Source: Eledone cirrhosa
Taxonomy: Eukaryota
DNA: 64,000 bases
Direction of reading: 5' to 3'
Assembly (NCBI GenBank): GCA_964016885.1
Contig: OZ024740.1
Span: 182,094,001 to 182,158,000 of the forward strand
Shown here: positions 1-64,000 of the stretch, piece by piece
Position numbering within the stretch: position 1 is the first letter of the stretch
Layout of the letters: the number at the start of each line of letters is the position of its first letter
Notes under the pieces: model-generated
Database searches by the model: none
What the model was told of the DNA's origin: nothing
What the model saw: only the letters and a program-made list of their open reading frames with translations
Translations under genes and position numbers: made by a program

Positions 1-990
1 GTGCAAATCACATGGTCAAATACAGTGTTGTCATGAATATTCTTTTGAATTTGTAACTGCAATATTATCCAATGCATCACTATTTGTTAAAGCAGTAAGT
101 ATTTGTATTCAGATAAATGGTCCTAACTTGAAACCATTCAATGTTGGAGTCAGACTCCACCAAGTGTTTGTACTGTCAGCTCTCCTGTTCATAATCTTCA
201 CAATGTGTTGCTGGGTAGGAAATATTATCAAGGCTGGCAGATGTATGATCAGTCAGCTGGAATTTGAGATGACTCAGTATTACATAATTCGTCATGCACT
301 TGATAGGTTTAATGCCGAATGCTGCACAACTGGATTGAAAATCAGTGCTGGAAATACTGAGACTCTCATCCCCTCAAAGAAGCCAGTGCAGTACATATTA
401 AATGTAAGTGGAGTTCACCTAAAGCAGATAGAGAAGTTCAAGTATCACTGCCATGTTCACCAGTGATTGAATGCAGGAGGCTGAAATAAGTTCAAGAAGT
501 GCAAGGGCTGTTGCAGTTATGCACTAGCTTCATCATATGGTCATTGATCTTTGGTAATGATCGAAAGGATACAATTGCAAATACAAGTGGCTGAAATGGG
601 GTACCTCTGAAGGGTCTCTGGTGTAATGTTAGCCGATAGAGTGTATAGCTCAGAGATCAAAGAGCCACTTCAGGTAGACGCGCTACTTCTCTAAATTGCG
701 AGATTACAGCTCTGATAATATAGGTATGTGATTAGAGTGTCTCAGAAAAGAATGGCTGAACAAATTTTATGGGTAAAACCAACCAGCAGGAGAGTAAAAT
801 AGTTGGATAGCGTCCATGACCTCAGCTTGTCTCACTTGTGGATTCAGCTAGATTAATTGGATATGGTTGCTTCTGAGAGGATTTGCTGGAAATAGTGTTT
901 GAGGAGTCTGCCCCCTTGACCCCCCACCTCCCCAGGAATAAGTGGGTGGACAAGAAGAAGGAGGAGGAGGAGAAAAAGAAAATGAAAAAG
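1..990 (+). mobile_element. Degenerate RTE-clade LINE, 3' part of RT and C-terminus
   Basis: KPFNVGVRLHQVFVLSALLFIIF resembles RT motif B (GxxQGxxLSPLLF). Downstream broken frames give WVMIERIQLQIQVAEMG, typical of RTE/Expander. Ends in an (AAG/GAG)-rich tail at ~953-990. Confidence 0.7.
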
Positions 991-1550
991 GAGTTTTGAT
1001 TTGCAGGAGTTTTGGTTGTTGTTTCTAGTAGGCTAAATTACTATGTAGATATTCCTCCATTAAGTCAAAGCTGAATACCAATCCCAATGAATAAGTACCA
1101 GGTTGCTAAATTGTCTTCTTTAACTCAGGTGTCTTCATGTTTTCATATATAATCTCTTGGAAACTAAAGTATATTCTATAAGCAACTATAATTAGTTATG
1201 TTAATTATACTAAATTGTTTGCATAAATGTTTCCTCTCCCTTATCTCCTTCTTTCTCTTCATAAAAGTAAAACTATTTCATTTATGCATAAGAAGTGTGA
1301 TATTGCATGGTAATGATAGATGGGCATTAGCCTGTGAGAGAATCAGTACTCTCTATACAATCATTCTACTTGACAAAATTTCTCATGTCAATCCATATAC
1401 CATACTCCCTTAAACAGGGACAGACACATGGGATAATCAGGTCGTGGATATATGTTACTTGCACATAAAAAATAAAACATTAAACGTTCACAGTTAGATA
1501 TCTTTATTCATTGTTTTGTTTTGTTTTTCTCTATTTAATTTCTCCAAGGG

Positions 1551-1769
1551 TTAACTCTTTAGCATTTAAACTGGCCATATCTGGCCAGAATTCTCTCACC
1601 TCTTTCAGTTCAAATTGGCCATAACTTGCCACACATACTGTTGTATTTTTCTCAAAATAAATAACATAAAAATCCCGTAGACTTGATATTATGTTCGATA
1701 ATTCTGTGAGTTAAAGCCTTTACCACAAAAATACAATAATATAGAGTAATGCAAATGCTAAAGGGTTAA
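1551..1769. mobile_element. piggyBac-type MITE (TTAA target site)
   Basis: TTAA-ctctttagcattt ... aaatgctaaaggg-TTAA terminal inverted repeats. A related copy lies in the opposite orientation at 46616-46844. Confidence 0.7.
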
Positions 1770-2196
1770 ACAACAACAAACACATGGACATTGAATTTTG
1801 AATGTTCTACAGGAGCTGGAGAGAAATAAGGTAATTTTGAACTATGGGGACTACAATCAGCATGACCATCATCATCTGTTGTTTATTTTCCATTCTGCAA
1901 TGGGTTTGGGTTGGGCGTCATTATGAACTGTCAGTTACTTATCTCTTTGACTGTGGTGGGTGTGCAAGTCTAATTTTAATGAAAAGCCAAAAACAAATGA
2001 CTTGAATGTGTGATGGAGAATTAAAGGTAGCATATGATTGGAAAATATATAACTATGTTTGCATATATATGTTATGTGAATGGACAATGTGTGCTCATGA
2101 GGGAAAAGATGTATGCTTTGGTTAGAATGAAAATAAAAGGTGAAGATAGATGGGAAAATAGGTTGTGAGATCTGATCTCAAAACTTCATACACAGA

Positions 2197-2630
2197 TTGA
2201 TGAAAGATCAATGTCTCATCATATACTATAAGTCAGGCATAACTAACCGATGACACTGAAAGATCAATGACTGGACATACACCATATGTCAGACATAACT
2301 AACCTGACATTGATGAAAGATCAATGTCTCATCATATACTATATGTCAGACATAACTAACCTATGATACTGAAAGATCAATGACTGGACATACACCATAT
2401 GTCAGACATAACTAACCTATGACATTGATGAAAGATCAATGTCTCATCATATACTATATGTCAGACATAACTAACCTATGACACTGAAAGATCAATGACT
2501 GGACATATACCTTATGTCAGACATAACTAACCTATGACAATAATGAAAGATCAATGTCTGAATATATACCATATGTCAGACATAACTAACCTAAAACAAT
2601 AATGAATGCGCAATGTCTGGATATATAATA
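2197..2630. repeat. Minisatellite of ~56-60 bp monomers arranged as alternating A/B dimers
   Basis: About 7.5 units of gaaagatcaatg...atgtcagacataactaacctatgaca, alternating tctcatcatatact and actggacatacacc variants. Confidence 0.9.
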
Positions 2631-3444
2631 TACTAGGATATTTTTCAACATGCTGACGAATATGTGTATAAGCATCGTAGGAGCCTGCAACAGACATAAA
2701 GAGAGAGCAGTAGTATGAGCTAGACGTAAATAGAGAGAAGTAGTATGGGGTAGTCATAACAACATTGGTAGCATTTTTTAATCAGTATTGTTTCAGCCGC
2801 CTACCTTACATCATTCGTGAACGTGGCCCCAGCAATAAACTACTAGTGGAGAGGGAGCAATGGGTGACACCTGTAGCTCTCAAAAAAACTCTCACAACCG
2901 AGGGATTGTTGCCAAACTTCTAACAAAATCCACTGCCTATCATTTTCTATTAATTTTTAAAATAATGAATATGGAGAGATTTAGTAATATAACTAACTTT
3001 TTCATTATTAATATGATGTTTGGTATATAATTTCAGCAAATGTTCTTACATAAAATTATAATGGAAGATTTAAATTTAAATAGGAAGACTTTAAAATAAA
3101 TGACATTGTATAATAGAACCATGGGTGGTTTCAGGCAGTTTGGGATCATATTGGTTAAGAAAACAATTGTTCTGAAATGTACATTTTTCAAAATGGCTGA
3201 CAAACTACAACACTTGATTTCTCTTTCTCTCTAACGTTTCACCATTTTCTTACTCTCATCTATCATCCTATTTCTTCTTCTTCCTTTTCCCAGATATCAT
3301 CTCTTCTCTCACTCAGTCCAAGGAAAGACTAATGTACAAAATGTTAAGAATCTTTTCCTACTATATCATGCTTTAAACTAATATACTATATTGTTCTCCA
3401 GTGTTATTTTTCCTTCTTGTCTTTTCACACACACACACACACAC

Positions 3445-3478
<34 letters not shown>

Positions 3479-3481
3479 TGT

Positions 3482-3580
3482 GAAGGTGCATGGTTGAGTG
3501 GTTAGAGAATTGGATTCACAATTATGAGGTTGTTATTTTGATTCCCGGACTGGGCAAGACACTTTATTTCACATTGCTCC
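3482..3580 (+). mobile_element. tRNA-derived SINE fragment
   Basis: Box A-like tggttgagtggttaga, box B-like ttttgattcccg, then gggcaagacactttatttcacattgctcc. Confidence 0.55.
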
Positions 3581-3716
3581 TTCTGCCTGGACTTGCGACT
3601 GACAGATTGCATTAGCTATTGGAAATACCAACAGAAACTTTGTTTCCTTGGCTTGATTTGATGAGCTCCACCCCACTTGTTAAGCAAATGAGGTCTGGAA
3701 TCTTGTTGATCGACTG

Positions 3717-3754
<38 letters not shown>

Positions 3755-3859
3755 AGAAGCCTGTAGGCTACAATTTACCTCATTTATTTGTTACGCCTCC
3801 TCTGTTATACTTAACTGCAGGCGCTAGTTGATTAACTAACACAATATATATATATAAGT

Positions 3860-3896
<37 letters not shown>

Positions 3897-4200
3897 TGTG
3901 TTTGTATGCAATCTTAGCTATGTCTCTCCTCTTTCACATGGCTAAACAAATGAAAGGAATAAAAAAAATAATATTGAGAAATAATTTGACATTAGTTAAT
4001 TTGTCATAGAATGTCACACATAAATCTATATTCCTTTAACATCAATTTATAATATTAATTTGTAAAATAAACACAATTCCACACATTTTGGAGTAGGTGA
4101 TAGTTGATCCAGTACTTTATTTTCTTTACATCAGAAGGATGTAAACCAAATTTGACTTCAGTGTTCTCAGAAGATACAATGTTGGTAAAAATACCTCAAT

Positions 4201-4988
4201 AATGATTATTATTATTATTATTGTTATTACTCTTTGAGTCTCAGTCATTGATGTTAGTTAACTGGAAAGTTTGTTGAGATGAATATCAAGCCACTACCTG
4301 CAGCCTCAGATATTCAGGACGTATCGGAGGGTTCTTGCCGTTCCCAGCAAGCATGCCTTTTGAAGCGTTCCAAAAAGCGTGAAGGGGCCAATTTTCTTTA
4401 ACCATCCCTGGAAACTTTTTGAGATAGTCCCCAGTGCGCCTATGACAATCGGGATCACTTTGACTTCATGGCAGTTCCAAATTCTTTTTACCTCCCACTT
4501 TAAGTCCTGGTATCGGTTAATTTTCTCCCTCTCCTTCTCTTGCACTCTCGTGTCGATTGGGCAGGCCACATCCACAATCAGGCACCATCTTTTTTCTTTG
4601 TCCAAAACCACCTGGTCAGGTCTATTGTTTCTTGTCCGTCTGTATCCTAAAATCCCACAGCACCTTCACCTGATCGTTTTCTATCACCGCCTCTGGCTTA
4701 TGCTCATACCACTTCTCAGAATGTGGTAAATTGTTTACTTTGCACAGGTGCCAGTGGAATACCCTGCCCATCACATCATGTCTCCAGCCCTTATAGTGAG
4801 TCTGGGCTAGGTGTTTACACTCGGATACAATGTGAGCCACAGTGTCCTCTCTCTCTCCACAGATCCTGCACAGTGGGCTAGCCTCCTCCTTGTAAATGTG
4901 GTGTTTCAACCACTTCGTTTTAGGGCCTGCTCCTGCGCAGCCATTAACATTCCTTCTGTAGCCTTTTTAAGGTCTCCTCTTTTCAACA
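4201..4988 (-). mobile_element. R4/Dong-like non-LTR retrotransposon family A, 5'-truncated 3' fragment (copy A0)
   Basis: Broken ORFs 4622-4909 and 4306-4611 encode a CCHC (CRICGEREDTVAHIVSEC), RHD, LWDFRIQTD and restriction-like endonuclease motifs. Nearly identical to 34880-35650. (TAA)n tail at 4201-4228. Confidence 0.92.
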
Positions 4989-5036
<48 letters not shown>

Positions 5037-8000
5037 GCTGCATTTATCTTGCTTTATGTTCATACGAGTTATCACCAAGTCGCAACCAGTGACCTCAAGA
5101 GACAACAAGGTCCGCCATCTTCAAGAAAGAACATACATACTCACACATGCATCTTTAGGTGTTTAGACTTGTGATGTACTTATATTGACAGAATCTTCCT
5201 TAGTATATGGGCAGTCCCCATTAGTACTATCTTTTGTATTTCTCCTATACGTGGGTTTCCTGGGATTTGCGATAAGTAATCATTAGACCCCTACAACCAC
5301 TGGTATTGTTTTAGTTCTCAATTTCCACATTTTTCCAATTTCTATCTCCAGGTCCTTATACTTGCTCAATTTTTCAAATGTTTTTATAGATACATTCTTG
5401 TCTATTGGAACAGATATATCAATTAGCAGGCATACCCTCTTTTTAAAGTCCTTCAGTATTATATAGGTCTATTTGCATCTATTTTTCGGTCTGTTTGGAT
5501 GCTAAAGTTCCACAAGATTGAGATGTGATCTTTTTCAAGTATGGGAGGTGGTTGATGCTCCCACCAATTCTTTTGATGGGGCAGGTCAAAATGCTTACAC
5601 ATTATCCAATGTATGTATTGTGCAGCTCTGTCATGCCTGTTTAGGTATTGGGTTGGAGCTATAGGACTGCACATTGAAATTATATGACCAATGGTCTCTG
5701 GTTGTTTTTTACATACACGGCATAATGGGCTGCATCCATTTTTTATTATGTTGACTTGGTAATTTTTTGTTGGCAGACACTGATCTTGTGCTGCTACAAT
5801 CAGTCCTTCAGTCTCCAATTTCAGTCCAGAGGATGCCAACCACTGATGGGTTAAAGTTTTGTCAACAGCAAGATTGTTAGCTCGTTCTGGGTATTTTCTA
5901 TACAGAGGCTTTTCTTGTCATTTCTTAGCCAGTTTCTGTAGCAGTTCTTTCTTTGCAATTACTTTTACCTGCTTTGCTTTTTCTGTGTTTTTCATTTCAG
6001 CAGTAAATAGGACTTCTGAAATGTGTAGTCCATTACTGTATCTTTGTGCATCTTTTGTAATGGAGTATGATCTTTTGATGCTTTCGTGTTTCAAAACGAG
6101 TTTGATCATCCAAACATGTGATCCCTTAGATATGTAGATAATCCAATTGTTGCAGTTTTCAACGCAATATCTAATTGGATTAACCCACGTCCTCCTTCTT
6201 TCCTAGGGAGATATATTCTATCTGTATCTGCCTTAGGGTGATGCACTCTGTGCATGGTTAAGAATTTTCTAATTTTTGTATCGAGCCTACGGATCTCTGT
6301 GCTTGACCAGTTGATGACATTGTAACTGTAGATTACTACTGGTATGGCAAGCGTGTTTATGGCATCGATCCTATTCCTTGCATTCAATTCCGTTCTTAAG
6401 ATTGCTCTTACTCTGCGGTAACATTCCTTCCTTATCCTTTCCCTCATTGTCGAGTGCTTGATTCCGTCTCCTTCAGAAACACCTAGATATTTGTAAGTTT
6501 CCTCTTGATCAAGTTCTCTTATCACATTCCCCCGATCAAGATTAATGTCTGAACTTTTCAGCAGCTTTCCTCTGGTGAACGTTGCTTTGGCGCATTTATC
6601 TAGTCCAAACTCCATTTTAATGTCATCATTGAACTGCTTCACAGTGGATAATAGCCCTTGCAATTGTTCATCATTTTTTGCAAACAGTTTCAGGTTATCC
6701 ATGTAGAACAAGTGATTAATGGTTTTGTCATAGACTTTATATCCATGTTTTGTTTCATTGAGCATTTTACTTAATGGCATAAGGCGATGCAGAATAAAAG
6801 CGGTGATAAAGAGTCACCCTGAAAAATTCCACAATTAATATTAACTTCTCCAGCTTCCAGTGATTTTGTTTCACTATTCAAAAGGAGTGTCGTTTTCCAT
6901 GTCTTCATACTGAATGACAAAAACCTCCTGACAACGGGAGATATTTTGAAAATCTCTAAACATTTTTCAATCCAACTGTGTGGCAAACTATCGAATGCTT
7001 TTTTTGTAATCTATCCAAGCAATTGATAGATTTTTGTGTGTATTATGACAATCTTCCAGTATCATTTTGTTAACCAAAAGCTGATCCTTACAGCCATATG
7101 AGCCTCGTTTACACCCTTTCTGCTCAATGGGAAATAGGTCATTTGTTATCAGGTGGTCATATGTATATTCAGTTAGGACTGATTTTAAAATATTATACAT
7201 TGTGGTCAAGCAAGTTATCGGTCTGTCATTTTTGGGATTGTTTGTCTCATCATTCTTCGGAAGCAGGAATGTAATGCCGTTAACTAGCCATGATGGTATC
7301 TTTTCTGGCTCCTTAACTATTTCATTGTAAAGTTGGGCTAACAGCTCATGAGACTCTGTGAAGGCATTTATCCAAAAATGTTGTATTTTGTCTTTTCCTG
7401 GGGATTTCCATTTGCTGGTTTTTCTAAGAGCCAAACGCAACTATTCAACTGTTATATTTTCCCATGTTTGTTCCTCAAGGTGAGCTGTATCTTTCATTTG
7501 TCTGTCTATCCATATTATGAACTTTTTCTTCGGCCCAGATCTTTTCCCAGAATTCTTGCACTTCCTCCTTGGGTGGTATTGATTTAGCAGTTATTGTTGA
7601 CTTACCAATTTTTCTGTAGAAGTTTCTTTGGTTGTTTTTGAACATATTATTGTCCTTATAGAATCTAGATCGTCTTTCAAAGCGCCTTATATGAGCAGCT
7701 TTGGCCGACACTTTTTGCTTGATTATTTCTATCAGCATGTCTATGTCACTTGTTAATTTTATACTGTACTTTCTTTTCAATTTTCTAAGTTTAGTTTGTT
7801 TAACATGTTCACCTACTTTATAGTTTGTTAAAATTTCTATGTCAGATCGGAGAAGGTTTATTTGGCGATTGATGTTCTCTTGCCAAGTAGATTTCTTGTT
7901 GGAATTCCTTTGTTTTTTCATCTTCACTCCACATAAGTGAGTGGTGACTTTAGCCGATGCATAATAGAGATGATTTAAATCAGTAATGTTTAGTTTGTTT

Positions 8001-8733
8001 GTGATGATAATGTGTCTCGTTCCCCCATATGAGATTCTTTCATTTTCATCCATTCGATCATAATTTCATCCTTCAAGTTGGCAAGTTCATTCTCATTCAT
8101 TTCTTTATCATTTACGATCTCATTGTTTTCATTTTGAGTTTCATCTTGAGCATGCACTCCCTCCAATTTTTCGATCCTTTCTTTAATTTGTTCTGTTGTC
8201 AGTGATTACGCCCCAACCCTGGGATTCGAAGTGTTACAATTTACTCGTTTTCACTGACACATGTTTCATTTTCCCTTTGCTGACTTTGTGCTAATAGCTT
8301 GATCTGATCAATTTCTATATCAGTTAGTATCTTTTTTCTTACAATATTTCTTTGTATATTGGCTAGTTTGTTACTGTCAATATAGCCTCTGTTTTCGGGA
8401 TGCTTCTTTTTCCAGTTGATATACGTCTGTTCTGTATTCGATGTATTTGACGGGTAGTACATGGCAGTTTAGAAAGCCTCAAGGACTTCTTTATTATCTT
8501 CCCTTGACTATTTCTCTCTCTTTTCCCTTGACTATTTCTCTCTCTTTTTCTTTGGATTTCTTGGTGGTGAGCATGGAGGACCAACAGTAGGAGTATTCCG
8601 GTTATGGGAGGTCTACAGCTCCAAAGTGATGGGAAGGTTTGAACCATTAGCTGATTTTTTTACCCCAGTCTGGTTCGTCTCTGAGGGATGCAGCCCTTTT
8701 TGACCCGGGTGACAGCCGATCCAGTATGAGATT
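4989..8733 (-). mobile_element. R4/Dong-like family B, near full-length frameshifted copy (B1)
   Basis: ORF pieces carry RT motifs (GIFQGDSLSPLLF, HLFYMDNLKL) and a CCHC (CRVCKKQPETIGHIISMC). Collinear with 36790-40571. (TAA)n tail at 4989-5035 and (GAA)n at the 5' junction 8733-8765. Confidence 0.93.
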
Positions 8734-8845
8734 CTTCTTCTTCTTCTTCTTCTTCTTCTTCTTCTATAATTATGATTTCTTTATTATAATCAAACATTGT
8801 GTGAAGTTTGAACATTTAAACTTACAAAGCACTGAAGAAATAAAT

Positions 8846-9348
8846 TCATAAAAGATTTAGGATGATTAAATTACAGAAAATAACTTCAATAAACATTAGT
8901 TGCTGTGAAATAGCTTATAAAAACTGGGTAAAGACTCTTAGAGATGGAAATAGATGTTGACAGTAATCACTACAAAAGATATAGAGATATGTGGGGTTAT
9001 TTATAGTGGCTGTTGGCCACATCTTTTTCCATCTCTAAGTGTTTTTAGCCAGTTTTTATGAGGTACCAGGGTCAATCAAAAAGGCATGCCTTTTGTTTTA
9101 TTGCAAGAAAAATAAAGGAGAAAACAAATGTATTATACATTAAAATGAAGCTGTACATCAGAGGGGATCATATTCCTACTTCTCAACATAGTGACCACCT
9201 CTTTTGAAATACAAAATTAGATATTGTATAAAACAATTAACCTGCTCTGATAAAAAAGGCATTACTTTTTGACTGGCTTTCATATATATCATAGCAACTG
9301 ATTTTAATTGAAATTATTTTCTGCATTTAAGCATCCTACATCTATGAA
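8846..9348. mobile_element. Foldback MITE with long imperfect arms, right arm interrupted by a mariner-type MITE
   Basis: 8846-8972 is reverse-complementary to 9004-9065 plus 9287-9348. Confidence 0.6.
9066..9286. mobile_element. Tc1/mariner-type MITE
   Basis: Ends agggtcaatcaaaaaggcatgcc ... ggcattactttttgactggctttcata form imperfect TIRs in a TA context. Confidence 0.55.
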
Positions 9349-9614
9349 TAATAATATGGGCAGCAAGAGGGATACTAATATAGGCACAGGGATACTGCGA
9401 TGTGACTTATGGCTGCTGAAGAGGAATGTTATTCATTGAACCTTGGTATGGTTGTTGATGAGAATTAGAGGGAGTCACTAGGATAATGAGTCTCTCCTTT
9501 TTCATATGGCTAGCCAAATGAAATGAATGAAAAAATAGTATTGAGGATTACTTTGACATTAGTTAATGTGTAATAGAAAGTCACTGATAACTTTATATTC
9601 CTTTAACATCAATT

Positions 9615-10045
9615 TATAAAATTCTGGGATTATGATTTTCAAACTGATAGAATAATTAACTTCACTGACCAGACATTGTCATGTTGAACAAGAAAGACAA
9701 ATCAATATGGCCATACCAAATAAAACAAACATTGCGAGTAAGAAGATTGAAAAAAATCACTAAGTAACCTGATTTGAAAATGGAACTGGCAAGACTATTT
9801 GGAATGCAAGAAGCTCATGTGAAAATGATATCAGTTGTGATCAGGGCATTAGGGTCAATCCGACCGAAACTTCAAATCTTCTTAAAACAACTGGGAATAA
9901 TATACAGGTTAGGTATCATATAAAAGGTGACTTAGCTAGGTTCTGTGCACATTTTGAGGAAACTATTATCTGTCTGAGATCCTTGTGATTTGACCGATGT
10001 CTAAATACCCTGGTGCCTCATTCATCTGCACTGCATTACAGAGCT

Positions 10046-10114
<69 letters not shown>

Positions 10115-10125
10115 ATAATAAAGAT
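9615..10125 (+). mobile_element. Third, older R4/Dong-like 3' remnant (family C)
   Basis: Broken frames FWDYDFQTDRII...PDIVMLNKK...RLFGMQEAHVKMISVVIRALG match the RLE C-terminus. Followed by a (GTA)n/(TAA)n tail at 10047-10120. Confidence 0.7.
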
Positions 10126-10849
10126 GATGATGATGATAATATGGTAAATCTAGCATCTATGAAATCAAAAAGATAGTTCTAACAAATATGACCCACATAC
10201 TTTGTAAATTTTTGTTTTTGTATATCACAACACAATCTTTTCTGCTTAATTTTTAGATATGCTTTGCTATATCAATGTGGTGCTCCAGCATTGCCACAGT
10301 CTTATAACTGAAACCAGTTAAAGTGTAAAAGAATTAAGAGCACAATTTTGTTGAAGCAATTTATTACCTGTTGATGAATAAAAGAGAAAGAAAATGGAAT
10401 TAATTTGTTTTGTTTCTACACCTAATAATTAATGAAATTACAATCATTATTTTGTTATATGAATATAATTATTGCATCATTCTATCATTTGAATCATTAT
10501 ACAATTAATTATCATTATCAAAAATTTAGTTCATTAATTTAATACTTCCATACATACAATGACATAATTTTTCTCATTATTTTCCTTGCTTATTTCTAAT
10601 AATGACCCTATAAAAAACATCGGTTAATTTCCTAGCCCGGAAAAATGCAACAAATAACTGTCCTTGATTAAATATAAGGAAATCCCTATTGTATAAAATA
10701 TTTGACTCCATGCTTTATTAGACATCTTTGAAGCAGCTAATCTAATGGGAAACTGAGTTCATTGTAATGTCAATGGTAAATTGAAACACAAAATCCCAAA
10801 TAGTATAATTTAGAGTAAATATTTATATATATATACACATATATATATA

Positions 10850-11005
10850 AAGGAAAATAGTCAGGACCCCGACGGCTGAGCTCCAACTGTTTCGACAGCT
10901 AGATCGTCGGAATCATGACTATATTTCTATTACCCACTCTACTACCCTAAGTATCGAGTAATCTGGTGCGTTATAGTCCACCTGGTTTCTTACCTCACTT
11001 TCTTC
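10850..11005 (-). repeat. Hairpin-ended interspersed repeat, second copy at 50485-50620
   Basis: Shares ggtaagaaaccaggtg...tacttagggtagtagagtgggtaatag and terminal arms gtcaggacc/ggtcctgac with the other copy. Confidence 0.65.
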
Positions 11006-11459
11006 GTTTTATATATATATATATAAATATACACGTATATACATATATACATAGGTGTCCTCTACTATAACCTTGTGTTCACCAATTATATATATATATG
11101 AAATAGTGAGTTTGGAAGCCTCTACAATGAGTAATCTTTTGGCAACAAAATCCTGTGGCAATGGGGGAAGGAAAGGAAAACAAATGTAAATTAAAGTAAA
11201 AGGCATAAGGAGAAAAGAAGAAAATGAAGAAGAATACCAGAATCTGTCTACATTAAAAGATGTATTAGTCCCTATATTTCAGATTCTCATTCATCAACAG
11301 GGGTGGTTTTCTGAAGGGAAAATAAACACGTCATTGAATGTTGCTGATTTTACAATTCTGTTTAAAATTGACTTGCACATGCGTGGCTGTACATTATATT
11401 AAAAAAATTGACAGTTATTCATTGGATCTGCACATACCTGGGGTAAACGAACGGTCATT

Positions 11460-11708
11460 CTAGATAACTGCTGCTGTAAATCTGTGTGTGTAAGCACATG
11501 TCTTAACCACTATAACAACCAACAATAGTCCACGTCTCCCGGATCTGCTGTTTCTTGGAGGCTCTAATCGATTTATCCTGAGAGCTTCTTTCACCTTTAG
11601 AGTGCCAATGTTACACTCTGTTGCTAGCACAGTGACAGTGAATGTCTTATCCTTGTTTCCACACTTGTTGATGTGTTTCCGGAAGGACAAGCGCTGACGT
11701 GCTCCTTA
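11460..11708 (-). mobile_element. Penelope-like element, inverted copy of the GIY-YIG C-terminus
   Basis: SFRKHINKCGNKDKTFTVTVLA...KEALRINRLEPPRNSR. Reverse complement of 11642-11708 matches 12567-12640. Confidence 0.8.
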
Positions 11709-11719
11709 AAATGTATATG

Positions 11720-12670
11720 CTGCAGTCAGATACTGAAGCCCTTACTGGCCACCCTACCAGGACATATCAGCAGTTGCAAGGAGATTATGGACCGGCTACG
11801 ACAAATGGAGCCGAACACCAGAAGGGATAACAGGTATGCCTTCAGCCTAGATGTAGTCGCTCTATACATCTTGGTACCAGCACTCCCAGCCGTCGACATA
11901 CTGACAGAATGAATAATATCCACCAGCCTGCACTGCTTCAGTCTCACCTCCTCTGACATCCACCAACTCCTATCTGTTGTCAAAAACACTTATTTCTACT
12001 TTATTGGCTACACATACCAGCACACTTCAGGGCTGTTCATGGGGTCAAGCCTGTCAGGTGTGCTGGCGATTTCGTACATGGACCAGCCAGAATGAAGAGT
12101 GCTTAATATCTGCTACCCTCACACTGCCTTCTTCTCAAGTTATATGGATGATTTCCTCATCCTCACATCTTCTCGGGAGATGGCTGATGGGATTTACGAG
12201 GCATTAGTGTTATGGTTAGGCCAACGGACATCCAGCATCTTTCACCAACTGAATAAGAGACCACAGGCAACAAAACATGAGGGATTAATGCTTCCTCAAG
12301 ATCCCATACCAGGGTGAGAAAACCAGCTACACTATCTGCAGAGCCATACAAAGAGATGGTCTCGACATCCATTTGGCCACTTCGGACCCTCCCTGCAGTG
12401 ATGCCTTTCCAAAAAACGTCATAAAACCAGAAATGTGTGCTCCCGCAGCAATTGCCCGATATGCCACACAAAATGTTGCTAACGCACATACGTCGTGTAC
12501 AAGATCAAATGTGACAAGTGCAAGGAATTTTACATTGGCAGCACTATCCGATCGCTGCATAACATATTAAGGAGCACGTCAGCACCAGAGCCTCGTCCTT
12601 CCAGAAACACATCAACAAGTGCCCAAACAAGGACAAGACACTCGCTTCTATAATGCTAGCACTTTAACAC
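11720..12670 (+). mobile_element. Penelope-like element (RT + GIY-YIG), degenerate
   Basis: FSLDVVALY (RT motif A), GLFMGSSLSGVLA (motif B), YMDDFL (motif C), VYKIKCDKCKEFYIGST (GIY-YIG). Confidence 0.85.
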
Positions 12671-14749
12671 TATCTAGGGGTTCTCAGTATATCACATGTG
12701 TTTGTGTGTGAGAGATAGAACATCGTCGTTCTCACCCGCCACTATTCCTCTATAGCATGTCAGACAGTTGCAGCCCATGCTTCAATCAGCTATTTCCATA
12801 CAATCCTAGCATGCATCTAACATGTTGTTTCATTCCCTTGCTACCAGTAAAGTGAGAGACGTTTCAAGAATGGCTTCCAAAGCCTGAAGAAATCAGGCCG
12901 TCCTGACCCAAGTCAGAGCATAGATACAAAAGACAAGTCAATTTTTGCATTAGAAAATGTTCTTCTCTTTACGTTTTAATTTATATATGTTATGACAAAA
13001 TACACTCATATTTTACTTAAGAATTAACATCATTTTTCACTATCAAGTAGTGAAATAAAAAAAATAATCTTAAGTATAAATGTAAAATAACTTCAAAGAA
13101 ATTTGAAAATACTTGGTTAACACTTGAAAATTGGTTTCAAAGTAAAGATCACTTTAAACGTTTTAAAATATTTAAACATTCAAATGTATTTGAGCAAGAT
13201 ATGTAAAATAAAATTACTTTTTCGAAAGCATTTTTATATATAATGTTGGGAGAGGAAACTTTGCAAATGCTTGTAATTTTCTTTAAAATGTTTGACCAAA
13301 AATTACATATTTGGTATTGTTTAGCCTTAATTTAATTCTGATGAAACATATCTATTATCAAAGATATCCTAGCCATGATCATCTTGTCATTTACTTTTTC
13401 AGGAATTTGGACCACATGATACTATGTATCTTTTTGTAAAATTGTATGGTGGGGTTTATGGAAGTAGACTAGTAAAATTGTTGGAACATTGGATGAGACG
13501 TATTTAAGTGTTTGTTCTTTTTTTTTCATTCTGAGTTAAAATCAAGCAATGGCATATTTGGCTTGTAAACATAATCCATTGTGTTGTTTAACATCTGTGT
13601 TGGTACCTTCATTGAGGTCCACTCTGTTGTAAGCATTCATCACAGGTTTCTGATTTTGTTTTTCTTGAAAGGTTCCTTCATTGGCTTATGTATCCAAAGC
13701 AGACATAAAATTAAATGTTGTCAAGGCTTTTTCTTACATATTGTTAGATCTAAATATTATTTAATGTGGTGAATTATCAATAATATTTTCAAATGTATAC
13801 TTAGAACCCTTTTCATGCTTCTCTAATTAGTTCTTGAAAAAATATATTTTGTTCTTTTGTAAACAATTTAAAAAATATATAGGTTTATATAAGAATATGA
13901 TTAATGAAATTATACTATTTATCTTTCTGTTAACAATATTTTCATTTAGTAACAACTAACAGAATTATTAAACTTCTCTAACTAAGCTCTCTACAGTAAT
14001 TGGAATATATCTCTAATCATCACTCAGGGTCACTTCACATATATAATGTTTTCAGGGTCAACAATTTCAAGGGGAAGAGAAGTCAATTAAATTGTCCTCA
14101 GTACATTATTGGTGTTTTATATCAACCTCATAAGGATGAAAGGCAAAGCTTAGATGGCAGGATTTGAACACATGATGTAAAGGGCCATAACTCTATACTA
14201 CAAAGCATGTTGTCCGACATCCTACCAATAGTTCCACCTCACATATATAATACTACAACTGTATAACAAAGACTAGATTTCTTTCAAATCTGATAATCTA
14301 CTGACTTTCTACTAAGCTAAAACTAGACTGTTTGACAAAATATTTTGCAGTATTTTTTTACTCTTTTCTGTGTTCTGAGTTCAAATATCATTGAATTCAA
14401 CTTTGCCTTTCATCCTATTGTTGGTTGATAAAATAAAGTATCATTCTGGGGCGATGGATTAATGGAATTGTTTAAGCACCAGATGAGATCATTTGTGATA
14501 TCAATCTGGCTGTTTTATTTTGAGTCATTGGGAGGTATACTAAATCTGTCATCTGGTGTAATACTGTTACTTCAGCCCTAGGTGCTTTCGGGGATGTTCA
14601 ATATACTGCAAGTAATTAGGCTAAGTCTCCTCTTTAAAGACAATTTCCTTATCACTCTCTGGGGTGGCTGAAAGAAAATAGAAAAAAACTATATACTGTT
14701 CAAATATTAGATATTGCTACTAATTTGATAGTGACTTTGTGCTTTTTGT

Positions 14750-14900
14750 AAAGGTGTGGTCTCTCATAACTGACATGGAATGAAGAATCCAGTCATTCGA
14801 GCACAATTGCTTCAGAAAGTTGCTACACATCCCATACATGAAGCACAAAACAAACAGCTTTGTGAGGCAGCAAGTTAACAATATACTAGCAAAAAGGAAG
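14750..14900 (+). mobile_element. RTE LINE remnant
   Basis: WSLITDME*RIQSFEHNCFRKLLHIPYMKHKTNSFVRQQV resembles the RTE post-RT region. Confidence 0.6.
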
Positions 14901-15311
14901 TTATATTTTTCCTTTATTACCTTTACGTCTTTATTTGACTAACACACCAATAAATCCAGGACTTTAAGTAAAAATAAATTCTAGTTTTATAGATATACTA
15001 AATTAGCCTTGCTTCAAAGACAAATATGGAGACTGAGCAGACAGATCAGTCCATAATTCAACAATGAACATATAATGGACTATCATCATTCTTTGAAGTA
15101 AAGCTGATTTGGATGCATTTCTTTTCTTCTTTTCATTTACATGCACAAAAAACTTTCTATCAGTTGAAATATAAAATAGTATTATAGATAAATGAGAATA
15201 TTTGTTTTACAGCTTTTAACAACACTTATATGATATGAAATTTTATTCTATTTCTTTTGGAGTCATTTGTTATTTACATAGCATATTAGCATATGTTTGT
15301 GCATGAATATA

Positions 15312-15349
<38 letters not shown>

Positions 15350-15784
15350 AGGGAGTGTTTGTATTTATGCATGCATCCTCAACATGACATCAAAGATAAT
15401 GGTTTCTGATTTAGGCACAAGGCCAAACAGTTTGGATGAGAGGAACGTCAATTAAATCAATCCTGTAAGGATGAAAATCAAAACTAATCTCAGCTAGATT
15501 TGAACTCAGAACGTAAAGAGAAATAACTGTATGCCACAAACCATTTTTTCGAGCACTCTACCTATATTGCCAATTCATTGCCCTTGAGATTATAGATAAT
15601 AACAGATTGTTTTGTGCAATGAGTCGAACAGGGTTCAGTTGTTACTGGGTTACAACATAATAGAACACCAATTATCTTTGTTGACTAACAGCAGAAATGA
15701 CTGGGTTACAGTGGTTTATACGGTTACAAGTATAATTATTGCTGTTTAGCTCCAGACCATATGTGATTCAACTAACCCTTGATC

Positions 15785-16320
15785 TGTTAGAACACGAAAA
15801 GTGTGAAACACAGAATGTTCACTTTTCGTGTTCTAACATATATGCCTAGCTTCTTTAAAAATTTTTCGGGGATAGCCGTGGTGGTGGTGATCGTATGTCA
15901 TTGGCTAATTTTCAACCAATCAGAGTACCTCTCTCTATATCTCTTCCACTGTTACTTACGCCTGTTTCTCTCTATCTGTTCCGTCTCTATATATATCTCT
16001 TACTCTTTCGCTTTGCACTCCTCCCCTTCAATACCATCTCTCCCCCTCTCTATATATTTGTTACTCTATCGCTGCACGCTCCTCTCCTTCAATATATCAA
16101 TTACACACGCTTTACACTCCTTTATCCCCAGCGCCCCTATATATACACCCCCCTCTCCCGCATCTATATTTTAATGTACCGTTGCACCGTGAATATATGT
16201 GTCTATATATATATACATATATATTGTATATACACATTCATGTATGTGTATACACATTCATGTATGTATATACACTGGTTTTATGTGTGTATTGTAAATT
16301 TGTACTGTTAAAACACGAAA
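15785..16320. mobile_element. Non-autonomous element with terminal hairpin, sub-terminal inverted repeats and internal microsatellites (Helentron/DINE-like architecture)
   Basis: 19-bp perfect IR at 15785-15803/15820-15838. Third copy of tgttaRaacacgaaa at 16306-16320. Interior is (CT)n/(TA)n-rich. Confidence 0.35.
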
Positions 16321-17185
16321 CTAACATTCGATTGACACTTTGATTACCTGTACAGGCAATAGTTATTAGAATGCTGTTGAAGTGTGTATATATTTTTGGG
16401 GGACATCCTGTATATACACACATTATATATAATACAATAAACAGATAAATACACACATATATATATGAGCTTATTTAATTATAAATATTGTGAATTTTTA
16501 ACTCAGTTCAATTATATATATAAATGGCTTCTACAGGACTAGAACTGTTTCATTCGAAAGAAATCATCATAATATTGAGAGGGGGGACTAGATAAAATAT
16601 TTCAAATCAAATGTGTATAAGTTATAAGTTAAAATGTATAAATAGAGACGATAGTGGAGGTATATCTGTTTAGTGGAACAGTAGACGATAGAATTAAATA
16701 CAGACGATAATCTCCCTTTAATGAAACAGCAGACGATAGAATTAAGGCAATTTAAATTTTAAGCATTTGCATTTTTGCCTTTCATCGTTACGGGGTCGAT
16801 AAAATAAAGTACCAGTAATACACTGTCACTAGACGACTTTCAAATTGAATTGTTGGTTCCATTTCTTTAGTATTTTCAATTGTAGTTATCTACTTAAAAA
16901 GCGTTACACGGTTAGAGACATAATTCGTAAGTTATATCTTCCCTATTAAACCATTGCATTATTTCGCCTACAATAGAACAAAAATGAAATGTTCTTTAAA
17001 GAAACAGGAATATAACTTTATAAAAAAAAAAGTTGCATCCGCTTCTTTTATCATTGATAATTTTTTCGTTTTAATATTAATTGTTTTTTGTAGTTGTTTA
17101 TATTAAAAATCTTACTGTAATATTTACTTAAACGAAGGCAAACATCTAAACTTATAGATTAATCTTGAGCGAAGGACTAGATAAA

Positions 17186-17234
<49 letters not shown>

Positions 17235-17619
17235 GAAGAATGATAAAATTTCAAGCAAAGAGTTTAATTAGGTATATTTTGTAATATTATTAACTAATTA
17301 TTATAATTAACGCGCATATTTTGCTATCCTCAAACACGTTTACACATGGCATGAAATATAACTAATCCGAGATGGCTAGGTTTCATCTTCTAACTGGATA
17401 AACGAAATCCATTATGTCTTGACAACAACATGAGGTAACATTATGTTATTCACAGACACACTTTGTACACTGTTCCATATCAGAATGTATTTCCTTCGTC
17501 ACATTCACAAACAGTATTGAAAATATGTTCTTCGGCAAATAAAAATGTTTTGTTCATAATATTTCAACTAGCGATTGCTCTACTTCACGCACGACCACCA
17601 TAAATTAATGACCAGCTCA

Positions 17620-17800
17620 ACACAAGTATTGGTAGAGCGTCAGACACCATGCTTTGCAGTATTGTTATGGTCCTTTGCATTCTAAGTTCAAATCCTGCCG
17701 AGGTTAACTTCGACTTTCATACTTACTAATTCGATAAAATAAAGTACCAGTAATGGACTGCCGTAATGGATTTGTGCCGAAAAATAGAAACACTATTAAT
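17620..17800 (+). mobile_element. tRNA-derived SINE with Deu/Nin-like core
   Basis: Box B aagttcaaatcc, then gaggttaactt...ctttcat...tcgataaaataaagtaccag. Other decayed copies near 14070-14240(-), 14340-14450(+), 15400-15590(-), 16760-16825(+), 19590-19690(+), 54440-54590(-), 55860-55960(+). Confidence 0.8.
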
Positions 17801-18348
17801 GTGCAATAAGAGCAAAATATAACGACATTGCTCAATTATTTTATCTAATGTTGTAATAACACAAGGAAATGTTGTTTGTGTATTTTTTTTTATATTTGCT
17901 CATAGGCTTTTACAATTTCGCTCAGCCAACAACTATTAAAAAGTGAGTTGCTTAAGATAACAATTTAATCACAAATTGTTGCTATCTTTTAATACACTCC
18001 AACAAGTCATCAAATTATGTACAATAAAAACAAATCTTATTAATTTGCTCAGGGAATATAAAGAAAATGTATATACACTGATAATTGCAAATGTATGTAA
18101 ATATTTTGTTTTTGTATTGTATATTTTATGTTTTCTATTATGTATAATATATTGATTTAATATTGATTGTTTTTTGTAGTTGTTTATATTAAAAGTCTGA
18201 AAATATTTTTATACATCTTACACTAATATTTATAAGATAATTTATAATAACAATTACATAATCTAATTACATTACAACGATAATTTATTATTAATATATA
18301 TCCTGTTTAACTAGAGTTATTACAAGCGTTGCCTTAAAAAAATATTAA

Positions 18349-19305
18349 ACTAGACATGAAAAATGCGCAAACTCAAAAGTGCCACAGAATGTTATAATAA
18401 ACCTTCAAAAGTGTGGGACTAGAGTTGTTGCTAAAAAATATTGTAATCATTATATATCGTACATTCTGTGGCATCCTTTATAAAAATAGCTTAAACCAAC
18501 GAAGCCTTTATTTTTACGCTATTTCACTTAGTTAATTCTTAGAGTGTAACATATAAAAATAAATACATCTATGTTTAATGTAATAACAGCTATAAATAAT
18601 TACGTAATATTATTATCATATACTCATAGTAACAAAATAATTGTGTTGAAACTTAATATGATGCTTATATGAACGATCAAATCTATAATGATAATTTCTT
18701 AAATATACTAATAGTAAAATAATTTAGTTATCTATTGTTACATTTTCATAGAACTATAATATTACCAATCGTATTGCATTATCAAATTTTTATCACTACA
18801 AACTTTCATATTGGAATTACCTTAAGCCACTTATTATTACTTCGCTTTCGTACTTTTACAGCTGTAGATATTGCGCTGTATCTTATATCTAATATCAATA
18901 TCTCGTGGTAATTTGCATGAAGTGTAAAATAGGTTTATTAATAACTTTAATATGAAATGTATTATACAGGGCTGCGGAGTCGGTCAAAAATTGACTGGCT
19001 CCAACTCAGGATCCGATACTCCATTATTTCCTAAATTTCAGCTCCGCAGCTCTGTTATTATATTAATTAATTTATTTTATAGTTGTAAATCATATTTTTA
19101 TATGTTACACTCTAAGAATTAACTAAGTGAAATAGCGTAAAAATAAAGGCTTCGTTGGTTTAAGCTATTTTTATAAAGGATGCCACAGAATGTACGATAT
19201 ATAATGATTACAATATTTTTTAGCAACAACTCTAGTCCCACACTTTTGAAGGTTTATTATAACATTCTGTGGCACTTTTGAGCTTGCGCATTTTTCATGT
19301 CTAGT
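18349..19305. repeat. ~212 bp near-perfect inverted repeat pair around a ~530 bp spacer
   Basis: 18349-18561 is the reverse complement of 19093-19305 with about one mismatch. Confidence 0.9.
18967..19054. mobile_element. 88 bp hAT-type MITE
   Basis: TIRs cagggctgcggag / ctccgcagctctg. Candidate 8-bp TSD gtattata / ttattata. Confidence 0.65.
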
Positions 19306-20289
19306 AAAAGATGTTCTGCTTATAACAATCCTAGCTTTTTTCAAGTTAAATTAAAATTTATTTGGAATAACTTTTATCAAAATTCCATCCAATGTGGCTT
19401 GATCTGGAACTAACAGTAACAATAATTATACATACTTCTTACTGACTAAATTCCAGTGGTAGTTGGCCAGGCTAGTTGTCACCTATTTGTCTGTTATATA
19501 ATCACCACACAACCATTCTACATGTAATGTTCTTTGTTTTAGCCATTTTTATACAGCTGTATACTGGTTGTCATAGGACAAAACATTTAGTGGCATTTAT
19601 TCTCACTTTTTGTATTCTGAGTTCAAATCTGACATAGGTCAATTTTGTCTTTCATATTTCCTGGGTCAATAAAGAATGTACCAGTTCAGTTTTATAGACC
19701 AGGGAAATTGTTAAAGCATCAGACATGATATCTTGTATTTTCTTTGATTCTTCACATTCTGCTGTGGCTTACTTGGGTGATAGTCTTAATCCATTGCCTG
19801 GTTTATTGCCAGTACCTACCCATTGTTGCCACTAGGCGTGTGTCCTCTGTTGTAAGCAATAGGACATTGTCCCTTGTTTAAAGACATCGACTTCTCTTCT
19901 GGCTCAGAAGCCCTTAATGGTGGCACTCACTATACTTCCCTCTCTGATTAATCATTAAAAACATTGTTATTATATATTTTTCTAATTCTTTTAAATGATT
20001 TTATCAGTTTATCATTCTTCAATGAATTCCTTTTTTTAATAGATGCAGGAAAGAAGGAAGCCTATAATATTTTTGAGACCTCCAAATGGTTACAGAAAGG
20101 AGAAAAGGACCATGATACATAGGTTGTTCTCAGACAAGCAAACTAGTTAGTGTGCTTGCAAAAGAGTGGACTCCACTAAAGGCACCCAAAGGCTAAGCGG
20201 TGATATTAAACTGGGCACGTGATTGAGTCTACCTCCCTGTAAAATAGTATAGTCCATTTAATAGACAACTAAACAACAGTTTCTACCTA

Positions 20290-20415
20290 TCCAATTTCAC
20301 ATACACAGCATGGTTCAATCTAAAGTTCTAGTAGAAGACATTAACCTAAGGTGCCACACAGTGGAATTGAATCTTGAAACATGATTGAGATACGTACTTC
20401 TTAACCACACAGCTT
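20290..20415 (-). mobile_element. tRNA-derived SINE head
   Basis: Reverse complement reads gctgtgtggttaagaag...gattcaattccactgtgtggcaccttaggttaatgtcttctactagaa. Confidence 0.6.
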
Positions 20416-21139
20416 TGCCAGTGCTAATTCTACTATGTAAAATTAATTTTCATGTTTTACCTTCCAAACGTATTTCTTGCAATACCTTTCAACACAAATA
20501 AATTTGAAAGAAAATTTACACCTCATCATCAAATGTATCAGAAGTAGCGACACTTTTGGTGTACAAAATGGATCTAATTAATTAAATATATTTAAATAGC
20601 AAAATTCAATATTGCCTTAATCCTCAAGTCTCAACAAAATATTTAATTAATATCTAATTTATTACAGTTAAGCAAAGCCAAAAGTAAAAACATAAAGCAA
20701 TCATATTCAAGAAAAAATATTTTCTACAGAAATAATTCAATATAAATATATATCCATCCAATATAAATATATATACATCCAACTGGAGAAATCAAGCCAG
20801 AATCAGTTCCTGTCCCACCCTTGCAAGCAGGGAAAAGTGGACGTAAAATGAAGATGATGATGATGATGATATGTTTAGTAGTTATAAATAAGGATTTTGA
20901 AAACTCAACAGCTGAATATGTTCTCTAAAGAAACTATAAGTTTTCTAATTGATATAGCAAATTTCCTTTCATTTATTAGCTATATAAAGTAGCTGTGTTT
21001 GTGTGAGGACAACAAGCATTTGTAAGGTGGGCATATGGGTGCCAAAAATCCTTTGTAAGGTGGTCATGTGGGTGACAAAAAAAATTGCAAGATGGTCATG
21101 TGGGTGACACAATGAAGAATTACCCAGTCCAACTTGTCA

Positions 21140-21610
21140 TTTTTGTGCCACAATAAAAAACACCCAGTCCACGCGGTAAATGTGATTGGCATTAAAAGGA
21201 GCATCCAGCCGTAGAAATCAAATGAGAAACAATTCTGTATGAGAAAGAAACGGTCAGATGATCTAACTCGTATCACAATGGGACAACTCATCTTAACCAT
21301 GCTGGTATGGAAAATGGACATTAAACAGTGGTGATGGTGATGATGATGATATAGATTACAAATCCAGTGAAAAATATTTTGCAATATTTAAGTCATATAT
21401 ACATACATATAATTACCATTAGTATGATTTTCTGTCCATTTTCCATGTTAGTATGGATTAAATGGTTTATCACTGTTTGAGACAAGATGGGTTGGATAAT
21501 GACCTTTAACCCATATGTTTTGACCTGATTTCTTTGGCCAGATACCCTTCTTAATGACAATGAATTTACTGAGTTTACTGGGTGCATTTTATTATGGTAC
21601 CAATATGTAT
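21140..21610. mobile_element. Tail-to-tail pair of SINE 3' halves with RTE-derived tails
   Basis: Plus copy 21140-21350 (ggagcatccagccgtagaaa...ccatgctggtatggaaaatggacattaaa-(GAT)n) and minus copy 21420-21610. Confidence 0.6.
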
Positions 21611-22422
21611 GAGAATGTACAATTTATTTTTGTTAGTTATTCTGTATTTTCTGTTTAACTTTATTTTTTTCTGTTTCAAGAGGGGCCTTATCCAAATATT
21701 CAAGCCACAATAAAATTATCACAGAAATCTAGATGAAAGACACACTATATAGAAAGATATATAATAGATATCAAACTTGAAAAAAAAATCTACTGTCTTG
21801 CAGATGGCTTCAGAATTTTGCTATGAGGCTTTGCTTTATATTTACAGTCCATGACAGTATCGAGGGTACCTTTGAATTTTTCACACTGACCAATCATTGC
21901 CCAGGCCCTAAACAACCCAGAAATCGTTCATATTCTGATTAATTTTTAGCCTTCGGTTTTAGGTGTATTATGCAACTATATATAGTTGAAAAAGAGGGTA
22001 GTTCTATACAAAACAAAGGTTATAGTTAAAAAGTAAGGGTGGAAATGCACAGAAAAATATATAATTTTATAATTGTTGCATTACATATAACTGGTTTCGA
22101 TTGGTATAACAATTTTATCAAATATAGATATTAAATATTTTTTTTAAAATGTATTTTGTGTATTTTGTTTCAATTTTGTTTAATGGTTTGTTTAGGTGTG
22201 AATTAATCTTTTTGTCTTGTGGTATGTGTGTGTGTGTTTATTTACCTCTTGTATCAAGAGATCAAAATTGCTTTTTAGGAGTTGAAGAAAAAAGTAACCA
22301 TAAGAATAAATAGATGAAACATGATTGAAAGGGTTGTTTTTTGGGGGGAGGGGGGGGGGGTACAGAGGCTGGGATTGCTGGAGGATTTGCAGGAAAGAGG
22401 AGAGAAATGAATAATAATAATG

Positions 22423-22457
<35 letters not shown>

Positions 22458-24701
22458 TGAGTCCCTACTGAATGGGACACTAAAAAACATAGACACTAAA
22501 AATAGACTGGAAATAAAGTACAAGACTAGGGGGAAAAGGCTAAATATTATCAGAGAGGAACTGAAGAAACGCATTGTAGCAAAGAGTGCAAAAATTAGGC
22601 GATACGAGAGCAGAGTCAGTCAGTATAGACAGAACCGCATGTTTGACAACAACCAGAAGATGTTGTTTGGACAGCTTGAATGGAAAGAAAGAGGCAACGG
22701 CTTAATCCCTGAGGTGGAACAAACTAAGACATTCTGGAGAGGAATATGGGAGCAGGATGTTAAACATAATGACCAGGCAGTGTGGATTGAGACAGTACAA
22801 AAGGAGATTAGTGAACAGGCACACCAACAAACTCATTTGAGTATCACAGTTGAAACTCTCAAGGGGCAGGCAAAAAAACTAACCAACTGGAAATCACCAG
22901 GCCCAGATGGTGTGCAGGGGAATTGGATTAAAAATGTAACATGCCTCCACCCGAAGCTGACAACCATGTTCAATGACTGCTTGATGTCAGGTGAGGTACC
23001 AGAGTGGTTGACAAAAGGTACCACAGTTCTGGTGATGAAAGACTGAATCAAGGGTAATGATGTCACCAACTATAGACCTATCACATGTCTGTCCGTAATG
23101 TGGAAATCTACCATCACCTCCACACAAACAACCTGTTACCGGACGAACAGAAAGGATGCCGAAAGAAGTCCCGTGGTACAAAGGACCAGTTACTTATTGA
23201 TAAGATGGTAATGGGGAATTGCAAGAGGAGCCACACTGATCTTGCCATGGGATGGATAGACTACACAAAGGCATTTGACATGGTGCCTTATTCTTGGATC
23301 ACCAAAAGCCTAGAGATCTTCAAGGTGGCAGATAACATCAGACAGTTGTTGAGCAAAAGTATGAAGTCCTAGGAAACAGAGTTAACATCAGCTGGAGAAT
23401 CCTTGGGAGGCGTGAAGATCAAGAAAGGTATCTTCCTGGGAGATTGTCTGTCCCCTCTGTTGTTTGTCCTTGCCCTGATGCCCCTGACCATTATACTGCG
23501 AAAAGTGAGAGCAGGATACAAGTTGGGAAAGGGAGAGCTTACCATCAATCACCTCCTCTTCATGGACGATCTTAAGCTCTTCGGGAAGAGTGAGAAGGAG
23601 TTGGATGTGCTTTTTGACACTGTCCGTATTTTCAGCAATGATATATGTATGCAATTTGGTATCAGTAAGTGTGGAGTCCTTGTGATGAAGAGGGGAAAAT
23701 CTGAAGGTGGAAGAGGTCTTATCAGCATAGAGGACTGTGTTCAGATGGAGAAAAACAACCTACACAAATAGGTGACCGATAGTAAGGAGCCAATGCTCAG
23801 AATTGTACTGAAGGAGAGGACAATAGACCAGGGGATGTCCAAGGAGGAAATAACAATGAGGAGAAAGAGCAACCTTCATGAAAAATCCCTTCATATTACC
23901 TTATTTGAGAAAACGGAATTCAGATGTCCACAGACATGGAACTGGTTGAGAAGAGGAGACCTTAAAAAGCCTACAGAAGGAATGCTAATGGCTGCGCAAA
24001 AGCAGGCCCTCAAAACAAAGTGGCTGAAACACCATATTTACAAGGAGGAGGCTATCCCACTGTGCAGGATCTGTGGAGTGAGAGAAGAGACTGTGGATAA
24101 CATTGTATCCGAGTGTTAACACCTAGCCCAGACTCACTATAAGGGATGGAGGCATGATGTGATGGGCAGGGTGATCCACTAGCACCTATGCAAAGTAAAC
24201 AATTTACCACATTCTGAGAAGTGGTATGAGCATAAGCCAGAGTCGGTGATAGAAAACGATCAGGTGAAGGTGCTATGAGATTTTATGATACAGATGGACA
24301 AGAAACTGAAACACAATTGACCTGATCTGGTGGTTTTGGACAAGGAAAAAAGATGGTGCCTGATTGTGGATGTAGCCCATTTGACACGAGAGTGCAAGAG
24401 AAGGAGAGGGAGAAAATTAACCGATACCAGGACTTAAAGTGGGAGGTAAAAAGGATTTGGAACTGCCATGAAGTCAAAGTGGTCCTGATTGTCATAGGCG
24501 CACTAGGTACTATCTTAAAAAGTTTCCAGGATGGTTAAAGAAAATTGGCCCCGCCCCGTTTTTTGGAACACTTCAAAAGGCATGCTTTCTGGGAACAGCA
24601 AGAACTCTCCGATACGTCCTGAATATCTGAGGCTGCAGGTAGTGGCTTGATATTCATTTCAACAAACTTTCCAGTTAACTAACATCAATGACTGAGACTC
24701 A

Positions 24702-24746
<45 letters not shown>
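22458..24746 (+). mobile_element. R4/Dong-like family A, 5'-truncated and internally deleted older copy (A1)
   Basis: Starts right after (TAA)n 22410-22457. RT and RLE motifs in broken ORFs. About 370 bp missing at ~23697 relative to A2. (TAA)n tail at 24702-24746. Confidence 0.93.
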
Positions 24747-24748
<2 letters not shown>

Positions 24749-24996
24749 TTTCTTTATTAACCACAAGGGTTTACATAAAGTAGACATTAAGGACAGTGCA
24801 GGACAATGCAGGACGGTACAAATGGGCATTTCTGCGTGTAAAAAACAAAAACAGAGGATGTAACAAAAAATAACAATGAAAAATTCCCCAATAGGGGGGA
24901 GACTTCGGAGGGACATTTGTGGAGAAAGCCCAGTAAAAAGCCACAATGACCCTGACCACCAAGGCAAGTGCCCTCTCCCAGTTTTCCACCTTTAAT

Positions 24997-27900
24997 TTAC
25001 AGATATATACTCAGAGTAGGCCCATTCACTCGGGCCATTCTTGCTTCTCTCACCCATCTTTCAACAAAATGCTGGGAAGAGAGCACTTCCCTCTCTACTC
25101 TGATTTTCCTTTTCAAATGAAATTTGAAAAAGTCAATCAGAGCATCACCGAAGAGGTAAGTGCTCGTCTTCAGCCCTTTCAAACGTGTCCACCATACTAT
25201 CTCTTTCGCCATGGCCACCAGACAGATAAAAACTGCCTGCCCTTCCCGGCTAAAGGAGGAGGGCGGGGCAATCCTCACGATGGACTCAGATGATAGCTGG
25301 ATCCGTCCTAAACGCGACAGCAGGTGTTCGACATAAACCCACAAGTCAGCAATTTTCGGACACTGGACGAGTGCGTGCAGGACGGTTTCGTCGCCCTGCG
25401 CGCATCTCGGACATGCCCGGCTGACGGCACCTCCATGCCTGTAGAGTTTATCCCGAACTGGCAAGGCTCCTCGGTAGCACTGCCAGGCCAGAGATTTCTG
25501 GAAGTTGTCCATAGGCCCCGGCCCGAAAGTTCTTCCGAAGAGATTGGCTAGTTGATTTTCGTCGACGCCTAGAGTTTCCCCAAGTACGTCGTCGCTCTTC
25601 CCCTGAACTAATCCTCTATAGAACGCCGAGGTGGAGTTTCCACCGATCACATTGCCCGATTGGTCGAGGGCTGTGAGCGCCTGAAGACATTCCAGTCTCC
25701 AGGCGCTCCCTCTCGGTCTTCGCTTGACCCAGGACTGCAGCTCCGTCAAGGAAACGAGCTGGGGAAAAACGCGTCTAGCAAACGGCGACCACACCTGATC
25801 ACCGTCGAGGAAGAGGTGGAGATGCCATAACCTGAGCGCGTGCCTGCGCATCATCAGCCACGGCATGCCCAGCCCTCCACGTAGCGGGTGTTGACAACAG
25901 ATGGACCGCCTGACCATCGGAGCACGTCCCTTCCACAAAAAGCGAAAGAGCAAACGCTCCAGCGCAGTCAGGCGAGGCTTAGGACAAGGTACGACGGTTA
26001 GGCGGTAGCAGATGACAGACGCGATGTACGCGTTAGCCACCTCCGCTCGACCTTTCAGGGATAGCTTCCTCTCCGCCCATTTCTGGGTGAGAGAAGCCAC
26101 CCTGCTCGTCACCTCGTCCCAGTTTTTGTCCGTCTGGAGGTCCGGACCGAACCAGACCCCTAGCAATTTAACCGGTCCGTCCGTCCAGCGCCCAACGACG
26201 CTGTTGGACGGCATGGACCTGCCTCTCCAGGTGCCGAGCTGCAGGCCCACTGACTTTTCCTGGTTGATCATTGCTCCTGTCACCGCTTCGTATTCTCTTA
26301 GTGTAGTGCCGATCGCCTCGATGTGTTTGGCGTTCGACACCACTACGGTGACATCGTCCGCATATGCTGACACGGATCTTCCGCATCCTAGTTCGCGCGG
26401 GACTCCCCTCAACGTCTCCAGTTTGTGCAGTAATGGCTCGAGAGTCAATACGTACAAGAGGGACGAGAGGGGACATCCTTGGCGGACCGAGCGCATGATG
26501 TTGAACGGTTCCGACAGGTGACCGTTCACTCTCACCACAGAGCAGATGTCGCTGTGCATGGCAGCGATCCAGCCTCTGAAGACGGGCCCAAAGCCAGCCG
26601 CCCTCAGGACTGCCGCTAGGTAACGATGGTCGACCCTATCGAAAGCTTTCGACTGATCTAAATTGATCAAGGACCTACCCGTGCCAGGTTCCCTAGCTAC
26701 CCTCTCTACGATGTATCGCATGAGGTGGAGGTTGTCGTGGATGGATCTGTCGGGAATGGCGCATGTCTGCGCCTCTCCCACCAGACCACCAACGACAAGC
26801 GCCAACCTCTTTGCTAGCACCTTGGCCAAAATCTTAAACTCTGTGTTTAGCAGAGTTATGGGCCGGAAATTGTCTATGTTATCCCCCTTGTTCGGATCCT
26901 TTCTCAGCAGTGCCACCGCTCCTCGGCTCACAGAACTGGGAATTCTCCCGTTCTGTTGCCAGTTGCAGTAGACGTCCGCCAAGAGGCCTCCGAACAAGTC
27001 TGGCATCTGTACGTAAAGTTCATAGGGCAGACCATCCAAACCAGGCGATTTACCCCTTGTGCAGCCAGTCATTGCCTCCCGTACTTCAGCGGCTGTTATC
27101 GGCTTTTCGCAACACCTCGCCTCAGTGGCCGAGAGCCGCGGCAGTCCGTCGAGGTAGACACTAAAGTCCATCCCTCTACCCGGCCCCCCGCTGCCCCCGA
27201 ACAGCTGAGCGAAGTGTCGCTGAAAAGCTTCACACATTTGCCCGGGATCGAGTAGCATGCGCCCGTCGTGGTCCACCAAAGACCGGATCGTGGCTTTGTT
27301 GCCACGACGCGCCTCCGCCACCCGGGCCCATTGAACGGCTTTCGTCCCCTCGTGTCTGAGAGCACGCACCCTAGCTCTGACAACGCAGCCTTCGTGCTTT
27401 GCATTGAAGAATTGGTCAAGGGCCAATTTCGCCGCAAGCACGTCGGTCGCAATGCCTTTGCTAAGCGCCTCGTCTAATTTTCTAACTAGTTCTCCCTCTG
27501 CTCTATTTTTCTCTATTGCTAAAGCCTTACTAAACCTAATCGATTCTATTCTAATCGCTCTTTTCAGAGCAAACCACCACTTGTTGTTGACGATGGCCCC
27601 CGTCAACGCCCGCTTAACTAGTTCGCTAATCCGGTCTCTGTAGGCCTTGCGCGCTGGTAAGGACGCGTTTAGCTTCCAGTAGCCGGGTCCTCGTCTATGA
27701 AGCCTATCTAAGTCAAGCACACAGGTCACGAATTTGTGGTCCGTGTAGCTGACTATCTTGAATTGTGGACAGCCTATGCTAGACCTATCTATTTCCCTAC
27801 AAAATACTCTATCTAGATATGATCTGGATGACCCTATGCGGTTTGTCCAAGTCCACATTGGCACATTCGGGAAATCCAATCGGTACCTGTCAGACAGTTC

Positions 27901-28416
27901 AAAACGCCTGAGCAGGTTGGTGAGGCTCTTGCACCCTCCACCCCTATCCACTAATCCCACACAGTCCCAGCGTGCATCTAAGATCCCGTTCCAGTCGCCC
28001 ACTAACACTAAAGAGCGGGACGTTCCAAGAAAGGTCTCCAGACGCCGGAAGAAATCAGGCCGCCCTGCTCCTGTCGGGGCATAGACGGCCACTAGCCTGA
28101 AAGCTTGCCCGTCTCCGCTGGTCACGTCCAGCACCACCAGCTTACCCTCTGGGTCCAGGAAGATGGCCCGTATGGCGAGATCCAAACCTCTCCGAAAAAG
28201 TACAGCAACTCCTCCACCGGATCCAGGACGGCTGGGAGATGCGTACACATCGTAGCCGCCGAAGATCGGTGCGAAGGCCCGTGCTTCGGAGATTCTGGTC
28301 TCGCTGATGGCCACTACATCTATGTTTAGTGACCTGAGGTCGTTGAGCAGGTGACCCTGCTTCCATGACGACCCCAAGCCACGCGCATTTATGCTGCCTA
28401 TTCTGAGTGAGGTCAT
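24997..28416 (-). CDS. Tx1 ORF2: APE endonuclease + reverse transcriptase + C-terminal zinc finger (1139 aa)
   Basis: SINARG, ISETR, VYAP, GDWN, YLDR, TDH (APE); PGYWKLN; SPGLDGLPYE, FRPITLLN, LDQSKAFDRVDH, VRQGCPLS, AYADD (RT); CPRC...ETVLHALVQC. Confidence 0.95.
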   Translation of the reverse strand: MTSLRIGSINARGLGSSWKQGHLLNDLRSLNIDVVAISETRISEARAFAPIFGGYDVYASPSRPGSGGGVAVLFRRGLDLAIRAIFLDPEGKLVVLDVTSGDGQAFRLVAVYAPTGAGRPDFFRRLETFLGTSRSLVLVGDWNGILDARWDCVGLVDRGGGCKSLTNLLRRFELSDRYRLDFPNVPMWTWTNRIGSSRSYLDRVFCREIDRSSIGCPQFKIVSYTDHKFVTCVLDLDRLHRRGPGYWKLNASLPARKAYRDRISELVKRALTGAIVNNKWWFALKRAIRIESIRFSKALAIEKNRAEGELVRKLDEALSKGIATDVLAAKLALDQFFNAKHEGCVVRARVRALRHEGTKAVQWARVAEARRGNKATIRSLVDHDGRMLLDPGQMCEAFQRHFAQLFGGSGGPGRGMDFSVYLDGLPRLSATEARCCEKPITAAEVREAMTGCTRGKSPGLDGLPYELYVQMPDLFGGLLADVYCNWQQNGRIPSSVSRGAVALLRKDPNKGDNIDNFRPITLLNTEFKILAKVLAKRLALVVGGLVGEAQTCAIPDRSIHDNLHLMRYIVERVAREPGTGRSLINLDQSKAFDRVDHRYLAAVLRAAGFGPVFRGWIAAMHSDICSVVRVNGHLSEPFNIMRSVRQGCPLSSLLYVLTLEPLLHKLETLRGVPRELGCGRSVSAYADDVTVVVSNAKHIEAIGTTLREYEAVTGAMINQEKSVGLQLGTWRGRSMPSNSVVGRWTDGPVKLLGVWFGPDLQTDKNWDEVTSRVASLTQKWAERKLSLKGRAEVANAYIASVICYRLTVVPCPKPRLTALERLLFRFLWKGRAPMVRRSICCQHPLRGGLGMPWLMMRRHALRLWHLHLFLDGDQVWSPFARRVFPQLVSLTELQSWVKRRPRGSAWRLECLQALTALDQSGNVIGGNSTSAFYRGLVQGKSDDVLGETLGVDENQLANLFGRTFGPGPMDNFQKSLAWQCYRGALPVRDKLYRHGGAVSRACPRCAQGDETVLHALVQCPKIADLWVYVEHLLSRLGRIQLSSESIVRIAPPSSFSREGQAVFICLVAMAKEIVWWTRLKGLKTSTYLFGDALIDFFKFHLKRKIRVEREVLSSQHFVERWVREARMARVNGPTLSIYL

Positions 28417-28451
28417 GTTTAAAATAGAGTGGAAAAGATGGGAAAGACCAC

Positions 28452-30545
28452 TTACCGTACTTTTGGTAGAGGAGGGATGGTTTTTACATCCCTTTTCACT
28501 TGATCGTCTGGTGAAGGGACCGTTGAATCGTCCCTTCGGCTGGTCGTCGGCTCTTCTAAGAGAATGTCTGAGTATACTCTTCGATTGATGGTTCCTCCTA
28601 GGTCCCTGAAATCACCAACTGCGTTGGGGAATTTCGTTTTAATATTTGTGTATTGTTTCTGTGCTATTTTTAGCAGTCTTATGTTAGTTGGCGTTTTGAT
28701 TGGTGCTGGTATTATGTAGTCCTGTTGTGAAATGTCTGTGTGTTCAATTATGTAAGTCATTAGTTTCTTGTTGTGTGTATTTATTGCCGTGCATTTGTTT
28801 TTCTGGGGGTGGGGTGTGGTTCGGCTATTTTCTTGTCGTTGTTGCTGGGTGTGTGTGTTTTGTTGTTGTGTTTGCGATGTTGGTGCTTGTGGTGGTGGTG
28901 TTGAAGGTCTTGTTGGCGGTGGGGTTGTCGCCGGTGGTGATGGTGGCGCTAGTGTGGGTGGTGATGGTGTTGGTGTTGTTGCTGCTGTGGGTCTCTTTGC
29001 AGTAGACTTTACCCTTTTCTCATTTCTTTCCTCCCTTTTCAAAGGCGACGATGCGCTGCTTCTGCGTTTGTGCCTTCTTACGACCTTTTGCCATCTCTCT
29101 CCCACCTCACACTCCATGTCTGATTCTGTGAGGTCGGGGAGGGGTACCAACTCCACTCTTTCACTTGTTGTTGTTGGTGATGTTTGCACTGGAGTCTCTG
29201 TTGCAGCTGCATTTGGTATTGCTGTTGTTGTTGTTAGTATTTCCACTGCTGCTGCTGTTTTTGATTTCCGTGGAGTGGGTATGGGTGCCACGGGCCTATC
29301 GTTCCTGGTTGCCGCTTGTCCTGTTGCTGGTAGCCGTGGAGCCGGATTCGGAAGGAGGGGGGTTTTCTCCTTTCTCAGGGTCTTCTCGTTGCAGAAGGCC
29401 CTGAGGTGAGTCTTCGATCCACAGCGAAAGCATTTCGGGCGTCTGCCCTCAACACTTATGGGCAGTTGAGTGCCGTTATCGAAGTCTATCACATCCGGGA
29501 TAGCTTCGATGCACTCCTGGTTGGTTTGGATTAGCATCTCAATGGAGGAGCCGACCCAATCTTCTCTTACTTTTTTCTGTACTTGCAGTACAGTTGTTTC
29601 GTCCTCGATTCCGACGAGGACAGACGCGGCCAGCCAAGAAGGGGTCATTCCGGGGGGGACGTGGGTCAGTTTGACCCTCACAATTTTTTGCCCACAGTAG
29701 GAGGGCACCAACACCATTTCCTCGCTCCTTAGGGTCACTACTGATTGGGCCTTTGCCTCCTGGGGTGTGGCAAAAAGTACGTCTACGGTGGCATATTTTT
29801 TGTCTCGGGTGATGTGCGTTTTCCGCTGCCACACAGACCCCAAGGCTTTTTGTATTTGGGCCTCTGTGGCTCTTTCCACCCTACGGGATTTTGAACTTAC
29901 TGTACGGTACGTGACCGTACAGTGCTCTTGGGTTTCGAAAAAATTTTTCGCTGCCTTGCAGATTGCTCGGTGTCCGTTCTTTGTCACCATCTTCTTCGCT
30001 TCCTCTAATTCCTCATTTGTTATGAGGATTGTTTCCAAGTTTTTCGCAATACCTGCAAATGAGATTGGTTTTTCTCTGCTGTTGTTGTCGTCAGAGCTGC
30101 TGGTACTTTTGTTGTTGCTGCAGGTACTACGACTACTGCCTCCGCCGCTGTTGCTGTGGTTGTTGTTGGTGTTGCTGCTGCTAATGCTGTTGTTGTTTAT
30201 GCTGCTGGTGATGCTGTTGCGGCTGCTACTGTTGTTTTCATTGTCACTGTTGCTGTTGTTATTACGGCTGCTACTGCTATTATTCCTGACGTCAGACGAA
30301 TGAACTGGGTTTTCGTATTTCCCGCACACCTGTTTCGTCGCTGTCGTCGTCGTCGTGGAGAAACCTTGCACGCTTTGCACGAGACTTTTCTTTTCTTTCG
30401 TCACTTGCGAAAGAGAAGGGAGGGAGAGAGACACATTTAAAGAAGGGAGGGAGAGAGACAATCTTCTCTCTGCTGTAGTGATGATTGAGGAAGAAGAAGA
30501 CGGAATGAGTGGGAGTGACGTATGAAATTTCTTTTTCGTAGCCAT
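28452..30545 (-). CDS. Tx1 ORF1 gag-like nucleic-acid-binding protein
   Basis: First ATG at 30545. ISFAG motif, RRM-like middle region, CCHC knuckle CFRCGSKTHLRAFC, Ser/Asn- and Pro/Thr-rich tracts. Confidence 0.85.
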   Translation of the reverse strand: MATKKKFHTSLPLIPSSSSSIITTAERRLSLSLPSLNVSLSLPSLSQVTKEKKSLVQSVQGFSTTTTTATKQVCGKYENPVHSSDVRNNSSSSRNNNSNSDNENNSSSRNSITSSINNNSISSSNTNNNHSNSGGGSSRSTCSNNKSTSSSDDNNSREKPISFAGIAKNLETILITNEELEEAKKMVTKNGHRAICKAAKNFFETQEHCTVTYRTVSSKSRRVERATEAQIQKALGSVWQRKTHITRDKKYATVDVLFATPQEAKAQSVVTLRSEEMVLVPSYCGQKIVRVKLTHVPPGMTPSWLAASVLVGIEDETTVLQVQKKVREDWVGSSIEMLIQTNQECIEAIPDVIDFDNGTQLPISVEGRRPKCFRCGSKTHLRAFCNEKTLRKEKTPLLPNPAPRLPATGQAATRNDRPVAPIPTPRKSKTAAAVEILTTTTAIPNAAATETPVQTSPTTTSERVELVPLPDLTESDMECEVGERWQKVVRRHKRRSSASSPLKREERNEKRVKSTAKRPTAATTPTPSPPTLAPPSPPATTPPPTRPSTPPPQAPTSQTQQQNTHTQQQRQENSRTTPHPQKNKCTAINTHNKKLMTYIIEHTDISQQDYIIPAPIKTPTNIRLLKIAQKQYTNIKTKFPNAVGDFRDLGGTINRRVYSDILLEEPTTSRRDDSTVPSPDDQVKRDVKTIPPLPKVR

Positions 30546-30758
30546 GTTTTTTTGTTTAAAATGAAATTTTGGGTACAAAACCCCAATAACTGGTTATTTA
30601 ACCCCGAAGGGCCAAATAACGGACAGAAAGACCCCTCTCACGAGGAGGAGGGTGTCTTTATCAACAATTTGGTTCAAGTTTTAAACAATTTACAATTGTT
30701 TTAACGGTTAAAAATTACTATACCTTACAGAGCCGAGCCTCCGTCAACCATTGCATTC

Positions 30759-30793
<35 letters not shown>

Positions 30794-30959
30794 GGGAAGA
30801 AGACGCACGAGGTGACGGAGGTCATGAAATCGCTCCCGTAAGTTTTGAATTTTTAACATATTTAAATCATTTGTGAAATAACAACTCTTAGTACAAATGC
30901 TACGTAAAGCACCCGGCTTGAGCCCCAAAAAAATTCGGACCCAAAATATATTGTTATAA

Positions 30960-31610
30960 GGCTCAAATATTCAAATATTCAACTTTGTATTGTACACTGT
31001 ATATCCAAAAAAAAATGGCTATAAATGGAAGAAGAAGAACCCCCCCCCCCCCCTCCTCTCCTCTGGCTACACTATATAGGACAGCTAAACTCACCAACAC
31101 CAGAAACTAGATACACCACCCACCCCATCATCTGTGTACACTAAACACAACAGCATTTTTACCTTCACCGCCACCGCTCACTACGGCCATCATTACCACC
31201 ACTATCCCATCACCGCCGCCACCACCCCTTGACTCCTTCACTGCTGCTGCCACCGCTACAGCACCATCACTACAGTAATACGGCTCAAATATTCAAATAT
31301 TCAACTTTGTATTGTACACTGTATATCCCAAAAAAAATAAAATGGCTATAAATGGAAGAAGAAGAACCCCCCCCCCCCGCCCTCCTCTCCTCTGGCTACA
31401 CTATATAGGACAGCGAAACTCACCAACACCAGAAACTAGATACACCACCCACCCCATCATCTGTGTACACTAAACACAACAGCATTTTCACCTTCACCGC
31501 CACCGCTCACTACGGCCATCATTACCACCACTATCCCATCACCGCCGCCACCACCCCCTGACTCCTTCACTGCTGCTGCCACCGCTACAGCACCATCACT
31601 ACAGTAATAC
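30960..31610 (+). repeat. ~325 bp tandem duplication in the A2 leader
   Basis: 30960-31281 and 31282-31610 are nearly identical. Confidence 0.9.
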
Positions 31611-32181
31611 GGTCGCATCACCGCCGCCACTGCCTCGGTATCGACATCACCACCACCACTGTCTCAGTATCGCCAACGCCGCCAGTCTCTGCTGGCTACC
31701 ACTTCCACATTATAGAATTCCTACTACTAACAAAGAGGAAGGCATCAAAATATATAGATAGACTCAAAAGAAAAAAGAAAAAACAAACAACAAAAGCAGC
31801 ACAGCAACAACAGTAAAAAACGAGAAAAACAGAGAAAAACAAAAACAAAAAAAGAAACCCCAAAAACGTAAAGAAAATAAGAATGAAGAGAGAAGCAGGC
31901 GGACGGACAGAGAAGAGGGGGGAAAAAGTAAAACTTAAAAAACAAAAACTAAGTCAGACATTCGAATACTACATTACAATGAAACTTATGCTTATTCATT
32001 TTTGGGGCCCTTTCTGCCCGTGTGTTTGTTTGTTTATGTGTGTCCGTATACAGCGTGGTGATAATGCCACACAAGGGCCAAGTGGGATGGCGGATCCACA
32101 GATGGCTATGTAAACATACATTCGCCAATCCTCGATAAGAGTGTTTAAATATCGAACATAAACAGTTCGAATAACGGTGAA

Positions 32182-35100
32182 ATGGAGACTAGAACGTCAT
32201 GTGACAGACTCTCACCCAACAGGTGCCCCCTGGCTCAGCAGCAGGAACCTGACTGTCAACCAAATACTGCTGATGTTGGAGGAAGAAGAAGAAGGAAAGG
32301 GGCCAGAACCAACTGGACGAAAGAATTGAATAGAACTGTTATGCAATGCTACCTGAAAAGTAACCCCAAGGAGAGGGGCTACAGGAGACGGATGCATAAC
32401 ATCTGGAACGAGATTGGTTTATTTAAATTAGATGAACAAAAATTGGCCGGGCAGGCTCGGGTAATAAGAACTAATGGGTGGATAAGCGAGCTGGAACTGG
32501 AGGAACTGAGCAGAGAGAATGGCTTGGAGATGGCGGGTGTAGTATGCCAGACAAGCGAGCCGGCGGGAAATGAAGGTGAGGAGGTCCTGAGAACGGAGGA
32601 ACCACCCGAAGCAGACAATGATCTGAATACTGAGATAAATAATACCTGGAACAGAGATACGGCGACTGAGGAGATGAATGCTGACGGGCTAGGACAAGAT
32701 TCGGTTGACATCCTAAATTTAGTGGTAGATGAGTTGAACAATGATAGTGGGAGACCTATGAACCTAAGATTTGTAGACAGGAAAAAGTTAAAAGAAACAA
32801 CAGCTAAGGTAAACAAAGTCATCCCATACCTTGAGGCGAGGAGTCTTCACCAGTGCAACAATATCCTCAAAGCAACAGCAAATACGGTGAGGAAACTACT
32901 TGGTATAAAAGCGAGAGGAAACAACAGACAAGAAAGAGCAGAGCCGTGGTGGAAGAAGCGACTGAGTGGGCAAATCGGGGAAATGAAAAATGACATAGGA
33001 AAGCTTGAGTCACTACTGAATGGGACACTAAAAAACATAGGCACTAAAAATAGACTGGAAATAAAATACAAAACTAGGAGTAAAAAGCTAAATATTATCA
33101 TAGAGGAATTGAAGCAACGCATTGTAGCAAAAGTGCCAAAATCAGGCGATACGAGAACAGAGTCAGTCAGTATAAACAGAACCGCATGTTCGACAACAAC
33201 CAGAAGATGCTGTTTGGACAGCTTGAGGGGAAAGAAAGAGGCAACGACTTGATCCCTGGGGCGGAACAAGCTAAAACATTCTGGAGAGGAATATGGGAGC
33301 AGGATGTTAGACACAATGCCCAGGCAGGGTGGATTGAGACAGTACAGAGGGAGATCGGTGAGCAGGCACAGCAACAGACTGATTTGAGTATCACAGTTGA
33401 AACTCTTAAGGGGCAAGCCAAAAAACTAACCAACTGGAAATCACCAGGCCCAGATGGTGTGCAGGGGTATTGGATTAAACATTTAACATCCCTCCACCCG
33501 AAGCTGACGGCCATGTTCAATGACTGCTTGGTGTCGGGTGAGGTGCCAGAGTGGTTGACAAAAGGTACCACAGTTCTGATAATGAAAGACCGAATCAAGG
33601 GTAATGATGTTACCAACTATAGACCTATCACATGTCTGCCCGTAATGTGGAAACTGTTGACGAGCATTGTGTCTGAGGAAATCTACCATCACCTCCACAC
33701 AAACAACTTGTTGCCGGACGAACAGAAAGGATGCCGAAAGAAGTCACGTGGTACAAAGGACCAGTTGCTTATTGATAAGATGGTAATGGGGAATTGCAGG
33801 AGGAGACACACTGATCTTGCCATGGGGTGGATAGACTACAGAAAGGCATTTGACATGGTGCCTCATTCCTGGATCACCAAAAGCCTGGAGATCTTCAGGG
33901 TGGCAGATAACATCAGACAGTTGCTGGGCAGGAGTATGGGGTCCTGGGAGACAGAGTTGACATCAACTGGAGTATCCTTGGGAAGCGTGAAGATCAAGAG
34001 AGGTATCTTCCAGGGAGATAGCCTGTCCCCTCTGTTGTTTGTCCTTGCCCTGATGCCCTTGACCATTATGCTGCGAAAAGTGAGAGCAGGATACAAGTTG
34101 GGAAGGGGAGAGCTTACCATCAATCACCTCATCTTCATGGACGATCTTAAGCTCTTCGGGAAAAGTGAGAAGGAGTTGGATGTGCTTGTTGACACTGTCC
34201 GTATTTTCAGCAGTGATATATGTATGCAGTTTGGTATTGGTAAATGTGGAGTCATTGTGATGAGGAGGGGTAGGTTGAGCAGAAGTAACGGGATCCAGAT
34301 ACCAACAGGTGAGATGATAAAGGAAATTGACTCTGAGGAAGGATACAAGTATTTGGGCGTTCTGGAGGCTGATGGCATAAAGAACAAAAAAAATGAAGGA
34401 ATTGTTAAGAACTGAATACATTCGGAGAGTAAGGAGCGTATTGAAGTCACATCTGAACAGCAGAAATGCCATAAGCGCAGTAAATTCCCGAGCTGTGTCT
34501 ATTATTAGGTACAGTGCGGGAATTCTGAGATGGAATGTTGCTGAACAAAAAGAAATGGATAGGAAGACTAGGAAGCTATTGACTATCTACAACATGTTCC
34601 ACAAGAGGAGTGATGTCGATAGACTCTACCTAAGGAGATCTGAGGGTGGAAGAGGTCTTATCAGCATAGAGGACTGTGTTCAGATGGAGAAAAACAACCT
34701 ATACAAATACGTGACCTATAGTAAGGAGCCAATGCTCAGAGCTGTACTGAAGGAGGGGACAGTAGGCCAGGGGATACCCAAGGAGGAAATAACATCAAGG
34801 AGGAAGAGCAGCTTTAAGGGAAAATCCCTTCATAGTACCTTCTTTGAGAAAACTGAATTTAGAGATCCACAGACATGGAACTGGTTGAGAAGAGGAGACC
34901 TCAAAAAGGCTACAGAAGGAATGCTAATGGCTGCGCAGGAGCAGGCCCTCAAAACGAAGTGGTTGAAGCACCATATCTACAAGGAGGAGGCTAGCCCACT
35001 GTGCAGGATCTGTGGAGAGAGAGAGAGGAGACTGTGGCTCACATTGTGTCCGAGTGTAAACACCTAGCCCAGACCCACTATAAGGGTTGGAGACACGATG

Positions 35101-35576
35101 TGATGGGCAGGGTGAACCACTGGCACCTGTGCAAAGTAAACAATCTACCACATTCTGAGAAATGGTATGAGCATAGGCCAGAGGCGGTGATGGAGAACAG
35201 TCAGGTGAAGGTGCTGTGGGATTTTAGGATACAGACGGACAAAAAACTGGAACACAATAGACCTGACCTGGTGGTTGTGGACAAAGAAAAAAGATCGTGC
35301 CTGATTGTGGATGTGGCCTGCCCGTTCGACACGAGAGTGCAAGAGAAGGAGAGGGAGAAAATTAACCGATACCAGGACCTAAAGTGGGAGGTGAAAAGGA
35401 TTTGGAACTGCCATGAAGTCAAAGTGATCCCGATTGTCATAGGCGCACTGGGGACTATCTCCAAAGGTTTCCAGGGATGGTTAAAGAAAATCGGCCCCTT
35501 CACGCTTTTTGGAACGCTTCAAAAGGCATGCTTGCTTGGAACGGCAAGAACCCTCCGATACGTCCTGAATATCTGA
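32182..35576 (+). pseudogene. Family A single ORF (N-terminal domain, RT, CCHC, RLE), frameshifted at ~33130, ~34390, ~35020
   Basis: WTKELNRTVMQCYLKS, YRPITCL, WIDYRKAFD, GIFQGDSLSPLLF, FMDDLKL, CRIC...HIVSEC, RHD, RPD. Confidence 0.93.
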
Positions 35577-35687
35577 GGCTGCAGGTAGTGGCTTGATATT
35601 CAATCCAACGGACTTTCCAGTTAACCAACATCAATGACTGAGATTCAAGGAATAACAATAACAATAATAATAATAATAATAATAATA

Positions 35688-38600
35688 AGACGCACGAGGT
35701 GGTAGAACGTCACGAAATTGCTCCCGTAAGTTTTTTGATTTTTAACATATTTAAATCAATTGTGAAAGAACAATTCTTAGCACAAATGTTGCATAAAGGC
35801 ACCGAATGAGGTCCCATAAAGTTTCGGATCCATATTATATTGTTGTATCGCTCAAATATTCAATTTTGTATTATATATTTTGTATTCAAAAAAAGAAAAT
35901 GGTTATAAATGGAACAAAACACCCTCTGTCTACACTATATAGAACAGCGGCAATTTCAATTTCACCAACACCAGAAACTTGATACACTACCTATCCAATC
36001 ACACTAAATATAACGGCAACTTCACCGGCATCATAATAATAATTACTATTATTATCGTCTCAAATTTTAAAAAATGTTTAATTCAAATTTTACGGGAATA
36101 TGTCAACACAAAATATAATGAAAATATATATTAAACATACGAACACAAACTCATAGATACTATATCAGCAACCACAACACCACCGCTGCCACCACCCCAC
36201 CACATCCATCATCGCCGCCACCACTCATTCAATGCTACTGACACTATTCCCCTGTTAACTTGAGAGAGAAAAGCGAAGGTGGTGGTAGCACTAGACAAGG
36301 GAGAGGCTAGCAAAAGATATAAATAGATTGACTTGGTGACCTTGCCACGGACAAACGTCTCCATCAACAATTATGGGACTGCTGGCTCACCCCTTCCTCA
36401 CCAACAATATAAAAAGCCCCGGCACCACCACCGACATAGCCAGCAGCAATAACAGCCAACTACAACAAAAAGTATATTATATTATTGTAATGCACTGGGT
36501 GATTGCTGGCCTTGTCCCTGGAGTGGAGACAATTATTAATAATTTCATTCTTAAGCCACGCAATGCTCACATTAAGGAACCACTCATGATAATAACAATT
36601 TAAAAAAAACAACAAAAAGAAAACCCCGTGACCAAGAAATACCGGGATGGCGGCCGGCGGGGAATAGCCGTGTCTCTAGGGGAGAACGACCCCTCTAGTC
36701 TTGGTTGACACTCGTTCTAGAAGTGGTAACACGAAAAGATTACCCCTTGGCGGATAAGGATAAAACGCGAAAAAATAAAGTAAATGTCTAATGATAAAAT
36801 CTCATACCGGATCGGCCGTCACCCGGGTAAAAAAGGGCCGCGTCCCTCAGAGAGGAACCAGACTGGGGTCGAAAAATCAGCTAATGGTTCAAACCTTCCC
36901 ATCACTTCGGAGCTGGAGACCTCCCATAACCGGAATACTCCTACTGTTGGCCCTCCATGCTCACCACCAAGAAATCCAAAGAAAAAGAGAGAAAAATGGT
37001 CAAGGGAAGATAATAAAGAAGTCCTTGAGGCTTTCTACACTGCCATGTACTACCCATCAAATACATCGAATACAGAACAGACATATATCAACTGGAAAAA
37101 GAAACATCCCGAAAACAGAGGCTATATTGACAGTAACAAACTAGCCAATATACGAAGAAATATTGTAAGGAAAAAGTTACTAACTGATATAGAAATTGAT
37201 CAGATCAAGCTATTAGCACAAAGTCAGCGAAGGGAAAATGAAACATGTGTCAGTGAAAACGATGTAAACTGTAACACTTCGAATCCCAGGGTTGGGGCGG
37301 AATCACTGGCAACAGAACAAATTAAAGAAAGGATCGAAAAAGTGGAGGGAGTACATGCTCAGGATGAAACTCCAAATGAAAATAATGAGATCGTAAATGA
37401 TAAAGAAATGAATGAGAATGAACTTGCCAACTTGAAGGATGAAATTATGATCGAATGGATGAAAATAAAATAATCTGACATGGGGAAACGAGACACCCTC
37501 TCGAAGATCCAGAACTCCAAACAAAACCAAAAGATAATACACAAGACTAACATAATTCTCAAAAACATTATCATCACAAACAAACTAAACATTACTGATT
37601 TAAATCATCTCTATTATGCATCGGCTAAAGTCACCACTCACTTATGTGGAGTGAAGATGAAAAAACAAAGGAATTCCAACAAGAAATCTACTTGGCAAGA
37701 GAACATCAATCGCCAAATAAACCTTCTCCGATCTGACATAGAAATTTTAACAAACTATAAAGTAGGTGAACATGTTAAACAAACTAAACTTAGAAAATTG
37801 AAAAGAAAGTACAGTATAAAATCAACAAGTGACATAGACATGCTGATAGAAATAATCAAGCAAAAAGTGTCGGCCAAAGCTGCTCGTATAAGGCGCTTTG
37901 AAAAACGATCTAGATTCTATAAGGACAATAATATGTTCAAAAACAACCAAAGAAACTTCTACAGAAAAATTGGTAAGTCAACAATAACTGCTAAATCAAT
38001 ACCACCCAAGGAGGAAGTGCAAGAATTCTGGGAAAAGATCTGGGCCGAAGAAAAAGTTCATAACATACATGCCCCGTGGATAGACAGACAAATGAAAGAT
38101 ACAGCTCACCTTGAGGAACAAATATGGGAAAATATAATAGTTGAACAGTTGCGCTTGGCTCTAAGAAAAACCAGCAAATGGAAATCCCCAGGAAAAGACA
38201 AAATACAAAACTTTTGGATAAATGCCTTCACAGAGTCTCATGAGCTGTTAGCCCAACTTTACAATGAAATAGTTAAGGAGCCAGAAAAGATACCTTCATG
38301 ACTAGTTAACGGCATTACATTCCTGCTTCCGAAGAATGATGAGACAAACAATCCCAAACATTACAGACCGATAACTTGCTTAACCACAATGTATAACGTT
38401 TTAACATCAGTCCTAACTGAATACACATATGACCACCTGATAACAAATGACCTATTTCCCATTGAGCAGAAAGGGTGTAAACGAGGCTCATATGGCTGTA
38501 AGGATCAGCTTTTGGTTAACAAAATGATACTGGAAGATTGTCATAATAGACACAAAAATCTATCCATTGCTTGGATAGATTATAAAAAAGCATTTGATAG

Positions 38601-40570
38601 TTTGCCACACAGTTGGATTGAAAAATGTTTAGAGATTTTCAAAGTATCCCCCGTTGTCAGGAGGTTTTTGTCATTCAGTATGAAGACATGGAAAACGACA
38701 CTCCTTTTGAATAGTGAAACAAAATCACTGGAAGCTGGAGAAGTTAATATTAATTGTGGAATTTTTCAGGGTGACTCTTTATCACCGCTTTTATTCTGCA
38801 TCGCACTTATACCATTAAGTAAAATGCTCAATGAAACAAAAGATGGATATAAAGTCTATGACAAAACCATTAATCACCTGTTCTACATGGATGACCTGAA
38901 ACTATTTGCAAAAAATGATGAACAATTGCAAGGGCTATTATCCACTGTGAAGCCGTTCAGTGATGACATTAAAATGGAGTTTGGACAAGATAAATGCGCC
39001 AAAGCAACGCTCACCAGAGGAAAGCTGCTGAAGACATTAATCTTGATCGGGGGAACGTGATAAGAGAACTTGATCAAGAAAAAACTTACAAATATCTAGG
39101 TGTTTGTGAAGGAGACGGAATCAAGCACTCGACAATGAGGGAAAGGATAAGGAAGGAATGTTACCGCAGAGTAAGAGCAATCTTAAGAACGGAATTGAAT
39201 GCAAGGAATAGGATCGATGCCATAAACACGCTTGCCATACCAGTAATAACCTACAGTTACAATGTCATCAACTGGTCAAGCACAGAGATCCGTAGGCTCG
39301 ATACAAAAATTCGAAAATTCTTAACCATGCACAGAATGCATCACCCTAAGGCAGATATAGATAGAATATATCTCCCTAGGAAAGAAGGAGGACGTGGGTT
39401 AATCCAGTTAGACATTGCGTTGAAAACTGCAACAATTGGATTATCTACATATCTAAGGGAATCACATGATTGGATGATCAAACTCGTTTTGAAACACGAA
39501 AGCATCAAAAGATCATATTCCATTACAAAAGATGCACAAAGATACAGTAATGGACTACAAATTTCAGAAGTCCCATTTACTGCTGAAATGGAAAACACAG
39601 AAAAAGCAAAGCAGGTAAAAGTAACTGCAAAGAAAGAACTGCTACAGAAACTGGCTAAGAAATGGCAAGAAAAGCCTCTGTATGGAAAATACCCAGAGCG
39701 AGCTAACAATCCTGATGTTGACAAAACTTTAACCCATCAGTGGTTGGCATCCTCTGGACTGAAATCGGAGACTGAAGGACTGATTATATCCGCACAAGAT
39801 CAGTGTCTGCCAACAAAAAATTACCAAGCCAACATAATAAAAAATGGGTGCAGCCCATTATGCCGTGTATGCAAAAAACAACCAGAGACCATTGACCATA
39901 TAATTTCAATGTGCAGTCCTATAGCTCCAACCGAATACCTAAACAGGCATGACAGAGCTGCACAATACATACATTGGATAATGTGTAAGCATTTTGACCT
40001 GCCCCATCAAAAGAATTGGTGGGAGCATCAACCACCTCCCGTACTTGAAAAAGATCACATCTCAATCTTGTGGAACTTTAGCATCCAAACAGACCGAAAA
40101 ATAGATGCAAACAGACTTGATATAATATTGAAAGACTTTCAAAAGAGGGTATGCCTGCTAATTGATATGTCTGCTCCAATAGACAAGAATGTATCTATAA
40201 AAACATTTGAAAAATTGAGCAAGTATAAGGACCTGAAGATAGAAAATGGAAAAATGTGGAAATTGAGAACTAAAACAATACCAGTGGTTGTAGGCGCTCT
40301 GGGAATGATACCTAAGGGGTCTAATGATTACTTATCGCAAATCCCAGGAAACCCGCGTATAGGAGAAATACAAAAGATAGTACTAATGGGAACTGCCCAT
40401 ATACTAAGGAAGATTCTGTCAATATAAGTACATCACAAGTCTAAACACTAAAGATGCATGTGTGAATATGTATGTTATTTCTTGAACATGGCGGACCTTG
40501 TTGTCTCTTGAGGTCACTGGTTGTGACTTGGTGATAACTCGTATGAACATAAAGCAAGATAAATGCAACT

Positions 40571-40609
<39 letters not shown>

Positions 40610-40626
40610 TAATAATAATAATAATA
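35688..40626 (+). mobile_element. R4/Dong-like family B, full-length copy with long leader (B2)
   Basis: Leader 35688-36783 (attachment inferred), disrupted ORF 36784-40427, 3' UTR to 40571, (TAA)n tail. Confidence 0.9.
36784..40427 (+). pseudogene. Family B single ORF (RT + RLE) with stops at ~37471 and ~38299 and a small deletion at ~39030
   Basis: WIDYKKAFDS, GIFQGDSLSPLLF, YMDDLKL, CRVC...HIISMC, RHD, KLSKY. Confidence 0.93.
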
Positions 40627-40629
40627 AAA

Positions 40630-43600
40630 AAAAAAACGTAAAGAAAATAAGAATGAAGAGAGAAGCAGGCGGACGGACAGAGAAGAGGAGGGAAAAACTA
40701 AAACTAAAAAAACAAAAACTAAGTCAGACATTCGAACACTACATTACAATGAAACTTATGCTTATTCATTTTTGGGGCCCTTTCTGCCTGTGTGTTTGTT
40801 TGTTTATGTGTGTTCGTATACAGCGTGGTGATAATGCCACACAAGGGCCAAGTGGAACGGCGAATCCACAGATGGCTATGTAACCATACATTCGCCAATC
40901 CTCGATAAGAGTGTTTAAATATCGAACATAAACAGTTCGAATAACGGTGAAATGGAGACTAGAACGTCATGTGACAGACTCTCACCCAACAGGTGCCCCC
41001 TGGCTCAGTAGCAGGAACCTGACTGTCAACCAAATACTGCTGATGTTGGAGGAAGAAGTAGAAGGAAAGGGGCCAGAACCAACTGGACTAAAGAATTGAA
41101 TAGAACTGTTATGCAATGTTACCTGAAAAGTAACCCCAAGGAGAGGGGCTACAGGAGACGGATACATAACATCTGGAACGAGATTGGTCTATTTAAATTA
41201 GATGAACAAAAATTGGCCGGGCAGGCTCGGGTAATAAGAACTAATGGGTGGATAAGCGAGCTGGAACTGGAGGAACTGAGCAGAGAGAATGGCTTGGAGA
41301 TGGCGGGTGTAGTATGCCAGACAAGCGAGCCAGTGGGAAATGAAGGTGAAGAGGTCCTGAGAACGGAGGAACCACCCGAAGCAGACAATGATCTGAATAC
41401 TGAGATAAATAATACCTGGAACAGAGCTACGGCCACTGAGGAGATGAATGCTGACGGGCTAGGACAAGATTCGGTTGACATCCTAAATTTAGTGGTAGAT
41501 GAATTGAACAATGATAGTGGGAGACCTATGAACCTAAGATTTGTAGACAGGAAAAAGTTAAAAGAGACAACAGCTAAGGTAAACAAAGTCATCCCATACC
41601 TTGAGGCTAGGAGCCTTCACCAGTGCAACAATATCCTCAAAGCAACAGCAAATACGGTGAGGAAACTACTTGGTATAAAAGCGAGAGGAAACAACAGACA
41701 AGAAAGAGCAGAGCCGTGGTGGAAGAAACGACTGAGTGGTCAAATCGGGGAAATGAGAAATGACATAGGAAAGCTTGAGTCACTACTGAATGGGACACTA
41801 AAAAACATAGGCACTAAAAATAGACTGGAAATAAAGTACAAAACTAGGAGGAAAAAGCTAAATATTATCATAGAGGAACTGAAGCAACGCATTGTAGCAA
41901 AGAGTGCAAAAATCAGGCGATACGAGAACAGAGTCAGTCAGTACAAACAGAACCGCATGTTCGACAACAACCAGAAGATGCTGTTTGGACAGCTTGAGGG
42001 GAAAGAAAGAGGCAACGACTTGATCCCTGGGGCGGAGCAAACTAAAACATTCTGGAGAGGAATATGGGAGCAGGATGTTAGACATAATGTCCAGGCAGGG
42101 TGGATTGAGACAGTACAGAGGGAGATCGGTGAGCAGGCACACCAACAAACTGATTTGAGTATCACAGTTGAAACTCTTAAGGGGCAGGCCAAAAAACTAA
42201 CCAACTGGAAATCACCAGGCCCAGATGGTGTGCAGGGGTATTGGATTAAACATTTAACATCCCTCCACCCGAAGCTGACGGCCATGTTCAATGACTGCTT
42301 GGTATCGGGTGAGGTGCCAGAGTGGTTGACAAAATGTACCACAGTTCTGATAATGAAAGACCGAATCAAGGGTAATGATGTTACCAACTATAGACCTATC
42401 ACATGTCTGTCCGTAATGTGGAAACTGTTGACGAGCATTGTGTCTGAGGAAATCTACCATCACCTGCACACAAACAACTTGTTACCGGACGAACAGAAAG
42501 GATGCCGAAAGAAGTCACGTGGTACAAAGGACCAGTTACTTATTGATAAGATGGTAATGGGGAATTGCAGGAAGAGACACACTGATCTTGCCATGGGATG
42601 GATAGACTACAGAAAGGCATTTGACATGGTGCCTCATTCTTGGATCACCAAAAGCCTGGAGATATTCAGGGTGGCAGATAACATCAGACAGTTGCTGGGC
42701 AGGAGTATGGGGTCCTGGGAGACAGAGTTGACATCAACTGGAGTATCCTTGGGAAGCGTGAAGATCAAGAGAGGTATCTTCCAGGGAGATAGCCTGTCCC
42801 CTCTGTTGTTTGTCCTTGCCCTGATGCCCTTGACCATTATGCTGCGAAAAGTGAGAGCAGGATACAAGTTGGGAAAGGGAGAGCTTACCATCAATCACCT
42901 CCTCTTCATGGACGATCTTAAGCTCTTCGGGAAAAGTGAGAAGGAATTGGATGTGCTTGTTGACACTGTCCGTATTTTCAGCAGTGATATATGTATGCAG
43001 TTTGGTATTAATAAATGTGGAGTCATTGTGATGAGGAGGGGTAGGTTGAGCAGAAGTAACGGGATCCAGATACCAACAGGTGAGATGATAAAGGAAATTG
43101 ACTCTGAGGAAGGATACAAGTATTTGGGCGTTCTGGAGGCTGATGGCATAAAGAACAAAAAAAATGAAGGAATTGTTAAGAACTGAATACATTCGGAGAG
43201 TAAGGAGCGTATTGAAGTCACATCTGAACAGCAGAAATGCCATAAGCGCAGTAAATTCCCGAGCTGTGTTTATTATTAGGTACAGTGCGGGAATTCTGAG
43301 ATGGAATGTTGCTGAACAAAAAGAAATGGATAGGAAGACTAGGAAGCTATTGACTATCTACAACATGTTCCACAAGAGGAGTGATGTCGATAGACTCTAC
43401 CTAAGGAGATCTGAGAGTGGAAGAGGTCTTATCAACATAGAGGACTGTGTTCAGATGGAGAAAAACAACCTATACAAATACGTGACCTATAGTAAGGAGC
43501 CAATGCTCAGAACTGTACTGAAGGAGGGGACAGTAGGCCAGGGGATGTCCAACGAGGAAATAACATCAAGGAGGAAGAGCAGCCTTAAGGGAAAATCCAT

Positions 43601-44428
43601 TCATAGTACCTTCTTTGAGAAAACTGAATTTAGAGATCCACAGACATTGAACTGGTTGAGAAGATGAGACATCAAAAAGGCTACAGAAGGAATGCTAATG
43701 GCTGCTCAGGAGCAGGCCCTCAAAACGAAGTGGTTGAAGCACCATATTTACAAGGAGGAGGGTAGCCCACTGTGCAGGATCTGTGGAGAGAGAGAGGAGA
43801 CTGTGGCTCACATTGTGTCCGAGTGTAAACACCTAGCCCAGACCCACTATAAGGGCTGGAGACACGATGTGATGGGCAGGGTGAACCACTGGCACCTGTG
43901 CAAAGTAAACAATTTACCACATTCTGAGAAATGGTATGAGCATAGGCCAGAGGCGTTGATGGAGAACAATCAGGTGAATGTGCTGTGGGATTTTAGGATA
44001 CAGACGGACAAAAAACTGGAACACAATAGACCTGAGCTGGTGGTTGTGGACAAAGAAAAAAGATCGTGTCTGATTGTGGATGTGGCCTGCCCTTTCGACA
44101 CGAGAGTGCAAGAGAAGGAGAGGGAGAAAATTAACCGATACCAGGACTTAAAGTGGGAGGTGAAAAGGATTTGGAACTGCCATGAAGTCAAAGTGATCCC
44201 GATTGTCATAGGCGCACTGGGGACTATCTCCAAAAGTTTCCAGGGATGGTTAAAGAAAATCGGCCCCTTCACGCTTTTTGGAACGCTTCAAAAGGCATGC
44301 TTGCTTGGAACAGCAAGAACCCTCCGATACGTCCTGAATATCTGAGGCTGCAGGTAGTGGCTTGATATTCATTCCAACGGACTTTCCAGTTAACCAACAT
44401 CAATGACTGAGATTCAAGGAATAACAAC

Positions 44429-44465
<37 letters not shown>
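40630..44465 (+). mobile_element. R4/Dong-like family A copy (A3), lacking the distal leader
   Basis: Collinear with 31862-35687. ATG at 40952, stops at ~41009 and ~43665, A8 frameshift at ~43160. (TAA)n tail followed by (GAA)n at 44466-44532. Confidence 0.93.
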
Positions 44466-44494
<29 letters not shown>

Positions 44495-44862
44495 AAGAAG
44501 AAGAAGAAGAAGAAGAAGAAGAAGAAGAAGAATTAATAATAGTATTGATAATATGAAATCAAATTAAAATCTAAAAGAATAATGGAAATGAAAATAAAAA
44601 AATGGAGGAGGAGGGGAGAAGAGAATGAGAGGAATGAAGGAAGAAAAGGAAGAGAGAAAAAGGAAGGGAAAAAGGTTTCCCCGGAATTATGGTGTTTCCT
44701 TTTATTCTGAGTGTGTGAGGTAGCAGGTTTGTGTGAATTGGTTATTCCCATACATAGATTAATATTTATTGTGTAATGGAGAATAATTACACACATGCAC
44801 ACACACACACACACATGTGTGCACACACCCACACACACAGGCGTGCACACACGCACACACAC

Positions 44863-44897
<35 letters not shown>

Positions 44898-44899
<2 letters not shown>

Positions 44900-46430
44900 C
44901 AATGACTGGCACAGCAATACAGTCACAAATTGCTACAAGGGCAAAGGTGATGCTCTAGAAAGGAGCAGCTATAGTGGAATGAAACCAATGGACCAACTTA
45001 TGAAAGCGTCAGAGAGGGTTATAGTGCAGCTAATTAGGGAATGAGTCAAAATAGATGAGATGCAGTTTGGTTTCATGCCTGGAAAAAGTACTACTACTTA
45101 GTGAGGCAACTACAAGAGAATTTCCTAGCCAAAAATAAGCCACTATATTTAGCTTTTGTTGATCTACAGAAGGCCTTTGACAGAATACGTCAATCTATTA
45201 TCTGGTGGTCCTTAAGGAAAATAGGCGTAGAAAAATGGCTTGTGGGGGCAGTGGAAGCTATGAACAGAGGTAAAGTGACAGTAGGAAATGAGTTTACAGG
45301 AATGTGTTCATAAATGTTCAGTTCTTAACCCAGTGTTGGTCGTCATATTTCTTCAGGCCATAACAGAGAAGTATAAAACAAGCTGCCCATGGAAACTTCT
45401 GTATGGGAATTTCACATAGCTGAAACCAAAAAAGTACTAGAGAATAAATTCTGATTATCGAAACTAAATTTGGAATAAAGAGGTCTGAGAGTAAACTTAG
45501 CCAAAATCAGGGCCCCCAAGAGAAATTTTGCAAGGTGGTACAAAACCGCTTTGGGGCCCGAAGCAGGCAAAAACTTTTCTCAAAATGGATATTGCAAGGT
45601 TACTGTGGGGGACTTCTTAGTTTTTGGGCCCCGAAACATTAAACTAAAGTGCTAGAGAGTAGGAGAGAAGATAGGACCCGGATTCTGCCAGGAAAGTGGC
45701 TATGCTTAATATGCAGGAAAAAAGTAGACATAAACTCCACACAATGAACACAATGTAAATATTGGGTACACAATCTTTGCATGTAGAAGATGCACAGGAG
45801 AAATCGATAGGAATCGTGCTAATGATATACATTTTCCAGCCTCAGGAAGGATCCATAGATGTGGTTGATAGCTTCTGCTACCTAGCTCTCGTAATTAGCA
45901 GTGGAGAAGGTTGTGCCAAAAGTATGATAGCTCTCTACATATAAAAGGAAAGCTGTATGATGCCTGTATGCATTGCGTGATGCCACATGGTTGTGAAACA
46001 TGAATAGTGACTGAAGAGAACATGCGTAGACTGGAGAGAAATGAAGCAACCATGCTCCATTGGATATGCAATTTTATTGTGACAGAAAGACAGAGCTTGG
46101 ATGAGCTGAGGGAGAAGTTGGGTTTAAGGGGAATCCGAGATGCTGTGTAAGAGAGAAGACTGCATTGGTATGGACATGTGATACACATGGACAATGACCA
46201 ATGGTTGAAGCAATGCCAGGAAATCTCAGTGGAAAGAAGCCATGCTAGAGGATAACCAAGAAAGACCTGGGCAGAGGCTGTGAGAGTTGACCTGAAATCG
46301 CTAAGACTGGAAGAGTAAATGACAAAGGAGTGCGAGAAGTGAAGTGATGCCATGCTGAGCAAGACCCATCCAACCCATGCAAGCATAGAAAAGCGGATGC
46401 AAAAACAATGATGATTACGATGATGATGAT
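44898..46430 (+). mobile_element. Degenerate RTE LINE with (GAT)n tail, interrupted at ~45508-45640
   Basis: NCYKGKGDALERSSYSG, QFGFMPG, LYLAFVDLQKAFDRI, RLHWYGHV. 3' end ccaacccatgcaagcat...gatgatgat. Confidence 0.85.
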
Positions 46431-46615
46431 ATATATATAATGTTCATTTAGTAGTTGAATTACACATGTTGTCATTCAACTACTAAATGAATATTATATA
46501 TATATATATATATTGAGATAATTAGTATTGTTTCTTAATTACAGAAACAACAGTTGGGGACATAATATGCGTAAAACTGTCTTATTTTATTATATTCCTC
46601 AATCAAAATTTTAGC

Positions 46616-46844
46616 TTAACCCTTTAGCATTTACATTATTTTATATATACTATTGTATTTTTGTGGTAAAGGCTTTATCTTACATAATTATCTCACATAA
46701 TATCATATCTATCAGATTTTGATATTATTTATTTTGAGAACAATATCCTAACATATGTATGAGTGGCTTGTTACAGCCCGTTTGAACAGAAAGAGGTGAG
46801 AGAATTCTGACCGGATATGGCTGGCTTAAATGCTAATGGGTAAA
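46616..46844. mobile_element. piggyBac-type MITE, second copy
   Basis: TTAA-ccctttagcattta ... taaatgctaatgggtaa. Interior matches the reverse complement of 1551-1769. Confidence 0.7.
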
Positions 46845-46860
46845 GTTAAATATGTCTATA

Positions 46861-47440
46861 TATGAGGTGGTATCAAGAAGTTACTGGACTATCTCTGTAG
46901 GGTGCCAAGAAATGGCAGCACATGATTGTGTGCACACTAATAGTTAGATCTAACTGTCACAAGTCAGTGTACCAAGGGGCATAGTTGTGTTTACATCGTG
47001 AGTTGTTAAATTGGTGCTGTTTTAATCACGTCCATAAACAAGACTGTGATTACACCATGGATTTCAAGTTGGAATAAAGAGAAGAGGCAATGTGAAATGT
47101 TGCATTAAACTTGGAGAATCAGCCACAGAGACATTAAACATGTTCAGCAAGCTTATGGACATGTGGCAATGGATCATTTGCAATGTTTTAAGTGATACAG
47201 CCACTACCAAAATGGAAGAACAACAACCTTGGAAGATGACGGGCATCAATCCTGGAAATGTTGAAAAATTCGGCAACTTGTGCCTGAGGATCATTAGAGG
47301 ACGATAAACGACTTTGCTAACATTGTTGGTGTGTGCAGGTAATCCTAACATCTGAACTGAACATCTGACATTTCACTGCCAAGCTTGTCCCCTGGACACA
47401 GGACCAGAAAGAAAATCATGTTGAAGATTGCCTGCACTGA
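46861..47440 (+). mobile_element. Mariner transposon remnant (5' TIR + transposase N-terminus)
   Basis: TIR-like tatgaggtggtatcaagaagtt. NVKCCIKLGESATETLNMF resembles the mariner HTH region. Confidence 0.75.
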
Positions 47441-47707
47441 TTTTCTTGTTTATATAACTGCTTTCCTCATTTAATGTTGGGAACTGTTGGTGCAGACCCA
47501 TTTTTAGATCCTGGGTTATATCCAAGAATTTCCCTTTTTAAAGTTAGTTATAACAGTGGTCCTGAGGACTAGCCCTTTTAGAGTACCAGTCAGTTTTCTT
47601 CAGCTTGTCCATATAATGTTCAATGATGTTACAGACTATGCCAGGTCCATCATCTCTGTATAGCAGTAGCTCTACATAATTCAGAGTGTATATATATATA
47701 TTGAAAT

Positions 47708-47759
47708 CATCATCATCATCATCATCATCATTTTACGTCCGCTTTTCCTTGCTTGCAAG
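47708..47759 (-). mobile_element. ~50 nt extreme 3' end of an RTE/SINE inserted with a target-site duplication
   Basis: ttgcaagcaaggaaaagcggacgtaaaa(tga)n flanked by atatatattgaaat at 47694-47707 and 47760-47773. Confidence 0.7.
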
Positions 47760-47773
47760 ATATATATTGAAAT

Positions 47774-50470
47774 AGAACTACCAGTCAGACCTTATAGCAC
47801 CATCTAAATCAGACTTAGGCATAATTAGCAAACATATATTAGAGAGAATTATACCGCTACTTAAAGAGAAATCACATCTGAAACCATGGAACGGTACTAA
47901 CGAAGTTATAGATTGGTTCAACAACATAAAATTTAAACATAACAAAAAATTCATTCAAATAGATATTGCAAATTACTACTCTTCTATTACTCCTAGTTTA
48001 CTTAATAGGGCTCTTATATATACAGATTTATTTAGTGATGAAATGCATATAATTCTAACTGCACTGAAAACTTTAATTGAATTCAACAATCATCTCTGGA
48101 CAAGAGCCGATAGAAAAAATAATTTTTATATCAAAATGGGATCATCTGACACGGCGCAAATAACGATCTTGTGGGCTTATTTATTAATAATACACTGCAT
48201 AGAAAAATACCAAAGATGACTGGTGGTTTATATCGTGATGATATGCTACTTTTAATTGAAAATCATAGTAATTGTGAAATTAATAGGAAAATAAAATCCA
48301 TAATACAATTCTTCAATAATTATATTCTTTAAAGCACTAGACAAATGTTTTCCTAAAGCTCACAGATACCACTCAATTTTTAACAGACATACTATAAAAT
48401 TATCCTACTCTTCTACTATGAACATAGCACAAACTATAAATTAATTAATAATAGAACTTAAATTCACCAAAATAACCATAATAACAATAATAATATTTCT
48501 AGCAATATCCAACCTAATAGTACCGTTCCGAGCAACAACAACTCCGTAAAATGTAACTACAGAATCAAATCAAACTGCCCTTTACAAAATAAGTGTTTAG
48601 ATAAAAACATAGTTCATAAATGCACAGTTAAAACAAGTGATAATATATTTAACTATGTCGGTGCCACTTTTACAAAATTTAAAGATCGCTGGAATACACA
48701 CAATCACTCTTTTAGAAGATCAGATAAAAATCTTCTACTACCCTCTCACATCTTATATGGAACTTAAAAAGCAAGAATATAGACTTTTCAATATCTTGGA
48801 AAACGATTTCGAAAAATACCTGCGTACTATAAAACGGCTTTCTCAAGATTCTGTAAATTGTGTATTGAAGAAATCTTTTATATAATTAATTGTAAAAACT
48901 CTATTAATCTCAGGACAGATATATGTACTTCCTGCAGACCATCGCCAATATTCTACATTCAGAACTATACGTAACTATATGTAAATATTATAAGTATATT
49001 ATAATATATTTATAATATTCCTATTAATCTCCACAATGATCCTATCTGCTCTAACAACTAAATCATAATATCTCTAAAATTACTTATAATATATATGTAC
49101 GTGTGTATGTGTATAGATATTTATAGATATTTATGTACTTCTATATAATTCTAATTTTAATTTTAATTTTTTAATTTTTTCTTAATTCTTTATTTTTCCA
49201 ATGACACCCTCTAAAGCTAATTTTTAAATGTAGATTAATAACCGTTAACTGTTTTTAGCAAAATGTATCCTATTCAAGATGATGTTTAAACATTCATATT
49301 TCTTTAGACTAAATAATTAATTCCACACTAAGGATTAACAAAAAGATTTGAGTTATATTTCCTTTTTTAAATAATTAAAACCTTATCAATTTTAACTACC
49401 TATTTATTTACAGAAAATGCAAAATCAACTTCCTAGTAACTCATATTACGAACAACCACCTATAACTTGAACTACCTATTTATTTATTTATTTATTTATT
49501 TATAAACACAAAATTAACTTCATCGTAACTCATATTATAAACAAACTATCCTTTTAATAAAAATACATATGCTATTATTAAAATAAATATAGATATTTAT
49601 ATATTATTATAATAAGATAAATAATTCTCCATATAAATATATACATAGTATAGACAAATGTCTGAATATATTTCCCCCAAATTAACATTTAAGTGGTCTT
49701 CCTTTTCCTTCTTCTTTAACGATCTTTTGCTTGATAATCTATATAGCTTCGTTAAATAAACAATATTCTGAAAACATTCTCAATGTTGAACAAATTGTTT
49801 TGATTCCACAAATTATTCTAATCTCACAACTTGAAAATACAATTTCAACTCCTTCGTAACTCATATTTGATATATAAACAATCAATACATACGCAACATA
49901 TTAACATATATATAGATATATATATACATAGATATATGATATATATATATATATATTTATATACTATACAAATGTAATAATATAACCATAATTCTTCATA
50001 TAATCTAATTGATTATATATACAATATTATAACTCATAATATAGATAACAACCCTTTTCCCCCCAACTTAACATTATTCCTTTCTCTTCCTTCCTACGCA
50101 TACAATAGCTTATCATAATTATTTAAATTTTCCATAGCGTCTGAAATAACGTTTGTTCATCCCTTTAACATAAACCTCATTTGCATACGCATATTAATAA
50201 TTTGAAATATCTGTTTTCTCTCTTCCCTTCACTTTCCAGTCATAACTTGAACCGTTAAGATATATTGTCCTTGGTTATGTCAAATATATATAAAACATTT
50301 TGTATTTTATCTGATGATAGCGTACCGAAAGGTTGGTACCCTTGAAATATATATAATTTCCATTTATTTAAAATCATTGAATATTTACTCCAAAACTGTC
50401 GAGTGCTCTGAATCAGTTATAAACATTTATATTTGTTGTATTACCAACGAATTAAATATCCCTTGTACTT
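47774..50470 (+). mobile_element. Naiad-like Penelope element (RT + C-terminal GIY-YIG, long AT-rich 3' region), degenerate
   Basis: KSDLGIISKHILERI...WNGTNEVIDWFNNIK...FIQIDIANYYSSI; GLYRDDML; CFPKAHRYHSIFNRHTIKLSYS; NCPLQNKC; YVGAT; FKDRWNTH; CKLCIEE. Confidence 0.85.
50284..50352 (+). ncRNA. Candidate hammerhead ribozyme (type III-like) in the Naiad 3' end
   Basis: CTGATGA at 50311-50317, stem II gtacc/ggtac, GAAA at 50344-50347, stem III atatat/atatat, stem I taaaa/tttta. Confidence 0.5.
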
Positions 50471-50484
50471 ATATATATAACAAA

Positions 50485-50620
50485 TAGGATGTGGTAAGAT
50501 ACCAGGTGAACCATAACACATCACAGTACTCAATACTTAGGTTAGTAGAGTGGGTAATAGGGAAAGAGTCAGGACCTTGACGGCTGAGCTCAACTGGCAG
50601 GGTCCTGACTCTTTTCCTAT
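50485..50620 (+). repeat. Hairpin-ended repeat with 20-bp arms
   Basis: atagggaaagagtcaggacc (50557-50576) / ggtcctgactcttttcctat (50601-50620). Confidence 0.75.
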
Positions 50621-50894
50621 ATATATATATATATATATATATGTGTATATATATTTATCTTGACTCTGTTTTCCGTTAATTTTCACCGAAAATAGTTTTT
50701 GAATGCATCTTCTCTTTTCATGATATCCGGATTACATTGAGTTTTTCATACGGATTGGACACTACCGTAAATTTTTGGTAGATTTATCTACTATATATAT
50801 ATATATATGTATATATATGATAATAATGGCGCTGCGGCGCTGCAAATGGGTTACATATGAAAAAGTTTGTCCTCATCATATATGTCTATATATG

Positions 50895-50943
<49 letters not shown>

Positions 50944-50959
50944 AAGTTTGTCCTCATCA

Positions 50960-51350
50960 GTGGCCATCCAACCGTCGTAGGCATTTCGTCGCATTAAAGG
51001 CCATATACCTCAGGTTGGTGCGAGCAACGGCTAAAAAAAAGTCGTTGGGACACGTAAATAAAGGGGACGCTAGGGTAAACAAACAAAATGGTTTAAGCAG
51101 CAGAAAGTGATGAAGAAGGAAACAAGTCCCAGATTTCTATGAATATAAATTCGGTGGAATCGTGAACGAGAGAATAAAGACCATCAAGCCTGGTTGAAAT
51201 GTCAGCAAGGAAGGAATTTCGCACAGGTCTAACGGTAGGAAGAAGGGGTCTGGTCTGCGAATTCGGTAAACATAAGTTCTGTGAAGTCGCAGACGAGAGA
51301 GAGAGAAAAAATGTCCGTAATCCTTTTCTCGCGGGCACTTGGCCAACCAG
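50960..51350 (+). promoter_or_regulatory. CpG-retaining segment, possible promoter or first exon
   Basis: Many CpGs relative to the flanks. Ends in donor-like CAG|gtatga at 51350/51351. Confidence 0.25.
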
Positions 51351-53133
51351 GTATGAATATTTTTCCACAAACTTCATCAATAATACAGATTACATAAAGA
51401 AATTCTCCAGATATGAAAAATGACCATTTGTTAATGTTAACTTGTTGAAATTTCTCTCTTTTGTTTTGAAAGAAGAACAGCACAGCATGAGGTAAGCTTA
51501 TGGATGTATTGCATGCTTCCAGGTTTGATCACATTGTGCAGCATGTTGGCCACCTGTCCTCTCCCATAGCCTTGGATTGCATCAGGCTTTGTAAAACTGG
51601 GTTGATGAGAACTGTGAAGAAGACTGTTCCTCTTCTTAGGAGTTTTAGCACCACCCACTGCATGAATTGGCAACAAATTTTCCTCTGATGAAGTAATTTG
51701 ATGTATCTTTCTAGCTCTCTATGCTATGAGTTCTATTTTGATTTTCTTTCTTTCAGTATCGATAAATAAACTACCAACCTAAGGTAGGATATTGATGAAA
51801 ATATTAAAGCATTGGTTAAGATAGATTTCGGTATCTGTTCCACTTCTCTGCATTTTGAATTTAAATCCCACCTTTTGTCACTAGAAAAATAGTGACATGA
51901 TAGGACTGAGACCTATATCATTAAAGCGCTTAAGAAATATCCTATAAGATTTCAATCCCAAAAGTGGCAAGCTAAACCTATGCAGATATGAGGTGTAAAG
52001 GCAACCATTTAGACTTTTGGTGCTTATAGTTAACTCCACTTTGTTGCAAGCAATCAAACTAAATGTTTGATTTGAGGATAACTCAATGTCATAGTGAACA
52101 GTTTCCCTCTCTACAGCAGTCCATTCATCCTTGCTTGTTTCCCCACTTTGGATGCCATGCAAGAGTCAGTGCTGAAGATTTTCTTCTCACTAAGCCATAT
52201 GAAAAAGATAAAACAAAGCATACATAACATGGTGATCTTGATTCCCCTTGATTACCCCTATGCATCATCTACAAACAAAGTTTTCCTTTTCTGTCACTAC
52301 ACCTTGTGTACCCAAGATTTACATTGAGAAACATTGAATTTCATTACTCTCATTTCTCTTCTATATGTTGCTATTTCTCTCTTTGCTTTGAATGCTGGAG
52401 ATGAACAAGATAAAAGAAAATAGTCCTTAAGCATAGTAGTTTAGCTAGATTTATGTTTCTCTTTTATAAGTTCAAAATCTATTTTTTCACTTTGCTTTTG
52501 ATCCTACTTATCTTATAACATAAGTAAAATAGGATTTGCAGTGTGTGTTTTGAAAGAAATTAACATTTAGTATACACACAACTGCTGGATATTTCTTATT
52601 AAATTTAAGTCAGAGTACACAGAATATCTATTTCTATTATTAAAACTAGCATTTGTAGTTAAACAATGAGAGCTATGTATCTAAACTGTATCCATACCTA
52701 CCCAATATGAACAAATTCCACATATATTTTCAGTGCTTCATAAGTGTTTTGTTATTGTGCTCAGCTAGGATTCCAGCAGCACAGATTTCAATTACTGCCA
52801 GAAGTGATGAGGTATTTTCATGTCTGCAGCCAGCATTTTGTGATGTTTCTCTATATTAATTCTTCCTGCCATGTGTATGCAACATGGCTGAATGGCTAAA
52901 GTTTCAATTTCACAATCATTAGGATTTGGGTTCCATTCAATTGTATGGCATCTTGACAAAGTGTCATTTAGTTGAAAGTAACATTTTGGAAGCTCATCTG
53001 ATGAAATATATTTCTAATTCAAAAAGAAATACGGTAATTGCCAACATGAACCCTAATTATAAGCAAATTAGTATCACCAATTTAGAATAATACTAAGAGC
53101 AAATTGGTATATATATGCATCAATATATGTTAT

Positions 53134-53182
53134 ACACCTTCTGATGAGCATCCAATTAGATCTGAAAATCGATTAAAGGTGT
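53134..53182 (+). ncRNA. Minimal type I hammerhead ribozyme (Penelope-type)
   Basis: Stem I acacctt/aaggtgt (7 bp), CTGATGA, weak stem II atc/gat, GAAA, palindromic stem/loop III AATCGATT, UA cleavage site. Confidence 0.75.
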
Positions 53183-56091
53183 TTATCATTATTTCAATTT
53201 ACAGTGAAATTCGTATTTTATGGCAAATTAAAACATGTGTATATTTATATGGATATCACTTTATCATACACTTCAGCTGCTAGCATACGTTTTAATATAT
53301 ATATATATATATACAAACATTTACAACAGTGGCATATGCAGATACTTAAGTAATGGCTACTTCCAGCTTTATATATATATATATCATCACCATTATCAAC
53401 AGTTCACATCCAATTTCCATGCTGGCATGGGTTGGGTAGGTCATCACAGTCTGAGACAAGAAGTGTTGAAAAATCATATTCTGTTTATATGTTCCAATTC
53501 TGGCTTGATTTCTATGGGTGAGAGTAACGAGATACTCACTGCCTGACATTGTCCCCAATCATTCATGGCATATGACTAGGAGTATTAGTAAATAATGAAA
53601 TGTGTCAGCATAGTGGAATAAATAGAAGGAATTAGCGTGAGATCATGGCAAGTGGATGTAACAAGAAAGAGCCTCTGTTGGAGGGAGTAATAGTGGAGTA
53701 ATCATAGTAGGTGAAGTGTGTGGAAGTATGATGGAAAAGATAGAACTAGATGGAGTATTGGTAGCTATATTTTTGTTGGTGAAGGATAGAGATACGAATG
53801 TTAATGACGATTGTTCTTAGAGAAAGGGAGTGATGTCAAGTAACATAGAGATGGTCTGGGTAAGATGTATGGGGTATAAATAGATGGAATGGATCTCTCA
53901 TATGTAACCATGATTTCAGGGAAGAAAAATGGACTTGAAAGGTTAATAAAGGTAGTTATTATTATTGGATGGTATGTTGGTGTAAGTATGAGAGTGGCTC
54001 AGTGGTTATTGGGTAAGGTGTTGAATATATTCAATACCATCCCCATGTTGTGTGGGCAGTATGTTACAGTTGATATGGGGAATAATGAAGTGAGTGGGAA
54101 GAATTAAGAGGGACATATTGGGTGGAAAACTCAACCTTCCAACCACCAGCATTGCCATTATTTCAATATTCCTATTGTCAGACAGCAGTTTGAACCCAGA
54201 ACCTCATTATTGAGAAGTAAACCTTTTAACCATTCACCCAAACAATGTCCACATATAACTGGAAGTATGTATAGTCCTAAGGGTATTGTACCAGCACCAT
54301 ATTGACACACAGCATTTCTATGTCATTTTTAAACCTGGCTAAGCCCATCTCCTCTCCTGGTCTAGATACAGCAGATATTTTTCAGAAAAGGATAGAAAAT
54401 GAGAGAGAGTAAGCAAGAAAGAGATACAGTGGAAGAACCAACACCAGTACGAAACTGGTATTTTTATATCGACTTCAAAAGGATGAAAGTCAAAGTTGAC
54501 CTCAGTGTGATTTGAACTCAGAGAGCAGAGAGCCAAAATGAATACTGCAAAGAATTCTATCCAACATTCTAATGGCCCTTCCAATTTGCCACATACATGA
54601 AAGTATATGCTATTGTAAAATAAAATATAAAACACAACACTAGTAAAGTTTCAATCTGAACAGATCAAATTAGAAATTGATTGCAGACATTCAGTCAAAG
54701 TAGCATAAAATCTGCTACTTTATTGTCATCTTCAACCCTTCCTCCTAACATTTGAAATTTGGAGTAAAACAAAACATTAACTCTTAATGTCCTGCACCAC
54801 ATTAAATGGCATTACCAAGACATTCTTGAAAGTATGAAACATCACTATAATTGCATTACATTAAACATTTAAATCATCTATCTAATACTGCAAATGTTCA
54901 CAAACATTTTCTGTCCAATAGGGAAGATATTATAAACATTTGAATTAAGAAACATGTTTTAAGATATCTTCTGCTAAATCGATAGAGGATATTAAGAGTT
55001 AACACTGATTATATATTCATATGTGTTTGACTACACTTTGAACCATTAGAAATACTATAACAAAACACTTTTCTTTTAACATAATCATGCAGGCTAGCAA
55101 TACTAACACAATTTATATCACAATTTATTATATAAAATTTGTTTTTGAATGACATACAACTTAGCACAATTTTGATTTAAGTTTTAATAAAAATTCAAGT
55201 TTCTCCCACCTCTTCAAATTCATTTTTCATGAAAAGATCTTTTTATGAATTTTAAATTTAAATCTCGCTTTAAAAAAGACTGATAAAATAAAACAAAAAA
55301 GGTTAGTTGAATTGAAATTACAAGCCATGAATACTACTCACGTAAGACAGAACTAGTTTCCAGTTGTGTATGTCTGCTATAAGTGCCAACATTTAACTCA
55401 CTGAATATAAATCTTAGCTACAATCAATATTCTTGTATTATTAGAGGTTGTTAAGATTTCATGCCCTCAGCTGACACCTATTTCTCAAGTACCATCTCAA
55501 TCTTTTGCCAGACCCATGAATTATTAACTGCTAAGTTCTTGACTTGCTAGATTATTCAAGCATTTTCCTATAGCTTCAGGTGTGTCATAAACAAGAATTA
55601 GAGCATTTCTTAACTGTAGTTTAATATCTTATTAATATTTCCCAAATAAATTTGGCATGAATTATCATTCAATAACTTTTCCAATCTCAGATTAATAGAA
55701 GTTAAAACCTTTTTACATTATTTAGTAGTCTATAATGAAATTATCTTTGCATTGATTGATGAAAGAATTGTTCTGCTTCCTCTATTCAGTAGTAGGTTTA
55801 CTGGATTGCAAACTTCCAGGAATTAAAGAAAGTTTCTGCTGTAAGGAAACAATAACAAAATGCTTTGCTATATTTTATCTGGCACTTTGTACACTGAGTT
55901 CGAATTTCACAGAAATCAAATTTACCTTTCATCCTTTCAAGCTTCATAAAATAATATACTAATCCGAGACATAGAGTTGACAGAATTAGAAGATATTTAG
56001 ATGAGATGCTTTTCACTATTTGTTCTGGCTCTTAGCATTCTGAATTTAAATCCCATTATTGTGTTCTACTAAAGCAAATGTAATCCATCAC

Positions 56092-56246
56092 CTGGTTTAA
56101 TACCACCAGCTGGTCCTTGGCTGCCATTAGTGCAGTAGTCTTTTTCAAGCCTTCAGATGAAGTTTCTAGATTAAGAATATATTTCTTTCTCTCAGCAGTC
56201 ATGGAGGCTCTGAAAATGTTTGTAAGCCCTGTCATTGCCATCTTGG
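56092..56246 (-). CDS. Putative host-gene coding exon, product unknown (MAMTGLTNIFRASMTAERKKYILNLETSSEGLKKTTALMAAKDQLVVLNQ)
   Basis: Polypyrimidine tract + tttag acceptor at 56247-56248, only one open frame, ccaagATGG at 56241, CAG|gtgatg donor at phase 0. No transposon motif recognised. Confidence 0.5.
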
Positions 56247-56652
56247 CTAAACAGTAAAAATAAAACAGAAAGCATACTAATTATATTGTATAGATATTAT
56301 GAAACAAAAAAGAGAGTAGGCACACTCTCCCTGGCAGGATTCTTGCCAAGTGTCTATCACTTGATGCCTGACTATATACATAGTAGATTGCTATCTATAG
56401 AGTAGTATTGTAAGTGATTATTATTTTAATTGTTTCAGCAACTATGGGAGAAAATACTGATACATTTTTTATCTTAGTATAACTACATCAGTGAAGTACA
56501 TACTTCACCATACAAGTCAATATAGTGATAGAATAATCCCTAAATGAACAATTGGTTTAACATAAATGTTTTGGCTGTAAATTAAAAGCTCACCTCAAAG
56601 TTTGTTTTTTGCTGCCATTTTTCAAGAGCCTCCATTGGATTGGAAACATGAT

Positions 56653-56787
56653 CAGGGCCATATTTAGACCTTTGGGGGCCTGGGGCAATTCAGATTTGGT
56701 GGCCCAGGACTGTTTCTAGAGGGGGCTCCTTTTGAACAGGGGTGCCCAGGGCATTCTCCCCTCTATCGCTCATTAAATCCAGCCCCC
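56653..56787. mobile_element. GC-rich hAT-type MITE
   Basis: cagggccatattta ... taaatccagcccc imperfect TIRs with gggcc/ggccc-rich interior. Confidence 0.5.
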
Positions 56788-57893
56788 AAACAAACCAGTT
56801 CATGACAGGAATATGTTCTTGTTGTTTAGCTTCAGATTAATGTGGATGTGCTATGATAAAATATGTGTCTGCTGTGACCATTCCATCTTGTAATTGTAAT
56901 CTATTGACAGCAACATTATTTAATGTTTCCTTTTCTAACATAGTAAGTAGTGATTTGAGGGTGGGAGAGAAGATTGGCTTTTATTTTTAGGGGGTTGAGT
57001 CAGATACGTTAATATTACCAGTGGTTTAGGTGTAGTTAACCAGATAAATTCACCACATTGGAAAATAGTATTCTTTATTATGTCCTAATAACAGTTAACA
57101 GTCTAACAATCCATGGCTGTTAACATAAACTTCCAGTCAAACACTGGTGTTGATATAATTGACTTTTCCCTTCATACAAATTTCCGGCCTTGTGCTTAAT
57201 TTAAAATTATTATTTACAGTACAGTGTATAATTTTTCTAAACAATGTTTTCATAGAGCCCATTGACCTTATTTCAAAGAGACAGTCTATTTAACTGGCGA
57301 GCTGCATATATTTTGATTGATCTACACCACGCCTAATTGTTGTTGAATGATAGTTAACATAGCTGAATCTGAGTAAAGGCGCTTATTTGGCATACAAAAA
57401 TCAGAAGCTCTCTTCTGCGCTAAATGATTGTTAGCTATTTGATCTTTCACTAATAATATAAAATCAATTGGCTTTTTATTGTCTTTTGCTATAAATGCTC
57501 TTTACTCCAACATTAGACTATAAAATATGGGTAAAAATACTCTTTGAAATTTGCTTTTAGATGAATGTCTTCATGTTTTAAATTTTATACTGTTCTTTGC
57601 TAGCATGATAGGTAAAAGCTCTGCATGTACATAATTTAGCAATTATATTTTGTTATTTTTGTTGTTCATAGCTTCTTTCTTTTCTTGTTTGGTGGTGGCT
57701 GTGATTTTAATATATTCTGCGATATTACTTCATATTTTGTTTACACAATATGCATCAGTTATGTGTATTGTTCATATTAATATTAATAAATATTTTGGTG
57801 GTGGCTAGCTATGTTATTGTTTTTCTTTCAAAAGTTATCCTTTGTATTATAATTCTGTGTAGTTGCAATGTGTATGTGCATTCTACATTGGTG

Positions 57894-57931
<38 letters not shown>

Positions 57932-58529
57932 ATGATATGTAAGCATGGAAAACAGATGTTAAACAGAGATGATGATGGCAGTGATATAGTCAAGGGGGTT
58001 ATATTTGCAAATATTTGTAAGTACAAAATAACTTTACGAACAAAGTGAAAAGAATTCAATACCTGGGACAGAGTAAATTTATTCTGTATATTAGTTCACA
58101 CCATATGACATTACATTAAACAGATGAAGATGGTTGGTAGAGCAATCATCTCAGGCTAAGGATAAGAGTGACATCATGAATATTAATTCCACAGAAACTG
58201 CATCAGTTGTCATATCTTAGGTCTTTTACCTGCATCCTTATGCTTTTGTAAATCAGGTATTTCATTATTTCTTGTTTGTGGATTGAAAAAGTATACCCTC
58301 AAAAGAGAAGGCTAATATTGACTGTGTATGTCCAAGATTGATTACTTTGATTATCTATGTTACTGTCACATTGAGTATGCCTGACAATTTAACCATGCAT
58401 GAGTTGTTACTCATGTGCATACATTTCATCTGATGAACTGCTTGAGTAAAGTTGTGTAACTTCTTTGGTTATTAGTTAGAGAAAATTTCTGAGGAAATCC
58501 TTCCCAACTTACATGGCATTATTTATCTC

Positions 58530-59290
58530 AAGGGCGGTGGATTGGCAGTATCAGTAGAGAGTCAGACGCCATGCTTTCCAGCATAGTTACGTCCCTTTAC
58601 GGTCTGAGTTCAAATCCCGCCGAGGCTAACTTTGCCTTTCATCCTTACGGGGTCGATAAAATAAAGTACTAGTAATGTACTGGGTAATTGCTGGCCTTGT
58701 GCCAAAAGTAGAAACAATTATTTTCCAGCATAGTTACGTCCCTTTACGATCTGAGTTCAATTCCCGCCGAGGTTAACTTTGCCTTTCATCCTTACGGGGT
58801 CGATAAAATAAAGTACCAGTAATGTACTGGGATAATTGCTGGCCTTGTGTCAAAAAGTAGAAACAATTATTTATCTAATGGTGGATTGGCAGTAAATAGG
58901 TGGTGGATTGGCAGTAACTGTAGAGGGTCAGCTACCATGCTTTGACGCATAGAGTTACGGCCCTTGCCATTCTGAGTTCAAATCCCACCGAGGTTAACTT
59001 TGCCTTTCATCCTTACGGGGTCGATAAAATAAAGTACCAGTAATGTACTGTATAATTGCTGGCCTTGTGTCAAAAGAAGAAAAAATGATTTATCTCATGG
59101 TATTATTAACCTCAAGTGTGAAGAATTGGTAGTATCATTAGAGCATCGGACACCATGCTTTGTGACATAGTTATGGCTCTTTACTTTCTAAGTTCAAATC
59201 TCAATGAGATTAGCTTTGACTGGCAGCGATTCAATCAACTTTCTCCTCCCCAAAATTGTTGGCCTTGTGCCTAAATAAGAAACCATTATT
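58530..59290 (+). mobile_element. Tandem array of four Deu/Nin-like tRNA-derived SINE units
   Basis: Units at ~58530, 58722 (headless), 58876 and 59115. The first three carry gagttcaaWtcc-gaggYtaactttgcctttcatccttacggggtcgataaaataaagtac; the fourth is more decayed. Confidence 0.85.
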
Positions 59291-59569
59291 TACTTCATGC
59301 AGGGAGTTTTGATCCATGGATGCACATTAACAGTTGGTGTTTAGTGTAAACTACCAAAGGTATATGATGGAACATTCAAAAGCTGTCACAAAAAGTGTCA
59401 AACATGTTTGTTTGAGTAACGACAGTATGTATGTATGTACACACACATACACATATATGTACATTCACATACATATATAAATGTGTATATACATACATAC
59501 ATATACATATATATATATATAAATATATATATATAAATATATATGTAAAGTTATATTTAAAATTGTTGG

Positions 59570-60101
59570 GTTACAACTAGTAAATATTTATAACTGATAT
59601 AAAAGCACTCGACAAATATTTGGAGTATATTTACAATATTAAATAAATGGAAAACTATATTTATAAAACCATATTTATTTCATTATATATATTTCGGGGA
59701 TATCATATTAACAATATGCTATGCCTTCATCAGACAAAATACAATATAAACAGTTTTATAGATAAATATATTCGACATACCGTAATAAACATCAACTTCA
59801 TTTGAAGAGGTTTACGCTAGCAGTGAAAATACAGAGAGAAAGAAAGAGAGAAAGAAAAGAGGGAAAAACGAAAGAAAGAAAGACAAAACGAAGAAAAGGA
59901 AGAAAAAGAAGAAAAAGAAAAAGAAGAAATGCATGGAACAAAATAGAGAGATGGAAAAATAGATAAAGTGAAGAGCTTCATGTAAAGAGACAGAAAGATA
60001 TATATATATATAGAGAGAGAGGAAATAGAGATAGATACATATATATATATAGAAAATTAGGTAGTGGGAGGTCATTTTGAGTAAGTGTATCAATGATACA
60101 T

Positions 60102-60144
<43 letters not shown>

Positions 60145-60318
60145 GCTCAAGTATTAATGTAAGGGAGATATATAGAGAGATATAGAGAGATATAGAGAGA
60201 GAAAAAAATTTAAAAATATCCAGACATATTCGAGGCGTAGAAAACCCTATGTTTTAATGTATTAGTATTTAATGTATTAGTATTTAATGTATTAGTATTT
60301 AATGTATTAGTATTTATA
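59570..60318 (-). mobile_element. Inverted 3'-end copy of the second Naiad-like element
   Basis: 59635-60318 is the reverse complement of 61628-62266 apart from one mismatch seen and three extra 15-mers. Confidence 0.9.
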
Positions 60319-60320
60319 TC

Positions 60321-61756
60321 CACAAGAATTCTTTCACAGATCCAAATAAAAAATCTTCAACGGCACTATCAGGGGTACTCTGGCAACTTAAGCTAGATAA
60401 CGTTAGATATTCGACGGCTTGGAATATAGTCTCAAGAGGGATTCCTTTTAATTCATCCTCTGAGACATGTGACCTCTGCGCAGAGGAGATATTCTTTATA
60501 CTAAAATCTAAAAACTCCCTTAACCTACGGACAAATTTATTCAGTTGTTGCAAACATAGATTAAACTCAACGTTTAAATATAAATTTAAATTTAAAATGT
60601 AGTATATTTAGTTTGATTTATATTTATATGAGAACTAGCCGATAAATCTTTTGATTCCTAAATCTTTGATTCCCTCGTTTTACTCTTTTTTTTTTTTATT
60701 GTTTATTTTATTTTATTTATTTTTATTTTTATCTAAACATTCCTCATGAAAAATTAAGCTACCCTAAAAGCCGATGCTCCAAATTTTTTGAATTAACCTT
60801 ACACTAGATAAACTTCTATATTAAACATAGGAACATATGTAGACATTATTGGACATCATAATCTTTTTACGATATTCTTTGCTAGATGTGATTTGATAGA
60901 TAATTTTTGGCTTTGTCTTGTAGTGAACTTGGCAATATATTGTCAATTAACTTTGAAGGGTTGTTTTTTGTGGTTTATTTTTATTTTCATTTTTATTTTT
61001 ATTTTTATTTTTACTTTTATTCTTTTAGTATTGTAGTATTCTATAATATTTTTATTTTTATTTTATTTTTTTAATTATTTTTTTAATATTTTTTTAAAAA
61101 TATTTTTATATATTTTTATATGTAAATTTTTATATGTAAATTTTTATATGTATATTTTTATATGTAAATTTTTATATGTAAATCTTTAATACGTAATATT
61201 TTTTAATACGTAGTATTTTTAATATGCAATATTTTTATTATGTAATATTCTTTCGTAATATTTTTTTAGTTTTCTATTCTATATTTTTATATATTTTTAC
61301 TTATTATTATTATTATTGTTATCTTTGTTTATAATATAATATATATTTTCGATTAGTATATTGAAATCTGCTCTCTATTTCTGCTTGATAGATAATCTTG
61401 TAGAGTAATCGCAAGAATAATAATACGCTCAAATTTTTATACCACATTGAGAATGTTTTCCGATAATTTAGAGTTTGCGGAGTGAATCAGTTGGATTCAC
61501 ATTGAGATTTGTAGCTGTCACATAGACATATGAATTTTTAAAACTAAACATAAGATAATGAATTTTCACACATTGTGAATACTTGTTTCATTCAGGAATA
61601 CTGATATTTACAGTGTAGTGTAAGTTTTATAAATACTAATACATTAAAACATAGGGTTTTCTACGCCTCGAATATGTCTGGATATTTTTAAATTTTTTTC
61701 TCTCTCTATATCTCTCTATATCTCTCTATATATCTCCCTTACATTAATACTTGAGC

Positions 61757-61799
<43 letters not shown>

Positions 61800-62266
61800 A
61801 TGTATCATTGATACACTTACTCAAAATGACCTCCCACTACCTAATTTTCTATATATATATATGTATCTATCTCTATTTCCTCTCTCTCTATATATATATA
61901 TATCTTTCTGTCTCTTTACATGAAGCCCTTCACTTTATCTATTTTTCCATCTCTCTATTTTGTTCCATGCATTTCTTCTTTTTCTTTTTCTTCTTTTTCT
62001 TCCTTTTCTTCGTTTTGTCTTTCTTTCTTTCGTTTTTCCCTCTTTTCTTTCTCTCTTTCTTTCTCTCTGTATTTTCACTGCTAGCGTAAACCTCTTCAAA
62101 TGAAGTTGATGTTTATTACGGTATGTCGAATATATTTATCTATAAAACTGTTTATATTGTATTTTGTCTGATGAAGGCATAGCATATTGTTAATATGATA
62201 TCCCCGAAATATATATAATGAAATAAATATGGTTTTATAAATATAGTTTTCCATTTATTTAATATT
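60321..62266 (+). mobile_element. Second Naiad-like Penelope element, 5'-truncated (GIY-YIG C-terminus + ~1.6 kb 3' region)
   Basis: 60321-60602 reads HKNSFTDPNKKSSTALSGVLWQLK...CDLCAEEIFFILKSKNSLNLRTNLFSCCKHR, homologous to ~48700-48945. Confidence 0.85.
62130..62218 (+). ncRNA. Candidate hammerhead ribozyme, homologue of 50284-50352 (mirror copy at ~59683-59771, minus)
   Basis: CTGATGA at 62168-62174, long stem II with catatt/aatatg, GAAA at 62206-62209, (TA)n stem III. Confidence 0.5.
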
Positions 62267-62289
62267 ATATATAAATATATATATATAAA

Positions 62290-64000
62290 TATCATCATCA
62301 TCATCATCATCATCAACGTTTAACGTCCGTGTTCCACGCTTGCATGGGTTTGGACGGGGGTAGTCCCACTTGAGGCAAGAGTGATTGTCTTGCTCGCATA
62401 GGACTGTCTGGCAGGTTTTCTACAGTTGGATGCCCTTCCTAACACCAACCACATTTACAGTGTGGGTCTGGGAGGTTTTTACCGTGTTGCCTACACGGCC
62501 ACATTACAGCGTGGACTGTGTGTTTTTTTTGTCGTGACACCTACACGATCTCATTTGTTTCGGCCTGGATGGCGCGGCACCAACATAACTTTACATAGAA
62601 CAGGGTGGTGTGGATGGGGTGGGGGTGGGGGTGGTGGGACGGGGTGTATTTTGTTAGAGATGCCTACTGGCTGGAGTAGGTTTTACTATGTATTTAGGTA
62701 AGGCGGGTCTTCTCTGTTACTGAGTACCGCCAAAGGTCTCAGTCCAGTGACATTGTCTTGGAGAGGTGTAAGCGTGTGAGGTCGGAGTTTATCAGCTCAT
62801 CCCAGGTTTTTCTAGGTCTGCCTATTCCGTGGCTACCGTCTATCTTTATTGCCCTGCACTTTGTTATACAGCTATCGACTTTCATGCGCATCACGTGTCC
62901 ATACCAACGTAGCCTTCACTCGAGTAAACAACATCTGATCCCTCTTATCTCTAATTTTTTCCTTAGTTCGTTTATGCTTTGCCATTCACGTATATTACTG
63001 TTACACATCCAGCGGAGCATGCAAGCTTCGTTCCTCTCTAGTCTGCGTATATCCTCTGCACACAATGCCCAGGTCTCACTGCCATGCAACATTGCTGTTC
63101 GTATGCAGGCATCGTACAACCTGCCTTTCATTTTTAGGGAGAACCCTTTAGCAGCTAATAGTGGTATAACTCTCTGAACTTTTTCCAACCATTTCTGACT
63201 CTAGCTACTGTACTTTCAGAGCACCATCCCCCACTGCTGATTTTATCGCCCAGGTAACGGAAGCTGTCCACTATTTCTATAGAACCCTCTGCGCAATCGA
63301 AAGAGCTAGTATTTAGTGGGCACTTGCTGCTACTTATTGCACCAGAGCACCGGCCACATGTAAAATCTATGTTCTTAGTTAGCTTACCTGTGATCCCACT
63401 ACATCTTGTATGCACCCATACTTTGCATTTAGGACGTAAAATGGAGTTTCTACCTACGCCTTTCCTACACACCGAGCACAACCATTTCCCAGAAGGGACC
63501 GCCGCCTTGTTTTCTTTCCTACAAACTAGAACTTTAGTCTTAGCCAGGTTAATTTTAAGTCCTTTTGACTCTAGGCCGTGCTTCCATGTTTGGAATTTCT
63601 TCTCTAGCTCGGCCATTGATTCAGCTATGAGTGTCAGGTCGTCTGCGTATAGGAGTTCCCATGGGCAGCCGGTCTTGAACTCCTCTGTTATAGCCTGAAG
63701 GGCAATAATAAATAGTAGGGGGCTGAGAACAGAACCCTGATGGACGCCAACTTTTACGCTAAACTCTTCACTATATTCGTTGTTAATTCTAACCTTGCTG
63801 ACTGTTTCTTTATACATGGCTTGTATAGCCATCACAAGCCATTCGTCAATGCCTAGTTTTCCAAGAGCCCACCAGATAATGGAGCGGGGGACTCTGTCGA
63901 AGGCTTTCTCCAAGTCGACAAAAGCTAAGTAGAGGGGTTTACCTTTAGCTAGGTACTTCTCCTGTAGTTGTCGTACAATGAAAAGAGCGTCTGTGGTACT
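62290..64000 (-). mobile_element. RTE LINE (RT + PHD-like Cys domain + long 3' UTR + (GAT)n tail), runs off the window
   Basis: FVDLEKAFDRVPR, VGVHQGSVLSPLLF, LLYADD, frameshift at ~63190, HGSETW, RWYGHV. Tail cccatgcaagcgtggaacacggacgttaaacgtt(gat)n. Confidence 0.92.

What the first reader, a model, noticed from the sequence alone, without database searches (positions are those of the whole stretch)
22410..44532. 22 kb retrotransposon train in which every junction is (TAA)n: a self-renewing landing pad shared by three families
Seen: the order is (TAA)n-A1-(TAA)n-Tx1(reverse)-(TAA)n-A2-(TAA)n-B2-(TAA)n-A3-(TAA)n(GAA)n, with no recognisable host DNA between elements. The copies have different 5' truncation points and different lesions, so they look like independent insertions rather than a segmental duplication. 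Known: Dong (R4 clade) elements target (TAA)n. Inference: each insertion splits or regenerates the target, so unrelated RLE and APE elements pile into one growing multi-family array.
Basis: partly seen in the sequence, partly recalled or inferred. Interest (0 to 1): 0.75.

Follow-up and report, generated by a model that had tools for sequence, protein, structure and literature searches.

The report
Retrotransposon trains chained by TAA repeats
Five jumping-gene copies of two unrelated kinds sit end to end here, joined only by short TAA repeats and each kind facing its own way; such chains recur at many other places in this animal genome, likely because each insertion leaves fresh repeat for the next, and two of the families share a near-identical front end that they likely swapped.

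Summary
Real, and not special to this locus. The order is (TAA)n-A1-(TAA)n-Tx1(reverse)-(TAA)n-A2-(TAA)n-B2-(TAA)n-A3-(TAA)12(GAA)22. A and B are single-ORF, restriction-like-endonuclease LINEs of Dong/R4 type; Tx1 is an intact APE element. The ~1 kb after pads 3 and 4 is the elements' own 5' leader, so A2 and B2 are full length. Thousands of copies exist. On C1, 241 3' ends form 93 neighbour pairs within 7 kb (7 or 18.5 expected), 91 with fixed polarity: Dong on the TAA strand, Tx1 opposite. 69 of 85 truncated Dong 5' junctions carry TAA. Pads inside trains are no shorter than free ones, and cluster sizes fit preferential growth better than Poisson. Self-renewal itself is inferred: no empty allele was seen, and one other train grew partly by tandem duplication. 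Added here: A and B share a leader (median 94% identity) although their proteins are 30-50% identical, and one Tx1 variant has a different ORF1. Dong-TAA targeting and opposite-strand co-targeting (SART/TRAS) are known; a TAA-targeting Tx1 was not found in my searches. This scan noted the same trains at eight or more other places in this genome. New variant of a known kind.

The parts
22410..22457 (+). Pad 1, (TAA)n, about 16 units; left edge of the train
22458..24701 (+). A1: 5'-truncated Dong/R4-type LINE of an older A subfamily, with an internal deletion near 23695 and several stops
   Evidence: 91-92% to A2/A3
24702..24746 (+). Pad 2, (TAA)14-15, between the A1 3' end and the Tx1 3' end
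24747..30758 (-). Full-length Tx1-type LINE: open ORF1 (30593-28452, 713 aa stop to stop) and ORF2 (28611-24997, 1204 aa; APE, RT, zf-RVT)
   Evidence: 98.8-99.3% to five other full-length copies
30759..30793 (+). Pad 3, (TAA)11, between the Tx1 5' end and the A2 5' end
30794..32181 (+). A2 5' leader/UTR, with an internal 329-bp tandem duplication (30956-31612); its first ~300 bp are shared with family B
30794..35650 (+). A2: full-length Dong/R4-type LINE; single ORF from about 32182, broken by frameshifts; RT, CCHC knuckle, PD-(D/E)xK endonuclease
35651..35688 (+). Pad 4, degenerate then perfect (TAA)8
35689..40571 (+). B2: near full-length second Dong/R4-type family; leader 35689-36783, ORF from 36784 with two stops and a frameshift
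   Evidence: 30-50% amino-acid identity to A
40572..40627 (+). Pad 5, (TAA)19
40628..44430 (+). A3: A copy truncated inside the leader, ORF broken; shares the +1 frameshift with A2
44431..44532 (+). Pad 6, (TAA)12 followed by (GAA)22; right edge of the train

Best explanation
Two Dong/R4-type LINE families and a Tx1-type family sit at (TAA)n microsatellites in fixed, opposite orientations, likely because their two unrelated endonucleases prime reverse transcription on opposite strands of the same repeat, and each insertion likely leaves a usable repeat on both sides, so occupied sites would gain targets and grow into mixed trains. Shown: element identity, TAA junctions, polarity, clustering, many trains, young copies with open ORFs. 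Inferred: strand of first nick, net gain of TAA at each insertion (by target duplication, tail copying or slippage), and rich-get-richer growth. Local unequal exchange adds cars in at least one other train.
For: Exact 3'-end counts: A 7257, B 3441, Tx1 7554. TAA pad at 29 of 30 A 3', 30 of 30 B 3', 25 of 30 Tx1 3', 29 of 30 Tx1-D 5' and 26 of 30 leader ends; TAA at 69 of 85 truncated Dong 5' ends. Next car directly adjacent at 20 of 30 A and 19 of 30 B 3' ends. Polarity: 265 of 265 Dong flanks sense and 141 of 148 Tx flanks antisense among 277 pads; 91 of 93 neighbour pairs concordant; 482 against 0 genome-wide. Geometric cluster sizes fit better than zero-truncated Poisson by 6-7 log units. 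Pad medians: 13.3 and 14.3 units between Dong cars, 8.0 with no library element on either side. 17 of 26 (TAA)>=5 arrays in 800 kb of evenly spaced sequence abut these elements. Cars come from different subfamilies. Dong targets TAA (PMC3812793, PMC7998251, passages); SART/TRAS use opposite strands of one repeat (PMC7265360, passages).
Against: No filled/empty allele pair was obtained, so target-site duplication and tail addition are unmeasured. Overdispersion also follows from uneven accessibility or selection. Longer pads next to elements could mean that long arrays are preferred rather than that repeat is added. 16 of 85 truncated 5' junctions lack TAA (3 GAA, 13 other), and 5 of 30 Tx1 3' ends lie in other AT-rich or (TAG)n sites. 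One train holds a 100% identical duplicated B fragment found nowhere else. A2 and A3 share two private alleles. The flank samples are the first 30 hits on C1 and partly overlap; the 17 of 26 comes from only 6 of 80 stretches.
Confidence: 0.75

Rival explanations
1. Shared target without self-renewal: both clades target long host (TAA)n arrays in permissive regions, each insertion only splits the array, and ordinary slippage regrows it later. Trains reflect a limited number of tolerated sites.
For: Free (TAA)>=5 arrays are scarce (9 in 800 kb). Host-side pads before Dong 5' ends are long (medians 19.7 and 21.8), as expected if long arrays are chosen. Uneven site quality also gives overdispersion.
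Against: An 11-car train keeps 5-37 units at every junction, against a median of 10 for the 9 free arrays. Splitting itself already doubles the number of pads, so this differs from the main model only in where the extra repeat comes from.
Confidence: 0.15
2. Trains grow mainly by unequal exchange, tandem duplication or 3' transduction of existing cars rather than by fresh targeted insertion.
For: At C1:55.44 Mb a B-fragment plus Tx1 unit is repeated; the 812-bp B fragments are identical and their private variant occurs only there. A2 and A3 share a frameshift absent from 15 other copies.
Against: A1, A2 and A3 fall in different parts of the A tree, and A2 is nearest to distant copies. Most trains mix families and truncation points. 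Copies with the same truncation point (B3880 three times, A3912/3913 three times) do not form clades.
Confidence: 0.07
3. Assembly artefact: repeats joined through microsatellites.
For: No independent record spanned this train; all junctions are low-complexity.
Against: The pads (35-56 bp) are far shorter than a read. Raw 150-nt reads of another sample hold TAA before truncated A ends at four places (56-98 reads each) and an A-tail-TAA-leader join (461 reads, possibly copies of few molecules). Fixed polarity is not expected from mis-joins.
Confidence: 0.03

Closest known systems
Dong / R4 clade (Bombyx Dong, DongAg, DongBg, Darwinula Dong1/2; Dong-R4 of octopuses)
   Same: Single ORF with RT, CCHC knuckle and restriction-like endonuclease; no N-terminal zinc fingers; (TAA)n target (PMC3812793, PMC7998251, passages). 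Recently active Dong-R4 and L1-Tx1 families are listed for Octopus vulgaris (PMC13282606, parts 1-2 of the text).
   Different: Here two divergent families share one 5' leader and form mixed trains with Tx1. Bombyx Dong has a 5' HDV-like ribozyme (PMC3774820, passages); none was detected in these leaders by Rfam or by my uncontrolled descriptor. The octopus passages read do not describe targets or trains.
Microsatellite-targeting Tx1 families (Kibi, Koshi, crocodilian Tx1)
   Same: Two ORFs, APE-RT, microsatellite preference (PMC4494074, PMC3812793, passages).
   Different: Reported targets are (TC)n, (TTC)n, (TTCC)n and (TTTC)n; here it is (TTA)n on the element strand, shared with an RLE element.
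SART and TRAS in Bombyx (TTAGG)n repeats
   Same: Two families use one simple repeat in opposite orientations and form arrays (PMC7265360, PMC10088271, passages).
   Different: Both are R1-clade APE elements at telomeres, whose repeat is telomeric. Here the partners carry unrelated endonucleases and the trains are interstitial and dispersed.
Drosophila HeT-A/TART/TAHRE telomere arrays
   Same: Multi-family head-to-tail retrotransposon arrays (PMC5537684, PMC13534243, search listing and abstract starts only).
   Different: They attach to chromosome ends, have no microsatellite spacer and serve a host function; none is shown here.

Membership tests
R4/Dong clade | Single ORF with RT and C-terminal CCHC plus PD-(D/E)xK endonuclease | tested here: met
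   A natural copy has an open 1141-aa frame; C952-x2-C-x8-H-x4-C, RHD, P1038-D1039, D1054, K1070-Y1074 conserved in 56 homologues; best solved relatives are R2 proteins
R4/Dong clade | No N-terminal zinc finger (unlike R2) | tested here: met
   No CCHH/CCHC pattern in the first 400 residues of A
R4/Dong clade | Divergent N-terminal Myb/SANT-like domain (PMC7998251) | tested here: inconclusive
   A conserved W56...W86...Q102 block is present in A and homologues, with a similar stretch in B, but no Myb hit in Pfam or by profile against the PDB
R4/Dong clade | (TAA)n target, element on the TAA strand | tested here: met
R4/Dong clade | RT phylogeny grouping with named Dong/R4 elements | not testable with these tools
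   No protein named Dong or R4 was returned; no tree with references was built
R4/Dong clade | 5' HDV-like ribozyme (shown for Bombyx Dong) | tested here: inconclusive
   No Rfam hit; own descriptor found none in the A or B leader but had no positive control
Tx1 clade | ORF1 plus ORF2 with APE endonuclease, RT and C-terminal zinc motif | tested here: met
   Exo_endo_phos, RVT_1, zf-RVT; ORF1 713 aa
Tx1 clade | Closest named relative is Tx1 | tested here: met
   The only named hit of 5 is 'Transposon TX1 149 kDa protein', 32% identity; no tree built
Tx1 clade | Target-sequence preference | tested here: met
   25 of 30 3' ends at (TAA)>=3; 141 of 148 flanks antisense to TAA
SART/TRAS-type telomeric arrays | R1-clade elements in telomeric repeats | tested here: not met
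   The window lies at 182 Mb of a 443-Mb contig; the spacer is TAA; the partners are RLE- and Tx1-type. It works like SART/TRAS but is not a member

The most novel reading that the evidence does not exclude
The trains are a genome-wide, self-made niche, roughly 5% of sampled bases, in which RLE and APE retrotransposons build each other's targets and also trade parts: families A and B, whose proteins are only 30-50% identical, carry the same 5' leader (A's nested within B's diversity, one A copy with a B-type leader), and a Tx1 variant pairs the same ORF2 with another ORF1. Head-to-tail adjacency through TAA would be what drives these promoter and ORF1 exchanges.
Probability: 0.3. Interest if true: 0.72.

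Novelty: new variant of a known kind. Interest (0 to 1): 0.5.

Why it matters
It is a natural, heavily replicated experiment on target choice: two unrelated endonucleases use one three-base repeat with near-perfect opposite polarity, and young copies of both with open reading frames are at hand for cleavage assays. If insertions renew their own target, it explains how site-specific LINEs can reach thousands of copies while staying out of coding DNA, and why most (TAA)n arrays in the sample abut these elements. The shared leader offers a test of promoter exchange between distant LINE families. Practically, TAA microsatellite markers and assemblies in this genome are confounded by these trains.

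Tried and rejected
(1) A fourth element or host DNA after pads 3 and 4: rejected, these are the A and B leaders. (2) A2/A3 as a segmental duplication: rejected as a whole (87 differences, nearer relatives elsewhere); two shared private alleles stay unexplained (short conversion tract, unsampled subfamily or consensus error). (3) Truncated cars re-mobilised as short non-autonomous families: copies with the same truncation point form no clade. (4) Dispersed 3' transduction of the B-fragment/Tx1 unit: its private variant occurs only at the two adjacent places. (5) L014 as a clean insertion into a minimal TAATAA, to measure tail addition: the downstream half of the target element is absent, so it is uninformative. 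(6) Ribozyme: no Rfam hit; descriptor negative for A and B, with one unvalidated partial match 121 nt into Tx1. (7) Empty allele in public runs: contigs and reads are cut at the repeats, nothing bridged pad 1 or pad 3. No RNA holder was listed. (8) A DNA similarity search of the genome with the A 3' end returned nothing; the tool skips very common words, and exact patterns were used instead. (9) A Pfam scan of the homologue alignment for a Myb domain was not completed. (10) Papers on exchange of 5' leaders between LINE families were not searched, so novelty of that point is untested.

Full report
Anatomy. Tandem-repeat and self-BLAST scans place six TAA arrays at 22410, 24702, 30759, 35651, 40572 and 44420, the last followed by (GAA)22. 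Between them lie A1 (5'-truncated, internally deleted, about 91% to A2/A3), a reverse Tx1-type element with open ORF1 and ORF2 (APE, RT, zf-RVT), A2, B2 and A3. A and B encode one ORF with RT, a CCHC knuckle and a PD-(D/E)xK endonuclease; B is 30-50% identical to A in protein. The best solved relatives are R2 proteins. The host looks like an octopod to me from recalled repeat features; no call names it.

The non-coding kilobase after pads 3 and 4 belongs to the elements. All 30 of 30 genomic A 5' loci carry the A2 leader wholly or in part, and 18 of 30 B loci reach the same start motif. So 'no host DNA' holds, but A2, B2 and Tx1 are essentially full length.

Independence of the cars. A2 and A3 differ at 87 sites and A2 is up to 99.5% identical to distant copies against 97.8% to A3; the tree separates them. 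Against full independence, they share a +1 frameshift absent from 15 of 15 other copies and one more private base. Two of eight other near-complete A copies have open 1140-1141-aa frames, and the window's Tx1 is 98.8-99.3% identical to five others, four of them with the same 1204-aa ORF2, so both clades are young.

Genome-wide test. Exact 3'-end motifs occur 7257 (A), 3441 (B) and 7554 (Tx1) times; the leader start 1336 times; a second Tx1 5' end ('D') 1593 times. These are lower bounds. In the first 30 hits of each search, a pad of at least three TAA follows 29 A and 30 B 3' ends, and borders 25 Tx1 3' ends, 29 D 5' ends and 26 leader starts. The next car is directly adjacent at 20 of 30 A, 19 of 30 B (plus 3 SINEs), 22 of 30 D, 19 of 30 leader and 13 of 30 Tx1 ends. 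Of 100 truncated A/B 5' breakpoints, 15 internal-deletion breakpoints were dropped; 69 of the remaining 85 have TAA, 3 GAA and 13 neither. These samples come from the start of C1 and partly overlap.

Clustering and polarity. Among 241 exact 3' ends in C1 1-56 Mb, 93 neighbour pairs lie within 7 kb, against 7.1 for uniform placement and 18.5 (maximum 34 in 1000) when shuffled within 0.5-Mb bins; 91 of 93 share TAA polarity. Over 277 distinct pads, 265 of 265 Dong flanks are sense and 141 of 148 Tx flanks antisense to TAA. Genome-wide, (TAA)3 joined to the leader occurs 482 times and (TTA)3 never. In 80 evenly spaced 10-kb stretches, 17 of 26 (TAA)>=5 arrays abut these elements (16 by script, one by eye; six stretches), and A, B and Tx1-like DNA cover 1.5, 1.0 and 2.7% of bases (rough). 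Other trains include 11 cars over 23 kb at C1:2.79 Mb and five full Tx1 copies over 32 kb at C1:55.42 Mb.

Is the pad renewed? Cluster sizes fit a geometric law better than a zero-truncated Poisson by 6-7 log units, as expected if every car adds a target, though uneven site quality would do the same. Pads between Dong cars have medians of 13-14 units against 8 where no library element flanks them; pads before Dong 5' ends (15.5-17) are longer than before Tx1 3' ends (10.5). This fits net gain of repeat, or a preference for long arrays. By a hand calculation, a model in which all pads are equally used and 9 of 26 arrays are free predicts about 41% adjacency, below the 39 of 60 seen at Dong 3' ends, so extra clustering is likely, on small samples. 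No empty allele was found. One train grew partly by local duplication: an identical 812-bp B fragment occurs twice in tandem and nowhere else. Recurrent truncation points do not mark re-mobilised short families.

Artefact. Raw 150-nt reads of another sample show TAA before truncated A ends at four places and an A-tail-TAA-leader join. Contigs of runs under two other organism labels hold both the Tx1 5' end and the leader. The junction types are therefore real; this exact 22 kb was not spanned.

Module exchange. Over the first 300 bp, 27 A and 32 B leaders are 93.7% identical at the median (maximum 98.6%), higher than B against B (86.2%); A leaders nest among B leaders in a midpoint-rooted tree and one A copy carries a B-type leader. 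The coding regions show almost no DNA alignment. A recent exchange is the simplest reading; the direction needs a root, and a role of the trains in it is inference. Likewise Tx1-D shares ORF2 at 96% but has another 5' UTR and ORF1 (about 50-55% protein identity where alignable), and a third Tx1 family is about 81% identical.

Comparison. Dong elements target TAA in insects and a snail (PMC3812793, passages) and in most insects, molluscs and cnidarians (PMC7998251, passages). Tx1 families target (TC)n, (TTC)n, (TTCC)n and (TTTC)n (PMC4494074, passages). SART and TRAS use one telomeric repeat in opposite directions (PMC7265360, PMC10088271, passages). Octopus papers list active Dong-R4 and L1-Tx1 families without targets or trains in what I read (PMC13282606 parts 1-2 of 3; PMC9115989 passages). 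Passages of PMC3774820, PMC4640811 and PMC3747384 were also read. Nine searches showed no paper on a TAA-targeting Tx1 or on mixed RLE/APE microsatellite trains, judged from listings and abstract starts. Kojima & Fujiwara 2004, Repbase and all supplements were not seen and may bear on this. The scan's own notes describe the same trains at eight other places in this genome; they are unchecked AI notes and not independent support.

Verdict. Observation confirmed, interpretation supported with renewal still inferred. It is a new variant of known site-specific retrotransposon behaviour, common in this genome rather than peculiar to this window. Interest 0.5.

Noticed in passing
window 4199-8765 (- strand): A second, shorter train with the same polarity rule on the other strand: (GAA)11, truncated B, (TAA)15, short A, (TAA)n.
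   Followed up: partly
window 44467-44532; L083, L085, L119, L137, L143, L146, L169, L174: (GAA)n tracts often border trains, on either side; 3 of 85 truncated Dong 5' junctions lie in GAA rather than TAA. Compound (TAA)n(GAA)m sites or a relaxed target.
   Followed up: no
L129, L136, L142, L217, L305; window about 36487-36553: A SINE-like element (label recalled, not from a call) sits antisense right after TAA pads in 15 of 277 pads, and a fragment of it is embedded in the B leader.
   Followed up: partly
L281-L310; G000:C1:37130971-37136840: Tx1-D: same ORF2 as the window's Tx1 (96%) joined to a different 5' UTR and ORF1; 1593 exact 5'-end matches.
   Followed up: partly
G000:C1:55441837-55455644: Tandemly repeated unit of an identical 812-bp B fragment plus a full Tx1, found only there: local duplication inside a train.
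   Followed up: yes
window 34386 and 35116, and the matching A3 sites: A2 and A3 share a +1 frameshift and one substitution seen in no other sampled copy, though they are not sister copies.
   Followed up: partly
L089, L090, L069, L076: Short Tx1 copies inserted in minimal ATAAT sites within a satellite or in (TAG)n, showing that Tx1 needs only a short TAAT-like core.
   Followed up: no
L102, L130, L136, L139, L303: Recurrent 5' truncation points (A 3912/3913 and B 3880, three times each) in unrelated copies suggest reverse-transcription pause or microhomology hot spots.
   Followed up: partly
window 18349-19305 and 59628-62273: Two near-perfect long inverted repeats (213 bp at 99.5%; 644 bp at 99.5%), possibly young DNA transposons or foldback elements.
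   Followed up: no
window 44900-46400, 62883-63970: Decayed fragments of another repeat family beside the train, RTE-like by recalled resemblance; about 1% of sampled bases.
   Followed up: no
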